Shown here: piece by piece, positions 1 through 64,000 of the stretch | Numbering within the stretch: the stretch's first letter is position 1 | How the letters are laid out: the number at the start of each line of letters is the position of its first letter | DNA from: a virus | Direction: 5' to 3' (one strand) | Virus record (IMG/VR): IMGVR_UViG_3300042863_003045 | Span: 1 to 64,000 of that record | Length of the DNA stretch: 64,000 nucleotides | Translations under genes and position numbers: made by a program | Notes under the pieces: generated by a model | What the model saw: the letters and a program-made list of their open reading frames with translations, nothing else | Database searches by the model: none | Told to the model about the DNA's origin: nothing

Positions 1-1618
1 CAATATTCAAAGATCTTAAATCCTCTCTGAATTTATCAACTGCTGATGCCAATGTTATATTAGAAGAAATAGTCCATCCCTGTATGAATTCAAATTCATC
101 AGATGTGAGATAAACATCAGTTGATGATATCGTTTCGGATGTTGGATTTGGCAAAACCGGTACATATGTCGGTGAATCCGACCAAAATTGATTATCATCT
201 GGAGTTGCATTTGTCCTCGGTGGAGTTGAAGTTAAATCAACATCTACACCACTTAACACCCAATCGTGTGTTTGAATACATTGATATATCTTATTATTCC
301 AAATTACTTGAGTGCCTAAATTATATGTTATAAGATTCGCATTTCCTAAAAACTGAGGTATATTTGCAACCGTATAATTTTGAGTATTATTTGTAGTATT
401 TTGAACATTGAATTCTACACCTGGTTTTAATATATCAGGAACTGTAACAAATTGAATAACATTTGGATATTGGAAAGAAAAAATATTTAAAGGTATTAAT
501 GTATCATAGAAATCCACTATTCCGGTATAGATAATAGGTAGATCAGTTAACATTTTAATTCGTATAGATAAATTACTACCAGTTAATAATGTTGATATTG
601 TACCAACGGTTATAGTTAAATCATCAATGACTGTTGTTCCACCAATATTAAACCCATCTATTGTTATTATTTGTCCAACAGAGTATCCAGATCCAGAATC
701 TGTAACAATAACAGAATCAACAATACCAGATAATACTGTAACTTCAAATTCTGCGCCGTTTGTATCGATAACAGTATAAACACTATCAGTCAATGTCGAT
801 GATGTTGATAAAAATGATATTGTATCAATAGAACCAACTAAAGTAAGGGATACAAATTCAATATGTTCTAAATCAAGAATATTCTCATTTTCAACTGTAA
901 CTACCTGGACATCTTCATATCTTTTTGGTATGCCATTTGTAGAATCCCTATAATTATCATTTCTAAATGAATTTACAATATTGAACTTTCTACCTTGATA
1001 TATTCTATTGAAAAAATCTTGTTCGTTCCAAGTTGATAGATTTGAGGTGTTTATATTTGGTGGTAATAGAAAACTATAATCATAGATACCAATTGCATTA
1101 ACAGCTGATATTGTTTCTGTATAGTTATAAGTAGTAAACGGATATGTGAATGTGAAAAATGCGTTATCATCCACTGAGATTATAAGTATCGCATCTCTTT
1201 TAGATTGCACTACTGTATATAATCTATTTGGATCATTGAATTCAAATATCGTCTGATTAAATCGAATGAGAGTGCCAACCGGAAATTTCTCATGAAATGC
1301 AACTCCAAAAATCCATTTGGAAAAATAATCCGACCTATTATTTGTAGGTTCAATAGAAGTTATATTTTGATTTAAGAATGGAGCGTTATAAAAATGAAAT
1401 CCAAATTCATTGAAAAGCTGGAACCTTCTTAAAAATAAAGAATTGAAATCCTCAAATTCAAATGAAGGTACTTTTTCAAAAGTATAAAGAGCTTGTGTTT
1501 TAAAAGTATCATTAGAATTCTCGTGAAATAGTATATCACCTTCATATCTTTCTAAACCATTATTCCAATTGAAATTTAGAAAATTTCCTTCTTTATCGTA
1601 AAAAATAAGATTATCCAT
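1..1618 (-). CDS. Large structural protein (baseplate/tail-like); 3' end runs off the window
   Basis: Not in the ORF track. ATG at 1618 reads MDNLIFYDKEGNFLNFNWNNGLERYEGDILFHENS..., beta-rich, with a SGSGYSVGQIITIDG segment typical of T4-like baseplate proteins; TATATA box just upstream. Confidence 0.6.
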   Translation of the reverse strand, partial: MDNLIFYDKEGNFLNFNWNNGLERYEGDILFHENSNDTFKTQALYTFEKVPSFEFEDFNSLFLRRFQLFNEFGFHFYNAPFLNQNITSIEPTNNRSDYFSKWIFGVAFHEKFPVGTLIRFNQTIFEFNDPNRLYTVVQSKRDAILIISVDDNAFFTFTYPFTTYNYTETISAVNAIGIYDYSFLLPPNINTSNLSTWNEQDFFNRIYQGRKFNIVNSFRNDNYRDSTNGIPKRYEDVQVVTVENENILDLEHIEFVSLTLVGSIDTISFLSTSSTLTDSVYTVIDTNGAEFEVTVLSGIVDSVIVTDSGSGYSVGQIITIDGFNIGGTTVIDDLTITVGTISTLLTGSNLSIRIKMLTDLPIIYTGIVDFYDTLIPLNIFSFQYPNVIQFVTVPDILKPGVEFNVQNTTNNTQNYTVANIPQFLGNANLITYNLGTQVIWNNKIYQCIQTHDWVLSGVDVDLTSTPPRTNATPDDNQFWSDSPTYVPVLPNPTSETISSTDVYLTSDEFEFIQGWTISSNITLASAVDKFREDLRSLNI

Positions 1619-1649
1619 TAATTATATATAAAAATAGATCTTCTCAATT

Positions 1650-1657
1650 AATATATA
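1650..1657 (+). promoter_or_regulatory. Putative phage late promoter AATATATA (representative; recurs before most structural and leader-bearing genes)
   Basis: Same box shortly upstream of starts at 1677, 2351, 8580, 10266, 28306, 38606, 39307, 46409, 51781, 55268, 57167 and others. Confidence 0.6.
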
Positions 1658-1676
1658 ACAAAAATAAATTCAAAAA

Positions 1677-2330
1677 ATGGATATAAAAGATTTCAGTGAT
1701 TTGTTAAAAAACAACACAGTAATAAAAACTGATGAAAAGGAAGTAGAAAAACAATTAAAAAGTGTTAAGAAATTTTCAGACTTTGGATTTAATCCATCAG
1801 AAAATTTGAAATTTCACTTAGAAAATAAAATGTCTGTACTTGATAATGTTTTTAGACCAGGATCAGAAGCATTCTACGAACTACTCACAGAATCAAGAAA
1901 ATTTATAGATATATTAAATGAAAATGATAGAGAATTATTCCAAACAACAGATCTAGGAGAATTTGCAATGTACGAAGGTGAATTGGTACCACTTGATCTA
2001 CCAATGGAAGATTTAGAATCTTTATATGAAGCAGAATATAAAGGCAGAGAAGTAGAATTGAATAAACCAACAAGAAGCTCTGGCCCTAAGAAGTATAAAG
2101 TTTATGTTAAAAATCCAAAAACAGGTAGAGTTAAAGTAGTTAATTTTGGCGATGTTAAAGGTGGATTGACCACAAAGATTAATGATCCAGCAGCGAGACG
2201 CAGTTTTATTGCACGCCACAATTGCAGACGAAACTGGAAACCATCAGATAAACTTTCAGCAGGCTACTGGTCGTGTCATCTCCCCAGATATAAGAACATT
2301 TTTTCTGGTTCTTATAGTGGTCTCTGGTAG
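1677..2330 (+). CDS. Conserved T4-like phage protein (probable head-associated)
   Basis: C-terminal KKYKVYVKNPKTGRVKVVNFGD...RRSFIARHNC...AGYWSC block is common in T4-like phages; IKDFSDL and VKKFSDF leader-like motifs. Confidence 0.55.
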   Translation: MDIKDFSDLLKNNTVIKTDEKEVEKQLKSVKKFSDFGFNPSENLKFHLENKMSVLDNVFRPGSEAFYELLTESRKFIDILNENDRELFQTTDLGEFAMYEGELVPLDLPMEDLESLYEAEYKGREVELNKPTRSSGPKKYKVYVKNPKTGRVKVVNFGDVKGGLTTKINDPAARRSFIARHNCRRNWKPSDKLSAGYWSCHLPRYKNIFSGSYSGLW

Positions 2331-2350
2331 AGATTAATATATATAATCAA

Positions 2351-2938
2351 ATGAAACATTTACAATCCTATAAGTTATTTGAATCTATTATTTCTGAAAA
2401 ATTGTATCATGGCAATCGAAAAGGCGATTTTCCCCCAGAAAAAAGAAGGTTTGCAGGATCAATATTTCTAACAAATAATTTAGAATTTGCTAAAAACTTT
2501 GCTGAACTTGATGAAAGAGAAGAATTTCCTAATGGATCAGTTTGGGAAGTCAATCTAAAACCTAATCTGAGAATATGTAATCCAATGAAGTCTGAAATGA
2601 TGAAAGAATTAAATCTCAAATCATTATTACAAAAAATGATAGATGGAGAGTTTGAAGATCCAACCAACGGAAAAAAATTCAAATCAAATAGAGGAAAAGG
2701 ATTCAAAGGATATGATTATGAAACAGATAAAGAATTTGATTTAGAAGATACCTCAGAAAGTGTATTTAATTATCTTTGGTTGATAAAAAACGGATCTTGG
2801 CAAATAATAGAATCCGAACCTATAATTTCTGAAATAAAATCCAAAAAATATGATGGATTTGAGGTTATTGAAAAAGGATCCAAGAATGTTGCCATTTTTG
2901 ATGAGAAATCTATTTTAAATTTTAAAAAAATATTATGA
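2351..2938 (+). CDS. ADP-ribosyltransferase-like protein with capsid-targeting-like leader
   Basis: LYHG...GSIFLTNNLEFAKNFA...YDGF...NVAIFD pattern of ART-fold proteins; N-terminus MKHLQSYKLFES. Confidence 0.55.
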   Translation: MKHLQSYKLFESIISEKLYHGNRKGDFPPEKRRFAGSIFLTNNLEFAKNFAELDEREEFPNGSVWEVNLKPNLRICNPMKSEMMKELNLKSLLQKMIDGEFEDPTNGKKFKSNRGKGFKGYDYETDKEFDLEDTSESVFNYLWLIKNGSWQIIESEPIISEIKSKKYDGFEVIEKGSKNVAIFDEKSILNFKKIL

Positions 2939-3210
2939 CACTACCATTCATAGAAGAAAAAATATCAGAAAATACTTTCATACGTACTTTCAAAAAAGAT
3001 ACAGATTCAGGAGAGCTGACTTGGCATCGAGACTATGAGAATCGAATTATTGAATCAATCGGAGAAACAGATTGGATGTTTCAAATGGATAATGAACTAC
3101 CAAAAATAATATCTGAAAAAATATATATACCTAAAGGAATATATCATAGAATAATAAAAGGAAATGGTGATCTTAAAATAAAATTAATAAAACTAAATGA
3201 AGTATATTAA
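2935..3210 (+). CDS. Small cupin-fold protein
   Basis: WHRDxExR...IYIPKGIYHRIIKG cupin motifs; ATGA overlap with upstream gene. Confidence 0.6.
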   Translation: MTLPFIEEKISENTFIRTFKKDTDSGELTWHRDYENRIIESIGETDWMFQMDNELPKIISEKIYIPKGIYHRIIKGNGDLKIKLIKLNEVY

Positions 3211-3215
3211 AAAGA

Positions 3216-4334
3216 TTAATCAACATTCCTGAAATTCTCATTATAGATTCTTATTATTTCATCATACTCTTCAATAATACCTGATGTGAAATTCTCATTA
3301 TCATATTTCTGAGATTCAATATATTTTCTTATAAACTCTTCGTAATCCAATTTTATTGATATTTCAATTTGCTCATTTATGGATTCTATAAGATTTTCAT
3401 CTTTAGTTTCTACTTCTTTTACAATATCATCCAAATACTCAACAGAAGAGAAATTTCCTACTTGTAAGAGACTTTCTAGCTTTCTACGTAGTTTTCTATT
3501 ACTTACCAATAGATTGTTTGATATAAGAAGATCTATATAGTCTTTTGAATCTTTTAATTCATCTAATCTATCTATGTCTGATTCTTGAACTACTTTGAAT
3601 TTTTTGAATACTGGTGAGACATTATTAGGATAGAATTCTTCTGAACCATTCTCTGTATCTATTACAAATATTCCTTTTTGGTTGTCGATATCATTTCTAT
3701 CCATCTGAAAAATCGATCCAACAAAAGTAAATTGTTTGTTAGTCTGTGTTAAATGTATGTGACCAGATCTAACTTTTTTGAAAGTACTGAACTCTTCTAT
3801 GTCAATCTTATCATTATTTTTATGTGCAACCGAAGTTAAGTGCATCTTACAACCATTCAAATCTGAATGACAAAAAAGATAGTCACAATTTTTATTATCA
3901 TTTATGAGTTTTATTTGATCGAGACGATTCTCAATATAAGGCATCATCAAAATTTTCAAACCATTATATTCAAGTATATCGGCACTATCATAAATTTTAA
4001 CGCTTGGTATATGTTTGAAAGGTCTAACTGTATTGATTTCAGATGCGCTTTTAGACCAAAGATCGTGGTTACCAACAATAATATGAAATGGTGCTATTTT
4101 AGATATTTCTTCAACAATATCCATGCCATAATTAAGAAGGTTTATTGGAATAACATTTCTGTTATCAAAAAGATCTCCTAAATGTACAATTATATCACCA
4201 GCTCCTACTCTCTCTTTTAAAAGAGGTATTAAAAAATTAGAAAAGTATTGTTTGTGGATTTTATGCCACTTATCTACTGAATTTGGATATCCCAACCCAA
4301 TATGGGTGTCTCCGATAAGAAATATTTTACTCAT
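3216..4334 (-). CDS. Recombination nuclease subunit, T4 gp47/SbcD/Mre11-like
   Basis: GDTHIG, HLGDLFD, VGNHD and SGHIH metallophosphoesterase motifs; 372 aa. Confidence 0.85.
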   Translation of the reverse strand: MSKIFLIGDTHIGLGYPNSVDKWHKIHKQYFSNFLIPLLKERVGAGDIIVHLGDLFDNRNVIPINLLNYGMDIVEEISKIAPFHIIVGNHDLWSKSASEINTVRPFKHIPSVKIYDSADILEYNGLKILMMPYIENRLDQIKLINDNKNCDYLFCHSDLNGCKMHLTSVAHKNNDKIDIEEFSTFKKVRSGHIHLTQTNKQFTFVGSIFQMDRNDIDNQKGIFVIDTENGSEEFYPNNVSPVFKKFKVVQESDIDRLDELKDSKDYIDLLISNNLLVSNRKLRRKLESLLQVGNFSSVEYLDDIVKEVETKDENLIESINEQIEISIKLDYEEFIRKYIESQKYDNENFTSGIIEEYDEIIRIYNENFRNVD

Positions 4335-4357
4335 ATGTTAAAGGACGGAATTATTTT

Positions 4358-4585
4358 TTATATATATGTTATATTTAAAAAATAAAATAAGTTATAATAG
4401 TCTATAAAATCTAATTTATGGTCTCTAAAATAATAGTAATGTATTGGTCTCAACTTCTTACCAATTGAATTAACTTCCGTTGTTTTCAAATTTTCTAGAG
4501 ATTCCTTGATTATATCAAAATGTTTTAGATCCAAAGTTGATATTTTATCAATCATGTAGTTAATATATTCTTCTTTATATTTCAT
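4358..4585 (-). CDS. Hypothetical protein
   Basis: 75 aa ORF co-directional with the gp47-like gene. Confidence 0.45.
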   Translation of the reverse strand: MKYKEEYINYMIDKISTLDLKHFDIIKESLENLKTTEVNSIGKKLRPIHYYYFRDHKLDFIDYYNLFYFLNITYI

Positions 4586-4630
4586 TTATATCAATTATTT
4601 TTTCTTTAATCCTACATTATTTAAAATATA

Positions 4631-4662
4631 TTTGGCAAAGTTATAAAATTTAACTAAATTTG
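4631..4662 (+). promoter_or_regulatory. Bacteroidota-type primary-sigma promoter (TTTG...TAAATTTG)
   Basis: TTTG at 4631 and TAnnTTTG at 4655-4662 upstream of 4681. Confidence 0.55.
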
Positions 4663-4680
4663 TAGTCTAATAATTAAACT

Positions 4681-5037
4681 ATGATATATCTATTTATTAC
4701 TTTGTCAATATACAATCTTATGTTAGTTTCGAATAGCTTTCTTTTTTATGAAATGGACGTAGATTTTAAAAAAAGTAAGAAACTTACTTATGATACGATC
4801 GTTGGTGGTATATTTACTGGATTGTATTCTATTTCTAGAGGAGTGTATTTCTATCTTTTATTGTTCTTTTCTATTATTGGATTTATAAGCAACAGTCAGT
4901 ATTATATGTTTTTCATTGTGTTATTTATATTGAAAGTTCTAAGATATACAATTGAAAACAAATACATATACACTATACTAACGATAACATCACTTCTTGT
5001 TTGTTTATATGCTTCATTCTTAATTTTTATTGCATAA
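4681..5037 (+). CDS. Hypothetical multi-pass membrane protein
   Basis: Several hydrophobic segments in 118 aa. Confidence 0.6.
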   Translation: MIYLFITLSIYNLMLVSNSFLFYEMDVDFKKSKKLTYDTIVGGIFTGLYSISRGVYFYLLLFFSIIGFISNSQYYMFFIVLFILKVLRYTIENKYIYTILTITSLLVCLYASFLIFIA

Positions 5038-5066
5038 AAAAGTCTCGATTAATCGAGACTTTTTTT
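5036..5066. terminator. Bidirectional intrinsic terminator
   Basis: AAAAAAGTCTCGATTAATCGAGACTTTTTT palindrome between convergent genes. Confidence 0.75.
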
Positions 5067-5089
5067 ATATTATATGATTCGTGATTAAT

Positions 5090-6031
5090 TTATATTTTAA
5101 AATTTCTAAAACTTTTAATCAATCTTCCCTCTTTAACTGGTTCTTGTGTAGAATTATATCCCGCAACACCGGCTGTCCATGCTTCACCAAGATTTGTCTT
5201 TAATGTTTCAATTCCGGATTTCATAGCATCTACTAAGTCTTCACCAATTTCATATGTTTTCTTAGTCATTATATAAGTTGCGTAGAATGGTAAAGACACT
5301 AATCCTAATATTAATTTCCCACTATATTTCGCTACGTCTATTGTACCATCTTTAATTTTACCCATCATTGCTAACATTCCCTCACCAATACTTTTCAATC
5401 CTTCAAATGTACTTTTCTTTGCCGATTCTGCAGCTTCAGATAGTTCTGATGACTTTTGTTGTAGTGACTTTTTAAACTCTTCTTTATTATTAACAGCCCA
5501 TGCTGATACAGATTTATATGTATTAGCTAGTCCAATTGCCATTTTTTTATATATTTGAATTGCGGTATCTTTAGCAGCTTTAATCCATTCTCCACCTTTT
5601 TCTTTTCCCTTTTTATAAACCTCCGCGATCTCTGATCCAATAGTAGTTGATAGAATCACCACACTGTCCCATAATTGACCAGGTGCCTTCTTTATTGCCT
5701 CAATTCCTGAATTTATAGCATTTGAAATTTTATCTACTAATTCTTTTCCAATTTCTAAAGCTTTTTTACCTAACTCCATACCTTTGTCATAAACATCCGA
5801 ACCCAATTTTTGAATTGATGAAACAGCTCCAGAAACAGCATTTTTGGTATTACCTACAGCCTGTCCAGTTGAACTGGCAAGTGATTTTACTTTATCCCAA
5901 AATCCTTCTAATAGTAAAGAATATTCTTTACTTGAGTATGATTCCTTTAGAGAATTAAGTTCTTGATAAACTTTGTCCATTTTACGGTTGTATGTATAAA
6001 ATGACTCGTTAATTTGTAATTGATAGTTCAT
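5090..6031 (-). CDS. Helical hypothetical (probable internal virion) protein
   Basis: LLLEGFWDKVK motif, amphipathic helices, C-terminal RLIKSFRNF leader-like motif. Confidence 0.55.
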   Translation of the reverse strand: MNYQLQINESFYTYNRKMDKVYQELNSLKESYSSKEYSLLLEGFWDKVKSLASSTGQAVGNTKNAVSGAVSSIQKLGSDVYDKGMELGKKALEIGKELVDKISNAINSGIEAIKKAPGQLWDSVVILSTTIGSEIAEVYKKGKEKGGEWIKAAKDTAIQIYKKMAIGLANTYKSVSAWAVNNKEEFKKSLQQKSSELSEAAESAKKSTFEGLKSIGEGMLAMMGKIKDGTIDVAKYSGKLILGLVSLPFYATYIMTKKTYEIGEDLVDAMKSGIETLKTNLGEAWTAGVAGYNSTQEPVKEGRLIKSFRNFKI

Positions 6032-6190
6032 ATTTTATTTTTTTTTTTACCTTTTAGGTTACTTTATTTATATATATTATACTCAAAAAATGGGTTTTTG
6101 TAATTTTTCAAAATCAAAATTTTGGATTTGCACTATCAATAACTTTAAATGGTTTATTTATTTCCCCACCAGCGTAATAATAAAGTTTCA

Positions 6191-6253
6191 TCACATCTTT
6201 GATATAGAAAATAATTTACTTATAAAATCCTCATAAAGTTTTAAATGTTTCAT
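6191..6253 (-). pseudogene. Leader-only remnant MKHLKLYEDFISKLFSISKM*
   Basis: Intact leader followed by an early stop; an out-of-frame continuation (MKLYYYAGGEINKPFKVIDS...) runs to about 6114. Confidence 0.45.
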
Positions 6254-6266
6254 TATTTAGTATATT

Positions 6267-7004
6267 TTATTTTTTTGTATAAAAACTATAAGTATCTTGT
6301 TGAAAACTTGAATTCGGTCCACTCATTGTTACCTTTTTATGTATCACATCTACATATTTCTCACCAATTTCTTTCCAATAACTAAATTTTTGCCAAAACC
6401 AATCTTCATGTTTCACTTCAATCATAGTTTTCCTTATTTGTTCAATATACTTACTTGATAATTCTTTATTATTCCAATCTAAATCTATTGATCCATCTTT
6501 CAAGTCAATTAAAGCTGCTTGTGTTTTAACATCAAGATCCAAATCATCGGAAAATCCTATCATCGCATCTAACATTCCAGAATCAATTCCAAATTCTTCT
6601 AAACTAACAGGTTGACCTGTTGTCTGTGAATAAGCAACCACCGCAGTTATTAAAATAATCAGTAGTATAGTAAATACAATAATAACTGCTTTAAATAATT
6701 TAGGATATTTTTCTTTAAAATCTTTTACTCTTTTTAATACTGCTAATATAAGTTCAAAGATTTTTTTACTATATCTTTTCAAATTCTCAATAATCTTTTC
6801 AAAGACATAGGATTCAACTTCAAGTTGTTTTAGAATCCAATCTGATATTTTTTGAAATACACTTTCAGTTATATTTTTTCCTTTATCTAAGAAAGATTTA
6901 AAATCAGTAATGATATTCTCATTTATTTTACTTTCTAATCTATCTAATAGATCATCTGCTGTTATTCTAGACTCAAGATATAATTTAAAATTGTCTGTTT
7001 TCAT
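6267..7004 (-). CDS. Hypothetical protein with one TM helix and leader-like N-terminus
   Basis: MKTDNFKLYLES; AVIIVFTILLIILITAVVA. Confidence 0.6.
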   Translation of the reverse strand: MKTDNFKLYLESRITADDLLDRLESKINENIITDFKSFLDKGKNITESVFQKISDWILKQLEVESYVFEKIIENLKRYSKKIFELILAVLKRVKDFKEKYPKLFKAVIIVFTILLIILITAVVAYSQTTGQPVSLEEFGIDSGMLDAMIGFSDDLDLDVKTQAALIDLKDGSIDLDWNNKELSSKYIEQIRKTMIEVKHEDWFWQKFSYWKEIGEKYVDVIHKKVTMSGPNSSFQQDTYSFYTKK

Positions 7005-7007
7005 AAA

Positions 7008-7385
7008 TTATATATTAAATACTCTTTTAAAATTTTCAGGAGCTAAATCTAAATCCAATATCCTAACTTTAATCATCTCATTATTTTCTAAAGCCTTTAC
7101 AATTCTATGTTGACCATCTAAAATAGATTTGATTTCTCCTTTACTCGATAAAAGAATAACCGGATATTTTAAATCAGCAGATTGTACTCTATTAGGATCT
7201 CTTTTAACATCAATTAAAAGATGTTTAATTTCATTAGGATCCATTTCTCTGCCATTGTCTAAATAATCTAAAATATCGTCTAAAGTAAGTCTAATAGTCT
7301 CATCATCAATTTCAGCTTCCCAAAAAGATTCTTTACCTGTTCCTTTAGGTTGTTCAAAATCTTCAAATAATTTTAAATGTTTCAT
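7008..7385 (-). CDS. ParB/Sulfiredoxin-like domain protein with leader
   Basis: ADLKYPVIL...ILDGQHRIVKA; MKHLKLFEDFE. Confidence 0.7.
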   Translation of the reverse strand: MKHLKLFEDFEQPKGTGKESFWEAEIDDETIRLTLDDILDYLDNGREMDPNEIKHLLIDVKRDPNRVQSADLKYPVILLSSKGEIKSILDGQHRIVKALENNEMIKVRILDLDLAPENFKRVFNI

Positions 7386-7392
7386 ATTTAAT

Positions 7393-8580
7393 TTATTTAT
7401 TTCTAACTATACCTATTAATGTACTTAACTCTTTTTGCATTTCCAGTAAGTTTGATAAAGAATCTGTTTGTATTTTATCAAATTCTAATTCACTTATTAA
7501 TTTTCCACTTTCATTTACACCGGTTAATATGGTTTCTAAATTAAATTGAAATTTGCTTAGATTATCATATAACACATCTAGAGTATTTTTTAACCCATTT
7601 GCTATCTTATCAATTCTTTCATCTATTTCAATAATTGGCAAATCATATACAAAATAATTTGTTTTATTTGAATATTCTCTAAATTTAGAAGGACTAAAAT
7701 CATTCGTCCATATTGATTCACCTTCTTTATTTTTACTTGGTTTTACTCTAAAATTATTAACATAGTTTTCTGATTCTTCATCAGTTCCATTTAGCACGAA
7801 TACTTTAATTCTATCTGCGAATTTAAGTCCAACTATATAATATTCTAAATATTTATCATTATCCATAACTATACTAGACTTTGAATCAAAATTAAGTAAT
7901 TTAACCTGATATCTATTATTTTGTGAATCAATAATATCAATCGGAGAATTATCTTCCTTTACTGTAGATCTAGAAATTAATCCAGCAATATAAGATTCAA
8001 ATAAAAATCCAGAAGATGCTGGATCAAAATGCACCTTTAGTTCATTAAGATAATGTAGCATCATTATAGCTGACATTTCTTTTCTTATTGTCTCACTGGA
8101 TCTTTTTCTAAGTTGAATATCACTCCTTCCCAAAACTTCTAATCTATCCTTAAACCCTTCTATCCCAGTTTTTTTTGTAACACCTGATGAATATCTTCTT
8201 ATTTTTTTAATTACTTCCATGTCTATTTTAACATTAACCCATCCCGTTGGTAATAGTGGAAGTAATTTTGTATAATTTTCTTCTGTGTTCCAAAATTTTC
8301 TATTGGTATTTGCATTTATAACTGGTAATTTTTTACCATTTAGTAATATATTACCCCTTTCATCTTTATCTAAGAAAGTGAATAACTTGCCAGATCTATC
8401 AATGGCCGCAATATATTCTTTATTATCAGATCCCAAAATTCTATTAACACCAAATGTATCTAAATTTCCTTTTATAGGCAAATCGCGTTTAAATTTTACT
8501 TCACCATCTTCTCCAATAACTAAATCAAAGTGTTTAATCTGATAAGCCTCATTAAAATGGCTAAATTTTATTATTTCCAT
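7393..8580 (-). CDS. PD-(D/E)xK-fold nuclease-like protein with leader (start revised to 8580)
   Basis: GFLFESYIAGL...PIDIID...YQVKL (E..D..QxK); MEIIKFSHFNE follows an AATATATA box. Confidence 0.5.
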   Translation of the reverse strand: MEIIKFSHFNEAYQIKHFDLVIGEDGEVKFKRDLPIKGNLDTFGVNRILGSDNKEYIAAIDRSGKLFTFLDKDERGNILLNGKKLPVINANTNRKFWNTEENYTKLLPLLPTGWVNVKIDMEVIKKIRRYSSGVTKKTGIEGFKDRLEVLGRSDIQLRKRSSETIRKEMSAIMMLHYLNELKVHFDPASSGFLFESYIAGLISRSTVKEDNSPIDIIDSQNNRYQVKLLNFDSKSSIVMDNDKYLEYYIVGLKFADRIKVFVLNGTDEESENYVNNFRVKPSKNKEGESIWTNDFSPSKFREYSNKTNYFVYDLPIIEIDERIDKIANGLKNTLDVLYDNLSKFQFNLETILTGVNESGKLISELEFDKIQTDSLSNLLEMQKELSTLIGIVRNK

Positions 8581-8599
8581 ACTTCTATATATTAATTGA

Positions 8600-9400
8600 T
8601 CAAAATCTAAAATTCTGTGTTTTTTTCCATTCACTTAACAATCTTAGAGCTTCTTCTTTAAACATATCAAATTTATTTGGATTTTCGACAAATCTATCCT
8701 GAAGTCGTTTAATTTTTTTATTAAAATCAGACTGATAAAATTGTACTATGTTTTCTGATGGTATCCCCAATCTTTTAAAATCATCTTTCACTAAAAGAGG
8801 TTCATTTTTATAAGGCTTTGGTTCCTTTTTTGGAGCTTCATACTTTTTAATAATAACATCACTATCTGTCCAAACAAATAGTTTTTGTTTTCCAAAAAAC
8901 TTACTTTTTTTCAAGTCTTCAATTGTTCCAGTTCCAATAACTTCATATTCTATACAATACTCAGCCATTTTATCTAAATCTCCTTGATCATCATCATATG
9001 GATAATTCAAATCTTTATATTCTGAATTCAATAAATCTTGAATATCCGGATTATTTCTCTCACTATAAATAGAATGCCCTTTATAAAACCAATCGTTGAT
9101 AAAACAGAAAAAAGACCAACCTAATTTAGATTGATCGTCAATCTGAATCTCATATATGAAATCTCCGTATAGACCTTTATAATCTGGATTAAAGGCCAAA
9201 GAATCCATAAAATGAACACATCTATGTTTATCTGGAAATCCATTTTTAACTAAAACTCTATTTACATTTTCAGGACCCACCATTTTTCTAAGTTTTGGTG
9301 TGAATTGCATTAATTGATTATCTCCTAATAAATCAAACTGATTGAAACGATAAAATTTTGGTTCTTCAATAAATTTTTCAAATAATTTTATATACTTCAT
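8600..9400 (-). CDS. Hypothetical protein with leader
   Basis: MKYIKLFEKFIEE; 266 aa. Confidence 0.6.
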   Translation of the reverse strand: MKYIKLFEKFIEEPKFYRFNQFDLLGDNQLMQFTPKLRKMVGPENVNRVLVKNGFPDKHRCVHFMDSLAFNPDYKGLYGDFIYEIQIDDQSKLGWSFFCFINDWFYKGHSIYSERNNPDIQDLLNSEYKDLNYPYDDDQGDLDKMAEYCIEYEVIGTGTIEDLKKSKFFGKQKLFVWTDSDVIIKKYEAPKKEPKPYKNEPLLVKDDFKRLGIPSENIVQFYQSDFNKKIKRLQDRFVENPNKFDMFKEEALRLLSEWKKTQNFRF

Positions 9401-9413
9401 ACTACTATATATA

Positions 9414-9441
9414 AAAAAATCCGATAATTATCGGATTTTTT
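9414..9441. terminator. Intrinsic terminator after tail tube gene
   Basis: AAAAAATCCGATAATTATCGGATTTTTT palindrome. Confidence 0.75.
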
Positions 9442-9508
9442 GTTTTTTAAAAAGAATTATTTTTTCACCAATTGAATATCAATATTCAAAAAATGACTTT
9501 TTGAAATT

Positions 9509-10135
9509 TTAGTATCCAGCAACAAATGGTGGAGATACTGTAAAGTTATTATCAATGTACTCGTCAATGAAGTAGTCAGAAATCCACTTTCCAGTAACAT
9601 TATCAAGATCGCCACCTCCAATCCATTCTAGTGATCCAAATCCTGATAGATCGAGTAATTGACAGTTCTGGAAAGTAACTCTTCTTAAAACGAGACCTTT
9701 TTTATCATGTTGATTTACTATAATAGTTCCTATAAGATCTGCCTTATAATGTAAATATCCGTTCTGAGAGTTCCAAGCCAGATCATACCAAGCTCTTAAC
9801 GTATTCCAAACTTCCATTGAACCTTGGTTATTAACATTCACATTGAACTTTATACTCGGTTCAGTAGTAGTTGAATCAGGTCCTGCCTTAACAAATGCTC
9901 TATCAGTATATTTAAACTTCTGCATAGTAGTACCAAGTGTCTTATTTGTCAGACCTAAATCTATACTTGAAGCCTGTTGAAGTAAAAGAACAGCATCTCT
10001 ACCTTGTGCTTGTAATATTGTAGGTAATATAAAAGTAATCTCAAACAGATTCTTATAAACTACCTCTTGTGGTTGTGTACCAGGTCCGCCAGGCGAACCC
10101 GTCATTTGGAGTTGAGTAAAATGTGGTAATGGCAT
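9509..10135 (-). CDS. Tail tube protein (T4 gp19-like)
   Basis: MPLPHF start, NLFEITF, LRAWYDL..N.QNG, YKADLIGTIIVNQHDKKG..LRRVTF pattern; co-oriented downstream of sheath. Confidence 0.75.
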   Translation of the reverse strand: MPLPHFTQLQMTGSPGGPGTQPQEVVYKNLFEITFILPTILQAQGRDAVLLLQQASSIDLGLTNKTLGTTMQKFKYTDRAFVKAGPDSTTTEPSIKFNVNVNNQGSMEVWNTLRAWYDLAWNSQNGYLHYKADLIGTIIVNQHDKKGLVLRRVTFQNCQLLDLSGFGSLEWIGGGDLDNVTGKWISDYFIDEYIDNNFTVSPPFVAGY

Positions 10136-10265
10136 TTATCTAAATTATTTTTTATTTAACTATTTAGTTATGATTTATATATCATATCTATTTAAGTCTC
10201 TATTATATATTGATATGAAAAACTGACTTTTTTCCAAAAGACATACAATTTAATATATATTAAAG

Positions 10266-10988
10266 ATGAAAAAATTAACAAAACAAGAATTCATTGATAA
10301 ATCTATTGAAATACACGGAAATAAATTTGATTATTCAAAAACTGAATTCAAAAATGTAAGAAGTAAAATAATTATAATATGTCCAAATCACGGTGAAATA
10401 ACGATAAGAGTTAGTAATCACATACATATGAAACAAGGATGTGACACTTGTGCCAGGGATAAACATAAACTAACAGAACTAAGTCCAGAAAGATTAGAGA
10501 ATCTCAAAAATATTCATAATAACAAATACGAGTATAAAAATTTATCGGTTACAAAGGGATTTATTAATATAGTTTGTCCAAATCACGGTGTCTTTACTCA
10601 ATATCTTTATTTTCATGAATATGGACATGGTTGTTCAGAGTGTAATTCTACATCGAGAGGAGAAGATAGAGTAAAATCCTTTTTAGAAAATATAAATATT
10701 CAATTCAAAAGAAATTATGAATTTGAAGATTGTAAAAGAGTTAAGAGATTAAGATTTGATTTTTATTTACCGGAATTGAATATGTGTATTGAGTATGATG
10801 GAGAGCATCACTTTGTGGAAAATGAATATTTTGGTGAAGGAAACTTAGAGTATATGAAAGAAAATGATAAAATTAAAAATGAATATTGTATTTTAAAAAA
10901 TATTAAATTGATCAGGATACCATTTCATGATTATAAAAATATTGAAACTATATTGAATGATCTAAATAGAAAAGAGAAAAGTATATAA
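10266..10988 (+). CDS. Free-standing homing endonuclease (CPxHG zinc repeats + Vsr/DUF559-like nuclease)
   Basis: HGNKFDYSK, CPNHG, GCxxC repeats; RFDFYLP...IEYDGEHH...LIRIP. Confidence 0.75.
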   Translation: MKKLTKQEFIDKSIEIHGNKFDYSKTEFKNVRSKIIIICPNHGEITIRVSNHIHMKQGCDTCARDKHKLTELSPERLENLKNIHNNKYEYKNLSVTKGFINIVCPNHGVFTQYLYFHEYGHGCSECNSTSRGEDRVKSFLENINIQFKRNYEFEDCKRVKRLRFDFYLPELNMCIEYDGEHHFVENEYFGEGNLEYMKENDKIKNEYCILKNIKLIRIPFHDYKNIETILNDLNRKEKSI

Positions 10989-10993
10989 ATTAG

Positions 10994-12703
10994 ATGCTAA
11001 TAACAGAAGAAGTAGATATTCCTATTACTAAGAAAAACTATAGTTTTTACAAAAAACTTGGATATGATCCAGTTATTGATAGTGATTTATCAGTTCCAAT
11101 CAAAAATTTATCAAATAGTTCTAATGTTATCATAGAAGTAAAATGTGATTTCTGTGGAAATGTCAAAAAATTATCTTATAGTAATTATAATAAGAGTTTA
11201 AAAACTGGGGAAAAATATGCTTGTTCTCAAAAATGTTCTTATCAAAAAAAATCTGAGATTCTTTTCGAAGAATCAGGTATTCGTAATATTTTTCAATCGG
11301 AAGAAATAAAAGAAAAAATAAAATCAAAAAATTTGGAAAAATGGGGAGTCCAGAATTACACACAAACTGACCATTTTAAAGAAAAATCAAAGAAAACCAA
11401 TTTAGAGAAATTTGGAGTCCAGAATCCAATGCAAAATGAAATAGTAAAAGAAAAAGCAAGGTTAACAAGTTTAGAAAAATGGGGAGGTATTGGATTTGCA
11501 TCAGAAAAAATATCAGAAAAAATAATTGAATCGAACTTAGAAAAATGGGGCACAGAAACTCCTGCTAAATTAGAATCAATAAAAGAAAAGATAAAATTGA
11601 CAAATTTAGAAAAATGGGGAGGCACTGGATTTGCTTCTGAAAAAATATCAGAAAAAATAGGTGAAACACTCCAGAAAAATTGGGGATCTGATTCAAATAC
11701 AAAAAGTGAGATATTTAGAAAATTGCATTATAAATTATCACAGGATCTAAATTATATCGAATACGCAGGTGATAGATTTTCTATATTTAAGTGTGAATTA
11801 GGACACACATTCTCTATACATAAAAATAACTATTCATCAAGAAAGGAAGAATTTGAAAATATTTGCACTGTTTGTAATCCTATCGGAGAATCATCATCAC
11901 TAAAAGAAAAAGAGTTATTGGAATTTATTAAATCTCTCGGCGTTGAATGTATAAAACAATGGAGAGATGTTTTAGAAATTGATATTTATATTCCAGATTA
12001 TAAAATTGGATTTGAATTCAACGGACTTTATTATCATTCTGATATTTTTAAGGACAAAAAGTATCACATAGAAAAAACAAATTTCTTTATGAATAAGGGA
12101 ATAAGAATAATACACATATGGGAGGATGACTGGGATTTAAAGAAAGATATAATTAAAAGTCAGATAAGAAATTTACTTAATCTATCAACTAAAATAGGTG
12201 GAAGAAAATGTGAAATAAAGAGTGTTAATTTTAAAGAAACACAAAGTTTTTTAGAAGAAAATCATATCCAAGGATCATATTCAAGTATAAAATTGTCCTA
12301 CGGACTTTATTATAAAAATGAATTAGTATCAATAATGTGTTTTGATAGATTTGAAGGAAGAAAAACCATGTCATCAAAAGAATGGAATCTTTCGAGATTC
12401 TGTAATAAGTTAGAATATTCTATCATTGGAGGTGCTTCTAAACTCTTGAATTATTTCATCGAAGTGAATTCACCAAATAGAATAATATCTTATGCTGATA
12501 AAGACTGGTCAGTAGGAGAATTATATGAAAAATTGAATTTCACTAAGATATATGAAACTAAACCAGATTATAAATATATTTCTAAAAAAGTTAGAATCCA
12601 TAAATCATCTTTTAGAAAATCAAGAACTGGAATATCCGAAAAGAATTTAAACATTCCTAAAATATGGGATTGTGGAAAAATAAAATTTGAGAAACTATAC
12701 TAA
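10994..12703 (+). CDS. Hef-like homing endonuclease (EKWG repeats + Vsr-like nuclease + GNAT/Mom-like C-domain)
   Basis: NLEKWG repeats; EIDIYIP...EFNGLYYHS...IHIWEDDW; NHIQG, LSRFC, GGASKL, ISYAD. Confidence 0.7.
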   Translation: MLITEEVDIPITKKNYSFYKKLGYDPVIDSDLSVPIKNLSNSSNVIIEVKCDFCGNVKKLSYSNYNKSLKTGEKYACSQKCSYQKKSEILFEESGIRNIFQSEEIKEKIKSKNLEKWGVQNYTQTDHFKEKSKKTNLEKFGVQNPMQNEIVKEKARLTSLEKWGGIGFASEKISEKIIESNLEKWGTETPAKLESIKEKIKLTNLEKWGGTGFASEKISEKIGETLQKNWGSDSNTKSEIFRKLHYKLSQDLNYIEYAGDRFSIFKCELGHTFSIHKNNYSSRKEEFENICTVCNPIGESSSLKEKELLEFIKSLGVECIKQWRDVLEIDIYIPDYKIGFEFNGLYYHSDIFKDKKYHIEKTNFFMNKGIRIIHIWEDDWDLKKDIIKSQIRNLLNLSTKIGGRKCEIKSVNFKETQSFLEENHIQGSYSSIKLSYGLYYKNELVSIMCFDRFEGRKTMSSKEWNLSRFCNKLEYSIIGGASKLLNYFIEVNSPNRIISYADKDWSVGELYEKLNFTKIYETKPDYKYISKKVRIHKSSFRKSRTGISEKNLNIPKIWDCGKIKFEKLY

Positions 12704-12776
12704 TACAATAAATATTTTTTAAAAGGGGGCAAAATATTATTTGTATATATAAATTACAAAAAATAATTACAAATAT

Positions 12777-13718
12777 ATGTCTAATGATAAAATGTCTGAA
12801 GAAGAATATCTAAAACAACACATACAAGAAATAGAATCACAAAAAGTAAAACCTCCAACTGATATATTTGATTCTATGACAAATAATCAAACAAACTCGT
12901 CAAGAGTCGAAGATTTACAATTTGTATCAGTTGATGTAAAAGAACTTCCTTGTGGAATGTTCTATCCAGCTGGAACCGCTCTTATGGTAAGAGCAGCACA
13001 AGTAAAAGAAATTCAATCTTATTCAATGGTCGATGACAATAACTTCTATGATATTGTTGAAAAGATGAATGATATGTTACAATCATGTGTAAGAATAAAA
13101 TATTCTGATGGTAAAATGGGATCTTTCTTGGATTTAAAGGACCAAGATAGACTTTACACTATATTCCTTATAAGAGAACTTACATTTCAAAAGGGAAATT
13201 CATTGGCTGTAACGCTTACTTGTACTTGTGGTGCAGAAAATTCAATTGAATTAAAAAGACAGAATTTTGCTTTCCATCAAATAGATGAAAAACTTTTGAA
13301 CTTCTATTCAAAGGGAAAAGGAACATTCATATTCAGAACAATAAATGATAAAGAATTTGAACTTACTCCACCTAATATTGGAATACAAAAATCATTTACT
13401 GATTATATCATTAAGGAAAATCAAGAAAAAAGACAAGCGAATCTTGCTTTCCTTAAAATAATACCATTTATGTTAAATGGTAGAAACTCTATAACAAATG
13501 ATGGTGTGAAAGCAAAACTCAAAGAATTTCAGGAAATGGATGATGTATCTTTCCAATTCTTGAATGCTGCTGTAAGTAAAATGACTTTTGGTATAAAAGA
13601 ATTAAAAAAACAATGTTATTCGTGCGGTGTGGAGATCCGCACTGAAATGACATTTCCCAACGGATCGTCAGGTCTTTTCGTTATTCATGATGCCTTTGAG
13701 AGCTTTATTAAAAAATAA
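12777..13718 (+). CDS. Baseplate hub assembly protein (T4 gp26-like)
   Basis: ELPCGMFY, QDRLYTIFLIRELTF, CxCG and CxxCG zinc motifs; followed by a gp51-like ORF. Confidence 0.55.
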   Translation: MSNDKMSEEEYLKQHIQEIESQKVKPPTDIFDSMTNNQTNSSRVEDLQFVSVDVKELPCGMFYPAGTALMVRAAQVKEIQSYSMVDDNNFYDIVEKMNDMLQSCVRIKYSDGKMGSFLDLKDQDRLYTIFLIRELTFQKGNSLAVTLTCTCGAENSIELKRQNFAFHQIDEKLLNFYSKGKGTFIFRTINDKEFELTPPNIGIQKSFTDYIIKENQEKRQANLAFLKIIPFMLNGRNSITNDGVKAKLKEFQEMDDVSFQFLNAAVSKMTFGIKELKKQCYSCGVEIRTEMTFPNGSSGLFVIHDAFESFIKK

Positions 13719-13938
13719 ACTACTTCTTCAGAAGCATTATCATGTAAATGAGTGTTCAATGAACGATTGGCCATTTTGGATGTTAGAAGAGAGCGTTTCT
13801 ATTATAAATGATCTTACTGATGAAGAAGAAAAGCAGAGAAATAAAGAAGAAGATCAGCAGAATAAATCCATGCCTAATTTCAATCCTGGATCATATATGA
13901 GCCAAATGAGTTCAATGGCAAATAACTTTAAACCTTAA
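13687..13938 (+). CDS. Baseplate hub assembly catalyst (T4 gp51-like)
   Basis: LLLQKHYHV..CSMNDWPFWML resembles the gp51 LMQHH...ENMMPWER block. Confidence 0.5.
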   Translation: MMPLRALLKNKLLLQKHYHVNECSMNDWPFWMLEESVSIINDLTDEEEKQRNKEEDQQNKSMPNFNPGSYMSQMSSMANNFKP

Positions 13939-13953
13939 TTTTGATATATAATA

Positions 13954-15612
13954 TTGATGATATTATCTAAAGAAGTAGAGGTTAAAACTTTTAAAAATAA
14001 AAAACTTAAACATTATTCCAATCTTGGATATGATGTTTATTTGCCAATAATTCTTATAAAGATAGAAGATCTGCCAAAATCTATAAGTGTAGAAGTGCAA
14101 GTTAAATGTGACTTCTGTGGAAAAGAACATATTAGAAAATTCGTAGATTATAATAGAACTTGTAAAGAAGGAAAATGGGCTTGTTCAAAAGAATGTGGTA
14201 CTCTTAAATTCAAAGAAACTATGTTGAATTTGAATGTCCAGAATCATATGAAAGGAAAGAAAATAGAACCGGAAAAGTTAAAAGTAATTTTAGAAAAAAG
14301 AAAGAAAACAAATATAGAAAAGTGGGGAGTTGAACATGTCCTTCAAAATGAAGAAGTTAAAGAAAAGTATAAAGAAACTTCAATTAGAAACTGGAATGTT
14401 GATAACTTCTCTAAAACAGAGGAATTTATAATAAAACAAAAAGAAACTTGCTTAGAAAAATGGGGAGAGGATCACCATTCACAGAATACTGATATTAAAA
14501 AGAAGAAAGAAGAAACTTGCTTAGAAAAATGGGGAGTTAAATCAACACTAAATATAAATAAGTCTCAAGAAAAAAGAAATGAGATATTCAGAACAGAAGA
14601 ATTCAGAAAAAAATTTGAAATTTCAAATCATAAAGATTATATAGAATATTTAGGTGATAGTAAATCACTATTTATGTGTGAGAAGAACCATAAATTTGAA
14701 ATAGACTATGATAATTTCAGAGGAAGAATTGTCAATAACATTCCACTTTGCACTATCTGTTACTCAATCAGTGAACATAGATCAATAAAAGAAAAAGAAT
14801 TATTAAATTACATATCAAGTATCTATGATAAAGAAATAATAGAATCATATAGAGATAAGTATGAAATTGATATTTATCTACCAGATCTTAATATAGGATT
14901 TGAATTCAATGGCATTTTTTGGCACTCTGATAAATGGAAATCAAAAGATTATCATAAATTAAAATCAGATCACTTTAAAGAAAAAGGAATTAAAATATTC
15001 AATATATGGGAAAGCGATTGGGATTTTAGAAATAGTATAGTAAAATCACAGATATTGAATCAGTTAGGCAAATCCAACAGGATATGGGCAAGAAAATGTT
15101 CAGTAAAAGAAATTACAGACAATAAAATATCAAAAGAGTTTTTAGATAAAAATCATATTCAAGGATGGGTTAGATCAGATTTAAAAATTGGACTTTATTA
15201 TAATGATGAATTGGTATCAATTATGATATTTGATCATTATGAAGGCCGTAAAAAAATGAATAAAGATGAATGGAACCTATCAAGATTCTGCAATAAATTA
15301 GATTATTCTGTTGTAGGAGGAGCTTCTAAAATTCTGAATTATTTCATTAAAAGTATGAATCCAAAAAGAATAATAAGTTATGCAGACAAAGATTGGAGCC
15401 AAGGAAATCTATACGAATCTATTGGATTCTTATTAATAAGTGAGATAAATCCTGATTATAAATATGTGGTAGATGGTGATATGATACACAAATCAAGATT
15501 TAGAAAATCATTAACTGGTGTATCGGAATCAGAATTGAATATTCCTAAAGTATGGAATTGTGGTAAGTTGAAATTTGAAAAAACCTTCAACTCAATATGT
15601 GATGAAATATGA
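13954..15612 (+). CDS. Hef-like homing endonuclease, paralog of 10994
   Basis: EKWG repeats; EFNGIFWHS; IWESDW; LSRFCNKL, GGASK, ISYADKDWS. Confidence 0.7.
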   Translation: MMILSKEVEVKTFKNKKLKHYSNLGYDVYLPIILIKIEDLPKSISVEVQVKCDFCGKEHIRKFVDYNRTCKEGKWACSKECGTLKFKETMLNLNVQNHMKGKKIEPEKLKVILEKRKKTNIEKWGVEHVLQNEEVKEKYKETSIRNWNVDNFSKTEEFIIKQKETCLEKWGEDHHSQNTDIKKKKEETCLEKWGVKSTLNINKSQEKRNEIFRTEEFRKKFEISNHKDYIEYLGDSKSLFMCEKNHKFEIDYDNFRGRIVNNIPLCTICYSISEHRSIKEKELLNYISSIYDKEIIESYRDKYEIDIYLPDLNIGFEFNGIFWHSDKWKSKDYHKLKSDHFKEKGIKIFNIWESDWDFRNSIVKSQILNQLGKSNRIWARKCSVKEITDNKISKEFLDKNHIQGWVRSDLKIGLYYNDELVSIMIFDHYEGRKKMNKDEWNLSRFCNKLDYSVVGGASKILNYFIKSMNPKRIISYADKDWSQGNLYESIGFLLISEINPDYKYVVDGDMIHKSRFRKSLTGVSESELNIPKVWNCGKLKFEKTFNSICDEI

Positions 15613-15666
15613 TTTGCCAATGTTGAGTTTTATCGCAAAGTTTGAATTGGTTTTTATGGAGGAATT

Positions 15667-17391
15667 TTAAATGGTATAAATCCATTTTTTCATGCCACAT
15701 CCCCATATTCTAAAAGCACCAACATCTTCATACATTATTTCTCTTTCGGTTTTATTTTTATCATATCCCATTTTAACAAGATTTGACTTTCTGAAATTGT
15801 ATCTATGTTTTCTTTTTTTATCAATTACCCAATAATAATCAAGTCCGGTATCAGATAAATGTGAGAAATTCAATTTTTTATACAGGTCTCCGGAAAAAAT
15901 CGAATTATCTGAATATGATGTGATATTTTTTGGTGAAAAACTCCTCAAGAAAAATGTAAACAACTTAGATGCTCCTCCAATAACATTGAATCCTAATTTA
16001 TTTACAAATCTTATCAATTCATAAGAATCATCATCGTTTTCCTGATTTAAAATTATTCTAAGTTTACCAAATGTCATTAAACTCACCAATTCATTTTTAT
16101 AATATAATCCTAATTTTATTGAAGATGGTGCATATCCTTGTATATGGTTTTCATTTAAGAAATCTTTAGATGATTTAGAATCTATTTCTTTAATATGGCA
16201 TTGGCGAGCATAAATCTTATTCTGAACAACACCAATTGAATATGATATTATTGACTTTATAATATCATTTTTAAAGGCCCAATCATCCTCCCATATATGT
16301 ATCAACTTAATATTTTTCTGTGAACAAAGATTTGTCTTATCTGAATGATAGGATATATCCCTTTTAAGTTCTGAATGCCAGAATAATCCATTGAACTCAA
16401 ATCCTAATTTCAATTCTGGTAAATAAATATCCAGTTCATAAGGTGATATTATATTTCTATCATTTATTAATATTTCTCCAGAATAGATGCTCTTAATATA
16501 ATTAAACAACTGAATTTCCTGACCACTTTTTTTATCAAATGGGTTGCAATGTGTACAAATCTCAGTTTTTCCTCTGATTGTTCTATCATACAAATTATCA
16601 GCACTTATTTCAAAGTTATTTCCACAATTAGAACAATTTATATCATAAATAATTCTACCAAAGGATTTAGAATAAGCATCAATTAGTTTATAATTACTTG
16701 GAATTCGAGATTCCGCAATATGTATGGCGGTTTCTATTTTTTTGTCAATAGAAGAAACAACACTCTTTTGGTGTATATCTTTATTCATCCAAGGATGTTC
16801 AACACCATATCTTTCTAAACTTGTTTTCTTAAATGTCTCTTTATAATTGCTTTTTTTAAAAGATTCAATTCTCCTGTTTAATAATTCAGTGCTATAATTC
16901 GGATTATCAACACCGTAATTTTCTCTCAAGGTTTTTATTGATTTATTTCTTATCTCTGATGAAGACATAGGTGAATTGCCACCATATCTAATATTATTGG
17001 TCTCTATCATCTTATTTTTTACCACATCAGACTCAGCAGGTGTTTTTGTTCCAAATTTTTGTAGTGATTTTTGAATCTTTTTGTTTATTATATCTGGATC
17101 AGTGCCAACACATTCATTTGAACAATAGTCATAATATCCCAATGTTGAGTTTCTGAAATTAACTATATTTTCACATTTAGGATTTTTACAAATAACAATA
17201 TGATCAATTTCTTTAATTGTGTGATATACACATTGTTTAAACGATAAGTTCAGATGGGAAGTGTATTTAATTATTAAATCATAATCATTAGGAAAATTTT
17301 TAAAAACATACTTTTCAGAGCACATCTTGCCTGATTTATTGTTATTATTAAATTCAAAAATATATTTGTCACTTAACCCAGCCATTAACAT
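15667..17391 (-). CDS. Hef-like homing endonuclease, third paralog
   Basis: RYGVEHP repeats; ELDIYLP, EFNGLFWHS, IHIWEDDW, ELIRF, GGASKL, SYSD. Confidence 0.7.
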   Translation of the reverse strand: MLMAGLSDKYIFEFNNNNKSGKMCSEKYVFKNFPNDYDLIIKYTSHLNLSFKQCVYHTIKEIDHIVICKNPKCENIVNFRNSTLGYYDYCSNECVGTDPDIINKKIQKSLQKFGTKTPAESDVVKNKMIETNNIRYGGNSPMSSSEIRNKSIKTLRENYGVDNPNYSTELLNRRIESFKKSNYKETFKKTSLERYGVEHPWMNKDIHQKSVVSSIDKKIETAIHIAESRIPSNYKLIDAYSKSFGRIIYDINCSNCGNNFEISADNLYDRTIRGKTEICTHCNPFDKKSGQEIQLFNYIKSIYSGEILINDRNIISPYELDIYLPELKLGFEFNGLFWHSELKRDISYHSDKTNLCSQKNIKLIHIWEDDWAFKNDIIKSIISYSIGVVQNKIYARQCHIKEIDSKSSKDFLNENHIQGYAPSSIKLGLYYKNELVSLMTFGKLRIILNQENDDDSYELIRFVNKLGFNVIGGASKLFTFFLRSFSPKNITSYSDNSIFSGDLYKKLNFSHLSDTGLDYYWVIDKKRKHRYNFRKSNLVKMGYDKNKTEREIMYEDVGAFRIWGCGMKKWIYTI

Positions 17392-17420
17392 ATATATTAA
17401 ATATTCCTATATAAGTTTAA

Positions 17421-17454
17421 AAAAAAATGGGGAATTTTAAAATTCCCCATTTTT
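17421..17454. terminator. Intrinsic terminator after tail sheath gene
   Basis: AAAAAAATGGGGAATTTTAAAATTCCCCATTTTT palindrome. Confidence 0.75.
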
Positions 17455-17471
17455 AAATATTATTTAACATT

Positions 17472-20400
17472 TTATTGTTGTATGAAACCACCTGCTTGTA
17501 TTGCTCCGGTTCTGAGTATAGTTATGTTATTAACAATTATGCCCATACCTTTTATGGGTTCAACAAACGTGTCTAAAACACCAATCTGGTTATCTATGAT
17601 TTCCGAAGTATTATTTTCATCATCACACTTATTGAAGTAGTTATATAAACCGTTTCTGTTTACATATCTTTCACAGATAACATCAGCTCTTAACTTAATT
17701 TCTGCTCTTATCTCAGGAGTATTGAATTTCCATTGGAAATCAAGTAACATTCTGGATAATTCTCTTTCAAGTTCAATAAGTACTTCTCTTACGTGGATAA
17801 AAGAAAGTGCAGATCTATAAAGAGTTTGTGCAGTATTTTCAGTTTCAATTATATATCCTCTATTTCTCTTGAAAACAATAGGATTCATTTGAGCTTGATT
17901 GAAGTTCTCAATATCTTCTGGATTGAAATCTTCTTCTAGTCCGGAAATATTAGTTATTCTACCATTTGTAACACCAGCCGCAATTGTCCAAGGAACAATA
18001 TTACTAAGTGTTGAATTATGTTTTCTCATAAATGTGAGAGCAACATAAGCAGAAGGTGGAACATCAACTGGTCTTCCATTATCATTTACAGTTAAGTAAG
18101 GAGTAAAGTAACCTACTGAAGAAACACCTCTTCCATCACCGAATGAGTAAAGGAATGCTGGAGAAGAATTTGGATCACCTCCTGTTGCAATGAATGATGT
18201 TTGAAGAACACCTTCGTTGTTAACAAATGAAGGAGAAGATGAATTCTTGAATGATTTCATTGAAGGCATATTAAGTATACCGAAACAATCCAATCTTTCG
18301 CCACATATATCAACTAATTGTTGTTTACTTCTTTCAGCTAATCCTAATCCAAATGAGTCAACAAGATATCTGAAGTCAAATGCTTCTTTGTTTGTTGCTG
18401 CTTTGAAGAGAGGAGTTCCTTTTTCAATTAGATTTAGAATCTGTGATTGTTTTGATTCTGTTCCATCAGGCAAAGAATCTTGTCTTATTCTGAATCCTTT
18501 AAGACTTATAGCCTTGTATGTAGAAACATAATCATCCAATTGAGTGTACATAAATGTTTGTTTATCACCGAAATCTGAAATCTTGATCTCTGTATCACAA
18601 GTAATCTCAGCTAATGTAGAATCCCCACTCCAAAGTCTCTTCCTAAGAACTCTTGTTAGTTTTCTAGGCATTTCATCTGTTTGTAGTAGTGATTCATCAT
18701 ATTCTGCTTCTAAATAATCACCCACACTAAGCTCAGTATATCTACTTGCTCTAACGAGTATCTTATTTGGTTCTGGTGTCCAGTTTGCTGGATATTCAAC
18801 TTCAACAGATTGTTTATAATTAGAATCGAAAGATTTAACTACAATAGTTTCATTTGCCCAAAGTGATTTAAGAGAAGTATCCACCGAACTTTCAAAAGGA
18901 ACTGAAGATTGTAATAGTTCATCTTCAAATGTAACTATCATATTGAGTTCATTATCAAAGTGCATATCAAGATAAACTTTTTCATCCAAACTATCATTGT
19001 ATGAGAAAATATTATTAACAGCGTTCACAAATTCTTCGGTGATATTCTCATTTACTTCAAATGCGTAGTAAGAATAAGTAGCAGATGCACTGAATCCATA
19101 AACTTGACCAGATAATGTATCCAAAAGATCAGCTCTTTGTTCTGATGTATAGTTGTTGCTATATCCATTATACGGAGCAGGTAAAATAATAGTATTAATA
19201 GTTGTATTCAGACCCTCATCAGATTTATAAGTAAATACTCCTGAGTTAAGAGGAGTAGTAAGTAAGAACTTATATCCAGAAAGTAAATTTACTTCTGTAA
19301 AGAAGGTATTATTCTGAGTTTCGATCTCTGTTCTTGGAACACCTAAGTAATCTTCCTCTTCTTGATTTACACCAAATACGATATAATCATATCCAGCGAG
19401 TGAAGCAGTTACTGATTCACCTGCTATGAATTGAACTTGAACTGGTGAGTAATTAACCTTTTGGTAAATAACATCAGTAGTATTTATAATACCTTGATCA
19501 TAAGATTGGTACATTTTAGAGTATTGAGCAACAACCCCTTGTGTAAGACCTGCTGGTCTTGATTTAGTTACAACAGATTCTCTACCCATTATGAATTCAT
19601 CATCAAGCTTGTATATTACAAGAGGTAAAGAAGCAGTTGCTAAAGTTATAACATCAACATTTGATGCGAAGTAACTATCAACATAACCATCATCAACAAC
19701 AACATTTGTTGAAGGATTTGTAACTGGAACATCTATTGAAAGATCAAAAGATCTATTGAAACTATTGTTATTAACAACATTCTCTAATTGTACAAATGAT
19801 AAGTTTAGTTTTTCAGATGGTCCACCAAGAGAATCTATTGGATCTATCAATAATACACCTTTATCTGATGAAAGATAGTCAATCATATTATTGAAAGTCT
19901 TTAACTTTCTATAAGCATCATAGTTTCTTGGTGTTATTGTTTGTGCAGTATTTGGGAATACAACTGTAAAGGATTGTGATCCATTAACAACATATTGAAA
20001 ATCCACACCACTGACCAAAGGTGAGTAAGCATCATCACCACCAGCACTCAAAGTTGTATTAAAAGAAATAGAAACTGGATTAGAATTTACTCCAGAGAAT
20101 GTTCCTGCAAAACAACTAAATGTTACGTATCCTAATACTATATCAGATGTGGCAACTAATGGGTTAGTAGAAGGTGTGTTTGTCTGATAAGATTTTATCT
20201 CACCATTTGTATCAACTACGAATGCTGCAACATATGATGCTGTTGTAGTAAGTGAGGATGAATAAAAAGATGATGATAGATTTATTACACCGTTTGATCC
20301 ACCATTTGGTGAAGAAGTGTCAGTTATTTCTACATATTGTCCTCCTATCACTGCGTATCCATTAGGATTTGCGGATTGAATATCATATGTTACTGATATT

Positions 20401-21707
20401 GTTTGACCAGAATGTGTAAAAACATCCACATAAATATCATTTACATATCCCTCAGTGAACCAGTATGTTCTTTTGAATTCACCATTTTGTTCCTTTGGGT
20501 ATCCTGTTAAGTATCCACCTTTAACCACTGCATCATCTGGATTTAATGTGTGTCTAAATACAAAAGATCCAGTTGTTCCAAATAATGCCATAACGTTACC
20601 TGGTCTATCCAAAACTCTTGTTTGGAATGGATTACTTTCTGTTATTGTTTCATTATATGAAAGGAAGTTGATTTTAACTTCACCATCAGAGGATCCATCA
20701 TTTGAATCCAATTCGTTATAGTTAGTGGATCCTGAAGTTGGTGGATTTGCAGTTAAATCATCACCTACAAAGTTATTACCAATAAGGTCAACTAAACCTT
20801 TTGGATAATCTGTTTCAAATAAGTCAACATTGAATGCACAAAATACACCATGTTGATCAGTTCCTCTGTTTATAACAGTTTCTATGAAAATATTCTGACC
20901 ATTTTGATCTCTGAAGTAAGGAATTAAAGAAAGTCCTTCTGCATAAGCCAGTGTTGTTATATTTCTATCATTAGAGAAATTTCTAACCTGTTCTTTTCTA
21001 AGACCACTTGGTGAGAAGTATTGAGCAAATCTTGCATCAACAGATAGATTCCTATAATCAGAGTAATCACCAGCAATAACAATAACATCAACTAAATAGT
21101 CTGATGCTAAATCATTTGGATGAACATAAGGTGGTACTTTTTCAACAGCACCATACCAATCAATAAGAGGAACATTAAATCCAGTTCTCTGTGATTTGAA
21201 TGCAAAAATAGTTACATATTTATCAGATAAGTTTGTGAAGTTTAAAAGTCTTTTTTCCCATCCAACATTATTTTTTGTAAGATTAATAAAAGCATCAGTA
21301 TCTTTTTTCCAGAATCCAGTTGTATCAAAGAACCTTCTATAAGGACCTTCTCTTTCAATATCATTCTGAACAGTTGTTGCACATGATAGTGACTGATATT
21401 CAATCTTATCTAAATTATCATCAGTTAAAAGCAAGTTAATTGCGAAAACTGGTGAAGCTTCTAATAATTTTGAAATCGTTCTGTGAAAGAACGAACCTTT
21501 TCTCTCAAGTTGTCTATCAAGAGGTCCAAAAACTCTTTCTAAGTCGCCTATATTAGTTAGACGAATTGGAGTATTTACTGGTCCTTTTTTAGAAACACCA
21601 ATAACTGTATTTGTTATCCCCTCTACTATTGGACTTGAGATCACTGACTGGTCAAATTCTTCTATGAAGATACCAGGTCTTCTGTATTTACCGATTTGGA
21701 TTGCCAT
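17472..21707 (-). CDS. Contractile tail sheath protein (large, 1411 aa)
   Basis: N-terminal RPGIFIEEFD...GVSKKGPVNTP; C-terminal VPPS, AGVTNG, MNPIV, SALSFIHVRE, FNTPEIR, CDDENNT..IID...LDTFVEP. Confidence 0.9.
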   Translation of the reverse strand: MAIQIGKYRRPGIFIEEFDQSVISSPIVEGITNTVIGVSKKGPVNTPIRLTNIGDLERVFGPLDRQLERKGSFFHRTISKLLEASPVFAINLLLTDDNLDKIEYQSLSCATTVQNDIEREGPYRRFFDTTGFWKKDTDAFINLTKNNVGWEKRLLNFTNLSDKYVTIFAFKSQRTGFNVPLIDWYGAVEKVPPYVHPNDLASDYLVDVIVIAGDYSDYRNLSVDARFAQYFSPSGLRKEQVRNFSNDRNITTLAYAEGLSLIPYFRDQNGQNIFIETVINRGTDQHGVFCAFNVDLFETDYPKGLVDLIGNNFVGDDLTANPPTSGSTNYNELDSNDGSSDGEVKINFLSYNETITESNPFQTRVLDRPGNVMALFGTTGSFVFRHTLNPDDAVVKGGYLTGYPKEQNGEFKRTYWFTEGYVNDIYVDVFTHSGQTISVTYDIQSANPNGYAVIGGQYVEITDTSSPNGGSNGVINLSSSFYSSSLTTTASYVAAFVVDTNGEIKSYQTNTPSTNPLVATSDIVLGYVTFSCFAGTFSGVNSNPVSISFNTTLSAGGDDAYSPLVSGVDFQYVVNGSQSFTVVFPNTAQTITPRNYDAYRKLKTFNNMIDYLSSDKGVLLIDPIDSLGGPSEKLNLSFVQLENVVNNNSFNRSFDLSIDVPVTNPSTNVVVDDGYVDSYFASNVDVITLATASLPLVIYKLDDEFIMGRESVVTKSRPAGLTQGVVAQYSKMYQSYDQGIINTTDVIYQKVNYSPVQVQFIAGESVTASLAGYDYIVFGVNQEEEDYLGVPRTEIETQNNTFFTEVNLLSGYKFLLTTPLNSGVFTYKSDEGLNTTINTIILPAPYNGYSNNYTSEQRADLLDTLSGQVYGFSASATYSYYAFEVNENITEEFVNAVNNIFSYNDSLDEKVYLDMHFDNELNMIVTFEDELLQSSVPFESSVDTSLKSLWANETIVVKSFDSNYKQSVEVEYPANWTPEPNKILVRASRYTELSVGDYLEAEYDESLLQTDEMPRKLTRVLRKRLWSGDSTLAEITCDTEIKISDFGDKQTFMYTQLDDYVSTYKAISLKGFRIRQDSLPDGTESKQSQILNLIEKGTPLFKAATNKEAFDFRYLVDSFGLGLAERSKQQLVDICGERLDCFGILNMPSMKSFKNSSSPSFVNNEGVLQTSFIATGGDPNSSPAFLYSFGDGRGVSSVGYFTPYLTVNDNGRPVDVPPSAYVALTFMRKHNSTLSNIVPWTIAAGVTNGRITNISGLEEDFNPEDIENFNQAQMNPIVFKRNRGYIIETENTAQTLYRSALSFIHVREVLIELERELSRMLLDFQWKFNTPEIRAEIKLRADVICERYVNRNGLYNYFNKCDDENNTSEIIDNQIGVLDTFVEPIKGMGIIVNNITILRTGAIQAGGFIQQ

Positions 21708-21765
21708 ATTCTTTAAATTTATTTTTTATTTTAGTTATATATAAAAGATAAAAACTCATTTTTTT

Positions 21766-22371
21766 CTATTTTTCCAAGTTTTTTATCTTTTCTTCTTCGA
21801 CTTGCATAGTCTTCTCAAAATCTTCTTTTTTCTTCTCATAATTCTTTTCAGAAAGCGATAGTTCTTTTTGATTCTGAGATATTTTCATCTTTATTTCTTT
21901 TAAATATTCTTCACTTTTTTTCCTTTGTGAGTCAACCACTGCCTTTTGATCACTATTTTGTAGTTGATTGAATCTATCGATAAGATCAGATATTTGTTTT
22001 TGAACTTCGGATTGTTTTTCTTTATCCTTTTCTATTGATAATATGATTTTATCAACTCTTCTTTTCAGTTTATAAAGAGATGTTAGTAGAGTAAGATATT
22101 TATTTCTCTTATTAGAATCTTTTTGATTATTAAATACATTTTTCTGCAATTCATCATCAACTTCTGAATCTGTTTTATCAAGTTTGGAAAAAATAGACTC
22201 AACTGATGATTTTTTAGATTTGAATTCTTCAAAATCTTTCTTAATTGATTGAAGAGCATCTGAATTAGCTTTATCATTAGAATCAATTATGTTATTATCT
22301 GAGGTTGGTGTTATATCATCTGATATATCATCTTGTTCAAGAAATAAAGAGTAATTTTTTAAAAATTTCAT
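21766..22371 (-). CDS. Coiled-coil protein with leader
   Basis: MKFLKNYSLFLE; heptad-rich. Confidence 0.6.
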   Translation of the reverse strand: MKFLKNYSLFLEQDDISDDITPTSDNNIIDSNDKANSDALQSIKKDFEEFKSKKSSVESIFSKLDKTDSEVDDELQKNVFNNQKDSNKRNKYLTLLTSLYKLKRRVDKIILSIEKDKEKQSEVQKQISDLIDRFNQLQNSDQKAVVDSQRKKSEEYLKEIKMKISQNQKELSLSEKNYEKKKEDFEKTMQVEEEKIKNLEK

Positions 22372-22396
22372 ATTGTATATATTAATATGAATATTT

Positions 22397-22600
22397 TCAA
22401 ATTTTTGAATTAATTATTCTTTCTAATAGTCCTTTACTTATACTTGGATGTATATTAAAGTCCTTTTCGATGAAATTCAATAGCTCTTCTAAAGATTTTA
22501 TATGTTTTGGATAACTTTCACATATTCTATTAATTAAAGAATCATTATTCAATAATTCTTCTTTTATACTAAATGTTTCATATTTTTTAATAGTCTTCAT
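22397..22600 (-). CDS. Small hypothetical protein with leader
   Basis: MKTIKKYETFSIKEE. Confidence 0.55.
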   Translation of the reverse strand: MKTIKKYETFSIKEELLNNDSLINRICESYPKHIKSLEELLNFIEKDFNIHPSISKGLLERIINSKI

Positions 22601-22604
22601 ATTA

Positions 22605-23186
22605 TCATACTTTATTGGAATATTCAGATCTTAATTTATCTACTTTTGATTTATAATCTTCTTCTGAAATATTATTCTTTTTTCTTGTTAATTGTAATTC
22701 AGATAGTTTATCAAGTAACTCCCAAAATATTTTTACTATTTTTGGATTTACTCTACTATTTCCGTCTTTATCTATTAGGTGCTGTCCGTTTCTAACTAAT
22801 ACAAAATGTTGATCTCCGCCTTGAAATAATCTCCAATGTCTTGAATTACCAGTATTTTTTATAACTTCAATTTTTGTACCTGATTTAGTATCATTTGGTG
22901 AATATTCTCTTTCTGTATTTTTAATGATCTCTCTTCCTCCTTTAAAAAAGTCATTCACTTTTTCCAATTTTCTTGTTTCAGATTTATAATTTGTTTCTTT
23001 TGAATCCTTCTCTTTATTTTCAGAGTCTTCTGATAAAATTATTCTTCTTTTATGATCTCCAAATCTTACAACTTCAATTTGTTCTAGATTTTTCAATAAT
23101 TTTTGAAAATCATCTTTTACTGTTTGGTCAAATTCAAATTTTTTTCCAAAACTAAAGAATTCTTCTATTTTTACTAAGTGTTTCAT
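22605..23186 (-). CDS. Hypothetical protein with leader
   Basis: MKHLVKIEEF. Confidence 0.55.
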   Translation of the reverse strand: MKHLVKIEEFFSFGKKFEFDQTVKDDFQKLLKNLEQIEVVRFGDHKRRIILSEDSENKEKDSKETNYKSETRKLEKVNDFFKGGREIIKNTEREYSPNDTKSGTKIEVIKNTGNSRHWRLFQGGDQHFVLVRNGQHLIDKDGNSRVNPKIVKIFWELLDKLSELQLTRKKNNISEEDYKSKVDKLRSEYSNKV

Positions 23187-23198
23187 GATATTATTATT

Positions 23199-26100
23199 TT
23201 ATTTTTTGAATTTGAAATCAATTAATCCGAATTTTTTAAGTCTATCATAATATTCTTCTTTATTATACCATACTTTATCTAAAATTTCTTTAGATTCTTT
23301 ATTAACAAGAATTTTTAATTCTTTTATAAAACGATTTTCATTTTCAAATTCAACATTATCTGGAGATCCATCAAATAAGTTCATTTTAGATTTAGAAAAT
23401 TCAAGATTTCCACTACTCACTAATTGTTTAGTATTACTAAGTTCCATTTTAACTAACTTCAATGAAGTGGATTCTTTAGTTGGGGTGGTTCCTAAATTGA
23501 CTAATGATGATTTAGTATCAATCACTTTATTACCATCTGATATAAAGAAGTAGTAATCACTATCTTTTTTCCCTAGATATAATAAATATAGATTACCATC
23601 TTTATTAGAAATTTTAAGATATAATTTCTCCTTTGAGTCTCTATTTAATTTATTAAATAGTGAATCAACATTAGATTCACCTAATATTACAAATTCTCCT
23701 TCAACTTTATCCGATACCTCTTTAGCAACTTCTGCAGCCGGTTCCACATCACCTCCTTTACCAATTGCTTTACCAGAAACATTATCTGATATGTTAAAAT
23801 ATTCTTTTAGGAATGTTCCTATAGCACCTTGTCTATAAATTTTTGGATCATCAATAAGTTGTGTGATGAATTTTAAGAGTATTTTACCAATTGGTTTTGC
23901 ATTCCTATTATCTTTGTTCGGAGTTTCTCCTAATTTCGATCCCATTTCAGATAGTTTACCTTTTCCTTCTTCACTTTCATCAACTTTAAAATAAAATTTA
24001 GCATCATCACTGAATATAGTTTCAGTATATTTAGTTTCTCCTAAAATATCAAGTATTGCATTTTCCCATTTTTGATATATTTCTATATTTCTATAAGGAC
24101 CAACACCTGGTTTATCTGGAGTGCCACTCTCACCACTACCAGATCCAACAAACTCATACTGATCAAATACTCTTCCAGCAACTCTACCGTCTGTTCTACC
24201 AGAAGGAATTCTTCCAGGCGTATGAAGTCTCCAAGCTCTCAAGAAAAGTCTTACTAATTCAAATATCTGATTTTCATTTGATATTATAAACTCCTCAGAT
24301 ATTCGTCCAGATTTCTTTATTGTTTCTCCATCTGATGCATCTATTTCGAACATTTTTTGGATATCTTCATCAAATATCTCATTAAACTTTTCTTCAATTT
24401 TTGAATACTCTACTCCTTCAGTTTTCTCTAGAATCAAAAAGTTATTATATGATGCTATAACTACTGATTCTTTTTTTAATTTTGGAACTAATTTTTCTAA
24501 TTCAAAGAAAGAATTTACAAATTTTTTCAAAGGAGAAATAGCACTTCCATAACTACCAGTTAATCCCATATCTTCTTTGAATGATAATAGTATTCTTCCA
24601 AATAATGATACTGATTTTGCAACATCATTCACATTAACAGCTTCTTTTATCAATTCTTCAAATGATATTGGTTTTCCAGTTGTTGATTTGTTTAAAACTA
24701 CTTGTTTACAAATTGTTTTAATATCTTTTTTAGATTGTAAAAGCTTTTCTTTACCATCTTTAGAAGAAGTTTTTAATAACTCTTCTATTTGAGGTATAAA
24801 ATTTTTAATTCCCGATTTTTCATAAGCATTTATAACTTTTTTCCAAGCATTTTTTGAATGCACTTCATCTTTTTGTAAATTAGCCTCAGCTTCTTCGTAT
24901 AAAAAAGAATATGATGCCTTATCTATTTTTACATTACCACTAATTTCTCTGTTTCCAGATTCAGATCCAGTTGATTTACCAAGTGGCAAATCAACACTCC
25001 ATTTTTGTTTTGATATTGTAGATATTTCTTTTTTCAAATCTTCAATATTTTTATATCCTATTGCTTTACCACTTTTATCTTTCTTTTCTTTAGAAATTCC
25101 ATAGCTATTAGCTTGTATATTGATTAGTTTCTTTAAATTATCGTTTAATTTTTTCTTATAAATCTCAACATTTTTATTATCACCTTTTTTCTGAGCAATT
25201 TTAATAGCCTCTTGTTCCATCTTCATTGAATTTACAAGAATTTTAGAAAACGTAACTGGATTCTTATTACCCACTAGACTTTTTTGTATATTATCATATT
25301 TATCTTTGTTAAAAGATGTTGATACATCTTCACCAGGTTTTTCTACTTTAGAATCTGGTGATGTTCCATCCAGATTATAAATCTTTAATGTTTCTACTGA
25401 GTTTCCAGTGCCAACTTTATTGTAACTCTCTCTACCATCATACTTTTGACCTTTTTGTATTAATATAACCCAAACTCGATCATTAGGCAATTTATCCCCC
25501 TTTATATCATCTTCAGTGAGCCACTTTTTATCTTCTGCTTTTTTAATCTCTGTTTCCTTACTTACCAATAAACATCTTCTCTTTTCTCCTTCAACATTTA
25601 TATACATATACTCGCTACCAACTTTTAACTTGGATTTAGCAGAAATTACTTTATTTTCAAATGGTTCTTTTCCACCACCGAATCTAACAACATTAGATTT
25701 TATCATATTATGTAAATCAACTATTGATTGTAAAAAATCTTTTGATGTTTTATAAAATACTTTATTTGGGTCAGTAGAATCTCCTTCACCTTCTCCTTCA
25801 CCCTCTCCTTCACCCTCTTCTTTGCCTTCTCCCTCCTTAGAGATTAAGGATTCTAAATATATTATGAATTCTTCGATTTTATCAATCATAAAATCTTCAT
25901 CTTCAAACCTTGGACTCGTATTTTCAATTACTTCGATTATTGTTTCACATATTCTTATTAGACTTTCAACATCTTCCTCGTTGTCTATACCTTCCTTTAA
26001 CTTACCCATCAAATCACTTGTCATTACCCAAGTGGATAATTGCTCAGAGACATTTATTTTACATTGATCAACTAAACTATCAAAATATTTTTTTGTAGCA

Positions 26101-26294
26101 TCAATAACACCATCCATTTTCTTTAGATTGCGTTTTGTTTTTATTTTTCTGCCTATTGAACTAATAAGAATGCCAACCCAAGAATCTCCCCAGTTTACAT
26201 CATTAGCAAATGCCTCATTTATTTTTGTATATTTGTTATAATTACGACTATTTAGATTCTCTAAATATTGTGAATGAGTTAAAATTCTTTTCAT
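23199..26294 (-). CDS. Large internal-virion-like protein (1031 aa)
   Basis: Leader-like N-terminus; recurrent I/L-x-E-A sites (KINEA, LYEEA, IKEA); EG tract; internal IASYNNF motif. Confidence 0.6.
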   Translation of the reverse strand: MKRILTHSQYLENLNSRNYNKYTKINEAFANDVNWGDSWVGILISSIGRKIKTKRNLKKMDGVIDATKKYFDSLVDQCKINVSEQLSTWVMTSDLMGKLKEGIDNEEDVESLIRICETIIEVIENTSPRFEDEDFMIDKIEEFIIYLESLISKEGEGKEEGEGEGEGEGEGDSTDPNKVFYKTSKDFLQSIVDLHNMIKSNVVRFGGGKEPFENKVISAKSKLKVGSEYMYINVEGEKRRCLLVSKETEIKKAEDKKWLTEDDIKGDKLPNDRVWVILIQKGQKYDGRESYNKVGTGNSVETLKIYNLDGTSPDSKVEKPGEDVSTSFNKDKYDNIQKSLVGNKNPVTFSKILVNSMKMEQEAIKIAQKKGDNKNVEIYKKKLNDNLKKLINIQANSYGISKEKKDKSGKAIGYKNIEDLKKEISTISKQKWSVDLPLGKSTGSESGNREISGNVKIDKASYSFLYEEAEANLQKDEVHSKNAWKKVINAYEKSGIKNFIPQIEELLKTSSKDGKEKLLQSKKDIKTICKQVVLNKSTTGKPISFEELIKEAVNVNDVAKSVSLFGRILLSFKEDMGLTGSYGSAISPLKKFVNSFFELEKLVPKLKKESVVIASYNNFLILEKTEGVEYSKIEEKFNEIFDEDIQKMFEIDASDGETIKKSGRISEEFIISNENQIFELVRLFLRAWRLHTPGRIPSGRTDGRVAGRVFDQYEFVGSGSGESGTPDKPGVGPYRNIEIYQKWENAILDILGETKYTETIFSDDAKFYFKVDESEEGKGKLSEMGSKLGETPNKDNRNAKPIGKILLKFITQLIDDPKIYRQGAIGTFLKEYFNISDNVSGKAIGKGGDVEPAAEVAKEVSDKVEGEFVILGESNVDSLFNKLNRDSKEKLYLKISNKDGNLYLLYLGKKDSDYYFFISDGNKVIDTKSSLVNLGTTPTKESTSLKLVKMELSNTKQLVSSGNLEFSKSKMNLFDGSPDNVEFENENRFIKELKILVNKESKEILDKVWYNKEEYYDRLKKFGLIDFKFKK

Positions 26295-26335
26295 GTAAAA
26301 AATATTTTTTTCTATATATATTAAATATATTTTTA

Positions 26336-26343
26336 TATATTTG
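26336..26343 (+). promoter_or_regulatory. Bacteroidota-type -7 box TATATTTG
   Basis: Upstream of ATG 26360; the same box occurs at 53508 and 60553 (+), and 35631 and 37472 (-). Confidence 0.55.
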
Positions 26344-26359
26344 TATAAATAAAAAAAAG

Positions 26360-26719
26360 ATGAAGAATTTATTTTGTATAGATTTGAGATTGTTTAATCA
26401 CATAACAATTAATAAAGTTACTGATAAGTATGGAATTCCTTTCGAAAAGCTTTGGGAACTTAAAAAAGATGGTGTTGCCAAAATATGGATTGATGAAACT
26501 CCATATGACGGCAAAAATATATTAATCGCTTATAATACAAAAAAATCAGATGAAATTATATTTACAGATACGTTGAAAGAACATCTAAGTAAAATGGATT
26601 TCATGAAACCTGAAAAACGAAAACTAGATACAGATTCTATTCTTGAAAAAATATCAAAATTTGGAATTTCATCTCTAAAAGCGGATGAAAAAGAATTTTT
26701 GGATAATTTAAGCAAATAA
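26360..26719 (+). CDS. Protein with C-terminal DUF6576-like domain (start revised to 26360)
   Basis: DSILEKISKFGISSLKADEKEFL. Confidence 0.55.
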   Translation: MKNLFCIDLRLFNHITINKVTDKYGIPFEKLWELKKDGVAKIWIDETPYDGKNILIAYNTKKSDEIIFTDTLKEHLSKMDFMKPEKRKLDTDSILEKISKFGISSLKADEKEFLDNLSK

Positions 26720-26724
26720 TAATA

Positions 26725-27372
26725 TCTAAAAATCTTTTAAGTGTTCTATTTTAGACACTTTATCTCCTGTTATTTTTTCACGTAATTTATCCTAAGAATA
26801 TTGGTCGTCATCCATTAGTGATTTAATATAATTTATTAGTTCTTCATCATCGGAATATTTAACCAACATAAGATTATCTATAACTAATGTTTGTAATTCA
26901 TTTATTATCATATTTCTATCCATATTTTATTGAATAGTGTATCAATATCTTCATAACTTATATGGTTATCATTTAAGTATGTTTCCACTTTCATTATTTT
27001 ATCTTTTATTTTATCATCTAACTTCTTATTAGTGGCACTTTCAATGATATGGAAACCTATATCATCACCATAAGGAAAGTTCCATCTATCGTCATAATAA
27101 TAAAAAGCAGATCTCACTGCCATTTATTAGTATTTTAAACTGGTTTTTAAAGTCAAAAAATACTACATCACCTTTTAAATTGCTCTTTATACAACGGTCA
27201 ATTATTTTTTCAACTATTTTACCGAAATCATCAGTATTTTTTATTAAACTTCTTTCAATAAGTTTATAATCTAAATTATGTTCTTTTGTATGGTTATATT
27301 TTACAACCCAACTATTATAGCTTTTAACATTATTTATAGATTCCAGATATAGTGAAAATTTCCGTATATAAA
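26725..27372 (-). pseudogene. Decayed leader-bearing gene(s)
   Basis: YIRKFSLYLES... with no ATG, frameshifts near 27200 and 27110, and a downstream piece MDRNMIINE...DQYS*DKLREK with an internal stop; ORF 26908..27123 is one fragment. Confidence 0.45.
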
Positions 27373-27381
27373 ATTGAATAC

Positions 27382-27410
27382 AAACCCTGCTGATTTCAGT
27401 AGGGTTTTTT
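27382..27410. terminator. Hairpin/terminator
   Basis: AAACCCTGCTGATTTCAGTAGGGTTTTTT. Confidence 0.6.
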
Positions 27411-27488
27411 TATTTTCCTAAAAAATCCAGTCTTGAATTTTCCTAAAAATAGAAATAATATATAATACATAAATTAAATAAATTTAAG

Positions 27489-27782
27489 ATGAGATTTGAA
27501 GAACTTATAATTGATGATAAATCAATAAGATCAGATAAAATGATAACAAAAATTCTTTTAGAGAAAGGATTTTACTGGTTAGTAGATTCAGAAATAGAAT
27601 CAGCTAAAATTGAAATAAAAAACAACACGCTTATTTGGCACAACGGAATATTCTTCACAGGCGACTGGGAATATGGAATATTTAAAGATGGTCAATTTTT
27701 TGGAAATTTTATAAATGGTATTTTTGAAAGTGGTACTTTTAAAGGTAAATGGTGCTCTGGCATCAACATGCAATCTAAATGA
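27489..27782 (+). CDS. Small protein with W/F-x-x-G beta-repeats
   Basis: WHNGIFFTGDWEYGIFKDGQF... Confidence 0.6.
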   Translation: MRFEELIIDDKSIRSDKMITKILLEKGFYWLVDSEIESAKIEIKNNTLIWHNGIFFTGDWEYGIFKDGQFFGNFINGIFESGTFKGKWCSGINMQSK

Positions 27783-27804
27783 TATAAAAAATAACAAATT
27801 AAAA

Positions 27805-28254
27805 ATGAGAAGAAAAAAAGTAGAGGTATTGAATGAAAACAATTTATGGGATTCTGAAATTATTAAAATAGGAAATAGAGAAGGAAATTATTATTTTGAA
27901 ATTATAACTGAACAAACAAATGATATAGGAGAAGCTGTTGCAATGATGATGAGACTTAAAAGCAAATGGAATGACCCAGTTTGGGATATGAAAATTGAAA
28001 ATATAAATTACTATGATATCGAGCCATCAAAAGCAATTTACTGGTTGAGTGGAGGTGATGATGAATGGAGATGGGGAACTACATATAAAAAGAATTGGAA
28101 CGAATGTTCATATGAATTTCAATCAGAATTTGGAATGACAATAATATCAATAATAAAAAGCTCAAAAACACTTAAAGATATAAGAAATGGATTTAAAAAT
28201 CATATTAATATAATGGAATTGTATGAATTTGCAATAGAAAATAAAATAGTTTAA
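27805..28254 (+). CDS. Hypothetical protein (start revised to 27805)
   Basis: MRRKKVEVLNE start avoids overlap with upstream gene. Confidence 0.55.
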   Translation: MRRKKVEVLNENNLWDSEIIKIGNREGNYYFEIITEQTNDIGEAVAMMMRLKSKWNDPVWDMKIENINYYDIEPSKAIYWLSGGDDEWRWGTTYKKNWNECSYEFQSEFGMTIISIIKSSKTLKDIRNGFKNHINIMELYEFAIENKIV

Positions 28255-28259
28255 AAAGA

Positions 28260-28291
28260 AAAGAAACCCACTCAAAAAGTGGGTTTCTTTT
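28260..28291 (+). terminator. Intrinsic terminator
   Basis: AAAGAAACCCACT-CAAAA-AGTGGGTTTCTTT. Confidence 0.75.
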
Positions 28292-28305
28292 TAATATATA
28301 GATAT

Positions 28306-29160
28306 ATGAATGCACATTTCATAGATATAAACATAATTCTTAAACAAGATCAAAAACCTTGGATTGTCTCAAAAGATAGTCCTAATATTCCCATAATGAA
28401 AATTGATATACACCAATTCAATTCATTTAAATCTGGAATATACAAACAACATAATAATAAGATCGATTTCAACGGAGAAACATTCTACCTCTCAAATGAT
28501 TTTATGAATAAGTTGAAAATTAAAACTAAATTGAATGATATAAATATTTCAAATTTAGCAATTTCAATGCAGGAATTCTTAAACCCTGGAATAATTGAAG
28601 ATATGAAATTCTCACTTGATATGTCTTTATTCAATTCTATCATAAATACGAATGATCATATTTATATAATATGTTCAAAAAATAAAAAGAAATTCTATAC
28701 AAATCAAATAGAAAAACTTCAATATGAATTAGAATCAATAGGACTATATGTAAAAAACTATTACTTTCTTTCAGAAACTTTTTATAGTAGAAATTCAGAT
28801 GATATTTCTTATATTAAAGTAAAATTATTATTACAACACCTTATTGGATTGAAAACATTAGATGGCGAAAGAATAACTGACGAAGATATAGAAAATTATG
28901 AAAAAGTTACTTACTACGATGATGAAAGATCATCCATGGAACTTGCTAAGAATATAAATTCAGTACTTGAGAGATTACTTATAAACACAGAAGATAGTGT
29001 TAAATCAATAGTAAAAGATAGAATAAAAGCAAAAGAAAATTTACTTCATTGTAAGTTTTACACACACAATAATTCTAAAAAGTTTGAGGAAACATTAGTT
29101 CCTTTGGAATTTTCTAATGTAATAAGAACATTTGAAAACTTCAAAACGAATAGACTCTAA
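28306..29160 (+). CDS. Hypothetical protein, possibly degenerate HAD fold (start revised to 28306)
   Basis: HFIDIN, YIICSKN, VTYYDDE; C-terminal VIRTFENF motif. Confidence 0.5.
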   Translation: MNAHFIDINIILKQDQKPWIVSKDSPNIPIMKIDIHQFNSFKSGIYKQHNNKIDFNGETFYLSNDFMNKLKIKTKLNDINISNLAISMQEFLNPGIIEDMKFSLDMSLFNSIINTNDHIYIICSKNKKKFYTNQIEKLQYELESIGLYVKNYYFLSETFYSRNSDDISYIKVKLLLQHLIGLKTLDGERITDEDIENYEKVTYYDDERSSMELAKNINSVLERLLINTEDSVKSIVKDRIKAKENLLHCKFYTHNNSKKFEETLVPLEFSNVIRTFENFKTNRL

Positions 29161-30026
29161 TAATTTTTGAAATCACTTTCCCAAATTGAAGAATAATTGA
29201 AACCAAGTGATAGTAATTTCCTTTCTCTCAACTTCGTTTCTTCATACAAATCGCCATATTTCTTTTTCACCAAAGTATTCATAGAATCTGAATCATATAT
29301 CTTAGGATTTCCATGAAAAAAATCTCCTAAAAACTCATATACCGTATTTGTATCAGGATCAAAACCATCGACTTTTAAATTTAGTATTTTATGCTGCCTT
29401 TTCAAATTTTTAATATTCAAGGAATCTAACCAAATATTTTCTAACCTTCCATACTTCTTACCACATTCAGGACATCCAGATCCTCTTAGGTGAGAACCAG
29501 CATTCTGAGCGAAATCCCCATGATCTGAGCAAGTAATAATGACTTTCCTTTTGTTTGAAAAATAAACAGATTTTGAATAATCATACTTCTCACCATGAAC
29601 CAATCTCGATTCTTTTATGAATTCACTAGTTGTTTTCTGAATATTATTGTTTGAACATTTTGAGCACCCAACACCTCTTATATGAACATCCGGTCTTTGT
29701 GAGAAATTTCCATGTTCTAAACAAGTAATGATAACTTCTGTTTTGTTGTTTTTATATACGACCTTATCATAAGAAAACTTATTACCATGAGCCTTCAAAG
29801 ATTTTAAAATAAACTCATCAATATTGCTCTTACAAACACACTTACATTTAGGACAACCAGATCCCAAGTAATGATGCTTTGGAAACTGATAGAAATATCC
29901 ATGTTCTGGACATTCTATTTTAACTTTTGTTTTAGAATTGGTATAATCACTTTCAGAATAATCATAGAATCCATTATGTTTTTCCTTAGATCTATTGATG
30001 AATTCAACTAAATCAATCTTTTTCAT
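29157..30026 (-). CDS. Free-standing homing endonuclease (CxxHG repeats + Vsr-like)
   Basis: Three YDYS...CxxHG...GCPxC repeats; KVDGF...YEFLGDFFHG...IWESDF. Confidence 0.75.
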   Translation of the reverse strand: MKKIDLVEFINRSKEKHNGFYDYSESDYTNSKTKVKIECPEHGYFYQFPKHHYLGSGCPKCKCVCKSNIDEFILKSLKAHGNKFSYDKVVYKNNKTEVIITCLEHGNFSQRPDVHIRGVGCSKCSNNNIQKTTSEFIKESRLVHGEKYDYSKSVYFSNKRKVIITCSDHGDFAQNAGSHLRGSGCPECGKKYGRLENIWLDSLNIKNLKRQHKILNLKVDGFDPDTNTVYEFLGDFFHGNPKIYDSDSMNTLVKKKYGDLYEETKLRERKLLSLGFNYSSIWESDFKNY

Positions 30027-30619
30027 TTCTTTTTCATAAGAGCTTCGTTGATAAGATCATTCAATTTGGATCCATCGATTATCTCACCTTCTTCATTGGA
30101 AGAAGAAGATTCTATCTTTTTAACTGATACAACATCTGTTATATCAGATCTTAATTCTTTATAAAATTTCTCAAGATCATGTCTCATAGTAGAAGCAAAC
30201 TTTGAATTCTCTCGAACTTCTTTAATTGTTTGATTTATTACTTCGTGCATACGAGCGGAATTATCTCCGTTATCTACTTGTCTTAATTGGGAAAGAAAGT
30301 TTTTTCTTGTCATTTTTTGAAGAAAAAGTGTTTCAGCATAAACAAGTGCATCCTCTTTCATCTTATTTCTAATATATCCATTCTTCTTTAATTCAGGAAA
30401 TTCCCCTAAGTAAAGATCAACTAACGATTCAAGTATTTCATTGCCTTTCTGAGAAGCGGATTTTAAATCAGCATCATAATCGTATAATTCAATCTGTCCA
30501 AGATCTGGAAGATCATCTATTGTAGCAAGATGCTTACTTATATCAAAATCAGATGTTTCTTCTTGAATAAGATCAAATTCGTCCATTAATCTTTTCTTTT
30601 CTTTATCAACTTTTGCCAT
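30023..30619 (-). CDS. Putative terminase small subunit (T4 gp16-like)
   Basis: SARMHEVINQ resembles the gp16 PRxxEV helix; adjacent and divergent to TerL. Confidence 0.5.
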   Translation of the reverse strand: MAKVDKEKKRLMDEFDLIQEETSDFDISKHLATIDDLPDLGQIELYDYDADLKSASQKGNEILESLVDLYLGEFPELKKNGYIRNKMKEDALVYAETLFLQKMTRKNFLSQLRQVDNGDNSARMHEVINQTIKEVRENSKFASTMRHDLEKFYKELRSDITDVVSVKKIESSSSNEEGEIIDGSKLNDLINEALMKKK

Positions 30620-30689
30620 TTAGTGAATTTATTTTTATGTATATATTAAAAAGAAAAATTCCATTTTTATACATTTATATATACTATTA

Positions 30690-30857
30690 ATGTCAAGGGC
30701 AAAAGGTATAAATAAAGAAAAGGTGGGATTCTCTTTGGATAAAGAAGTTGCACTAGACTTACAGAATTTTTGTGAAGAAAATTCTGTGAATAAATCACAT
30801 CTTGTGAATAGATTGATAAAGAAGTATCTTGAAAGATCTAAAAAATGTATTGAATAA
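30690..30857 (+). CDS. Ribbon-helix-helix DNA-binding protein (55 aa, not in ORF track)
   Basis: MSRAKGINKEKVGFSLDKEVALDLQNFCEENSVNKSHLVNRLIKKYL. Confidence 0.65.
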   Translation: MSRAKGINKEKVGFSLDKEVALDLQNFCEENSVNKSHLVNRLIKKYLERSKKCIE

Positions 30858-30859
30858 TA

Positions 30860-31363
30860 ATGTCAAAACAAGTAATATGGACAAGTAAATTAGTAGAAGA
30901 AAAGATAGATCTTCTTAATATGGGAGAAATATTGAAAAATATTGAAAATCCATTCCATGAAAAGGTTGTAGGTCTTCGTAAATCTGGACTATCGTTCAGA
31001 ATGTCACAAAATGAAATAGATGAGTATATAAAATGTAAAACAGACTTACATTATTTTGCGGAAAATTATTGTTGGATAAAAGGAGAGAAAGGAGAACCTG
31101 TTAAAATAAAACTCAGAGACTATCAAGAAGAAATACTTGATAACTTTTTTAAAAACAGATTTAATATACTAATGTCGAGCCGTCAGACCGGAAAATGCGC
31201 ACATTTCAATACAATTATTTACATAGAAAATAATAATCAAAGATATTTTACTAGAATAGGAAGTCTGTATTACTATATTTTATCAAAAAATAGGAAATTT
31301 ACATTTTTGGAAAAAGTTAAAATAAAGTTATATGATATACTATTCCTACTTGAAAAGAATTAA
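30860..31363 (+). CDS. terL: Terminase large subunit, N-part + split intein N-fragment
   Basis: EYIKC..D.HYFAENY, LRDYQ (Q motif), SRQTGK, then Cys1 (CAHFNTIIYI). Confidence 0.85.
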   Translation: MSKQVIWTSKLVEEKIDLLNMGEILKNIENPFHEKVVGLRKSGLSFRMSQNEIDEYIKCKTDLHYFAENYCWIKGEKGEPVKIKLRDYQEEILDNFFKNRFNILMSSRQTGKCAHFNTIIYIENNNQRYFTRIGSLYYYILSKNRKFTFLEKVKIKLYDILFLLEKN

Positions 31364-31799
31364 ATTCATGAAAATAATAATAATTTTAATAAAATTCATA
31401 ATTCAATTGATAGAATCATTTGAATATAGAAAAATGGATCTAAATGAAGATGATTTATCAAAAAAGATATTAAACTCATTTAAAATATCTGGATATAGAA
31501 CTCTTTCTGATACTGGATTTGAAGAAGTTAGTCATATACATTTAACACAGCCATATAGAAATTATGAGATAAAAACAAAAAATAGAAAACTTATTTGCGC
31601 GGATAATCACATTGTTTTTTTGCAAGATTATAAAGAGATAATGGTCAAAAATATATTACCAGGTCAGAAAATAATAACTGAGGATGGTCCAGAAGAAGTT
31701 TTATCAATATCTAAAAGCCATTTTAAATCATCAATGTTTGATATAACCGTTGACCATCCTAACCATAGATTTTATTCAAATGGAATTCTATCACATAAT
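31196..31799 (+). mobile_element. Atypically split intein (IntN 31196-31360, 55 aa; IntC 31368-31799, 144 aa)
   Basis: C1 start; block B LICADNHIVF; block F MFDITV; block G FYSNGILSHN|T. Confidence 0.85.
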
Positions 31800-33581
31800 A
31801 CAATAACATCTGCAATAACCATATTGCATTTTGTACTTTTTAATAATAATAAGAACGTTCTAGTTACTGCTAATAAATTAGATACTGCAACTGAAATCTT
31901 GGATAAGATTAAGGAAATATATCAAAGATTGCCTTTCTTTTTACAACAAGGAATAAGAAAATGGAATGAGAAATTCATGTCATTTGAAAATAAAAGTCGT
32001 GTAAAAGGATTTGCTACTACAAAAACAGCTTCTATTGGTCAATCGGCAGACTTTTTATATTTAGATGAGTTTGCTTATCTACCTGATAATATTGCTGAGA
32101 AGTTTTACAAATCTGTTTTCCCGACTATATCAAACATTGAAAACTCTAAGATAATAATAACATCAACTCCAAATGGACATAACTTATTTCATAAGCTTTT
32201 AATAGATGCGGAAAAACCAGAAGGTGAAAAATCATCATATGCCGCAAAAAGAGTTTATTGGTGGCAAGTTCCAAAAAGATTTGTAACTTATATCAGAATG
32301 AATAAATCTAAAATGGATCATTTTAAAATTGAACCTGATGACATTTTAGATCACATAAAAGAGTCTTTCCCTAATAACAAATCAGAACTAACATTTGACA
32401 GTGAGATGAATAAATGGATTGTACATGTTTACAATTCAGATGAGTGTCAAGAAGAGGATGTTGCAAAACAAGTAATCAATGGAATTAAGATAATAGAAAT
32501 TGCTGAAATAACAACCTGGAAAAAACAAACAATAATTGATATTGGTGGTGAAGAAGCATTTAATACTGAATTTGATCTTAGGTTTATAAACGCAGCTCGA
32601 TCTCTATTAGACGAAGGATTGATAAAAGATCTGGATGACAATAAGAAAACCTTTGTATGGAAGGAAATTGATGAGTTAAGTGATAAGTTAAGATTCTCAT
32701 ATAAAGATTTGAAATGGCATCCAGATAATGAAATATATAATGAGCAACTAAGAAAGGATATTGATGTTGTGATGTCTGTGGATATATCCGAAGGATTGGG
32801 TCAGGATTTTTCAGTAATCAATATTTTCAAGATAGATCACAAACCAATTGAATTGATTCAAAGACAAAGTAGTAGGTATAAAAATATAAATGATTTTCTT
32901 CAACTAAAACAAATTGGAATTTTCAGAAGTAATATAATATCTGTACAAGAATTATCAGAACTACTTTATGTTATATGTTTCGAACATTTCAATTCTGATA
33001 AGGTTAAGGTTGTATTAGAAGTGAATACGTATGGATATGAATTGTTGGCACACATTCCAAATGTTTTTGAAGGAAATAATAACTATGGTTCATCTGTTTT
33101 TGTAAGATTTAAACATAGATCAGACGCAATAGAAGAAAAGATAGGACTAAAAGTTGGAGAGAATAAATTAATTATGGTTAAGGACTATCAAGAAATATTA
33201 TCTGATAGGGGAATATGGGTATCAGATTCAGGAAATATAGATGAGATGACAACTTTCATAAAACACACAACAAGTCAGGGCAATGTTACGTATAAGGCAG
33301 ATGGTACAAAAACTGATGATATGGTAATGACTATTGTTAATTTAACACAGATATTCAAGAAAAATGATTTCAAAGGAGTTGTTGAGGAATATTTTGATAA
33401 TATTGAAGATACAAATATTAAAAATAAGATAGGTGAGATATTAGATAAAATGTCATATGATGAAGGAGTTGATTATAAACAACTATTAGAAATAAGAAGG
33501 AGAAATGTTTCTAATAACCGAAGACTTTCAGAAGCTAGAAAAGGGTGGGGATTAGATGGCCAAATCTTCACCACCAATTAA
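31368..33581 (+). CDS. terL: Intein C-fragment + terminase large subunit C-part (start revised to 31368)
   Basis: SHN|TITSAI completes Walker A; YLDEFA Walker B; STPNG; VDISEGLGQDFS nuclease; DDMVM. Confidence 0.9.
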   Translation: MKIIIILIKFIIQLIESFEYRKMDLNEDDLSKKILNSFKISGYRTLSDTGFEEVSHIHLTQPYRNYEIKTKNRKLICADNHIVFLQDYKEIMVKNILPGQKIITEDGPEEVLSISKSHFKSSMFDITVDHPNHRFYSNGILSHNTITSAITILHFVLFNNNKNVLVTANKLDTATEILDKIKEIYQRLPFFLQQGIRKWNEKFMSFENKSRVKGFATTKTASIGQSADFLYLDEFAYLPDNIAEKFYKSVFPTISNIENSKIIITSTPNGHNLFHKLLIDAEKPEGEKSSYAAKRVYWWQVPKRFVTYIRMNKSKMDHFKIEPDDILDHIKESFPNNKSELTFDSEMNKWIVHVYNSDECQEEDVAKQVINGIKIIEIAEITTWKKQTIIDIGGEEAFNTEFDLRFINAARSLLDEGLIKDLDDNKKTFVWKEIDELSDKLRFSYKDLKWHPDNEIYNEQLRKDIDVVMSVDISEGLGQDFSVINIFKIDHKPIELIQRQSSRYKNINDFLQLKQIGIFRSNIISVQELSELLYVICFEHFNSDKVKVVLEVNTYGYELLAHIPNVFEGNNNYGSSVFVRFKHRSDAIEEKIGLKVGENKLIMVKDYQEILSDRGIWVSDSGNIDEMTTFIKHTTSQGNVTYKADGTKTDDMVMTIVNLTQIFKKNDFKGVVEEYFDNIEDTNIKNKIGEILDKMSYDEGVDYKQLLEIRRRNVSNNRRLSEARKGWGLDGQIFTTN

Positions 33582-34349
33582 TTCCAAATTTAATTCTCCA
33601 TCTTCAGACATTGTAACAATATCAGATAAATGTCCAGCACCAACAAAATAAACACCTGATGTACTATTAATCAAAAATAAATCTCTCATAGTGGTCGCAA
33701 TTCTTGCAAATTTACCAGCCATATTAGGATATTCTTTCCAATTTTCAGGCCATTGTAAATCTTCACCAATATCAAGGAATTTAGACAATGTTTCTTCATT
33801 AGATTCCTGTTTTGACATTTCAACAAAGTCAATATCATCTTCGCCGATTTCACTAAGAAACTTATTTAATTCAACTTCACCTAAATTAAAAATACCCATC
33901 TCAGCAGACCAATCTGGAATTGTTTTTAATAGAACATCAAAAATTGTATCACCTTCTTCAGTGTATTCTATAAGATTTTCTAATCTTTTGTTTTCTTTTG
34001 GGTTTGAAAATAATGAATAAAGAAATACATATTCTTTATCTTTTGGTATTTCACCACTTTCAATTAACTTTTTATCCCAAGAACCCATATATTTATCAGG
34101 ATCTAATTTATCATAAAATGATGATTTAGTTATTGCTTCATTATATTCCAATCCAATTCCTTCACCATAATAACCATATTTGTTAGCTACCTCAAGAATA
34201 TCACTAATCAAATCTTCAGATAACTCTAATGGTTCTTGGTGCATATCACCAACTAAGATTTTTTTATCATTAAACTTAATAACACCATAAGGAGCGACTT
34301 TTGAATTTAGATTAAATTCAAATAGTTTATATGTCTTTAAGTACTTCAT
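33552..34349 (-). CDS. Hypothetical protein with leader
   Basis: MKYLKTYKLFE; VGDMH, RD.FL, FVGAGHL (TraB/EreA-like pattern, weak). Confidence 0.55.
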   Translation of the reverse strand: MKYLKTYKLFEFNLNSKVAPYGVIKFNDKKILVGDMHQEPLELSEDLISDILEVANKYGYYGEGIGLEYNEAITKSSFYDKLDPDKYMGSWDKKLIESGEIPKDKEYVFLYSLFSNPKENKRLENLIEYTEEGDTIFDVLLKTIPDWSAEMGIFNLGEVELNKFLSEIGEDDIDFVEMSKQESNEETLSKFLDIGEDLQWPENWKEYPNMAGKFARIATTMRDLFLINSTSGVYFVGAGHLSDIVTMSEDGELNLELIGGEDLAI

Positions 34350-34426
34350 AATGATGCTAAAAACATTTCACTTTCTTTTTCTCTTCTATCTTGAAGTCCT
34401 GGAAATTTCTTACTAACATTAAATGT
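34346..34426 (-). pseudogene. 3' remnant of a GH24 lysozyme-like gene
   Basis: TFNVSKKFPGLQDRREKESEMFLASL*; matches the GLxxRRxxExxxF C-terminus; its stop overlaps the next start (ATGA). Confidence 0.5.
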
Positions 34427-34440
34427 TAAATTCTTTTAAA

Positions 34441-35289
34441 TCAAATATCACTTTTCAATTGTAAAGGTTTACAATTTTCTTGTGTAAAATCTTTTTCTAA
34501 AACCGGCATTTCAATACCATTTACTTTTAGGCTACCATTACCACAAGTAGCTTCTGGAATATATTGTTTAATAAAGTTAGCTATTTTGTTTTTTGAAACT
34601 AAATCCATACCAACTAATTTAACTCCTTCAAACTTCTTAGATTCACCATCGTTATAACCTTGCCAACTTTCATAGTATGTTGCTTTGAAGTCATTTTCAA
34701 TTGATTTTTTTAGTATTATTATACCCTCTTTATTAATCATAATTTCAAATGGTGCCTCTTCTTTTTCAAAGTTGTTGAAACTGGTGGCGATGGATCCAAT
34801 ATGGATATTATAATTTTTACTCCAAACGCCTTGGAATGAGGGGCTATCTATTTCATCAGCTGTATTAAATCTACCAATAAATGGCTGATGTTTTTCATCA
34901 AATCCAAGTTCGAGGTCGTACCAATCCCATAAATTATATTTATTATTTGCAAGTTCACCTATGATAAATTCAACTCTATTAAGAAAACAACCTTCGATTT
35001 CCTCTGAAGTAAAATAAAAATTCAACTTTTCATCACTAAATTCTTTTGCTAAACTATATCTTTTCTGAGATAATTCTTTATTTTGTTTATAAATAGGATC
35101 TTTCAACAACGGGTCCAACCTTTCTTCTTCTTCAGCTTTCTTTTTTTTATAGTTTTCTTCTTGGTTTCTTTGGTTTATCATATTATCAGCTGCTGTACCA
35201 ATCCTTTGTTCTTGTGGAGTATTTCTATTACCTGCTTTTCCAACTAGATACTCTGGACTAAGTTCTTCGTATGTTTTTAAGTATTTCAT
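34441..35289 (-). CDS. Hypothetical protein with leader (cassette cargo)
   Basis: MKYLKTYEE; own AATATATA box; bounded by GTTAAAT (34425) and the attC-like site. Confidence 0.65.
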   Translation of the reverse strand: MKYLKTYEELSPEYLVGKAGNRNTPQEQRIGTAADNMINQRNQEENYKKKKAEEEERLDPLLKDPIYKQNKELSQKRYSLAKEFSDEKLNFYFTSEEIEGCFLNRVEFIIGELANNKYNLWDWYDLELGFDEKHQPFIGRFNTADEIDSPSFQGVWSKNYNIHIGSIATSFNNFEKEEAPFEIMINKEGIIILKKSIENDFKATYYESWQGYNDGESKKFEGVKLVGMDLVSKNKIANFIKQYIPEATCGNGSLKVNGIEMPVLEKDFTQENCKPLQLKSDI

Positions 35290-35330
35290 AATTACAATTT
35301 TTTTATATTCTATATATTAATAAAAAAAAC

Positions 35331-35384
35331 GGTTAACAAATGATAAACAACATTAAAACGATTGTTTATCATCGGACGTTATAA
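35331..35384. mobile_element. attC-like integron recombination site (54 bp)
   Basis: GGTTAAC-AA-ATGATAAACAA-loop-TTGTTTATCAT-CGGAC-GTTATAA; perfect 11 bp arms between AAC and GTT. Confidence 0.7.
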
Positions 35385-35628
35385 GTAATTATATAAAAAA
35401 TAACCACCTACAAAAACAATAAGATATACCATAAACCCATACCACCCAATTTTATGAGACATCCTATGTAATCTCATTGTTTCATCACTTTGTTTTCCGT
35501 AAACAGGTGGCAATCCTGGCAATGACATAAAATAAAGGACTAAAAATATCAATCCCATTAATACTATAAATACTATAAATGTTAATTCTTCTACCATATT
35601 TTTATTTTTTTATATAACTACTTATAAC
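35378..35628. mobile_element. Gene cassette with complementary ends
   Basis: GTTATAAGTAATTATATAAAAAA (35378-35400) vs reverse complement of 35606-35628: 22/23 identical. Confidence 0.7.
35379..35597 (-). CDS. Small two-TM membrane protein (cassette cargo)
   Basis: Two hydrophobic helices; stop codon lies inside the TAAC core. Confidence 0.65.
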   Translation of the reverse strand: MVEELTFIVFIVLMGLIFLVLYFMSLPGLPPVYGKQSDETMRLHRMSHKIGWYGFMVYLIVFVGGYFLYNYL

Positions 35629-35675
35629 AACAAATATAAGAAATAAATTTTGTTTTATCTATTTTTTCTAATTCG

Positions 35676-36584
35676 TCACTCAACTGTTAGAATATAATTC
35701 TTAACACCCGCATTTGGAATAGCCAAAACATTTCCAAGACTCATCTGTTCCATCACCCATTTATGTCTCATAGGTTCTCTATTTTTAACCTTACCAGTTT
35801 CCAACCAAAGATTCATGAATCCACCCTTTGAATATCCTTCAAATTTAAATCCCAAACTATCCATACTATTTCCAATATTGTGATCATAATCAGAATAAAA
35901 CTTAATATATTTTACATTTACAACATTGTCTCCAATTTTTATTGTTTTGTGATTATTTAAGAAATGTTTCAATAATTTTGAAGAACCTCCTGATACATGA
36001 GAAAACCTTAGTGTACCAACTCTTATGATCTCGATATAATCATTATTCTTTCCAAAGAAATTCTTACCAAAAGTATATAACATAACCAAAGTTCCAGCAG
36101 GAATTCCGTTCTTTTCTTTTCTTGTGAACAATCCAAGATTTAAACTAGCTCCTCTTTTCCCATAAAAACAATTTATAGATTCAAACTCTCTTGCCACTTT
36201 AGAATCCACTATTCGTACTTCACACTCTCTCGCATAAAACTGATTAGGAGTTTTCTCAGCAGCGTGTAAGATATATGATTTTAAAACTTCTTTCTTATTC
36301 TCATCATTCCACTCAAAATCTTTTATCCAAAGTTTAAATGAGTTATTCTTCTCAGATTCAACACTTAGGTTATAAAAATAATTTTTATCAACTCCTTCAA
36401 TATTATATTTCGAATAAGCAATCGGAAATTTCTCAGAAGGAACATATTCTATTTGATAACTACGTCTTCCACCAGGATTATCATGCCACAAAGAGAAATT
36501 TAAATTCTCTCTTTTATAATCAATATTATTTTCATCTAGAAAACCTTTTATTTCTTCTATATTTTGTAAATCTTTTTCGCTCAT
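35676..36584 (-). CDS. Hef-derived protein: eroded nuclease + GNAT/Mom-like domain
   Basis: FYARECEVR, EIIRV, GGSSKLL, FYSD, LGFKF; lacks the EFNGxxWH nuclease motif and the N-terminal repeats. Confidence 0.55.
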   Translation of the reverse strand: MSEKDLQNIEEIKGFLDENNIDYKRENLNFSLWHDNPGGRRSYQIEYVPSEKFPIAYSKYNIEGVDKNYFYNLSVESEKNNSFKLWIKDFEWNDENKKEVLKSYILHAAEKTPNQFYARECEVRIVDSKVAREFESINCFYGKRGASLNLGLFTRKEKNGIPAGTLVMLYTFGKNFFGKNNDYIEIIRVGTLRFSHVSGGSSKLLKHFLNNHKTIKIGDNVVNVKYIKFYSDYDHNIGNSMDSLGFKFEGYSKGGFMNLWLETGKVKNREPMRHKWVMEQMSLGNVLAIPNAGVKNYILTVE

Positions 36585-36593
36585 TTTTTTAAA

Positions 36594-36875
36594 TTAATTT
36601 TGTTCAAGTGTAACAGAAAGACCGGAATTTTGCAACTTTTCTTTCATAATAGATAATTTCTCTAATTCTCCCCATTTAACATCACACTTTCCATTAAAAT
36701 GTACAATATTTGCACATTGTTCAGCTTGATGTAACTCATGTCCACATATTTTTATAAGACAATCTATAACCCAATTGAAAGAATTGTACTCATCATTGTG
36801 TAAAATGAGTTTATATGGCATTGACAATATTTCTTTAGATATTGATTTTGTCCTTTTTTTAGTTTTTGTGCTCAT
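36594..36875 (-). CDS. clpS: ATP-dependent Clp protease adaptor ClpS
   Basis: YKLILHNDEYNSFNWVIDCL...QAEQCANIVHFNGKCDVK. Confidence 0.85.
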   Translation of the reverse strand: MSTKTKKRTKSISKEILSMPYKLILHNDEYNSFNWVIDCLIKICGHELHQAEQCANIVHFNGKCDVKWGELEKLSIMKEKLQNSGLSVTLEQN

Positions 36876-36909
36876 ACGTGATTATATTGAATTTTTTAAA
36901 AAAGTTTAG

Positions 36910-37428
36910 TTAAATATTTTTGAAATTTGATGTTGTAACATCAATTATCTCTACTCTACAAGGTTGCTTTTTAGCCCAATCTTCAAACATAACCAAATGC
37001 TCTTGGCGATCGTCATACATGACAAATTCATCAGGATTGAACTTATTTATCAACTTTTCAAATAATCTGGTTTTAAAATGGTAGGTATCACCTCCTGTAT
37101 TCAAAGCAACAAGATCAAAAGAGAGATTATGATGATTCAAAACCTTTTCAACTTCTTTTCTAAGTTTTTCAACTCTTCCAGTTGCTAGTATAACCATAGT
37201 ATCAGCATCTTCTTCTTTTCTTACCATGTCCTCTAGATATTTTATATAAACATCTCTATCAACAGGAATATCAAAAATATCCAAATCCAAAGTTTCCTTT
37301 TTCGACCACCATCCTGTATAAGGAAAAACGGTTCCAGTTTTTTCTTCCCAAACCTTTTTTCCAATTTCTGGACCAGGCGTATGACAGAGTGTTCCATCAA
37401 AATCATATGATACTATTCTTTTAATCAT
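36910..37428 (-). CDS. HAD-family phosphatase (RNA-repair Swiss-army-knife-like HAD)
   Basis: YDFDGTL, LATGR, FK, MYDDRQEH. Confidence 0.8.
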   Translation of the reverse strand: MIKRIVSYDFDGTLCHTPGPEIGKKVWEEKTGTVFPYTGWWSKKETLDLDIFDIPVDRDVYIKYLEDMVRKEEDADTMVILATGRVEKLRKEVEKVLNHHNLSFDLVALNTGGDTYHFKTRLFEKLINKFNPDEFVMYDDRQEHLVMFEDWAKKQPCRVEIIDVTTSNFKNI

Positions 37429-37497
37429 TTTTTATATTTTTTTTAATAGAGGCTCATTTCTCATATATATACAAATATAAAAAAATATATTATAAAA

Positions 37498-37932
37498 ATG
37501 GAAATATTTAAAAAACTATTAGATAAAATTGATATCAAAACATTTTCAATTATCCTACTTTTAATAATGTCTTTAATTCTTGGTTTAGGATGGTTAAATT
37601 CAGATACCAGTAGCAAAAAACTAATAGATAAAATAGAAAAGGACAATAAAGAAATAGAAATAGAAAAGGGAAAACTATTAAAGGAAATAAAAAAATTAGA
37701 TACTAATATTGAAAAAGTCACAAAAGATATTCAAGAAAAAGATGATAAAATAAAAAAACTTGAAATAAGTTTAAAAGAATATGATAGGAAGCTATTACAA
37801 AACAATTCTGAACTAAAAAAGGAAAAAATAAAAAGATCAGAAACTTTGAAAAAAATAGAAGAGATGGAAAAAAATCCTATAAAAAAAGAAGGGAATCATT
37901 TAATTGAATCTATCAAAGAAAAAGTAAATTAA
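37498..37932 (+). CDS. N-terminal TM + coiled-coil protein (i-spanin-like)
   Basis: TM helix then long heptad repeat. Confidence 0.5.
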   Translation: MEIFKKLLDKIDIKTFSIILLLIMSLILGLGWLNSDTSSKKLIDKIEKDNKEIEIEKGKLLKEIKKLDTNIEKVTKDIQEKDDKIKKLEISLKEYDRKLLQNNSELKKEKIKRSETLKKIEEMEKNPIKKEGNHLIESIKEKVN

Positions 37933-37937
37933 CTAAA

Positions 37938-38555
37938 ATGAAAAAAATACTTACTTCAATAATAATATTATTATTCTCAATAAATGTGACTTTTTCACAA
38001 AATGAAGAATCTATCATAAGATCAGATACAACTATCTACGAGATCTCAGATGAGGATTCTTCATCTATTGAAACATATTCAAATGATTGTGAATATGAAA
38101 TACCAAATGGTGATTTCCCACAATATGTTACAAAAAATGATAAAACTATCGGTGTTATATTGACGATAAAACAATTACAAAATATAGACTCAGATCTTGA
38201 ACTTTTAAAACTATTCAAACAATTAACAATTGAATCTAAAAGTATAGAAGAATATTATATAACCATAGTAAATGATCAGAATTCTAAAATTATTGTATTA
38301 GAAAAAACAATTAATGAACTAAAATCACTATCAAATGATAAAGGTATAATTATTGAGGACCTAAAAAATCAAGTATCTAAATATAAAGAAGTGAATGAAT
38401 TATCTGATGAACAGATACAAAATGATCAGATAATAATAGAGAATCTAAAAAATGACTTAAAAAAAGAAAAAACTAAAAAAATTATTGGAATATCAACAAG
38501 TACCACTATAGGTGCTGCTCTTTTAGCTCTTACGATTTATTTGGGAATTAGGTAA
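37938..38555 (+). CDS. Signal peptide + coiled coil + C-terminal TM protein (spanin-like partner)
   Basis: MKKILTSIIILLFSINVTFSQ; C-terminal IGAALLALTIYLG. Confidence 0.45.
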   Translation: MKKILTSIIILLFSINVTFSQNEESIIRSDTTIYEISDEDSSSIETYSNDCEYEIPNGDFPQYVTKNDKTIGVILTIKQLQNIDSDLELLKLFKQLTIESKSIEEYYITIVNDQNSKIIVLEKTINELKSLSNDKGIIIEDLKNQVSKYKEVNELSDEQIQNDQIIIENLKNDLKKEKTKKIIGISTSTTIGAALLALTIYLGIR

Positions 38556-38605
38556 AAAACGAGTTTTTTATACTAATATATAGAATATAAAAAATATCTT
38601 AAAGG

Positions 38606-39232
38606 ATGAAACATATTAGAAAATTTGAAAACTATCAAACAAAGAAAAGAAGAGATGAGATTATCAAAGAAGCTGTAATGACAGTAAATGATATCTATAG
38701 AGTGAATACCATGATTGATATTCCACAATCTCTTATCAATGCTTATGTTAAAAAAGTAAAAGACACAACTGGAAAAAATCTTAAACAACTATTCGGTGAT
38801 GTTGTCATCGCAGAAGAAATTGTTAAATTCATAGCACAGAATTACTTGAATGTAGATCAGTTACCCGCTGGAGCACTAACTGGAGATGCTCAGATACAAT
38901 CACAGGGACAAGGTCAAATGCAAGGTCAAGCTCAGATGCAAACTCAACCACAAGGTCAACCAGAGGGACAAGGACAATCTCAAGTACAAGTACAGACACA
39001 AGGTCAGGCTCAAGGTCAGGCACAAGGTCAAGATCAGGCACAAGGTCAGGCTCAAGGTCAGGCTCAAGGTCAAGGTCAGGCACAAGGTCAGTCTCAAGGT
39101 CAGGCACAAGGTCAGGCTCAAGGTCAGGCACAAGGTCAAGGTCAGGCACAAGGTCAAGGTCAGGCACAAGGAGAATTTGAAGAGGTAGATGAAGAAGGAG
39201 AAGAGTCAGAAGAAGATGAACTTCCAATTTAA
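38606..39232 (+). CDS. Leader-bearing protein with Gln/Gly low-complexity tract
   Basis: MKHIRKFENY; (GQAQ)n; acidic tail. Confidence 0.7.
   Translation: MKHIRKFENYQTKKRRDEIIKEAVMTVNDIYRVNTMIDIPQSLINAYVKKVKDTTGKNLKQLFGDVVIAEEIVKFIAQNYLNVDQLPAGALTGDAQIQSQGQGQMQGQAQMQTQPQGQPEGQGQSQVQVQTQGQAQGQAQGQDQAQGQAQGQAQGQGQAQGQSQGQAQGQAQGQAQGQGQAQGQGQAQGEFEEVDEEGEESEEDELPI
38998..39171 (+). repeat. Coding tandem repeat CAAGGTCAGGC(A/T) (GQAQ)
   Basis: Mixed 12 and 18 nt units. Confidence 0.85.
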
Positions 39233-39255
39233 TAATTATTAAATATTAATTAATT

Positions 39256-39281
39256 TAAACCCACCAATAGGTGGGTTTTTT
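39256..39281 (+). terminator. Intrinsic terminator
   Basis: AAACCCACC-AATA-GGTGGGTTTTT. Confidence 0.75.
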
Positions 39282-39306
39282 ATTTTAAAAAATTAATATA
39301 TATGTC

Positions 39307-39765
39307 ATGAGATATTTAAAGACTTTTGAAAACTTTGATTTTGACTTTGATTCTATAGATTTAGATGAGTCAGAATATTTATATGTAGAAGATTCTCAAA
39401 TTCCAAATGCCGGAAAAGGATTGTTTACATCAATTGATATAGAAAAAAATGAGATAATATCCAAATTCATAGGAGATATTTTATCAGATTATGAAGCAGA
39501 TATCAGAGCTGATAGAGGTGATGATGATTATTTCATGAATTTACCATCTGGTGAAATATTAGATTGTAAATTATCAGATTGTTTTGCTAAATATGCCAAT
39601 GATTCAGAAGGAATAAATAGTGGATTTAAGAATAATTCGTTTATTTCAATGGATGATGAAGATAATGTTGTTTTGGTTGCTAAGAGAGATATTTCGGCTG
39701 GTGAGGAAATATTTGTTAGTTATGGAAAAAAATATTGGAAAAGAAATAAATATAGAATAGTTTAG
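39307..39765 (+). CDS. SET-domain methyltransferase with leader
   Basis: SQIPNAGKGLFT, AKYAND, AKRDISAGEEIFVSYG..YW; MRYLKTFENF. Confidence 0.85.
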   Translation: MRYLKTFENFDFDFDSIDLDESEYLYVEDSQIPNAGKGLFTSIDIEKNEIISKFIGDILSDYEADIRADRGDDDYFMNLPSGEILDCKLSDCFAKYANDSEGINSGFKNNSFISMDDEDNVVLVAKRDISAGEEIFVSYGKKYWKRNKYRIV

Positions 39766-39768
39766 ATA

Positions 39769-40386
39769 ATGAGATATATAAAAAAATTTGAAAATTATAA
39801 TAACAATTCAATACTAATAATTGTTGACGTACAGAGATCATTTCGATCATTCTTTACAGAAATGTATATTCATAAATTAAAGGAATATTGCAAACAATTC
39901 ACAGAAGTATATCAGATTTTCGATAACCATCATGAAGGCAAAAATGTTGATAAAGATTATCTATATGATGATAATCCAGATATTCCAATCAGTGATGAAC
40001 TCTATACATTTCCAAACCAAAAAGATATAATCGAAAAAAGATATAACTATGATGTGAATGTTGATTTTTATAAAAAAATCTTAGATAAAGAAACTTATAA
40101 AGAATCTAAAGAAAAAGAAGATAATAACACTTTAAAGAAAGGAGATTTGTTTAAAACAACCGAGGGAACTGCAATAGTTTATATCGGGAATAATCATAAT
40201 TGGTTTCATATTCCTAAAAAGCTTTATGAACTATTTTCAAATATTAATGGAAAAGAAATTGTGATTTCCGGAGGAAGTGATTCCGAATGTTTACAAGATA
40301 TTTACATTTCTGCTAAATCGATGGGAGTTGATATTAAAAGAGATCATAGATTCATATATTCTGCATCACATTGTCCTATAAGGTAA
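39769..40386 (+). CDS. Isochorismatase/nicotinamidase-like cysteine hydrolase with leader
   Basis: LIIVDVQ, IEK, VISGGSDSECL (D-K-C triad); MRYIKKFENY. Confidence 0.65.
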   Translation: MRYIKKFENYNNNSILIIVDVQRSFRSFFTEMYIHKLKEYCKQFTEVYQIFDNHHEGKNVDKDYLYDDNPDIPISDELYTFPNQKDIIEKRYNYDVNVDFYKKILDKETYKESKEKEDNNTLKKGDLFKTTEGTAIVYIGNNHNWFHIPKKLYELFSNINGKEIVISGGSDSECLQDIYISAKSMGVDIKRDHRFIYSASHCPIR

Positions 40387-40415
40387 TTTGAAAAATAAAA
40401 AATAAAATATATCAT

Positions 40416-40661
40416 ATGCCATCAAAATCAAAATCTCAACAACGTTTAATGGGAGCAGCTTACGCTTATGCTACTGGAAAAAACAAAGATGTTCCAGAAG
40501 AAATAAAAAATGTTGCTAAATCATTTATGAAATCTGGAAAAAAGAAAGGAAAAAAGGCTCTTAGAGATTTTGCCAAAACAAAACATAAGAGCCTTCCTGA
40601 GAAAATAAAAGAGAATTTTAATCACATATTATCATTTGATGATTTCAAATGTTCAGAATAA
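40416..40661 (+). CDS. Small basic conserved phage protein (DUF3008-like)
   Basis: MPSKSKSQQRLMG...DFAKTKHKSLPEK; C-terminal HILSFDDF motif. Confidence 0.6.
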   Translation: MPSKSKSQQRLMGAAYAYATGKNKDVPEEIKNVAKSFMKSGKKKGKKALRDFAKTKHKSLPEKIKENFNHILSFDDFKCSE

Positions 40662-40810
40662 GAAATTGATTTATCAAATGATTCTGAAAGATAATCTGTA
40701 TAAGAAATTGATTTATCAATGCTCTCAGAAATATATTCTGAATACTGAATCCGTTTTGAAAACTTTCTCTTTTCTTTGATCTTTTTTATACTATCCTTTA
40801 GATCATTCAT
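40622..40810 (-). CDS. Small protein with 14-aa repeats (start revised to 40810)
   Basis: YSEYISESIDKSIS / YTDYLSESFDKSIS / YSEHL. Confidence 0.45.
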   Translation of the reverse strand: MNDLKDSIKKIKEKRKFSKRIQYSEYISESIDKSISYTDYLSESFDKSISYSEHLKSSNDNM

Positions 40811-41462
40811 CAATTGTCTCTGTGTTTGTTGGTAGAACTTCAGCCATAAGGAGATCACTTCCATCTAAAGTAAGTGCCCATTTTTGAATATCTTCTACCA
40901 AAGACTTTGCTTTTGCGTCATAATAGTTGATTATCTTAGAAGCATCTCCGATTCTATTTAGAAGTGAAGCAAAAGTACGAGCTTCTTTTGTAAGACCTTT
41001 TACTTTATAACCTTGTATAAGATGATAAACATATGTCAATTCGGTTGCATTCATCTTAACCGCGACAAGCTCACTATCATTCTTAAATTTAGTGTCGTAT
41101 ATAGACTTTAGCATATTATCCAATTCCAATGCCACAAAAAGTGTATTAACATCAAATTCTAATTTTTTCAACAATAAATCACTAAGAAGATTGTATTGTG
41201 GTCGATTAAAATAGAAATTGAATTTTGCTTCTCTAAGCTCATTCTTATAATCTACATAAAGTGATTGAGCATTTGCATAAATCAAATCCTTCTCTATATC
41301 ACTCATTCCAACTCCATTGTTGTCACTCATGTATTTTTCTACAGATTCCATTTTAGAATCTAGACTAGATTCAACATCAAAATCCATTATTCTAAACATT
41401 TCTTCATTTTCAAAGAATGTCAACTCTGGTTTATTCACTACATTTTCAAATTTTTCTTTCAT
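40803..41462 (-). CDS. Hypothetical protein
   Basis: 219 aa ORF in operon. Confidence 0.65.
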   Translation of the reverse strand: MKEKFENVVNKPELTFFENEEMFRIMDFDVESSLDSKMESVEKYMSDNNGVGMSDIEKDLIYANAQSLYVDYKNELREAKFNFYFNRPQYNLLSDLLLKKLEFDVNTLFVALELDNMLKSIYDTKFKNDSELVAVKMNATELTYVYHLIQGYKVKGLTKEARTFASLLNRIGDASKIINYYDAKAKSLVEDIQKWALTLDGSDLLMAEVLPTNTETIDE

Positions 41463-41473
41463 TTTTCTTTTTT

Positions 41474-41734
41474 TTATTTTTTTAATCCTAATTCTTCAAC
41501 TAGTAAATTTAGTGATTCTAATTTATCTTTAGATTCACAATATTGTGTAACCCATCTATCATGTTCACTCAATAAGTCAGAATGCTCACCAATTGCTGCT
41601 AAATTTGCATTTGATAGATACAAAGATAAGTTTGCTTTTGATTCTTCCATTTGAGACTCATATTTTTTAGTAAGGGCACTTATATAAATTTTTGATATAT
41701 TCATAATTTTTCTTTTTTCTTTTTTAAAAATCAA
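41474..41734 (-). CDS. Small conserved phage protein
   Basis: ANL.LYL.N...IGEHSDL..E motif seen in T4-like phages. Confidence 0.6.
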   Translation of the reverse strand: MIFKKEKRKIMNISKIYISALTKKYESQMEESKANLSLYLSNANLAAIGEHSDLLSEHDRWVTQYCESKDKLESLNLLVEELGLKK

Positions 41735-42149
41735 ATTCTTCTACACCGTCCGACTTTTGTTTTTGGTATAGATCTTCAACTTGATTTGCTCTCATTACTT
41801 TTTCAGTTCCCCATTTATTAATAATACTAGCGAAAGTATTAAGATCCGGCCTGATCATCTTAATCTTACCACTTTCAACATTAATTGAAACTTTATCCAA
41901 TTCCTGTTCAATTAGAATTTTTATCGATTCTGCATCAAAAATATTTAAAAGATCTTCATTCATCATCACCAATAATTCTTTTCCTAATAGGAAAGAATAT
42001 TGATCAGGCAATTTTGCGATCTTTATTAATTGTTTTTGACTCTCAGATCCAACAAACTGAAATCCAACTTGGATTGGAAAAGATTTAGTATTAAAAACAC
42101 TATTGAACTGATTAACAGTATCATCACTTAATTCATAAAATTTGTTCAT
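41724..42149 (-). CDS. Phage metallopeptidase-like protein, apparently inactive
   Basis: ILIEQELDKV...RPDLNTFASIINKWG parallels HELxH...HDxxxF..I..xG but lacks the His residues. Confidence 0.4.
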   Translation of the reverse strand: MNKFYELSDDTVNQFNSVFNTKSFPIQVGFQFVGSESQKQLIKIAKLPDQYSFLLGKELLVMMNEDLLNIFDAESIKILIEQELDKVSINVESGKIKMIRPDLNTFASIINKWGTEKVMRANQVEDLYQKQKSDGVEEFDF

Positions 42150-42188
42150 ATTCTTTTTCTTTATTATAAGTAAAAATGGTTAATTTGT

Positions 42189-42617
42189 TTAAAAAAATAT
42201 TAATTTAATAATATAAATTAATAAAATAAAAGAGCATATTGGCAAAAGTATTCTATAAATAATCTTATTGATTTCCAAAGAATCTAATTGTTTATATCCT
42301 ATTATAATAAGATAGGAATACTTTTCAACTTTTTTAACAGGTTCGTAAAAATCATATAATTCTGATAATCCAATTGAATTTAAGTAAGTACTTAATTTAG
42401 AAACATATTCTCTTATATAAGATTCTGAAATTTTATCAACATCAGATTTTTTAAGATCATAAGCTTCTCCTATCTCATCACTAGGCACATTCAGTACTGT
42501 ATATAGACGATCCGCATTATCGATTCTAATATTGAAATTAGACTTTAATTCAACTCTTTTGGATTTAATTATTCTTTTAAAGAAGAAATAGTTTTTAATA
42601 TCTTTAATTAAGCTCAT
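42189..42617 (-). CDS. Hypothetical protein with C-terminal TM
   Basis: RIDNADRLYTVLNVP; hydrophobic C-terminus. Confidence 0.6.
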   Translation of the reverse strand: MSLIKDIKNYFFFKRIIKSKRVELKSNFNIRIDNADRLYTVLNVPSDEIGEAYDLKKSDVDKISESYIREYVSKLSTYLNSIGLSELYDFYEPVKKVEKYSYLIIIGYKQLDSLEINKIIYRILLPICSFILLIYIIKLIFF

Positions 42618-42632
42618 ATCATGTATATAAAA

Positions 42633-45600
42633 TTATTCCAATTTGTTTAATTTTGAAAATTTAACATCTATCTTTGAATAATCTACTGCATAATATCCAT
42701 TTTTATCATCCACAAGAGCTGATTCAAATTCTGTTCCTATAAGTTCTTGTGCAATAACACCCACATAAATCTGATGTGAATTGAATTTGTATGTGAACTC
42801 ATATATGTTTATTCCAAGAGGAGAAGTTCCTATTTTTCTTATAATGTTTTTAAGTCTTCTATCAGAAGAAGATACTTGTATATTCCTTTCATTTGTTGAG
42901 TTGTCCATTAAATAATTCCTAAGATCACCACTTACAACACTTGAAATACTTGATAAAATACCCGTCATATTATCCATTTTTTTACCAAGTTTCTGCAGCT
43001 CAACTATATTAGGATCAGATTTAGAAGTTCCACCAGATGTTTTTACTGTACTTTTTTCACTTGTTGATTTTTTCTGATCTTCAAAATCCTTTATTAATTC
43101 AGCAAATACACCACCCTTTTCTTCTATCCTGGTAAGAACATCTTCCAACATATCAGGATCCATAAGTGATAGCATAATCATATTACTCGACATTCCCTTT
43201 ACCAATGAAAGTTTCTCAACATCCAATCCTTGAATAGAATTAGAAAATTTATTCATAGTAGATCCTAATTTATCAAAGGCAATTGCCAACATTGTTATAT
43301 TTGAGACAGCTTGTTCTAATGGAGTTTTTCCACCGAAAAAAGATGAAATACTCCCCATTATTCCACCAGAACCCAATCCACTGAAATTAAGTAATGAAAT
43401 TATATCTTGAAATTTCTGAAGCGCATAAATAGTTCCATCAATCCATTCTGGTTTTGGATATTTAGTATAATCCCCTTTCGATATTTCTAATGATATCTCA
43501 TTTATGGATTCACCAATTGATTTTAAAGTGCTCTTTATTTTTCTAGGACTTATAGACTTACCCGAAAGTAATTCAAAAACTGGAACAAAAGCTTGTATCG
43601 ATCCTGAAACCCCTCTTACCCATTCTTCTGGTGGTGGATTTAAAAAGCTAGCATTTGATTTTGAGAAAATATTGGCAGATTCTATAAGACCTTCTGTTAT
43701 CATAAGTATAGCACCTTTCATATCACCCACGGATGGTCCAGAACTAAATATTCCAGAACTTTTTGCGAGTACCTCAAAAACAGGAGTAAATGCACTTAAA
43801 GCACCACCAACTCCTCTCACCCAAGATTCTGTCGGACCTCCACTCCAGATATCACCAACACCTGCAAATTTCTGACCGGAAGTTATTATACCATCTGTGA
43901 TAGTACTTATTGCATCTGAAAATTCTTTAGGTCCAACACCACCGAATAATATTTTATTCGCCATTAACATGCCATAAACTGGAAGAAATGCTCCCAATGC
44001 CAATGATATTCCAGATGACCATTCTTTTGTCGGACCGCCTTTATAATCTCCTGTTGCTAATGTGAATGAAATGTCTGATATAGTTTGAGCAATTCCTTTG
44101 ATAGAAGATATACCTACTTCCAAAGTACCAGAATCAATTCCACCGATAACCATAATACCCATGGAAAAAGCAATTAAACTCATGCCAACGCCAGATGACC
44201 ATTCTTTTGTCGGACCACCTTTATAATCTCCGGTTGCCAATGTGAATGAAATATCTGATATAGTTTGAGCAATTCCTTTGATAGAAGATATTCCTGATTC
44301 TAAATCATCAGAATCTATTCCACCGATAACCATAATGCCCATGGAAAAAGCAATTAAACTCATGCCAACTCCAGATGACCATTCTAAACCAGGATACTTT
44401 GTGTAATCACCACTTGATATCATCTTATCAACAATTGGTATAGCCATAGCTATTGACAGTACGGCTTCTATACCAGCATCAATTGGATTCTCTACTAATC
44501 CAAGACTAAATGTACTTGCTATACCTCCTACTGAATTCACAACACCAAGTAAAACAACTGCTGCTCCAAAAAGAATCAAAGATGTTCCAACTCCTTTAGC
44601 CCAATCTAAACCAGGATACTTAGTATAATCACCACCTGATAATATCTTATCTACTGCAACTATTGTTCCAGCGATTCCCACAATTGCTAAAGCACCAGCT
44701 GCTAAAACTACCGCACCAGCACCAGTTGATACTATTAAACCAAGTACAAGTGCTGCCATTCCAAATCCAACTAAAGAAAGTCCAACTCCTAAAGCCCACG
44801 AAAGATTAGGATAAGTAGAATAATCACCTAATGATAGAATTCTAGATGTTAACATAATAACGGTTGCAATAACTGCAATAGAAATTCCACCTTTTATGAA
44901 ATCACCAGGACTTCCAAGTTTACTCATAGAAAAACTCAAAAGTCCAAACGCAAGTATAGATAGTCCAGTGGACATTCCCCACATTAAATCAGGAAACTTT
45001 TCATAACTACCTAAAGATAAAATCAATGAAGCTAACATTATTGTTGATGCTAAAATTAATATTGATTTACCACCCTTTATGAACTCATTTACATCACCCA
45101 TCTTATTCACCGCTTTTACAGCCAAAGCTAGTACTACAACAGAAAGTGATATTGATGCAGATAATAAAAGAAATTTAAAAATACTTGAAATTTCAACTGG
45201 TGCCATACCCATCAAAATCCAAGAAGCGAGAGTAACTGCAGCGGTAAGTGCGAGTATAACAATAGTTCCTTTTTCAATATCCACATAATTTACATCCTTT
45301 ATACCAGATAATAAGGGTTTTACAGCATAAGAAAGAACTACGAATGTTGCAGATATAAGAATTGCTGTTAGTGCCTGAAATAATCCTATCGGAACAATCG
45401 CTTGAAAATACCAAGAAGCTCCTACGATGGCTAGTGATAATGCAATAAGAACTATTGGGATAGCTGCAGCAGCTATCGCCGCAGTTGCAGGATCAATTCC
45501 TTTAAAAGATTCTATCAATTTCCCTATTCCATAAGCCATAACTCCAAAAGCAGCTGCTATCAGAATGGCGGTTAGTGCTTGGAATAATCCTATTGGAACA

Positions 45601-46349
45601 ACTGCTTGTAAAATAACTGATGACGCGACGATGGCGATGGATGTTGCTATAAGAACAATAGGAAGTAAGAATGAACCTTGTATAGCAACAGCAGGATCAA
45701 TTTTTCCAAGAGCATTTAATAAAAATCCAAGACCAACTGCGGCTGCGCCAAATGCAGCAGCAATAAATACAACAGTTATAAGTTGAAAAAGACCTACTGG
45801 AACAACACCAGCAAGTATTCTTGATGACACCATTATAGCAAAAGACATCGCCACAAGAGCAACAGTCGCGCCAACAATTTTACCTGCATCAATTCCCTCT
45901 ACTTTTGAAATTCTTGCAAAAGCCTCTGCCATTAGCGGTAGAGCAAATGCAATTGCAAGTACAGAAAGAAAATCGACACTTCCAATAAGTTTAAAAGCCA
46001 ACCCAATCGCTAAAATAGCACCTGCAATCAATCCAATGACAGCAACCCCATCTTTTATCATTTGTTTGGTCTTACCACCACCAGCTTCTTCAAAAACCTT
46101 ACTTTCGCCGGATGTTTGTTGTTTTTGTAATTTTATTATAGTTTCTTGATTATCTAAAATCTTTTTAGTATCTTCTTTTATAGATTTTATTCCTTCATTT
46201 ATCTCTACTAATTGTTTTGAAAAATCCCCTGATTGTAATGAGTTTCCTACATCAGATTTTACAGGCGATTTTGATTTATCAAGAGATTCACTTAACTGTT
46301 CAAGTGCAATAGAAATATTATTAAGAGCATCAAGTAGCTTTTGGTCCAT
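42633..46349 (-). CDS. Tape-measure-like protein with C-terminal peptidase S74 (intramolecular chaperone) domain
   Basis: Long Ala/Gly/Ile-rich hydrophobic repeats; SDRRLKNI...GVIAQEL...VDYSKI tail. Confidence 0.65.
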   Translation of the reverse strand: MDQKLLDALNNISIALEQLSESLDKSKSPVKSDVGNSLQSGDFSKQLVEINEGIKSIKEDTKKILDNQETIIKLQKQQTSGESKVFEEAGGGKTKQMIKDGVAVIGLIAGAILAIGLAFKLIGSVDFLSVLAIAFALPLMAEAFARISKVEGIDAGKIVGATVALVAMSFAIMVSSRILAGVVPVGLFQLITVVFIAAAFGAAAVGLGFLLNALGKIDPAVAIQGSFLLPIVLIATSIAIVASSVILQAVVPIGLFQALTAILIAAAFGVMAYGIGKLIESFKGIDPATAAIAAAAIPIVLIALSLAIVGASWYFQAIVPIGLFQALTAILISATFVVLSYAVKPLLSGIKDVNYVDIEKGTIVILALTAAVTLASWILMGMAPVEISSIFKFLLLSASISLSVVVLALAVKAVNKMGDVNEFIKGGKSILILASTIMLASLILSLGSYEKFPDLMWGMSTGLSILAFGLLSFSMSKLGSPGDFIKGGISIAVIATVIMLTSRILSLGDYSTYPNLSWALGVGLSLVGFGMAALVLGLIVSTGAGAVVLAAGALAIVGIAGTIVAVDKILSGGDYTKYPGLDWAKGVGTSLILFGAAVVLLGVVNSVGGIASTFSLGLVENPIDAGIEAVLSIAMAIPIVDKMISSGDYTKYPGLEWSSGVGMSLIAFSMGIMVIGGIDSDDLESGISSIKGIAQTISDISFTLATGDYKGGPTKEWSSGVGMSLIAFSMGIMVIGGIDSGTLEVGISSIKGIAQTISDISFTLATGDYKGGPTKEWSSGISLALGAFLPVYGMLMANKILFGGVGPKEFSDAISTITDGIITSGQKFAGVGDIWSGGPTESWVRGVGGALSAFTPVFEVLAKSSGIFSSGPSVGDMKGAILMITEGLIESANIFSKSNASFLNPPPEEWVRGVSGSIQAFVPVFELLSGKSISPRKIKSTLKSIGESINEISLEISKGDYTKYPKPEWIDGTIYALQKFQDIISLLNFSGLGSGGIMGSISSFFGGKTPLEQAVSNITMLAIAFDKLGSTMNKFSNSIQGLDVEKLSLVKGMSSNMIMLSLMDPDMLEDVLTRIEEKGGVFAELIKDFEDQKKSTSEKSTVKTSGGTSKSDPNIVELQKLGKKMDNMTGILSSISSVVSGDLRNYLMDNSTNERNIQVSSSDRRLKNIIRKIGTSPLGINIYEFTYKFNSHQIYVGVIAQELIGTEFESALVDDKNGYYAVDYSKIDVKFSKLNKLE
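44011..44385. repeat. 180 bp (60 aa) tandem duplication
   Basis: CCAGATGACCATTCT recurs at 44011, 44191 and 44371. Confidence 0.9.
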
Positions 46350-46408
46350 ATCTAACTTTTATTTATAAAGTATATATAAAATATATTCTATTCTTTAATA
46401 TATACTAT

Positions 46409-46888
46409 ATGAAAAAACAAGTCAATGTCATGAACTTTAAAAAATTCCTTTCCTATTTCAGTTTGAAAGAATCTTATTTCAAAGATTCTAAACTTAATTC
46501 AATACTTGATAAGATGAACAAAGGTGTATCAATAACTAGTCGTGAGCAGAATTTTCTCGACAACTATGATAACATCATAGATGATGAATTTAAAGATGTA
46601 AAGATGCTTACAGCAAATTCAACATTCAATCAAATTATAACACTTTTAGAAAGAAATAAAAAAATAATATGCAACATTTCTGATAGAAATGGCACAATTG
46701 GACTTCCCATAAAGAAGATTGAAAAGAATTATGAAAACGAAAAGATCATAATAGAAGTTTCCGGTGGTGAAAAATTAGAACTAAAAGATAATTTCTTTTA
46801 TGAGATAAATTATAACTTTGATAAAGACAATTACTCACTAGAAACATCAGATGAATTCTTTGAAAAAATACCAGTTAAGAATGATTAA
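46409..46888 (+). CDS. Hypothetical protein with leader-like motif and DUF6576-like helix pair
   Basis: MNFKKFLSYFSLKE; LNSILDKMNKGVSITSREQNFL. Confidence 0.55.
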   Translation: MKKQVNVMNFKKFLSYFSLKESYFKDSKLNSILDKMNKGVSITSREQNFLDNYDNIIDDEFKDVKMLTANSTFNQIITLLERNKKIICNISDRNGTIGLPIKKIEKNYENEKIIIEVSGGEKLELKDNFFYEINYNFDKDNYSLETSDEFFEKIPVKND

Positions 46889-47144
46889 AAGATTTAAGGA
46901 ATTCAATGAATCAATTTCAGGAACAGAATTTGTTGGATCATTTGGTCCAAATTATGGGGATACTCAAGTTAAAAACAAAACCATAAGTTCAAATGATACA
47001 TCAGTCATATATTCTGATCTAACTGGTGAAATATACACCCACGATGATTATAACTCAATCTATCAGGAATATTTGAAAATAGGAGGAGAACCTCTTCACG
47101 GATTTAATTTAGAGAATTTAAATAGAGTTATTTCATTTTTATAA
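46881..47144 (+). CDS. Small protein with leader (start revised to 46881)
   Basis: MIKRFKEFNES. Confidence 0.55.
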   Translation: MIKRFKEFNESISGTEFVGSFGPNYGDTQVKNKTISSNDTSVIYSDLTGEIYTHDDYNSIYQEYLKIGGEPLHGFNLENLNRVISFL

Positions 47145-49991
47145 TTCGCCATATGTTATTGTTTGCCAATATACTTCTCCTGTAAAAGAAGACATAGTGT
47201 TAGAATTTATAACAAATTGTGTATTTGCTTTAGAATCTACACTCCATGACAAAGCGTCTTCGCCTGAAATGTTTATTGAATAGCTATTATTTGGATAAGG
47301 GCTTGTAAAAATAACAGAAAAAGTTCCACTGGAAAAGGAAGCTCCATTAACTACACCTGATTTTATTATATTATTTCTTGTTAATGTTGATCTTTCATGT
47401 ATCTGTGAGAATGTTCCAAAATTTGTTACATTATCTACAATATAAGGAACATATACTGTGACTATGCCTCCATTAACTGTATTTCCACTTAATCCAATTG
47501 TCAACATAGATGGTTCCGATAATCTTATTGTACCAACTCTAGAACGGCTTTTAATTATTTTAGAAGAATTTATTTCAGTAACATTTGTATAGGGTATTAT
47601 AACTTCTCTAGAATCTGATAAACCAAATTCAGATAAAGACGGTGTTATTGATATTGGTGATGTTCCTGAAAGAGATCCACCAGAAGAAGACGATTGCACA
47701 GTACTTAATCCAACTGAAATAAAAGATGTCCCAGTTGTTGATATTGCGTTTTCTGTCATTATAAAAGCATCTTCCACAAATATTACAGATCCACTTGGAA
47801 ACACAGAAGATCCACCGACACCTGGAGAACTTATAGAACTCACTGAGAAATCATTACCTTGCTTCATATATCTTTTTGTATCAACAAAATCATGTCCGAG
47901 TGATGTTGAAGTTGTTATAAAATCATCCTCTAATCTATTTAATATCTCTCTTGTAACAAGATAATTATTAAAATTATCACTCCATCTAAAACTTAATTTT
48001 TGAGGAGGAATTCTACCAGGACCATACTCCAATAACCTTGTCCCATAGGAAACAGACCAAGTTCCTGATGTATGTACTCTAAGCGTGTCTGATAAAATGA
48101 ATTCAAAGTCTCTATTTATCCCACTTACAGATAGATTAGGATCAAGAGTAACAACAATATCCCCTGTTGGTGTTGCAAACGAATTGTTGCCAAAAAAATA
48201 GACCGTTGATGATGTTTCTCCCGCTATCAAAGTATATGATGTGGTTTGCGCCCAATTTCTTCTCAGTGTTGTTTCATTTAACGCTACATTATCCCTATAC
48301 CTTAATATATTTGTTGAATCATCCCACACAACAACTTTATCAATTGAATTATCATTTTCTAATATTCCAACTTTTGGCATTCCAGTCATTCCTATACTGA
48401 AATAATCATTTCCATAATAATCCGAAACATTAAATAATGTATTTGATGGTGTCTTACCAATTGATACTGATGGAAATCTAAATCCACCATCTATATCACC
48501 ATTTACATAAAGAACACGCCCCTCATCATTTCTTAGATCCATTAAAGTATGTGTATCCGAAATTCCACTATCAATAACAAATCTTGCCCAATTAGGATCA
48601 CCTAATGACAAATCTTGCTCTGATTCAATTCCATCAATCAATATACCAGATCCATTTATATGTAATTTCTTCAAAGGATCCGCAACCGATATGCCTAAAT
48701 ATCTGTCAAAAGTAGTAGATGATGTAGATGAAGGATAAGAACTTGATGTAGAATAAACTAAATCATCTGATTCAGTTACAACTCTCGCAGTAGCACCAAG
48801 AATCGGAATATACTTTAACTCACTCTCAAAAAGAATTCTACCTTCTTTACCATACTTTATCTCAGATATATCTATTTTTGTATTATCATCTGCAACTGTC
48901 AATAAATCATATATCTCAATATTGCCAACATTATTTATTGTTGAACCAGACGCAGCAATCAAAGCACCATTCGTTACAACAACTTTACCAGCAGTTCCAA
49001 TATCCAAAGTTCCACGAACCTCTAAATCACCATATATGTAATATAACTCATTATCCGGCACAGTAATTGTTTCAACTGACTCAATTATGTATTTTGGTCT
49101 TCCCTCAGGTAAAGTAGGGAAAACACTATTTATCTCTATTTCAGTTCCAGGACCATATGAAAAAGATATTCCAGTTCCAGCAATCAAATTTGCTGATATA
49201 ATTCTTTCTCCTAAACCACCAGTTGATATTGTTATTCCAGTTGCTCCAATTATCTCTGTTAATAATTCAATCTGTTGCAAAGTTCCAAAACTGAAAGTAG
49301 CAACCGAACCAGATCCTGTTAATTGACCATTCAAAATAGTTATATTTCCCCAAGAATCAATTCCACCATCAACATTAAGATCACCATAGATAAGATACTG
49401 AGAACCAGTACTTACACTTAGAGTAAGTCCTAAAGGCACATCATATCTAAGAGTCCAAGGCTCTTTTACAAACTCATATTTCGTCCATACTCCTTGTATA
49501 AATGAAAATATAGCATCAGTATCATCATCAACTCTTATCGTAGTACCTTCAGTTGGTATAGTTGGGTTCCAGTTTGAACCATCCCACTCAACAATATAAT
49601 CATCAAGACCCGACCAAAGACCTGATCCAGAACTAACTAAGTATCTATCACCAATAGTAGGCGATCCTGGAGGTGTTCCACTTATAGATATAACCGAATC
49701 TAACCATTCAGTAGTTGTTGGGACACCAGATATATTTATAATATCCCAGTTTAAGTTATCCGAAATATCAGGTGAACTTATTTGTTTTAATTGATAAAAA
49801 TCATCATCATTTATAATATAAACCAACATTCCGAATTGTCTTCTATCAGTTGTTATAAGATCTCTATCAGATAGAGTTTGCACTGAATGCAATCCACCTA
49901 AGATCTCATTGGATAAAGCAGTCGCAATTGTCATGCCAGGCGAAAGTGGCCTTATAGGTGATGAAATTAATGTTCCTTGATTTAATGGCAT
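47139..49991 (-). CDS. Tail fibre/structural protein
   Basis: GGLHSVQTLSDRD...RRQFGMLVY; PTIGDRYLV...WSG...EWDGSNW (DUF2793-like); S/T/G-rich beta repeats; C-terminal VIFTSPYPNNSYSI. Confidence 0.7.
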   Translation of the reverse strand: MPLNQGTLISSPIRPLSPGMTIATALSNEILGGLHSVQTLSDRDLITTDRRQFGMLVYIINDDDFYQLKQISSPDISDNLNWDIINISGVPTTTEWLDSVISISGTPPGSPTIGDRYLVSSGSGLWSGLDDYIVEWDGSNWNPTIPTEGTTIRVDDDTDAIFSFIQGVWTKYEFVKEPWTLRYDVPLGLTLSVSTGSQYLIYGDLNVDGGIDSWGNITILNGQLTGSGSVATFSFGTLQQIELLTEIIGATGITISTGGLGERIISANLIAGTGISFSYGPGTEIEINSVFPTLPEGRPKYIIESVETITVPDNELYYIYGDLEVRGTLDIGTAGKVVVTNGALIAASGSTINNVGNIEIYDLLTVADDNTKIDISEIKYGKEGRILFESELKYIPILGATARVVTESDDLVYSTSSSYPSSTSSTTFDRYLGISVADPLKKLHINGSGILIDGIESEQDLSLGDPNWARFVIDSGISDTHTLMDLRNDEGRVLYVNGDIDGGFRFPSVSIGKTPSNTLFNVSDYYGNDYFSIGMTGMPKVGILENDNSIDKVVVWDDSTNILRYRDNVALNETTLRRNWAQTTSYTLIAGETSSTVYFFGNNSFATPTGDIVVTLDPNLSVSGINRDFEFILSDTLRVHTSGTWSVSYGTRLLEYGPGRIPPQKLSFRWSDNFNNYLVTREILNRLEDDFITTSTSLGHDFVDTKRYMKQGNDFSVSSISSPGVGGSSVFPSGSVIFVEDAFIMTENAISTTGTSFISVGLSTVQSSSSGGSLSGTSPISITPSLSEFGLSDSREVIIPYTNVTEINSSKIIKSRSRVGTIRLSEPSMLTIGLSGNTVNGGIVTVYVPYIVDNVTNFGTFSQIHERSTLTRNNIIKSGVVNGASFSSGTFSVIFTSPYPNNSYSINISGEDALSWSVDSKANTQFVINSNTMSSFTGEVYWQTITYGEL

Positions 49992-50053
49992 AATTTTAAA
50001 TTAATTTTCTTATATATTAAATTTTTATATTCTTTAAATTATCATAAATTAAC

Positions 50054-51655
50054 TCAGATATTTATAAATGATTTCAAATTATTCCAAAGCAATTCCCAAA
50101 TAATATTATCTTGATCATATTTAATTCTAATTAGATTAATAAAATTTTCCTCACAATAATTATTTTTTATTTCATCATTTATTTTATATTTTTCAAAAGC
50201 TTCAACTCCACCAAAAAAAGAAATTGGTTGAAAGTGTTGAATACCATCAAATTCTATACAGGTTCGTAAACTTTCGATATAAAAATCGAACTTAAGGTAA
50301 GATTTATTACGACATTCTGGAAAAATATGCTCTCTTATATAAGAGATTTTATATTTTTCAAGAAATTTACTTATTTCTCTCTCACCCTTCGAATCACTAC
50401 ACATTCTACAACCACTTCCGCTTAGATGTGATCCCGGCAATTGATGAAAGTGTCCGTGTAGTGGACACTTTATAGTTATTTTTGCCAAACTATTCACATA
50501 AAATGATTTTTCATAATTATATTTATTATTATGTATTTTATTTGATTGTTCAATAAATTCTTCTAAAGTTAGTGAATTTCTTAACTCAGGTGCATATATC
50601 AAATGGTTATGTGGTAATTGCTCATATATTTTATTATTGTAAATGATTTTAATAGGAAATTTGCATGAAATAAAATTGGATAATGAATAATCATATTTAT
50701 CTCCCCATTTTCTTTTCGATTTAATTAAGAAAATTTCTTGATTTAAGAAACCTTCTACTGGATATTTTAAATGTGATTTTGGTAATTGTTCATAGACTAT
50801 ACCATCATGAAGTATTTTCACTTTAGTTTTTGAATTTTTGTATTCAGTTAAAGAATAATCATATTTATCTCCCCATTTTAATTTTGCATCCATTATAAAT
50901 TCCTCCGTGCTATATTTCGGTATGTATATTCTGTCTCTATATTTATCACCACATTTTTTACAACCCATTCCTCTTAAATGTGAGTTAGCAACTTGGAGAA
51001 ATTCACCATGTTCTATACAGATAATAATAACTTTCTCATTAGAATAAGTATAATTTGTTTTTGAGTAATCATACTTTGAGTTATGAATTTTATTTGACCT
51101 TCTAATGAACTCAAGAGTATCTACTTTGTCTTTTTTTCTTTCTGGTGCATATATCAAGTGATTCGATGGAGTTTGTTCATAAACTATACCATTGAATATA
51201 ATTTCAACCTTCTCATTACAATTTTTAAATTTAACGAGTGAATAATCATACTTATCTTTCCATTTATCTTTAGATTTTTTTATAAAATACTCTAAATTCA
51301 TATTTGATTCAACAGATTGTCCTTGAAGGTGTGATGAAGAAGTTTGTTCAAAAACAATATCATCATAAATTATTTTTATTTTTTTATGAGCACCTTCATA
51401 TTTAACCAATGAGTAATCATATTTATCTCCCCAAATACTATATGCTTCTTTTAAAAAATTTTCTGTTGTCTTAATGGGAGTGTTTTTCTCAGGACACCTA
51501 CCCATTAGATGTTTTACCACACGCTGCTTATATAGTATATCATCAAATACAACATCAATTATATCATTTGATTTTATAATATCATTCAAATTTAAATAAG
51601 AGTATTTAAATCCATGCGTATTTCTTGCTTTTTGGAGGAAATCATATTTATTCAT
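50054..51655 (-). CDS. Free-standing homing endonuclease with about eight KYDYS repeats
   Basis: WGDKYDYSL..Y repeats, CxxHG, KFDFY...IEFDGIQHF...LIRIKY. Confidence 0.75.
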   Translation of the reverse strand: MNKYDFLQKARNTHGFKYSYLNLNDIIKSNDIIDVVFDDILYKQRVVKHLMGRCPEKNTPIKTTENFLKEAYSIWGDKYDYSLVKYEGAHKKIKIIYDDIVFEQTSSSHLQGQSVESNMNLEYFIKKSKDKWKDKYDYSLVKFKNCNEKVEIIFNGIVYEQTPSNHLIYAPERKKDKVDTLEFIRRSNKIHNSKYDYSKTNYTYSNEKVIIICIEHGEFLQVANSHLRGMGCKKCGDKYRDRIYIPKYSTEEFIMDAKLKWGDKYDYSLTEYKNSKTKVKILHDGIVYEQLPKSHLKYPVEGFLNQEIFLIKSKRKWGDKYDYSLSNFISCKFPIKIIYNNKIYEQLPHNHLIYAPELRNSLTLEEFIEQSNKIHNNKYNYEKSFYVNSLAKITIKCPLHGHFHQLPGSHLSGSGCRMCSDSKGEREISKFLEKYKISYIREHIFPECRNKSYLKFDFYIESLRTCIEFDGIQHFQPISFFGGVEAFEKYKINDEIKNNYCEENFINLIRIKYDQDNIIWELLWNNLKSFINI

Positions 51656-51780
51656 TAATTATATATAAAATTATTTCTTCCCCCCTTTGATTCTTTATTG
51701 TAAAAAAATATTTCATAATCACATAAAAAATCAAAAGGGGGAAATATTTATTAATATATACTTAAAAAATAATAAATAAA

Positions 51781-53007
51781 ATGGCTAAAACACAAACAAA
51801 AGAAGTAAAAAGGTTTGAATTCTCAAAAGTTGGATCGATTTTGGATAACATCTCTAAGTCAATTCCAATTCAAATTGAAAAAGAAATAAAAGAGAAAAAG
51901 TTTATATCAACAGGCGTCTACATAGTAGATGCTGCAATGTCTGGTAGATTATTAAATGGTGGTGTTGCAACTAACCGTATTAGTGTTTTTGCAGGAGAAA
52001 GTGGCTCAGGAAAATCATTTTTAGCATACTCTGTGGCTAAAAATGCTCAGAAATCTGGATACTCAATAATTTATATTGATACAGAACAAGCTGTCGATCT
52101 AGAAGATTTGCCAAAATTCGGAGTAAGTAACGACTTAGATAAATTTAGATTGGTTAGATCAAATAAAGTTGAAGATATTAATATAACATTAACTCAATTA
52201 GTAGATGAATTAAAAGAACAAAAATTAGCAGGATATGAATTGCCTAAATTAATGATTGTACTTGACTCATTAGGACAAATGGCTTCTAATAAAGAAAAAG
52301 CTGACTTATTAAAAGGTGAAATTAAACAAGATATGACCAAAGCAAAAGCAATTGGTTCTATGTTTCGATCTATTAATAATGATCTTGGATACTTAGATAT
52401 ACCTATGATTGTGTGTAACCATACATACTTGACGATGGATCTTTTCCCACAAGCAGTCATGAAAGGAGGTTTATCACTTTTATATTCAGCTTCAGTTATT
52501 GGATTTATGACCAAATCAAAATTGAAAACTGGTGAAGAAGATGATATGGATTTAGGACAATCAGGTATTACTGTTTTATTTAAAACACAAAAAAATCGTT
52601 TAGCAAAACCTAAAAAAATAAGATTTGATATATCTTTTGCAACTGGCATGAATTCCTTTACTGGATTAGATGCCTTCTGTCGTCCGGAATATTATGATAA
52701 AATAGGAATTGCAAAGGGTAAAGAAGAAGTAGATAAATCAACTGGTGAGATAACTTTTAAACCAGGAGGAAACCGTTGGTTTGTATCACATTTGGGAAAA
52801 TCAGTAACGACTAAACAATTATTTACGCAAGAAGTATTTACATCAGAAGTTTTAAAAAAAATGGAACCAATAGTAAATGATTATTTCAGATTCAAATCGA
52901 TTGAAGAAGTTGAAGAAGTTGAGAAAAATTTCAATTCAATTATTGAAGATGATGAAACAACTGATTATGATGGTGATTCATTTGACGCAGAAGATTTATT
53001 TGAATAA
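51781..53007 (+). CDS. uvsX: RecA/UvsX recombinase
   Basis: AGESGSGKS, YIDTE, IVLDSLG, DMTKAK, NHTY, MKGG. Confidence 0.9.
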   Translation: MAKTQTKEVKRFEFSKVGSILDNISKSIPIQIEKEIKEKKFISTGVYIVDAAMSGRLLNGGVATNRISVFAGESGSGKSFLAYSVAKNAQKSGYSIIYIDTEQAVDLEDLPKFGVSNDLDKFRLVRSNKVEDINITLTQLVDELKEQKLAGYELPKLMIVLDSLGQMASNKEKADLLKGEIKQDMTKAKAIGSMFRSINNDLGYLDIPMIVCNHTYLTMDLFPQAVMKGGLSLLYSASVIGFMTKSKLKTGEEDDMDLGQSGITVLFKTQKNRLAKPKKIRFDISFATGMNSFTGLDAFCRPEYYDKIGIAKGKEEVDKSTGEITFKPGGNRWFVSHLGKSVTTKQLFTQEVFTSEVLKKMEPIVNDYFRFKSIEEVEEVEKNFNSIIEDDETTDYDGDSFDAEDLFE

Positions 53008-53009
53008 TT

Positions 53010-53207
53010 ATGAAACAGATTATCTTCAATATTTTAAGTCAGAAAGACCTTTTAAATAAAGGTTATGATATAGAAGAGCTTTATAAGGCAGGTATAGATA
53101 ATATTATTTTAAGTATAGAATACTATCATGATAAGCCCTATACCTGTCAATCTGTTCTACAAGAATTATTTCAAAGGGGGGTTTTAAAGAAACTAAAAGA
53201 AATTTGA
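53010..53207 (+). CDS. Hypothetical protein
   Basis: 65 aa ORF directly after uvsX. Confidence 0.45.
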   Translation: MKQIIFNILSQKDLLNKGYDIEELYKAGIDNIILSIEYYHDKPYTCQSVLQELFQRGVLKKLKEI

Positions 53208-53477
53208 TTATCTATATTTTATAACTCCTCCTATATTATTGGTACTTAATTTCATATGTTTTGGATAACCGGTTGTTTTCAATTGATATCCTGTTATCTG
53301 ATCTGGGAATTTAGTAAAGTATTTCACTAAGTCAGATTTTATTTCATCAATAGAATCATAGTCTTCTTCTTCAATATTCATAATTTGAATCAATTGTCTG
53401 ATATTATTTTCAACATATGATTCTGCTGTTAACTTATGTTTTAAATTAAATTCTGAAAATCCTTTTAAATTATCCAT
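53208..53477 (-). CDS. Small protein with leader
   Basis: MDNLKGFSEFN; AATATATA box upstream. Confidence 0.55.
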   Translation of the reverse strand: MDNLKGFSEFNLKHKLTAESYVENNIRQLIQIMNIEEEDYDSIDEIKSDLVKYFTKFPDQITGYQLKTTGYPKHMKLSTNNIGGVIKYR

Positions 53478-53519
53478 TTTGAGAATTATATATTAAAATA
53501 CTTTTCATATATTTGTGAT

Positions 53520-54116
53520 ATGAGAATAGAAACACAAAACATATTTTTCATTTCAGATCTGCACATAGGCCATTCCAATGTAATAAAATTTGACGAAAAA
53601 GATCACCTAAGTTGAATACAATATCATCCTCACCAACAACAGAGTTCCACCTCTCAATTAATTCAGAGTGCATCTCATTAACGTCTTTGAATGGATTTAA
53701 AAACTGCAAAATGGTTTGTCAGTCAGTTGAATGGCAAAATATACCATATCATGGGGAACCATGATAAAATGAGAGATATGGTTGAACTTGGAAGATTTGA
53801 AAAGATTTTTGGAGATTCAACTGGACTTGGTGGAGCTACAATACAAGTTCAAGATTCTGATTCAAACAGAGGTTATCAAGATATTGTAATGTGTCATTAT
53901 CCTATTCTTTCTTGGAACAAATCACATCACTCTTCCTGGCATCTTCATGGACACACCCATCATTCTCTGAGTAAGAATCCTGATATGAAATGGTTCTATG
54001 AGAGGAAAGTTCTTGATATGGGTTGTAACGGTTGGGATTATACACCAGTATCTTATCTTCAAGTAAAAGAGATAATGAAGGAGAGAGAAATTAAATCAGT
54101 AGATCATCATTCATGA
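53520..54116 (+). pseudogene. Calcineurin-like metallophosphoesterase interrupted by an internal inversion
   Basis: ISDLHIGH (+), LGDL block on the - strand, MGNHD, CHYP and HLHGHTH (+). Confidence 0.8.
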
Positions 54117-54193
54117 AGTCTTTCAGATCAGGGGAAGATCTCGATCTAATTTTAATATATATATTATATTATATATCATGATGTTACATGTTT

Positions 54194-54910
54194 TTAATAA
54201 TGCGAAGGGTTAATTCCTATAAATTCACTATCACCTTTAACATCTTCACAAGATAAAATCCATTTAAGAAAGTTCATAGTTAATGAGATAGTTATTTTAT
54301 CATCAATATCTGATTCTAATTTATCTTTATCAATAAATTTATTTAATAGAAAATTTATATCTAAGTGAGGAATTTCTTCGATTTCTACTTTTTTATTAGA
54401 TACTTTATTAAAAATATATTCTTTTATATTTTCTCTAATAATTTGTATTTCTACTTCAGTGAATACAATCACTTCAAAATCATTTTGAATATCTTCGACT
54501 TGGAATATATGTTTTTCCGAGTCTATAACATTTATACTACTTAAAGAAACACCAAATTCATTTGCTATCATTTTTTCGTGTAATATAGATGATTGTTCTA
54601 TTCCTTTCCATATACAATCACGAATAGAAATAATTTTAAATTCATCTGATTCAAAGAATTTAAAATTTTCAAATGTTAAAACACCATCTTTTTCCATTGA
54701 TTCTCTATCATCGAGAACATCATTTATTACACGATTTATATTTTTAATGTCTGATAATCCTTTTCTTTCTAAAAAGTTTTTCAATTTATCACTATTTCTA
54801 AGGTATTTACCTAATTTCGAAGGTCTAATCTTATGATTATCAATATAATCATCTATAAACTCATTTACGAGTTGATAATACTTATTTGCGTCTTCTGAAT
54901 TTTTTATCAT
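54194..54910 (-). CDS. Hypothetical protein
   Basis: 238 aa; internal VLTFENFKFFES motif. Confidence 0.6.
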   Translation of the reverse strand: MIKNSEDANKYYQLVNEFIDDYIDNHKIRPSKLGKYLRNSDKLKNFLERKGLSDIKNINRVINDVLDDRESMEKDGVLTFENFKFFESDEFKIISIRDCIWKGIEQSSILHEKMIANEFGVSLSSINVIDSEKHIFQVEDIQNDFEVIVFTEVEIQIIRENIKEYIFNKVSNKKVEIEEIPHLDINFLLNKFIDKDKLESDIDDKITISLTMNFLKWILSCEDVKGDSEFIGINPSHY

Positions 54911-55019
54911 AATAGTAGTATATATATTAAAAAAAATATATTATTTTTAAAACAAACAATAATTTCTTTATATATAGTATTACGGAATATTCCGATAAAA
55001 AATCAAAAAAGAAAAAATA

Positions 55020-55190
55020 ATGAAAAACGTTTTCGCATTAATGTTTGTTGTTCTTTTAGCTTCTTGTGGTGCTATCACAGAACAAGAAGTAGAGGCTGTT
55101 GACACAACCGCAGTTGAAGTAGTAGCTGCAGAAGTTGAAGTAGTTGAAGTTGATACAACAGTTGTTGATACAACTGTTGTTGCTCAATAA
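55020..55190 (+). CDS. Small lipoprotein (56 aa, not in ORF track)
   Basis: MKNVFALMFVVLLASC lipobox; V/E/T-rich tail with three DTT. Confidence 0.7.
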   Translation: MKNVFALMFVVLLASCGAITEQEVEAVDTTAVEVVAAEVEVVEVDTTVVDTTVVAQ

Positions 55191-55209
55191 TCTAAAAAGA
55201 CATCAAATT

Positions 55210-55239
55210 AAAAAGGCCTCCCAAAGTGGAGGTTTTTTT
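55210..55239 (+). terminator. Intrinsic terminator
   Basis: GGCCTCC-CAAAGT-GGAGGTTTTTTT. Confidence 0.65.
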
Positions 55240-55267
55240 ATGCAAAAAATTTTTTAATATATAGATA

Positions 55268-56173
55268 ATGAATATCTATTATGTATATGCTTATTTAGAT
55301 CCAAGAAATCCAGGAAAGTTCAAATATGAGGACATTGAATTTGATTATGAGCCATTTTATATAGGAAAAGGAAAAAATTCAAGAATGATAAGACATTTGG
55401 ATCCTAATAATGAACACAATCAACTAAAGAAAAATAAGATAAAAAAAATAATTGGTAGTGGATTGATCCCTATAATAATTAAGATAAAAGAAGAAATTTC
55501 AAATAGTGATGCCTTAAATTTAGAAATAAAATTAATAAATATAATAGGAAGAAAAATAAGAAATAGTGGACCTCTTTTAAATTTTTCAAAAGGAGGAGAA
55601 ACGTTTCTTGGATATAAACACAAAGAAGATTTTAAAAAAAAGTTAAATAAAAGAGTTATAAAATACGATTTAGAAGGCAATAAATTAGAAGAATATGAAT
55701 CTGTAAAAGAAGCTGGTGAAAAAAATAATATCCTACCTCAAACAATAAGCAGTTTTTGTAGTGGATCAATTAAAATATCTAAAGACAATTTTATTTTTTT
55801 ATATCATAACGAAAAGTTTGAAAAAAGAGAAAGAAATAAAAAGCAATATGTAGTAGAACGAATAGATTATAATAATAGTATAGTAGAATATGATTCTCTT
55901 ACAGATGCTGCAATAAAAAATAATGCAAACCTATCAAAAATAAATAGTGTTTGTATGGGGAAAAGATTCCACACATCTGGATATCTATGGAGATATAAAT
56001 GGCATACAGATAAACTTAAATTCGATGAAATAATAAATAGTAATTTTAAAAAATATATTGATTTAATGGATTCTGAAATAGAATTTGAAGGAAATATGTA
56101 TAAAAATATACTTCATTTAGTAAAAGAAAAAGGATTGAGAATAAACAATATAATTAAAATGATAAATAGATAA
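55268..56173 (+). CDS. GIY-YIG homing endonuclease with NUMOD1-like repeats
   Basis: YYVYAYLDPR...FYIGKGK.SR...E..LI...LLN; YDLEGN..EEYES..EA; GYLWRY. Confidence 0.8.
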   Translation: MNIYYVYAYLDPRNPGKFKYEDIEFDYEPFYIGKGKNSRMIRHLDPNNEHNQLKKNKIKKIIGSGLIPIIIKIKEEISNSDALNLEIKLINIIGRKIRNSGPLLNFSKGGETFLGYKHKEDFKKKLNKRVIKYDLEGNKLEEYESVKEAGEKNNILPQTISSFCSGSIKISKDNFIFLYHNEKFEKRERNKKQYVVERIDYNNSIVEYDSLTDAAIKNNANLSKINSVCMGKRFHTSGYLWRYKWHTDKLKFDEIINSNFKKYIDLMDSEIEFEGNMYKNILHLVKEKGLRINNIIKMINR

Positions 56174-57078
56174 TGAATTTCACACAGACAAAAACATTCT
56201 ATAATAATAAACCAATAGAATATATCATAAAAGAAACTTATAATGACCTTAAAGAGGATAGAGAATTTATTCCACGATTTTCTTTAAAGAAATTTAAAGG
56301 ATTTGAGAAAATTCCTGTAAATGAGCCAATTAAGTACGATGAAAAACTTATAATTAAAGCAATTGAATATGGCCTTGTTTTCCTTATTAACTATAAAGGA
56401 GAAAAAGATAAAAATTTTGCTGGACATGAAAGGGTTATCTATCCGATGGTAATTGGACGTTCCTCAAAAGGAAAAACGCTTATAAGGGGATGGCACCTAA
56501 ACGGTTGGTCTGTATCAAACAGAAGGCATATTAATAAGATATGGAGACTTTTCAGAGCTGATAGAATATTATCTATGACTTTTACTGGTTCTTTTTATAG
56601 GTTGCCTCCTGCTGGTTATAATATGAATGATAAGGGAATGAGAGGTGGTATAATAGCTAAAGCAGATTTTAATCAAATAAGAAGGAATCAACAGAAATTA
56701 GTTCAGCAGAATGCGATTCAGAATAGAGATGAAGTATCACTTGGAACAGAAGAAAGGAAATTCGCTACTGTTAGAATAAAAGCAACTGATACTAAACTTG
56801 ATCTATTGAAAGCAGTTGAGAATCCTTATATAAACAATTTGAAAGATTCAGAAAGTCTAAGGATATCATTTTTAAAGAGTATTTATGGAAATCAGTATAT
56901 TGCTATACTTGGTGCGCTTGGAGAGCCTGGCAACACCGTAAAAGTACTTACTGATAAGGGAAATAATATTGGTGTTTTTAAAGTACTTGACTCAACAACT
57001 GGTAAAGTATTGAAAAGTATAAAAAATGTAAAGGGCAATAGCATCTATGATCTTTATATTTTTGATAAAAAAATTTAA
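56173..57078 (+). CDS. WYL-like domain protein
   Basis: INYKG...RVIYPMVIG...IRGW...WRLFRADRI. Confidence 0.55.
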   Translation: MNFTQTKTFYNNKPIEYIIKETYNDLKEDREFIPRFSLKKFKGFEKIPVNEPIKYDEKLIIKAIEYGLVFLINYKGEKDKNFAGHERVIYPMVIGRSSKGKTLIRGWHLNGWSVSNRRHINKIWRLFRADRILSMTFTGSFYRLPPAGYNMNDKGMRGGIIAKADFNQIRRNQQKLVQQNAIQNRDEVSLGTEERKFATVRIKATDTKLDLLKAVENPYINNLKDSESLRISFLKSIYGNQYIAILGALGEPGNTVKVLTDKGNNIGVFKVLDSTTGKVLKSIKNVKGNSIYDLYIFDKKI

Positions 57079-57166
57079 ATGGTGAGGATACTAAAGTTTA
57101 ATCAAATTAATGAATCAAATGAAATAAATATATGGAAATATAGATTTTATTTTAATATATAATACT

Positions 57167-58279
57167 ATGAGAATATTTAATTATAAAATTTTTAATGAGT
57201 CTGCTTCTATTGGAGATGATGATGGTGTGAATCAAATTGTCCAAAATTTATCAAGGATAATTAATGATATGAGATTTAAGTTGTTAAATCTTATAGAAAT
57301 CAATTCAAATATAGATGTTAAAGAGGAATTAGATCTTTTAAAAGATGAGTTTGGCGAGGATGTTATTAGAGATTTGAATATAGAAGCACTACTTAGAAAG
57401 TTATATCAGATAATTTCACTTAAAGGAAGTAACATAAAAGAAAGAATTTCAAATGAAATAGATTCATATTTAAATTCTTTAGAAAGTAGATTGAATAGTC
57501 AAAAAGAAATAAGTGATGATGATCATTTTGATGAATTTGAGGGAGAATATTCAATTCTGCCAAGAAAAAAATACGAAAAAGAGAAATTTGGACTTCAAGT
57601 TGAATTAATGAAACTACAAGAGTGGGTTGTTAAGAATAATAAAAAAGTTGCAATTGTATTTGAGGGTAGGGATTCTGCTGGAAAAGGTTCGACAATAAAA
57701 AGATTCATTGAATATATGAATCCTAAATATTTCAGGGTTGTTGCTCTTGGAATACCAAGTGAAGAAGAAAGGAACAATTGGTTTGGAAGGTATGAGAATC
57801 ATCTTCCTAAAGAAGGTGAAATAGTTTTTTTTGATAGAAGTTGGTACAATCGAGGTGTTGTTGAGCCGGTTATGGGATATTGTACAGAAGATCAATATGA
57901 TGATTTTATGGACAATGTTGTTAATTGGGAAGAATCTCTAATAAGAGATGGTATTATCTTGATAAAATTCTGGTTCTCTATAACGAAAGATAAACAACAA
58001 CAAAGATTTAAAATAAGACAAGAATCTCCATTAAAATATTGGAAGTTTTCACCAAATGATGCAAAAGTAGTTGATAAGTTCGAAATGATAGGAGAATTTA
58101 AAAATATTATGTTCCAAAAAACATCAACAAGAACAACTCCTTGGGTTGTTATAAACTCCAATGATAAAAAGATCGGAAGATTGAATGCGATCAGATATGC
58201 TCTGGATAAGATAGATTATGATGATAAAGATGAATCAAAATGCAAATGGTATCCAGAGGTAGTTAATGTTTTGTTGTAA
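57167..58279 (+). CDS. ppk2: Polyphosphate kinase 2 with N-terminal leader/extension
   Basis: LQVELMKLQ, FEGRDSAGKG, FDRSWYNR, WKFSP.D, KKIGRLN; MRIFNYKIFNES. Confidence 0.9.
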   Translation: MRIFNYKIFNESASIGDDDGVNQIVQNLSRIINDMRFKLLNLIEINSNIDVKEELDLLKDEFGEDVIRDLNIEALLRKLYQIISLKGSNIKERISNEIDSYLNSLESRLNSQKEISDDDHFDEFEGEYSILPRKKYEKEKFGLQVELMKLQEWVVKNNKKVAIVFEGRDSAGKGSTIKRFIEYMNPKYFRVVALGIPSEEERNNWFGRYENHLPKEGEIVFFDRSWYNRGVVEPVMGYCTEDQYDDFMDNVVNWEESLIRDGIILIKFWFSITKDKQQQRFKIRQESPLKYWKFSPNDAKVVDKFEMIGEFKNIMFQKTSTRTTPWVVINSNDKKIGRLNAIRYALDKIDYDDKDESKCKWYPEVVNVLL

Positions 58280-58296
58280 AATATGATTTAACACAA

Positions 58297-58443
58297 TTAG
58301 AGATTCTCTTTTTTAACTTTAGAATATTTATATACACCTCTTAGTAAAGTCCCATTAAATACATCAGGGAATTTATTGGAGAATTCTGAGGAAGCGAATT
58401 CCTCTTTAATAAAATCTAAATATCTTTTAATAATCTTACTCAC
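58297..58443 (-). pseudogene. Truncated leader-bearing ORF (48 aa)
   Basis: GTG start: MSKIIKRYLDFIKEEF...; AATATATA box upstream. Confidence 0.4.
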
Positions 58444-58543
58444 AAGCTATATATTTAGTTTTAAAACTAAAAAAATAAACAATCCAAAATTATTGAATAT
58501 AAACCCTATTATAGTTTATAAATTAAAAATAAAATAAAATAAT

Positions 58544-58867
58544 ATGAAAACACAGAAAGAACAACTTAAAGAACAACTTGGAAAAACAGTTGAATTGTCT
58601 AAAAATTTACAAGAACCTAGTAATGAAGATGAACAACAGATGTTAGATAATATTATGAATGAAATTAAAGATTTAGATGACTATTTAGATGAAATATCAA
58701 CAGTTGAAGGAACTGATGGTAAAAAATACAAACATAAAAATAATAAATTAGAAGATGAAAATGGTAATATATACACAAAATCAACTGATGATACAGATTA
58801 TGTTTTTTCAATTGTAAGTAAAGAAACCGGTAAAGAAGCTAAATATACTGTTTATAATAAAGATTAG
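58544..58867 (+). CDS. Hypothetical protein (probable cassette cargo)
   Basis: 107 aa ORF followed by the attC-like site. Confidence 0.6.
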   Translation: MKTQKEQLKEQLGKTVELSKNLQEPSNEDEQQMLDNIMNEIKDLDDYLDEISTVEGTDGKKYKHKNNKLEDENGNIYTKSTDDTDYVFSIVSKETGKEAKYTVYNKD

Positions 58868-58973
58868 AAAAATAAAAAATTAATTGTTCTTAAAAATTAT
58901 TAAAAATATACGGTGTGTCTTTTCTAAAATTTTCTAACACTAATGTTAATTCGGAGAACTGAATCACACTTAC

Positions 58974-59067
58974 ACATAACGGTAAAGTGTATGAGAAGGT
59001 TTGTTTAGATGAACTTTCAAATTAGCACAAAAATTTTTAACAAACTTTCTTATACACCTTGTTAGCA
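58974..59067. mobile_element. attC-like integron recombination site (94 bp)
   Basis: ACATAAC-GGTAAA-GTGTATGAGAAGGTTTGTT-loop-AACAAACTTTCTTATACAC-CTT-GTTAGCA; arms match 17/19. Confidence 0.75.
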
Positions 59068-59580
59068 CCAGTACGGTTTATTTGGTATAATTTTAAATTT
59101 GGAATATTTATATATAAACAAAAACACAAATGGAATTGAGAAAATTTATAGCAACAACATTAAGAGAATATCTTAATGAAAATGTAAATATTGAATATTA
59201 TGAACACGGACAATGTGAATTATTTGCATTAGCACTACATAAAACATTAGGTTATGATATGTACTTTTTTATTGATAATAATGCAGAATTTGAAACTGAT
59301 GAGGGGTTTGATTATGGGGATGCTTTGGTTCATGCATATTGTAAAGACAAAAAAGGCAACTATTATGATGCAAGTGGATTAATAACATTAAATGATATTG
59401 AAAACGACCACGCTGAATATGTTAATGAACCAGAACATATTCTTGTAACAGAAAAAATGTTTTATGATTATATCCAAAATGGTTTTATTTCAAAATTTAA
59501 AATAACTGAACTAAATAAACTTGAAACTTATATAAAAGAAAATGTTTCAAAATACGCAGTTCGGTAGTATTGGTGCTAAC
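59061..59580. mobile_element. Gene cassette with complementary ends
   Basis: GTTAGCACCAGTAC (59061-59074) vs GTATTGGTGCTAAC (59567-59580): 13/14 complementary. Confidence 0.75.
59130..59567 (+). CDS. Papain/transglutaminase-like C-H-D protein with a distinct leader (cassette cargo)
   Basis: HGQCELFALAL...LVHAY...YYDASG; MELRKFIATTLREYLNE. Confidence 0.55.
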   Translation: MELRKFIATTLREYLNENVNIEYYEHGQCELFALALHKTLGYDMYFFIDNNAEFETDEGFDYGDALVHAYCKDKKGNYYDASGLITLNDIENDHAEYVNEPEHILVTEKMFYDYIQNGFISKFKITELNKLETYIKENVSKYAVR

Positions 59581-59754
59581 TATTATATATCTATAACCGA
59601 TTCAAAACACTTATCAAATCTACTAAAATTAACGAATATTCTTAAAATTTTCGAGTAAAAATTAAGATGTAAAAATTATTCTCAGATAAGATTTACGATC
59701 AAAACTTTACAGTTACTTTTTAAACATTTCTAAAAAAATTTGATATAAAATTCT

Positions 59755-60246
59755 ATGATAATATATCCGCCAGAAGAGTTAGAAAGGATAAAAAAGGTCC
59801 AAGAAACAAATCAGAGACTTGAAGATTTCTTTAAAGTAAGAAGAGAAGAATGGAACAATAGTGTTGAACCATTGACTGAGATTTTTAAAATGGATCTAAA
59901 CACACAAAGTGCAAAAAAGATAATGGAAGTTCAAGCACTTTCTCTCAGTTATAGACAAAAAATAAATGATGAGGTTTCAGTTTTTCTTGAGAAAAGATCC
60001 AAACAAGATGTTAAGTTAAAGAAGCTAAGACAAGATAAATTCATTTATTATGCTACTTCTTTTGCCGTTAAAACAAATACAACTGAAAAGACGATAATGA
60101 TAGAAGCTCATATTGCAGAAGAAAATAGAAACATAGAAATAATAGATAATTATATTGACTTTCTTAGATCAACTAATAAAAACATTGAATCTCTACAATT
60201 CACAATAAAACATATTATCGAATTGTTTAACTATTTAGGAAGATAA
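59755..60246 (+). CDS. UvsY-like recombination mediator
   Basis: All-helical; C-terminal IDFL...KNIESLQFTIKHIIEL resembles UvsY. Confidence 0.45.
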   Translation: MIIYPPEELERIKKVQETNQRLEDFFKVRREEWNNSVEPLTEIFKMDLNTQSAKKIMEVQALSLSYRQKINDEVSVFLEKRSKQDVKLKKLRQDKFIYYATSFAVKTNTTEKTIMIEAHIAEENRNIEIIDNYIDFLRSTNKNIESLQFTIKHIIELFNYLGR

Positions 60247-60548
60247 TGGAAAAGTTAATAGTAAAAGAAGAAATAAAATTTTTAAATAATACCATATTCA
60301 AAAAAGGCGATATCATTGATAAATCAGATACATACAATGTAGAAATAGAAAGTGGAAATATTGTAATATTTTACACAATGATTGAAAATTTTGTTGAACC
60401 ATATCATGATATTGATATAAAAATATCAAATCCTTCCGATGACGAAGAAGAAAAAATATGGAGAATGCAACTCGATGTTAAAACAACAAGAAAAAAAGCA
60501 ATAGAAATAGAAAATTTTTTAAGAAAAACTTTAAGAGATTTTATTTAA
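60246..60548 (+). CDS. Hypothetical protein
   Basis: TAATG coupling with upstream gene. Confidence 0.6.
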   Translation: MEKLIVKEEIKFLNNTIFKKGDIIDKSDTYNVEIESGNIVIFYTMIENFVEPYHDIDIKISNPSDDEEEKIWRMQLDVKTTRKKAIEIENFLRKTLRDFI

Positions 60549-60581
60549 TCCTTATATTTGTAAATATAAAATCCTAAAAAA

Positions 60582-61493
60582 ATGGATGAAGACGTTAAAA
60601 ACTACTCAATAGGTGTTGTTGTGGCAAGATTTCAAGTTCATGATCTACATGAAGGACATCACCATGTTATCAAACAAGTTGTTGATAATCACAAAAAAAC
60701 CATTATATTTCTTGGAGTTCCAAAATTTGTAGGAACAAGAAAAAATCCTTTGGATTTTGATACAAGAAAACGAATGGTACAAACACATTATCCAGATTCA
60801 GTGATAATGGCAATTCCAGACCAATCAGATAATAAAAGATGGGCAACTGAATTAGATAGAAGAATCAGAGAAGTATATCAACATGGTGAGGTACTTATGT
60901 ACGGAAGTAGAGATTCTTTTATACCACACTATAAAGAAGGTGGTGGTAAATTTGAAACAAAAGAACTTAAACCACTTTCAACAATTGCTGGAACAGATAT
61001 AAGAAAAATATTATCTGATCAGGTTAAAAATTCCCAAGACTTTAGAAGCGGTGTAATATATCACGCATATAATCTATTTCCAAGAGTTATTCCAACTGTT
61101 GATGTAGTTATACACAATTCAGATAAAACTGAAATACTATTGGCAAAAAAATATGATGAATCAAAATGGAGATTCATTGGTGGATTTCTAAGACCCGAAG
61201 ACGATAACATAGAATACGCAGCTAAGAGAGTTGTTACAAAAGAAACTGGTAGAAACACAGTTACTGCAGATTACAATTTTCTATTTTCTAAAAAAATAAA
61301 AGATTGGAGATTCAGAGGCGAAGACGATGTTATTATGACATCGGTATTCTCTTGTCAATATCAATGGGGAATGATAACACCATCGGATGACATCATGGAA
61401 TTAAAATGGTTCAAAATATACGATGTAAAAGACATCGATATTATGGAAGAACACAAAGAACTTTTCACAGAAACAATTAAAAAATTAAAATAA
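60582..61493 (+). CDS. nadM: NMN adenylyltransferase-Nudix fusion (NadM/NatV-like)
   Basis: ARFQ...HEGH, KNPLDF..R, GTDIR; Nudix PTVDV...WRFIGGF...KETG. Confidence 0.8.
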   Translation: MDEDVKNYSIGVVVARFQVHDLHEGHHHVIKQVVDNHKKTIIFLGVPKFVGTRKNPLDFDTRKRMVQTHYPDSVIMAIPDQSDNKRWATELDRRIREVYQHGEVLMYGSRDSFIPHYKEGGGKFETKELKPLSTIAGTDIRKILSDQVKNSQDFRSGVIYHAYNLFPRVIPTVDVVIHNSDKTEILLAKKYDESKWRFIGGFLRPEDDNIEYAAKRVVTKETGRNTVTADYNFLFSKKIKDWRFRGEDDVIMTSVFSCQYQWGMITPSDDIMELKWFKIYDVKDIDIMEEHKELFTETIKKLK

Positions 61494-61494
61494 G

Positions 61495-62958
61495 ATGAAC
61501 TACGACATTTTTAACAACATTCTACTACTTACAGATAGTTATAAACCAACACACTTTAAACAATATCCTAAAGGAACACAAAAAGTAATTTCCTACCTTG
61601 AAAGTCGTGGTGGAAAGTTTGATAACACACTTTTTTATGGACTGCAATACATTATCAAAAATTATCTTACTGGTAGAGTAGTAACAGAGGAAAAAATCCA
61701 ACAAGCAAAAAGTTTCTGGGATGCACAAGTAGGCCCAGGAAACTTCTATGAAGAAGGCTGGAGATTCATTCTAAATGAATTTGATGGTCATCTACCAGTT
61801 ACAATTAAAGCGGTTCCTGAGGGATCGGTAGTACCAACTGGAAATATACTAATTGAAGTTGAAAATAATGGAGGAGAACTTACACGATGGCTAACAAACT
61901 ATCTTGAAAGCATTCTTCTACAAGCTTGGTACCCAATTACAGTTGGAACTCTTTCAAGAGAAATAAAAAAAGTTCTTATCAATTATCTGAAAAAAACAAC
62001 AGATTATGATGCAGAAACAATAAATCAGATTGTACAATTTGGTCTTCATGACTTTGGTTTCCGAGGATGCTCATCTGTTGAAAGTTCAGGAATCGGAGGA
62101 TCCGCTCATCTAATCAATTTCAGAGGAACAGATACCGCAACTGCTATCCTAACTGCACAACATTTTTACAATACAAGTGAAATGTTGGGATTCTCAATTC
62201 CAGCATCAGAACACTCAACAATTACTTCTTGGGGAGAAGAGAATGAAGTTAAAGCATTTGAAAACATGTTGGATTCTTATAAAGGAATAAGAGCCTGTGT
62301 ATCAGATTCTTATAATATCATTAGAGCATGTGAAAAATATTGGGGAGAAGATCTTAGAGATAAAATTCTAAACCTTGATGGAAGACTTGTTATTAGACCC
62401 GATAGCGGGGATCCAGTACAAACACTTAAAAAAATATTCTCAATTCTTTGGGATAAATTCGGTGGTAGAATCAACTCAAAGGGATTTAAAGTACTTGATG
62501 ACCACCTTAGAGTTATTCAAGGAGATGGTGTTAACTATGAGTCAATCAAAGATGTTCTTGATATGATGGTAGATGAAGGATTCTCAACAGAGAATCTAGT
62601 ATTTGGAATGGGAGGAGCACTGCTTCAAAAAGTAGATAGAGATACTCAGAAATTCGCTTTCAAGTGTTCAGCAATTGTTTTAAATGGTGAACTAAGAGAC
62701 GTTATCAAAAGACCAATTGAGATTGATGAGAATGGAGAAATCCAACAATCATTTAAAACTTCTAAGAAGGGTCCTATGAAACTTCTAAGAAAGGTTAATG
62801 GTGATGTTGAAGAATGGGAAACAGTTCAAGAAACAACCGATCTGGTAGGTGATTATATGGTTAAAGTATTTGAGAATGGCAAGATTCTTAAAGAATGGAC
62901 ATTTGAGGAAATTCGAGAAAGAGCCGAGGTTAAATTTAAAGTCAATGAGTATGTTTGA
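61495..62958 (+). CDS. nadV: Nicotinamide phosphoribosyltransferase
   Basis: TDSYK.THF.QYP, LHDFGFRG, HLINF.GTDT, IPASEHS, VSDSY, IRPDSGDP, IQGDG, FGMGG.LLQ. Confidence 0.95.
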   Translation: MNYDIFNNILLLTDSYKPTHFKQYPKGTQKVISYLESRGGKFDNTLFYGLQYIIKNYLTGRVVTEEKIQQAKSFWDAQVGPGNFYEEGWRFILNEFDGHLPVTIKAVPEGSVVPTGNILIEVENNGGELTRWLTNYLESILLQAWYPITVGTLSREIKKVLINYLKKTTDYDAETINQIVQFGLHDFGFRGCSSVESSGIGGSAHLINFRGTDTATAILTAQHFYNTSEMLGFSIPASEHSTITSWGEENEVKAFENMLDSYKGIRACVSDSYNIIRACEKYWGEDLRDKILNLDGRLVIRPDSGDPVQTLKKIFSILWDKFGGRINSKGFKVLDDHLRVIQGDGVNYESIKDVLDMMVDEGFSTENLVFGMGGALLQKVDRDTQKFAFKCSAIVLNGELRDVIKRPIEIDENGEIQQSFKTSKKGPMKLLRKVNGDVEEWETVQETTDLVGDYMVKVFENGKILKEWTFEEIRERAEVKFKVNEYV

Positions 62959-63673
62959 TGGTAAATCATTTGAAGAACGTTGGAATAAAAGACTTAGAGA
63001 TATTCGATTAAAAGTTTCTGCTTTTGAGAGAATATCACCTAAACAAGAAAAATTACTTAAACTTAGATTTTCTGATAGAAGTTTTGATCCTTCGACAACA
63101 GATATTCCAAAAATAAGTTTTATATTTGATTATTCCGTATCGAAACGATCACTGAAAAGATTTGATAATATTTTATTTGAATTAAATAAAAGAGGATTGG
63201 CGATATCATATTTTAAGGATGTTTTGCATCGTCCATTAGAATCGATTGTATATGAAGATTGTGTAAATTACGTAAAATATGAGGTAGAAGAATCATATTT
63301 TAAAATAATGAATAATGAATATGTAAATAGAAAAATTAAATTCATTTCAACTGACTTAATAAAAATAATCGGCGCTGTTACTATGATAGAAAACGCAGTT
63401 GGCATCATATCAAAATATTATGAATATGATTCGGATGGAAATGAAATTTGCAATCTCCCTTATTCAATTGGAGATATAGTATCATTAAAAAACAATAGAG
63501 ATTCTGATTATATAGTTAAAAATGTTTATTTTGATGATGAGTTGATGTTCTTTGTTTCTAAACTTATTTCTCCAATAGAATCAGAAGTTATTTTATTCGA
63601 TGAAGAAGTTTTAGTAAAAGAATCGGAAATTATTTCTAACAGAGATTTTAGAATTGATCAAATTTTAAAATAA
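62945..63673 (+). CDS. Hypothetical protein (start near 62945/62951)
   Basis: MSMFDGK overlaps the end of nadV; C-terminal RDFRIDQIL. Confidence 0.55.
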   Translation: MSMFDGKSFEERWNKRLRDIRLKVSAFERISPKQEKLLKLRFSDRSFDPSTTDIPKISFIFDYSVSKRSLKRFDNILFELNKRGLAISYFKDVLHRPLESIVYEDCVNYVKYEVEESYFKIMNNEYVNRKIKFISTDLIKIIGAVTMIENAVGIISKYYEYDSDGNEICNLPYSIGDIVSLKNNRDSDYIVKNVYFDDELMFFVSKLISPIESEVILFDEEVLVKESEIISNRDFRIDQILK

Positions 63674-63691
63674 TTTTTGTATATTTACAAT

Positions 63692-64000
63692 ATGAAGTTC
63701 TTTAAAGTAAAAACATACGAGACTGTTGAAAGACTGAAAGAGATTGATGAAAAACTTCCTCAGGATATCTCTGAGAAGGTTCAAAGTATGCCAGGAGATG
63801 CTTTTGATGAAAGAGTATCCGAAAATGAAATGATATCATATTTTCATATTGAAGAAAGTGATTTTTACTTTATAATTAATATATTATTTGAGAATTATGT
63901 CAAACTTGAGTACGAAGATATTACTTTTGATGTTTTAATGGATAAATATGAATTTAAAGATGAAGACTTTGAAATAGTTAAAAAGGACTATATCAAAAAT
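63692..64000 (+). CDS. Hypothetical protein, truncated by window end
   Basis: MKFFKVKTYETVERLKEID... open to the edge. Confidence 0.55.
   Translation, partial: MKFFKVKTYETVERLKEIDEKLPQDISEKVQSMPGDAFDERVSENEMISYFHIEESDFYFIINILFENYVKLEYEDITFDVLMDKYEFKDEDFEIVKKDYIKN

What the first reader, a model, noticed from the sequence alone, without database searches (positions are those of the whole stretch)
2351..58443. Shared capsid-targeting-like leader on more than 20 unrelated proteins
Seen at starts 2351 MKHLQSYKLFES, 7004 MKTDNFKLYLES, 7385 MKHLKLFEDFE, 8580 MEIIKFSHFNE, 9400 MKYIKLFEKFIEE, 22371 MKFLKNYSLFLE, 22600 MKTIKKYETF, 23186 MKHLVKIEEF, 34349 MKYLKTYKLFE, 35289 MKYLKTYEE, 38606 MKHIRKFENY, 39307 MRYLKTFENF, 39769 MRYIKKFENY, 46881 MIKRFKEFNES, 53477 MDNLKGFSEFN, 57167 MRIFNYKIFNES, plus truncated copies. 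The bodies are unrelated, and most genes follow the AATATATA box. Sheath, tube, TerL, RecA and NAMPT lack the leader. Established: T4 internal proteins use a ~10 aa MKT(Y/F)xEF-like capsid-targeting sequence removed by the gp21 protease after Glu. Inference: a modular address tag loads a large effector set into the head.
Basis: partly seen in the sequence, partly recalled or inferred. Interest (0 to 1): 0.8.

Follow-up and report, generated by a model that had tools for sequence, protein, structure and literature searches.

The report
Capsid-targeting-like leader tag in huge phage
About a quarter of the genes in this fragment of a huge T4-type phage of Bacteroidota start with the same 10-13-residue tag, which is found almost only in viruses and resembles the T4 signal that loads proteins into the phage head; if it works the same way, a huge phage's injected proteins could be read from sequence, but loading and cutting are untested.

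Summary
Sixteen genes in the window (28 of 123 ORFs in the 102.7-kb contig) start with M-[KR]-[HY]-[LI]-K-x-[FY]-E-x-[FY] or a shifted K-x-[FY]-x-x-[FY]-x-E-S variant. Their bodies are unrelated.

- **Statistics:** an external scoring matrix puts 17 N-termini above the 99.9th percentile of internal windows (0.12 expected).
- **Distribution:** the tag marks more than 120 IMG/VR stretches (4 for the reversed pattern). Prokaryote genomes are near chance level. It is absent from 11 other genomes tested, including AT-rich and huge ones.
- **Level of selection:** synonymous sites vary, so selection acts on the peptide.
- **Link to T4-type heads:** every complete tag-bearing genome tested (one recorded in two pieces) has a gp23-type capsid protein and a gp21-type protease fused to a scaffold.
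- **Match to the T4 signal:** the tag has hydrophobic or aromatic residues at positions 4 and 7, where T4's capsid-targeting determinants lie. It usually ends in hydrophobic-x-Glu, the T4 protease motif.
- **Modularity:** two AlphaFold models leave the tag disordered outside the fold, and leaderless SET homologues exist.

Best reading (about 0.5): an expanded T4-like capsid-targeting tag. Packaging and cleavage are untested, the tagged proteins are acidic, and the AATATATA box is not specific to them. First readers of this scan noted the same tag on other DNA.

The parts
2351..2938 (+). Tagged gene, 195 aa, MKHLQSYKLFES; no family match
   Evidence: p=0.001. Box 7 nt upstream. Pfam and PHROGs find nothing.
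6267..7004 (-). Tagged gene, 245 aa, variant tag MKTDNFKLYLES
   Evidence: Box 4 nt upstream. Y-L-E motif ends at residue 11.
6191..6253 (-). Orphan leader remnant: 20-aa ORF that starts MKHLKLYEDF and then stops
7008..7385 (-). Tagged gene, 125 aa, MKHLKLFEDFEQ; the best-scoring tag; body matches phrog_17560
   Evidence: Matrix score 30.1. PHROG match. Tagged orthologues in L012 and L022.
7393..8580 (-). Tagged gene, 395 aa counted from ATG 8580, variant tag MEIIKFSHFNEA
   Evidence: TTAATATATA lies 6 nt upstream of ATG 8580. F-N-E motif ends at residue 11.
8600..9400 (-). Tagged gene, 266 aa, MKYIKLFEKFIEE
   Evidence: Matrix score 28.1..
21766..22371 (-). Tagged gene, 201 aa, weaker tag MKFLKNYSLFLEQ; directly upstream of the sheath gene on the same strand
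   Evidence: p=0.03. Box 4 nt upstream.
22397..22600 (-). Tagged gene, 67 aa, MKTIKKYETF
   Evidence: (p<0.001).
22605..23186 (-). Tagged gene, 193 aa, MKHLVKIEEFF
   Evidence: p<0.001. PHROGs find nothing.
33552..34349 (-). Tagged gene, 265 aa, MKYLKTYKLFE
34441..35289 (-). Tagged gene, 282 aa, MKYLKTYEEL
   Evidence: Matrix score 12.2. Box 21 nt upstream.
38606..39232 (+). Tagged gene, 208 aa, MKHIRKFENY
   Evidence: Box 23 nt upstream.
39307..39765 (+). Tagged SET-domain methyltransferase, 152 aa, MRYLKTFENF followed by an acidic linker; the domain spans residues 36-140
   Evidence: Pfam SET, E 5e-14. Homologues with and without the tag. AlphaFold: residues 1-10 have pLDDT 47, the body 85-96.
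39769..40386 (+). Tagged protein, 205 aa, MRYIKKFENY; weak isochorismatase/nicotinamidase-like fold with invariant Asp20, Lys90 and Cys174
   Evidence: 120 orthologues at 66-96% identity all keep the tag. AlphaFold: residues 1-9 have pLDDT below 50. Foldseek E 3.5e-3, TM about 0.45 to nicotinamidases.
46881..47144 (+). Tagged gene, 87 aa, variant tag MIKRFKEFNES; closest in wording to T4 MKTFKEF
   Evidence: The start overlaps the stop of the preceding ORF.
53208..53477 (-). Tagged gene, 89 aa, MDNLKGFSEFN
   Evidence: p=0.0095. Box 9 nt upstream.
57167..58279 (+). Tagged PPK2 (polyphosphate kinase 2), 370 aa, variant tag MRIFNYKIFNES; the domain spans residues 133-356
   Evidence: Pfam PPK2, E 6e-78. 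Box 5 nt upstream.
58297..58443 (-). Truncated remnant: 48 aa with a GTG start and a leader-like KIIKRYLDFIKEE. Its continuation resembles the N-terminus of a 265-aa tagged protein in L058.

Best explanation
The shared N-terminus is a short, detachable peptide address tag. It is an expanded relative, by descent or by convergence, of the capsid-targeting sequence (CTS) of phage T4 internal proteins.

Proposed mechanism:
1. Tagged genes are transcribed with the head genes from the AATATATA late-type promoter, under a gp55-like sigma factor.
2. The tag's hydrophobic face (positions 4, 7 and 10/11) docks the protein onto the prohead core formed by the protease-scaffold fusion.
3. The capsid shell closes around the core.
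4. The gp21-type protease then cuts after a Glu in a hydrophobic-x-Glu motif at the end of the tag (residue 8, 11 or 13) and releases the cargo inside the head.
5. The cargo enters the next host cell with the DNA. It consists of mostly small, acidic, fast-changing proteins plus a few enzymes: a SET methyltransferase, a class I methyltransferase, PPK2 and a cysteine-hydrolase-like protein.

Shown here: the tag exists, is anchored at gene starts, is almost confined to viruses, is selected at the peptide level, is modular, lies outside the fold in two models, and is found in phages with T4-type head genes.

Inferred: late expression, docking, cleavage, packaging and injection.
For: **Enrichment at gene starts.**
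- 17 of 123 N-termini exceed the 99.9th percentile of internal windows (0.12 expected).
- Own contig: 11 strict-pattern hits, reversed control 0.

**Almost confined to viruses.**
The reversed pattern matches 4 stretches.
- Only 76 stretches match in 596 Gb of prokaryote genomes, mostly chance or internal matches and low-GC MAG contigs.

**Not an effect of AT-richness.**
- Zero strict hits in CP220, HTVC008M, P-SSM2, pT24, PTm1, PAU, T4, Lak-B1, the 735-kb LR756501, MA9V-2 and MaF61.
- A looser pattern gives 13 hits here, against 1-2 (control level) in Lak-B1 and LR756501.

**Selection acts on the peptide.**
- Positions left free in the search are conserved: position 6 Leu/Thr, 11 Ile/Val/Leu (48%), 12 Asn (39%), 13 Glu (55%).
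- Synonymous codons vary, mostly as in gene bodies; the exceptions are a C-ending preference at codon 3 and a mild A/T excess at codons 5 and 7.

**The tag is a modular add-on.**
- Bodies are unrelated here and among the 21 tagged ORFs of the complete 256-kb genome G041.
- SET homologues split into a tagged class and a leaderless class that align from the same residue.
- AlphaFold places residues 1-10 outside the fold in two unrelated proteins (pLDDT 47 and 41).

**Link to T4-type heads.**
- 25 of 50 tag-bearing contigs of at least 50 kb have a Pfam Gp23 capsid protein; summed CheckV completeness predicts 22 if all such phages have one.
- All five genomes IMG/VR rates complete that have Gp23 also have the phrog_207 protease as a 600-770-aa fusion; two fragments have the protease at a contig end.
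- G017, which seemed an exception, is half of an LR756504-like genome.
- The own contig has a portal, a protease-scaffold fusion, a capsid protein and a gp55-like sigma factor.

**Register with the T4 CTS.**
- T4 IPIII and IPII start MKTYQEFIAE; IPI starts MKTFKEF.
- Targeting depends on residues 4 and 7, processing on residues 8 and 10 (PMC9026906).
- The tag has hydrophobic position 4 and an aromatic residue (mostly Phe) at position 7, and often ends in [ILV]-x-E.
- 23 of 28 tags here have hydrophobic-x-Glu ending at residues 6-16, against 32% of untagged N-termini and 29% of internal 16-mers.
- The same kind of motif occurs in the scaffold repeats (Y-I-A-E, 10 copies) and at S-I-N-E in the capsid protein. 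By my reading against T4 gp23 this is the region of the gp23 cleavage site; I made no formal alignment.

**Gene position.**
- In four 140-256-kb relatives a conserved small protein with an acidic tail and a tag-like N-terminus lies between portal and protease, where T4 has gp67 and gp68.
- Here four tagged genes lie between the portal (76340) and the protease-scaffold gene (85831).
- G041 has a 15-gene tagged array.

**Promoter.**
- The box is enriched before tagged genes (odds ratio 5).
- It precedes the head operon here and in G041.
Against: - There are no proteomic, expression or cleavage data for any tag-bearing phage, and none of the cultured phages tested has the tag.
- Tagged proteins are acidic (median pI 5.2 against 6.6 for untagged, p=0.006; 5.0 for the IMG/VR set). 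The T4 internal proteins are basic (PMC9026906).
- About 23% of ORFs are tagged here, against 3-4 genes in T4. That is a very large cargo, and it includes metabolic-looking enzymes (PPK2).
- Five tags here lack a hydrophobic-x-Glu motif: 38606, 39307, 39769, 69219 and 96993.
- Close relatives with the same capsid type lack the tag (735-kb LR756501, Lak). LR756501 even has the same scaffold repeats. The tag is therefore not required by this head type, and the co-occurrence with T4-type heads could simply reflect shared ancestry within one clade.
- A scoring-matrix test for tag-like 7-mers in the scaffold found no enrichment.
- The box also precedes a UvsX-like gene, so its timing class is inferred, not shown.
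- Follow-ups of similar tags elsewhere in this scan were later given low odds for the packaging reading.
Confidence: 0.5

Rival explanations
1. The tag is a docking or sorting signal for a different phage-encoded partner. Candidates are a chaperone, another protease or peptidase, a modifying enzyme, a membrane or intracellular site, or a turnover (degron) system. On this reading it has nothing to do with the capsid.
For: - The tag is almost confined to viruses, peptide-level, modular and disordered. That fits any short linear docking motif.
- Tagged proteins are small and acidic, like many intracellular host-takeover or anti-defence proteins.
- The 735-kb relative has the same scaffold repeats but no tag.
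- Another T4-like phage tag seen in this scan turned out to pair with a radical-SAM enzyme rather than the capsid.
- The contig encodes a second large peptidase-like protein (phrog_4191, 94180-95919).
Against: - No radical-SAM enzyme is found in three complete tag-bearing genomes.
- No constant neighbouring gene flanks the tagged genes, which are scattered here and arrayed in G041.
- The register with the T4 targeting residues 4 and 7, the hydrophobic-x-Glu ending and the head-module position all point to the prohead.
Confidence: 0.25
2. The tag is an expression element. The first 10-13 codons (as mRNA or nascent peptide) would promote initiation or early elongation on the nearly leaderless late transcripts of these phages, perhaps with phage-modified ribosomes. 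The peptide itself would have no address function.
For: - In many tagged genes the box lies only 4-10 nt from the ATG, which implies leaderless or very short 5' UTRs.
- Codon 3 shows an unusual preference for C-ending His and Tyr codons (CAC 54% against 25% in bodies).
- Lys at position 2 and AT-rich early codons are generally favourable for expression (general knowledge).
Against: - Synonymous sites vary, mostly as in gene bodies, while the amino acids are conserved out to position 13.
- Tagged genes occur with the box at 4-10 nt, at 19-26 nt, with no box, and inside tightly coupled operons.
- Untagged genes with the box 4-5 nt upstream exist here and in G041.
- The pattern is at chance level in cellular genomes and absent from the other AT-rich phages tested.
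Confidence: 0.12
3. The tag is a by-product of gene turnover. On this reading the promoter plus the first codons form a cassette boundary that spreads by recombination, like the mobile regulatory cassettes of T4-type phages, with little function of its own.
For: - Orphan or truncated leaders occur at 6191-6253(-), 58297-58443(-) and contig position 81798(+).
- Tagged genes form fast-changing arrays.
- The box and the tag often travel together.
Against: - Leaders share only 68% DNA identity on average. Identical in-register runs average 7 nt, with a maximum of 16 nt. By my judgement that is too little for homologous exchange.
- The peptide is conserved across phages of 22-46% GC with different upstream sequences.
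- The tag is kept in 120 orthologues at 66-96% identity. This indicates purifying selection on the peptide.
Confidence: 0.08

Closest known systems
[quoted passage not shown]
   Same: - A 10-13-residue tag at the extreme N-terminus of otherwise unrelated, fast-evolving proteins.
- Starts M-K, with a hydrophobic residue at position 4 and Phe/Tyr at position 7, the T4 targeting determinants.
- Usually ends in hydrophobic-x-Glu, the T4 processing determinant.
- The genome encodes a gp23-type capsid protein, a gp21-type protease, a scaffold and a gp55-type late sigma factor.
- Tagged genes form variable arrays like the T4 internal-protein locus.
   Different: - Three residues longer (F-E-x inserted before F-[ILV]-N-E), or ending at Glu8 or Glu11 in this phage.
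- 28 tagged ORFs in 102 kb, and by extrapolation some 80-120 per 630-kb genome, against 3-4 in T4.
- The cargo is acidic rather than basic and includes enzymes.
- The protease is fused to a scaffold with 14-residue repeats.
- Packaging and cleavage are untested.
- Hosts are Bacteroidota, not enterobacteria.
Long N-terminal propeptides of ejection proteins in phiKZ-like giant phages (SPN3US, phiKZ, 201phi2-1), cut by a gp21-related protease at A/S/G-x-Glu (PMC5694885, PMC7411985, PMC10052503)
   Same: Giant phages load many internal or ejection proteins into the head. A homologous protease removes N-terminal propeptides after Glu. The propeptides are thought to target the proteins to the prohead.
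   Different: Those propeptides are 80-130 residues long and specific to each family, not a short tag shared by unrelated proteins. Only about 8 of about 50 head proteins are processed. That lineage and its head architecture are different.
Other shared N-terminal tags noted by this scan in huge phages (for example MNRYDIALGKKP, MNWYK...) and the radical-SAM-linked tag of RB43-type phages
   Same: One short N-terminal peptide on many unrelated proteins of a large phage. All of these come from AI notes of this scan, not from publications.
   Different: The sequences and lineages differ. The RB43-type tag pairs with a radical-SAM/SPASM enzyme, which three complete genomes bearing the present tag lack.

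Membership tests
T4-type capsid-targeting sequence (CTS) | Lies at the extreme N-terminus, 10-20 residues long, on proteins whose mature parts are unrelated | tested here: met
   The tag begins at Met1 of 28 ORFs. Conservation ends at about residue 13. Bodies are unrelated by blastp.
T4-type capsid-targeting sequence (CTS) | Targeting determinants at residues 4 and 7 (Tyr4 and Phe7 in IPIII) | tested here: met
   Position 4 is Ile/Leu/Val/Phe and position 7 is Phe/Tyr in nearly all canonical tags here (two have Ile) and in 132 IMG/VR tags. T4 determinants from PMC9026906. This shows the same register, not the same function.
T4-type capsid-targeting sequence (CTS) | Processing site hydrophobic-x-Glu at the end of the tag (Ile8 and Glu10 in IPIII) | tested here: inconclusive
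   23 of 28 tags here have such a motif ending at residues 6-16, against about 30% of controls. 56 of 132 IMG/VR tags have it ending exactly at residue 13. Five tags here lack it. The motif is short and is partly built into the tag definition.
T4-type capsid-targeting sequence (CTS) | The genome encodes the partner machinery: a gp21-type prohead protease, a scaffold core and a gp23-type shell | tested here: met
   Own contig: phrog_207 protease (E 1e-30) fused to a repeat scaffold, phrog_138 capsid protein and a portal. Other tag-bearing genomes.
T4-type capsid-targeting sequence (CTS) | The tag is sufficient to load a protein into the prohead | not testable with these tools
   Needs tag-reporter fusions and procapsid or virion analysis.
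T4-type capsid-targeting sequence (CTS) | The tag is removed by the prohead protease, and the mature protein is present in virions and injected | not testable with these tools
   No cultured tag-bearing phage was found among those tested, and no proteome is available.
T4 internal proteins (IPI-III type cargo) | Small, basic, DNA-associated proteins | tested here: not met
   Tagged proteins have a median pI of 5.2 (7% above pI 8) here and 5.0 in the IMG/VR set. They are therefore not internal-protein-like cargo, although T4 CTS fusions to foreign proteins such as GFP are packaged (PMC9026906).
Radical-SAM/SPASM-linked N-terminal tag (RB43 type, from this scan's notes) | A radical-SAM enzyme encoded in the same genome or neighbourhood | tested here: not met
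   PF04055 is absent from the own contig and from the complete genomes G041, G003 and G023.

The most novel reading that the evidence does not exclude
A sequence-readable capsid address tag defines the packaged, injected proteome of a large group of uncultivated T4-type phages of Bacteroidota, from 140-kb phages to 640-kb Mahaphage-clade genomes. Dozens of pre-made proteins per virion, perhaps about 100 in the largest genomes, would be delivered with the DNA. They include protein methyltransferases, kinases, GNATs, an Acb1-like phosphodiesterase and many unknown small acidic proteins. That would be a far larger injected arsenal than in any studied phage, and it could be predicted from metagenomes alone.
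Probability: 0.4. Interest if true: 0.8.

Novelty: new variant of a known kind. Interest (0 to 1): 0.62.

Why it matters
If the tag is a working capsid-targeting signal, the virion cargo of uncultured huge phages could be read directly from sequence. That would show which of their many unknown genes act in the first seconds of infection, before any phage gene is expressed.

It would also extend a mechanism known from three or four T4 proteins to hundreds of protein families, and supply a natural set of tags for loading foreign proteins into large capsids.

Even if the capsid reading fails, the tag remains a widespread, strongly selected 13-residue peptide found almost only in viruses, on hundreds of unrelated proteins. 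It then implies an unknown partner, and I found no description of it in four literature searches.

Tried and rejected
- **Short-query blastn for cultured carriers.** A 42-nt leader searched against cultured phages gave only chance hits.
- **Eukaryotic giant viruses.** No NCLDV capsid was found in tag-bearing contigs that lack Gp23. Their lack of a capsid gene is better explained by fragmentation: G017 and G047 are two pieces of an LR756504-like genome.
- **Radical-SAM partner**, as for another T4-like tag in this scan: absent.
- **The tag as a mimic of the scaffold repeat.** The resemblance is only loose (aromatic-x-x-aromatic-[ILV]-x-E). A scoring-matrix test found 3 scaffold hits in the top 100 against a 2.4% share, so no enrichment.
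- **Recent capture of the SET gene from the host.** Leaderless homologues are named Flavobacterium or Winogradskyella by their sources.
- **Compositional artefact.** Rejected by the reversed-pattern controls and the AT-rich negative genomes.
- **T4's late promoter TATAAATA as the promoter in this group.** It shows no positional signal in G041 (8 of 42 occurrences near gene starts), whereas AATATATA does (28 of 38).
- **Function of 39769.** Pfam, PHROGs and PDB sequence searches found nothing. Only a weak fold match to nicotinamidases was found.

Full report
**What the window is.** The window is the first 64 kb of a 102,656-bp IMG/VR virus record with about 28% GC, which CheckV rates 21% complete. 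Its capsid protein is 66% identical to those of the 635-642-kb 'uncultured phage' genomes LR745206 and LR756502. It is 50-52% identical to LR756504 and the 735-kb LR756501, and 30% to the Lak phages. These belong to the Mahaphage clade, predicted to infect Bacteroidetes (PMC7162821).

The contig encodes the following T4-type genes:
- a tail sheath and a T4-type large terminase;
- a UvsX-like recombinase and NAMPT;
- a portal, a head-maturation protease (phrog_207, E 1e-30) forming the first ~315 residues of a 696-aa ORF, and a gp23-type major capsid protein;
- a gp55-like late sigma factor (phrog_234).

**Observation.**
- A regex for the tag finds 25 six-frame hits in the contig. Of these, 18 sit exactly at the start of the longest ORF, and most of the others are truncated remnants or probable true starts.
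- I built a scoring matrix from 132 tagged ORFs of other viral contigs. It places 17 of 123 N-termini above the 99.9th percentile of 25,242 internal windows (0.12 expected).
- Ten window genes are canonical by this test. Six carry weaker or register-shifted forms ([FY]-K-x-[FY]-x-E-S).
- Counting variants, 28 of 123 ORFs in the contig are tagged, 16 of them in the window.
- Remnants lie at 6191-6253(-) and 58297-58443(-), with a weak one at 3197(+), and at contig position 81798(+) outside the window.
- The bodies share no blastp similarity, apart from one paralogue pair outside the window.

**Beyond chance and base composition.**
- The strict DNA pattern gives 11 hits here and 27 in LR745206; the reversed pattern gives 0 in both.
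That is 159 matches, 150 of them opening an ORF of at least 50 aa, in contigs of 22-46% GC. The reversed pattern hits 4 stretches.
- In 596 Gb of prokaryote genomes only 76 stretches match. Most are internal or chance matches, or low-GC contigs inside MAGs.
- Eleven other genomes have no strict hit: CP220, HTVC008M, P-SSM2, pT24, PTm1, PAU, T4, Lak-B1, LR756501, Chryseobacterium phage MA9V-2 and Flavobacterium phage MaF61.
- A looser pattern gives 13 hits here, against control-level counts of 1-2 in LR756501 and Lak-B1.

**Peptide, not nucleic acid.** Positions the search left free are still conserved: position 6 Leu/Thr, 11 Ile/Val/Leu (48%), 12 Asn (39%) and 13 Glu (55%). The wider consensus is therefore M-K-[HY]-[IL]-K-[LT]-F-E-x-F-[ILV]-N-E. 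Synonymous codons at Lys2, Glu8 and Phe10 match body usage. Lys5 and Phe7 show a mild A/T excess. Only codon 3 departs clearly, favouring C-ending His and Tyr codons. Leaders in this contig share 68% DNA identity, with identical in-register runs averaging 7 nt.

**Modularity.**
- The tagged SET protein (39307) has 403 homologues. Those at 62-99% identity nearly all carry the tag plus an acidic linker; a few have variant or mis-called starts. Those at 55-60% identity are 135-143 aa long, lack the tag, and align from the same E-S-D-Y-L-Y residues.
- The 39769 family has 1,157 members. The top 120 (66-96% identity) all keep the tag.
- AlphaFold models of both proteins give confident bodies and a disordered tag, with pLDDT 47 and 41 for the first ten residues.
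- The 39769 body weakly resembles nicotinamidase/isochorismatase folds and has an invariant Asp, Lys and Cys.
- Other identifiable cargo here: PPK2 (57167) and a class I methyltransferase (79883).
- Among 132 tagged ORFs elsewhere, most have no Pfam match. The exceptions include GNATs, P-loop kinases, SET, NT5C and a 2H/Acb1-like protein.

**Link to T4-type heads.**
- Of 50 tag-bearing contigs of at least 50 kb, 25 have a Pfam Gp23 match. Summing their CheckV completeness predicts 22 if every such phage has one.
- All five genomes that IMG/VR rates complete and that have Gp23 also have the protease, as a 600-770-aa fusion. Two further fragments have the protease at a contig end.
- None of those lacking Gp23 has an NCLDV capsid.
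- G017 appeared to be an exception: 348 kb, rated 'complete', with no capsid gene. Together with G047 it shares all 18 strict hits, string for string, with LR756504. The two are therefore halves of one ~636-kb genome.
- The protease-scaffold fusions of this phage and eight others contain tandem 14-residue repeats (Y-S-E-Y-I-A-E-N-L-D-K-N-I-x), each with an [ILV]-A-E motif.

**Comparison with T4.**
- In T4 the pattern M-K-x-[FY]-x-E-F occurs four times: at ipI, ipII, ipIII and the hypothetical gene 61.1.
- The literature states that the first 10 residues of IPIII suffice for packaging. Targeting depends mainly on residues 4 and 7, and processing on residues 8 and 10. The internal proteins are diverse proteins that share only the CTS (PMC9026906; PMC3012670; PMC5694885).
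- The present tag has a hydrophobic residue at position 4 and Phe/Tyr at position 7, in the same register. Its ending, F-[ILV]-N-E, parallels T4's F-I-A-E three residues later.
- Here 23 of 28 tags contain hydrophobic-x-Glu ending at residues 6-16, against 32% of untagged N-termini and 29% of internal 16-mers.

**Gene position.**
- In four 140-256-kb relatives the order is portal, then a conserved 112-130-aa protein with a tag-like N-terminus and an acidic tail, then protease-scaffold, then capsid protein. That small protein occupies the place of T4 gp67 and gp68.
- In this contig four tagged genes (79883, 80530, 81879, 82167) lie between the portal and the protease-scaffold gene.
- In the complete 256-kb genome G041, 21 of 349 ORFs are tagged (0 of 1,302 internal-Met controls). 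Fifteen form one co-directional array, and their bodies are unrelated.
- Strict-pattern counts are 27-32 in three ~635-642-kb genomes and 29 in a 482-kb genome. The strict pattern finds a quarter to two-fifths of tags where I could check (5 of 21 in G041; 11 hits against 28 tagged ORFs here). The largest genomes may therefore hold about 80-120 tagged genes. This is an extrapolation.

**The AATATATA box.**
- The box is no commoner than composition predicts (59 occurrences against about 55 expected). About 38 of the 59, however, lie 4-10 or 19-26 nt upstream of a gene start.
- It precedes 19 of 28 tagged and 28 of 95 untagged genes.
- The untagged genes it precedes include the protease-scaffold and UvsX-like genes here and the portal operon in G041.
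- With a gp55-like sigma factor present, a late-type promoter is the simplest reading. Its timing is inferred, not shown.

**Weighing.** The capsid-targeting reading is the most specific explanation that fits all the results, but it rests on resemblance and association. Points against it:
- There is no virion or cleavage evidence.
- The cargo is acidic (median pI 5.2).
- The tagged fraction is very large.
- Five tags lack a cleavage-type motif.
- Close relatives with the same capsid type lack the tag, including one with the same scaffold repeats.
- The test for scaffold mimicry was negative.
- Similar tags examined elsewhere in this scan were later given low odds for the packaging reading.

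I put the capsid-targeting reading at about 0.5. A different docking partner gets 0.25; a radical-SAM partner specifically is excluded. An expression element gets 0.12 and a recombination by-product 0.08.

**Novelty.** The T4 literature already suggests that the CTS may let T4-like phages load varied proteins (PMC9026906). Four searches of the held library found no description of this tag or of tags of this kind in huge Bacteroidota phages. First readers of this scan noted the same tag in about 20 related genomes on the same day, and no follow-up on them was shown. I class it as a new variant of a known kind.

Noticed in passing
G000 85831-87921 (outside the window; L003:1831-3921): The head protease is fused to a scaffold that contains ten tandem 14-residue repeats (YSEYIAENLDKNI-x). 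The same repeats occur in eight other tag-bearing phages and in the 735-kb LR756501. They are absent from Lak-B1 and from all cultured phages tested. The repeat core Y-S-E-Y-I-A-E resembles the T4 CTS core Y-Q-E-F-I-A-E.
   Followed up: partly
IMG/VR records behind L043 (G017, 347,857 bp) and L116 (G047, 288,572 bp): Both records are classed as complete with inverted terminal repeats. Together they carry exactly the 18 strict tag hits of LR756504.1 (636,363 bp), string for string. They are therefore two pieces of one ~636-kb genome, and the completeness calls are wrong.
   Followed up: partly
window-wide, e.g. 2336, 7016, 22383, 39295, 57154 (short spacing); 35318, 38575, 50018, 51753 (long spacing): The AATATATA box has a bimodal distance to the start codon, 4-10 nt or 19-26 nt. 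The short class implies leaderless or nearly leaderless mRNAs. The same box and the same bimodality occur in the 256-kb relative G041, where T4's TATAAATA shows no positional signal.
   Followed up: partly
codon 3 of the tag (132 IMG/VR ORFs): His and Tyr at position 3 strongly prefer C-ending codons: CAC 54% against 25% in gene bodies, TAC 43% against 24%. This is the only clear departure from body codon usage within the tag. It is unexplained.
   Followed up: no
window 6191-6253(-), 58297-58443(-), 3197-3229(+); contig 81798-81830(+): There are orphan or truncated leaders. One is a 20-aa ORF made of a leader and little else. One is a 48-aa remnant resembling the start of a 265-aa tagged protein of another phage. 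One is a leader fused in frame to the end of the preceding gene. Together they suggest frequent gain and loss of tagged genes.
   Followed up: partly
T4 genome AF158101, 18966-19130(-): The hypothetical T4 protein gp61.1 (54 aa) starts MKTFKEFIKED. It is the only T4 gene besides ipI, ipII and ipIII to match the CTS-like pattern. Its record does not annotate it as a head protein.
   Followed up: no
L218-L221 (relatives G041, G002, G050, G048), between the portal and protease genes: A conserved 112-130-aa protein (45-58% identity among the four) has a tag-like N-terminus and a strongly acidic tail. It occupies the position of the T4 prohead core genes 67 and 68. I found no orthologue in this contig.
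   Followed up: partly
window 60582-62958 and 39769-40386: An NAD-salvage pair is present: NAMPT (NAMPT_N plus NAPRTase) and a cytidylyltransferase-like/Nudix protein. The tagged protein 39769 has a weak nicotinamidase-like fold. Together they may belong to an NAD-related counter-defence theme.
   Followed up: partly
window 10266-17391, 29157-30026, 50054-51655, 55268-56173; contig 82595-85706: Homing-endonuclease-like genes (HNH and GIY-YIG/NUMOD) are unusually dense. Two of them sit between the tagged-gene cluster and the protease-scaffold gene.
   Followed up: no
LR756501.1 (735 kb) and Lak-B1: These close relatives have the same capsid type but lack the tag entirely, even under a loose pattern. 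LR756501 nevertheless keeps the scaffold repeats. They may use a different tag. I could not check this without their full sequences.
   Followed up: partly

Follow-up and report, generated by a model that had tools for sequence, protein, structure and literature searches.

A single-gene unit beside a truncated site in a phage contig as a probable satellite remnant of a proposed integron-like cassette system in Bacteroidota jumbo phages

Genes and sites at locus A

Locus A lies in a window of 64,000 nucleotides (the whole stretch of DNA analysed) from IMG/VR virus record IMGVR_UViG_3300042863_003045, part of a 102-kb contig of a giant Bacteroidota phage. The sequence features listed for this locus in the original prediction were all present where it had placed them, including CTTATAAC at 35621-35628. 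In window positions, the locus is composed of the following features.

34414-34428, no strand: 15-nt palindrome TAACATTAAATGTTA, which includes the start of GTTAAAT; candidate boundary (read from sequence)
34425-34431: GTTAAAT (read from sequence)
34441-35289, minus strand: 282-aa gene, adjoining the intact short-type site on its downstream side
35334-35381, minus strand: intact short-type site (nhmmer, exact 22-mer, DNA fold and covariation)
35378-35400, minus strand: putative cassette-end arm, the last seven codons of the 72-aa ORF, with its TAAC box at 35378-35381
35379-35597, minus strand: 72-aa ORF, putative cassette cargo (ORF list and translation)
35606-35628, minus strand: putative cassette-start arm, a GTTA box (35625-35628) and 19 nt of leader, complementary to the cassette-end arm
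35625-35667, minus strand: 5′-truncated long-type recombination site (nhmmer, nine-site long-type profile)

The intact short-type site, site A, reads TAAC-GTCCG-ATGATAAACAA-TCGTTTTAATG-TTGTTTATCAT-TT-GTTA. Folding bore out the hairpin proposed at 35331-35384, with a core from TAAC to GTTA (35334-35381), an inner stem of 12 bp, and a bulge of 3 nt. The sense strand folds as DNA at -8.5 kcal/mol with the 3-nt bulge. Against an nhmmer profile built from copies in other phages, the hairpin gives E 3.8e-17, far beyond chance expectation. A generic scan for TAAC-hairpin-GTTA arrangements found two, compared with 0-7 in shuffled sequences, and thus no enrichment. The 102-kb contig holds only one canonical copy of site A. 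On both counts, a phage promoter or terminator repeated in the genome was rejected as its identity.

At the other end of the 72-aa ORF, 244 nt from site A, positions 35625-35667 match a long-type profile of nine sites taken from recombinase-selected loci (E 3.4e-6 genome-wide; 41 of 43 positions identical; profile positions 37-79). As a short-type copy, the same stretch was not significant (E 1.1), and it became significant once set against the long-type class. It retains the last 43 of 79 positions, namely the loop end, the right arm, TT, and GTTA, lacks the TAAC box and left arm, and adjoins the stop codon of a 302-aa gene at 35676. Judged by this alignment, the upstream edge of the 72-aa unit is a genuine, truncated site that has kept the 3′ half of the long type.

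The two arms of the 72-aa unit (35378-35400 and 35606-35628) form a 23-nt inverted repeat that is complementary at 22 of 23 positions, as the original prediction had described and a repeat search confirmed. Searching the window with the 23-nt arm at up to 3 mismatches gave 3 matches, compared with 0.01 expected. The stop codon of the ORF is indeed the TAA of the TAAC box (35379-35381). When the ends of the unit are joined through site A, the hairpin reaches -23.1 kcal/mol, compared with -8.5 kcal/mol in situ. Because the encoded protein has two hydrophobic stretches, it is probably a small membrane protein. It matched nothing in Pfam or PHROG, only two relatives were found among 5.8 billion proteins, near-identical and on tiny contigs, and a viral scan for the gene in another context gave nothing.

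The 282-aa gene had been taken for a second cassette ending at GTTAAAT, a claim that found no support: no site lies there, no family-type start arm follows GTTA, and the ends of the gene are not complementary. The palindrome at 34414-34428 matches none of four site profiles (short type 1, short type 2, and two long types), and about one such palindrome is estimated to occur by chance in the contig. GTTAAAT is thus a weak left boundary, and a motif this simple could be due to chance. The protein has six distant homologues; the one metagenome locus found to hold a homologue begins at the contig end and has no downstream site, and a viral scan for the context of the gene gave nothing. Synteny of the region with L106 was rejected, as only the leader and N-terminal codons of the 282-aa gene are common to both and the downstream gene is not homologous. 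A reading of 34349-34435 as a lysozyme stump was also dropped, there being no match in Pfam or in L078. The 282-aa gene may be backbone rather than a cassette.

The hairpin family and its linked recombinase

Site A belongs to a family of the form TAAC-G..stem-loop..T-GTTA, found in Bacteroidota genomes and on over 100 AT-rich contigs from uncultured phages, mostly jumbo phages. Its 22-mer occurs exactly in more than 116 IMG/VR stretches. Copies with different neighbours in other phages or Bacteroidota had been named as a check on the prediction, and such copies exist: about 48 nt are near-invariant, the flanks differ, and the site is the exact point at which unrelated flanks meet. A search of cultured phages gave no match, only one uncultured record being matched. 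Copies never lie within ORFs and share the orientation of their neighbours, with the upstream ORF on the same strand in 136 cases and on the opposite strand in 1, and the downstream ORF in 107 and 3, respectively. In 28 of the 136 copies, the TAA of TAAC serves as the stop codon of the upstream gene.

Both a short type and a long type of site occur. Variant copies keep the boxes and the loop, and their stems are fully compensated. In the covariation test, 11 of 13 inner pairs had changed on both sides, and the score was 0.646, compared with 0.186 after shuffling and no more than 0.17 after sliding of the alignment, a stem filter having been used to choose the alignment rows. In 140 of 162 sites from recombinase-selected loci, the left spacer exceeds the right by 3 nt, so that the geometry noted as common to site A and the site at locus B (below) extends to the family. 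The accompanying claim that structure rather than sequence is conserved stands between site classes but fails within a class, where the loop is almost invariant. G.T pairs in the stems outnumber A.C pairs by 254 to 7, which fits a sense-strand DNA hairpin and an RNA hairpin alike. With TAAC and GTTA boxes, 3-nt asymmetry, covarying stems, and physical linkage of the family to a tyrosine recombinase, the hairpin of site A is attC-like, as proposed.

When ORFs near the sites were clustered, the largest cluster was a PF00589 recombinase, whose members without exception lie downstream of the sites and share their strand. In 80 loci picked solely by a 266-aa Xer/IntI-like tyrosine recombinase (264-268 aa among relatives), 162 sites lie upstream of it on the same strand, compared with 8, 10, and 9 in the three remaining sectors, only 27 sites thus lying elsewhere outside the recombinase gene. 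On TIGR02249, the recombinase scores 150-158 bits (cut-off 265) and matches in two stretches, consistent with the absence of the IntI-specific insertion. Its nearest solved structures are XerA (4a8e, E 1e-50), then IntI4 (2a3v) and XerD. The arrays of relatives run in the gene direction and stop beside the recombinase gene at a hairpin-less junction, TAAC-TATTATATAT. In about 60 of 69 distinct loci, a junction of the form TAAC-TA(T/G)NATATAT precedes the start of the recombinase by about 50 nt.

In the 102-kb contig, about 21% of the genome, there is no PF00589 match, and the only trace of a recombinase is a 16-residue stump at locus B. No recombinase was found within the 8-kb pieces around 11 hairpin-bearing loci in Bacteroidota genomes. 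Locus B is composed of the following features.

58977-59064, plus strand: full-length long-type site with a 22-bp imperfect stem and a 33-nt loop (nhmmer and repeat search)
59130-59567, plus strand: putative cassette cargo, 145 aa (complementary unit ends)
59577-59590, plus strand: array terminus TAAC-TATTATATAT, the attI-like junction found ahead of the recombinase gene in relatives
59638-59685, plus strand: recombinase N-terminal stump, ILKIFE*KLRCKNYSQ (tblastn)

The locus B site matches a profile of 20 long-type sites with E 2.2e-20. Its unit begins with GTTAGCACCAGTAC and finishes with GTATTGGTGCTAAC, ends that are complementary, and the ...GTAGTATTGGTGCTAAC end class recurs in other phages. 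The stump is identical to recombinase residues 3-18 at 13 of 16 positions and carries an in-frame stop, the remaining gene being absent (tblastn E 0.043 when searched genome-wide, 6e-4 within the local 1 kb). Its position and strand are those predicted by the architecture of relatives.

The description of locus A as an array needs to be divided: the cassette-type unit and the sites stand, but the locus is a remnant without a recombinase rather than an active array. The suggested dispersal beyond a single array is matched in complete relatives, where satellite loci are also dispersed.

Proposed cassette movement and rival explanations

Of 40 consecutive site pairs, 50% have unit ends with at least 6 nt of complementarity, compared with 7.7% of random pairs and 5.9% in situ, and the core travels with the downstream flank in 63% of pairs, compared with 23% (background 11%); the pairs in both counts are not phylogenetically independent. 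A site appears to be owned by the gene 3′ of it, which would place the crossover at the 5′ TAAC box. Short-type copies by themselves offered too few informative pairs to assign the crossover side, and the direction came from the wider set. The 72-aa unit follows the family-wide rule of complementary ends and shows the circular-permutation feature of integron cassettes, in agreement with its predicted behaviour as a cassette. By its sequence, the 72-aa gene would be one complete cassette body between a 5′-truncated long site and an intact short site.

In relatives, single-gene units lie between hairpin sites with invariant TAAC and GTTA boxes, an asymmetric 3-nt bulge adjoining the boxes and inner stems that vary freely yet remain complementary. 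In the proposed mechanism, the recombinase would first cut and join sites folded from the sense strand, acting at their TAAC box. A cassette would therefore consist of a site and leader, an ORF, and a terminal TAAC. It would be excised as a circle, in which the two complementary ends lengthen the hairpin stem, and would then enter at the junction beside the recombinase gene. Locus A is probably a satellite remnant of this integron-like cassette system of Bacteroidota jumbo phages, a reading given a probability of roughly 0.7 from the sequence comparisons. The 72-aa unit would be either frozen in place or dependent for any movement on a recombinase gene in the four-fifths of the genome that are unsequenced. 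Among near-identical phages, no pair was found to differ by exactly one site-bounded unit; the one indel found between close relatives is not site-bounded.

Conserved intergenic stem-loops that border variable genes in large lytic phages and mark exchange points of unrelated genes have been described as promoter-early stem-loops (PeSLs), mobile regulatory cassettes of T4-type phages (Arbiol 2010, PMC2839356; Comeau 2014, PMC4122927). PeSLs are defined as composite terminator/promoter motifs mediating indels (PMC4122927). It seems unlikely that site A and the promoter-like leader after it form such a module, whose conserved sequence would let general homologous recombination of the phage shuffle its neighbours, with an incidental link to the recombinase. 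The sites do fall between a stop codon and the next start, at a median of 42 nt from the ATG, Bacteroidota-type TAnnTTTG boxes occur in many downstream flanks (promoter boxes in only some leaders), and a conserved core joins unrelated flanks. Rare chimeric cores (L035, G005), joined within the shared loop, point to some homologous or illegitimate exchange there. However, homology-driven exchange predicts neither covarying stems with a fixed 3-nt asymmetry nor unit-specific complementary ends, nor the ending of arrays at a hairpin-less TAAC junction beside a recombinase gene. The U-tract of a terminator does not follow the hairpin in most copies, and no site indels between close relatives were found. 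PeSLs, which are thought to act via homology, have no dedicated recombinase, TAAC/GTTA boxes, covarying stems, or unit-specific complementary ends.

The hairpins and the pairing of unit ends could also act solely in mRNA, as processing or stability structures comparable to the RNase III stalks that flank cistrons. The G.T excess indicates selection for folding of the sense strand, the sites are strictly co-oriented with genes, a tRNA gene in L068 is preceded by a site, and the RNA fold of the 316-nt unit is closed by a long-range stem of 23 bp (-77 kcal/mol, z -4.0). This reading is nevertheless improbable, as it leaves unexplained the pile-up of sites that lies upstream of the tyrosine recombinase and ends there, the conserved hairpin-less TAAC junction, and the shuffling of flanks at the boxes; a search of Rfam with the hairpin matched no family. 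The terminal inverted repeat of the 72-aa unit, which encloses a 205-nt body, might instead suggest a small MITE-like transposable element inserted beside an unrelated hairpin. This is very hard to credit. Target-site duplication, which the original prediction had named as the mark of a MITE, is absent, the bases outside the arms reading ..TTTGTT and GTCCGA.., and the unit is thus not MITE-like. Moreover, each arm starts with the box of a family site (GTTA for one, TAAC for the other), the arms have no second copy in the contig, and many unrelated units between sites possess equivalent complementary ends.

Likeness to integrons and possible consequences for phage gene turnover

The array of a classical integron has attI and the Pc promoter at its 5′ end, beside an intI gene that is transcribed divergently. 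Its attC sites are imperfect hairpins that carry RYYYAAC and GTTRRRY boxes; extrahelical bases occur in an unpaired spacer, and both stem and loop vary. As in integrons and CALINs, the phage units are co-oriented single genes in arrays separated by imperfect hairpin sites, the AAC and GTT boxes hold the only invariant letters of the sites, the unpaired spacer is asymmetric, the covarying stems keep structure rather than sequence, and the two ends of a unit are complementary, the pattern of a circularly permuted cassette. The primary site likewise forms no hairpin and has a tyrosine recombinase of the Xer/IntI clade next to it, and remnants without a recombinase occur, locus A being one. In contrast to the classical integron, the phage recombinase falls below the IntI cut-off, is co-oriented with the array and lies at its 3′ end, as does the TAAC-TATTATATAT junction. 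In addition, the phage site appears to precede its gene, the sense rather than the bottom strand folds, loops are conserved within classes, and the hosts of the system are jumbo phages of lytic type.

A CALIN comprises at least two attC sites without an integrase. Locus A, with one intact and one truncated site of the attC-like family and no recombinase in 102 kb, is a candidate CALIN. CALINs have been reported in phages from searches with models of IntegronFinder or HattCI (Qi et al. 2023, PMC9892861), and these may or may not belong to the TAAC/GTTA family. A further parallel is offered by Xer recombination on folded single-stranded DNA, as in the attP(+) model of the CTX phage, and by archaeal XerA, the closest solved relative of the recombinase. 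Xer systems differ in resolving dimers or integrating whole phages at dif, and have no arrays of gene cassettes. A folded single-strand substrate is likely a theme common to the CTX phage, integron attC, and the phage system.

Integrons are the textbook bacterial device for collecting and reshuffling single genes, and phage mosaicism has been ascribed mainly to homologous or illegitimate recombination. No paper describing the present cassette system was found, and the site family and its recombinase apparently form a widespread, undescribed gene-shuffling system. With slightly better than even odds, lytic Bacteroidota jumbo phages may run a platform parallel to the integron but put together in another way, with a minimal Xer-like recombinase at the 3′ end and sense-strand hairpins that precede genes. 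Its cassettes (methylases, Mom, and small membrane proteins) would cross between phages, possibly into Bacteroidota chromosomes, and seed satellites like locus A. If so, the system would provide a compact recombinase-and-site pair for genome engineering and a second, independently organised example for the evolution of folded-DNA recombination sites. It would also give a concrete mechanism for the fast turnover of accessory genes in large lytic phages, which could include anti-defence genes, since the commonest ORF families of site-bearing loci include DNA methylases and Mom-like proteins. To this, locus A adds that sites and cassettes persist away from the recombinase-linked array and decay, here with the truncation of one site.

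The 72-aa cassette of locus A

Locus A holds one genuine cassette, with an intact site at one end and a truncated site at the other; the sites belong to an integron-like phage system that is apparently undescribed. The record, of which the window is the first 64 kb, is a single linear sequence of 102,656 bp with approximately 28% G+C, 21% complete by CheckV estimate. It encodes a T4-type large terminase, and the deposited phages related to it at the DNA level are all uncultured huge phages (460-640 kb). The terminase is read as overlapping ORFs of 167 aa and 749 aa that each match terminases, and an endonuclease gene of HNH type is found just upstream of it on the opposite strand (window 30860-33581 and 29157-30026 for the terminase and endonuclease genes together). 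All genes of locus A are on the minus strand.

Genes and sites of locus A and of locus B, a second locus near 59 kb
33552-34349, minus strand: 265-aa ORF
34441-35289, minus strand: 282-aa ORF
35334-35381, minus strand: intact short-type site (site A), found with the family profile
35379-35597, minus strand: 72-aa ORF
35625-35667, minus strand: truncated long-type site (last 43 of 79 positions, 41/43 identical, E 3.4e-6 genome-wide)
35676-36584, minus strand: 302-aa gene, related to the C-terminal part of HNH homing-endonuclease families
58977-59064, plus strand: full long-type site (E 2.2e-20)
59577-59590, plus strand: TAAC followed by TATTATATAT, the family's array-end junction

Every element that the original prediction listed at locus A lies where it was placed. 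The 54-bp hairpin folds as described, the 72-aa ORF is enclosed by a 23-nt inverted repeat that is complementary at 22 of 23 positions, which is statistically unexpected, and the 72-aa stop codon is the TAA of the TAAC box. Its observation is confirmed, and its interpretation of two cassettes is partly supported: the 72-aa cassette stands between sites, whereas a second cassette, the 282-aa gene with a left boundary at GTTAAAT, is unsupported.

Directly upstream of the 72-aa gene, the truncated site is without the TAAC box, the left arm, and the first part of the loop, and what is left of it lies against the 302-aa gene's stop codon. The TATATTTG box of this half site is native to the long-type right arm and not newly created. 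With this site upstream and the intact short site at its other end, the 72-aa gene is thus a cassette body. The two complementary ends of the unit are a start arm, GTTA plus TAAGTAGTTATATAAAAAA, and an end arm, TTTTTTATATAATTACTTA plus TAAC; both carry an extra TTATAT missing from the common arm class, and they are therefore a true pair. Joined through site A, the arms are predicted to extend its hairpin, giving an outer stem of 26 bp and an inner one of 12 bp with a 3-nt bulge (-23.1 kcal/mol, as compared with -8.5 in situ). The 302-aa gene matches only the C-terminal, non-catalytic part of HNH and homing-endonuclease PHROG families, and the truncated site may have lost its 5′ half when this gene arrived.

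For the 282-aa gene, the sequence after the GTTA of site A (ACCGTTTTTTTT...) is unlike any start-arm class, the two ends of the gene show no complementarity, and the 15-nt palindrome at 34414-34428 that holds GTTAAAT matched none of the four site profiles tried. In the one homologue context recovered for this gene, no site is present. Its leader (CCGTTTTTTTT..ATTAATATATAG) and first codons are common to L106, a locus from another genome where they also follow a site; past the N-terminus, the two proteins show no relationship. In the window, the neighbouring 265-aa and 282-aa genes are identical at 21 of 23 nt across the start codon (34330-34352, 35270-35292) and have the N-terminal peptide MKYLKTY in common, their proteins being otherwise unrelated; the same motif, with the leader, recurs in L106 and in the few homologues of the 282-aa protein. 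One frame runs open through the gap between the two genes (34349-34435, minus strand; KNLTFNVSKKFPGLQDRREKESEMFLASL), and its overlap with the next start reads ATGA. A reading of this gap as a lysozyme stump was rejected, as Pfam gave no match and an unrelated gene ends there in the relative L078.

A family of hairpin sites with covarying stems

Read in the gene direction, the sites are hairpins between a 5′ TAAC box and a 3′ GTTA box. A 22-mer spanning the loop and 3′ arm of site A occurs exactly in more than 116 IMG/VR contig stretches (a lower bound), with approximately 48 nt around it almost invariant and completely different flanks. None of 165 copies examined lies within an ORF; 136 follow a same-strand ORF ending within 150 nt (opposite strand: 1), and 107 precede a same-strand ORF start at a median of 42 nt (opposite strand: 3). 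The TAA of TAAC is the upstream stop codon in 28 copies, and one copy precedes a tRNA gene. Site A is the only canonical copy in the window's own contig.

Two architectures exist: short-type sites have a 12-13-bp stem and the loop CGTTTTAAT, long-type sites a stem of 20-22 bp and a loop of approximately 33 nt. The 5′ half of a short-type variant is matched exactly over 12-13 nt at 44858-44869 (plus strand) and 361-373 (minus strand; TAACGGTTGCAA and ACGGTTGCAAATA); both matches sit in long ORFs with no hairpin after them, and each is improbable from base composition, at an estimated expectation of about 0.01.

Weaker profile matches retain TAACG, the loop TCGTTTTAATG, and TTGTTA, while their stems are entirely different yet fully complementary. 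A degenerate pattern without a stem requirement recovered copies with further stems in Bacteroidota genomes and MAGs. Covariation was measured on 29 distinct short-type sites, in which 11 of the 13 pairs of the inner stem have changed on both sides. Pairing cells amount to 96%, a percentage partly built in since the rows were chosen by a stem filter; the diversity of compensated stems is not a product of that filter. The score of 0.646 compares with 0.186 in shuffles, none of 500 being as high, and with no more than 0.17 when partners were slid, so that structure is conserved and not just sequence. Non-Watson-Crick stem positions comprise 254 G.T and 7 A.C, and the gene-sense strand is therefore the strand under selection to fold. 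Consistent with this, the outer TAACG/TGTTA helix is formed by the sense strand of site A and not by its complement.

Short-type sites with further compensated stems are carried by Bacteroidota chromosomes and MAGs (L199-L318, e.g., L208, L227, and L307), with host taxa including Flavobacteriales, Bacteroidales, Aquimarina, and Chryseobacterium. The 8-kb pieces of 11 such loci were checked for a recombinase homologue, and none turned up. In two chimeric sites (G005:C1:238772-238819, in a large relative, and L035:193-240), left and right arms of different stem types are joined in the shared loop, which suggests that exchange within the loop occasionally takes place beside exchange at the boxes.

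Recombinase linkage and exchange of units

When the ORFs of 80 aa or more in site-bearing loci, 1,471 in total, were clustered, the largest cluster (12 loci) proved to be a protein of approximately 266 aa with Phage_integrase and SAM-like domains, encoded in every case on the strand of the sites and downstream of the final one detected. It has the catalytic residues R, K, H-x-x-R, H, and Y. The protein is closest to the XerA, integron integrase, and XerC/D models, below every curated cut-off, and the IntI model matches it in two pieces; its best solved relatives are XerA (4a8e) and then IntI4 (2a3v). In the reverse test, 280 candidate stretches were found to encode a relative, and 80 viral loci fetched by the recombinase protein alone were scanned for any TAAC-spacer-stem-loop-stem-spacer-GTTA. 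Upstream of the recombinase (342 kb) there were 162 sites on its strand and 8 on the other, compared with 10 and 9 on the two strands downstream (488 kb). Where the upstream stretch was longer than 5 kb (40 loci), 37 loci contained at least one site and some as many as 7. In 140 of the 162 sites, the left spacer is longer than the right by exactly 3 nt, so the asymmetry first noticed at loci A and B is family-wide. Five large relatives (256-465 kb, four at least 98% complete) carry 1-4 short-type sites each, all on one strand and mostly clustered, lying within 16 kb upstream of the recombinase in the two where it was located; in one, a second site locus is 220 kb away.

Flank comparison among loci shows unrelated sequences meeting exactly at site boundaries. 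L027 and L089 have the upstream gene and site in common and diverge right after GTTA, and L048, L076, and L098 have a common downstream gene and diverge right before TAAC. Each unit start was compared with the reverse complement of the unit end for 40 consecutive site pairs, and 50% were complementary over at least 6 nt, against 7.7% of random pairs and 5.9% when both flanks of a single site were compared in situ; many consecutive pairs match at approximately 20 of 24 positions. Judged from sequence, such ends are taken as the signature of a circularly permuted unit. In about 60 of 69 distinct loci, the recombinase start is preceded, at a distance of approximately 50 nt, by a highly variable cassette end, then (A/C)TAAC, then a conserved TA(T/G)NATATAT with no hairpin; the TAAC box is therefore where variable sequence gives way to conserved sequence. 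Among 323 unique sites (background 11%; pairs phylogenetically non-independent), the core is common in 63% of 83 pairs with the same downstream and a different upstream flank, and in 23% of 31 pairs with the same upstream and a different downstream flank.

At locus B, the cassette encodes 145 aa and has complementary ends. Past its array-end junction, 48 nt on, lies a 16-codon recombinase N-terminal remnant (ILKIFE*KLRCKNYSQ) interrupted by an in-frame stop; nothing else of the gene is left, and junction and remnant span window 59577-59685. No tyrosine-recombinase domain was found in the 102-kb record, four-fifths of the genome being outside it. Beyond the window, a weak but recurrent tblastn match to the recombinase C-terminus (G000:C1:67230-67298 on the whole contig, minus strand; 23 residues, 43-48% identical, with a stop) lies on the strand opposite to the N-terminal stump, and may be a displaced C-terminal remnant or chance. 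Locus A is a recombinase-less satellite; such loci are real, but a minority.

Alternative explanations and proposed mechanism

It is unlikely that the sites are regulatory modules shuffled by homology, in the manner of the promoter-early stem-loops (PeSLs) of T4-type phages. Such shuffling explains the position between genes and the flank exchange, and the rare chimeric cores support some exchange inside the loop, but covarying stems, fixed spacer asymmetry, unit-specific complementary ends, and recombinase-terminated arrays are left unexplained. A role of the hairpins in RNA only is slightly less probable still: the G.T bias and a predicted long-range RNA stem fit it, whereas the recombinase linkage does not, and RNA and DNA recombination roles are not mutually exclusive. 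That the 72-aa unit is a MITE, the reading that the original prediction set against its own, is very improbable and was set aside because no target-site duplication surrounds the unit and the contig has no further copies. A literature search found no published description of this site family; the PeSL papers concern a different module, and 17 attC clusters without integrase (CALINs) have been detected in phages with integron tools (Qi et al., 2023; PMC9892861).

For the integron-like system, we infer recombination by the associated enzyme, the crossover point, and a folded-strand substrate. Each site would belong to the gene after it, crossover would occur at the 5′ TAAC box, and new units would enter next to the recombinase gene, an arrangement in which the phage system would mirror that of integrons.
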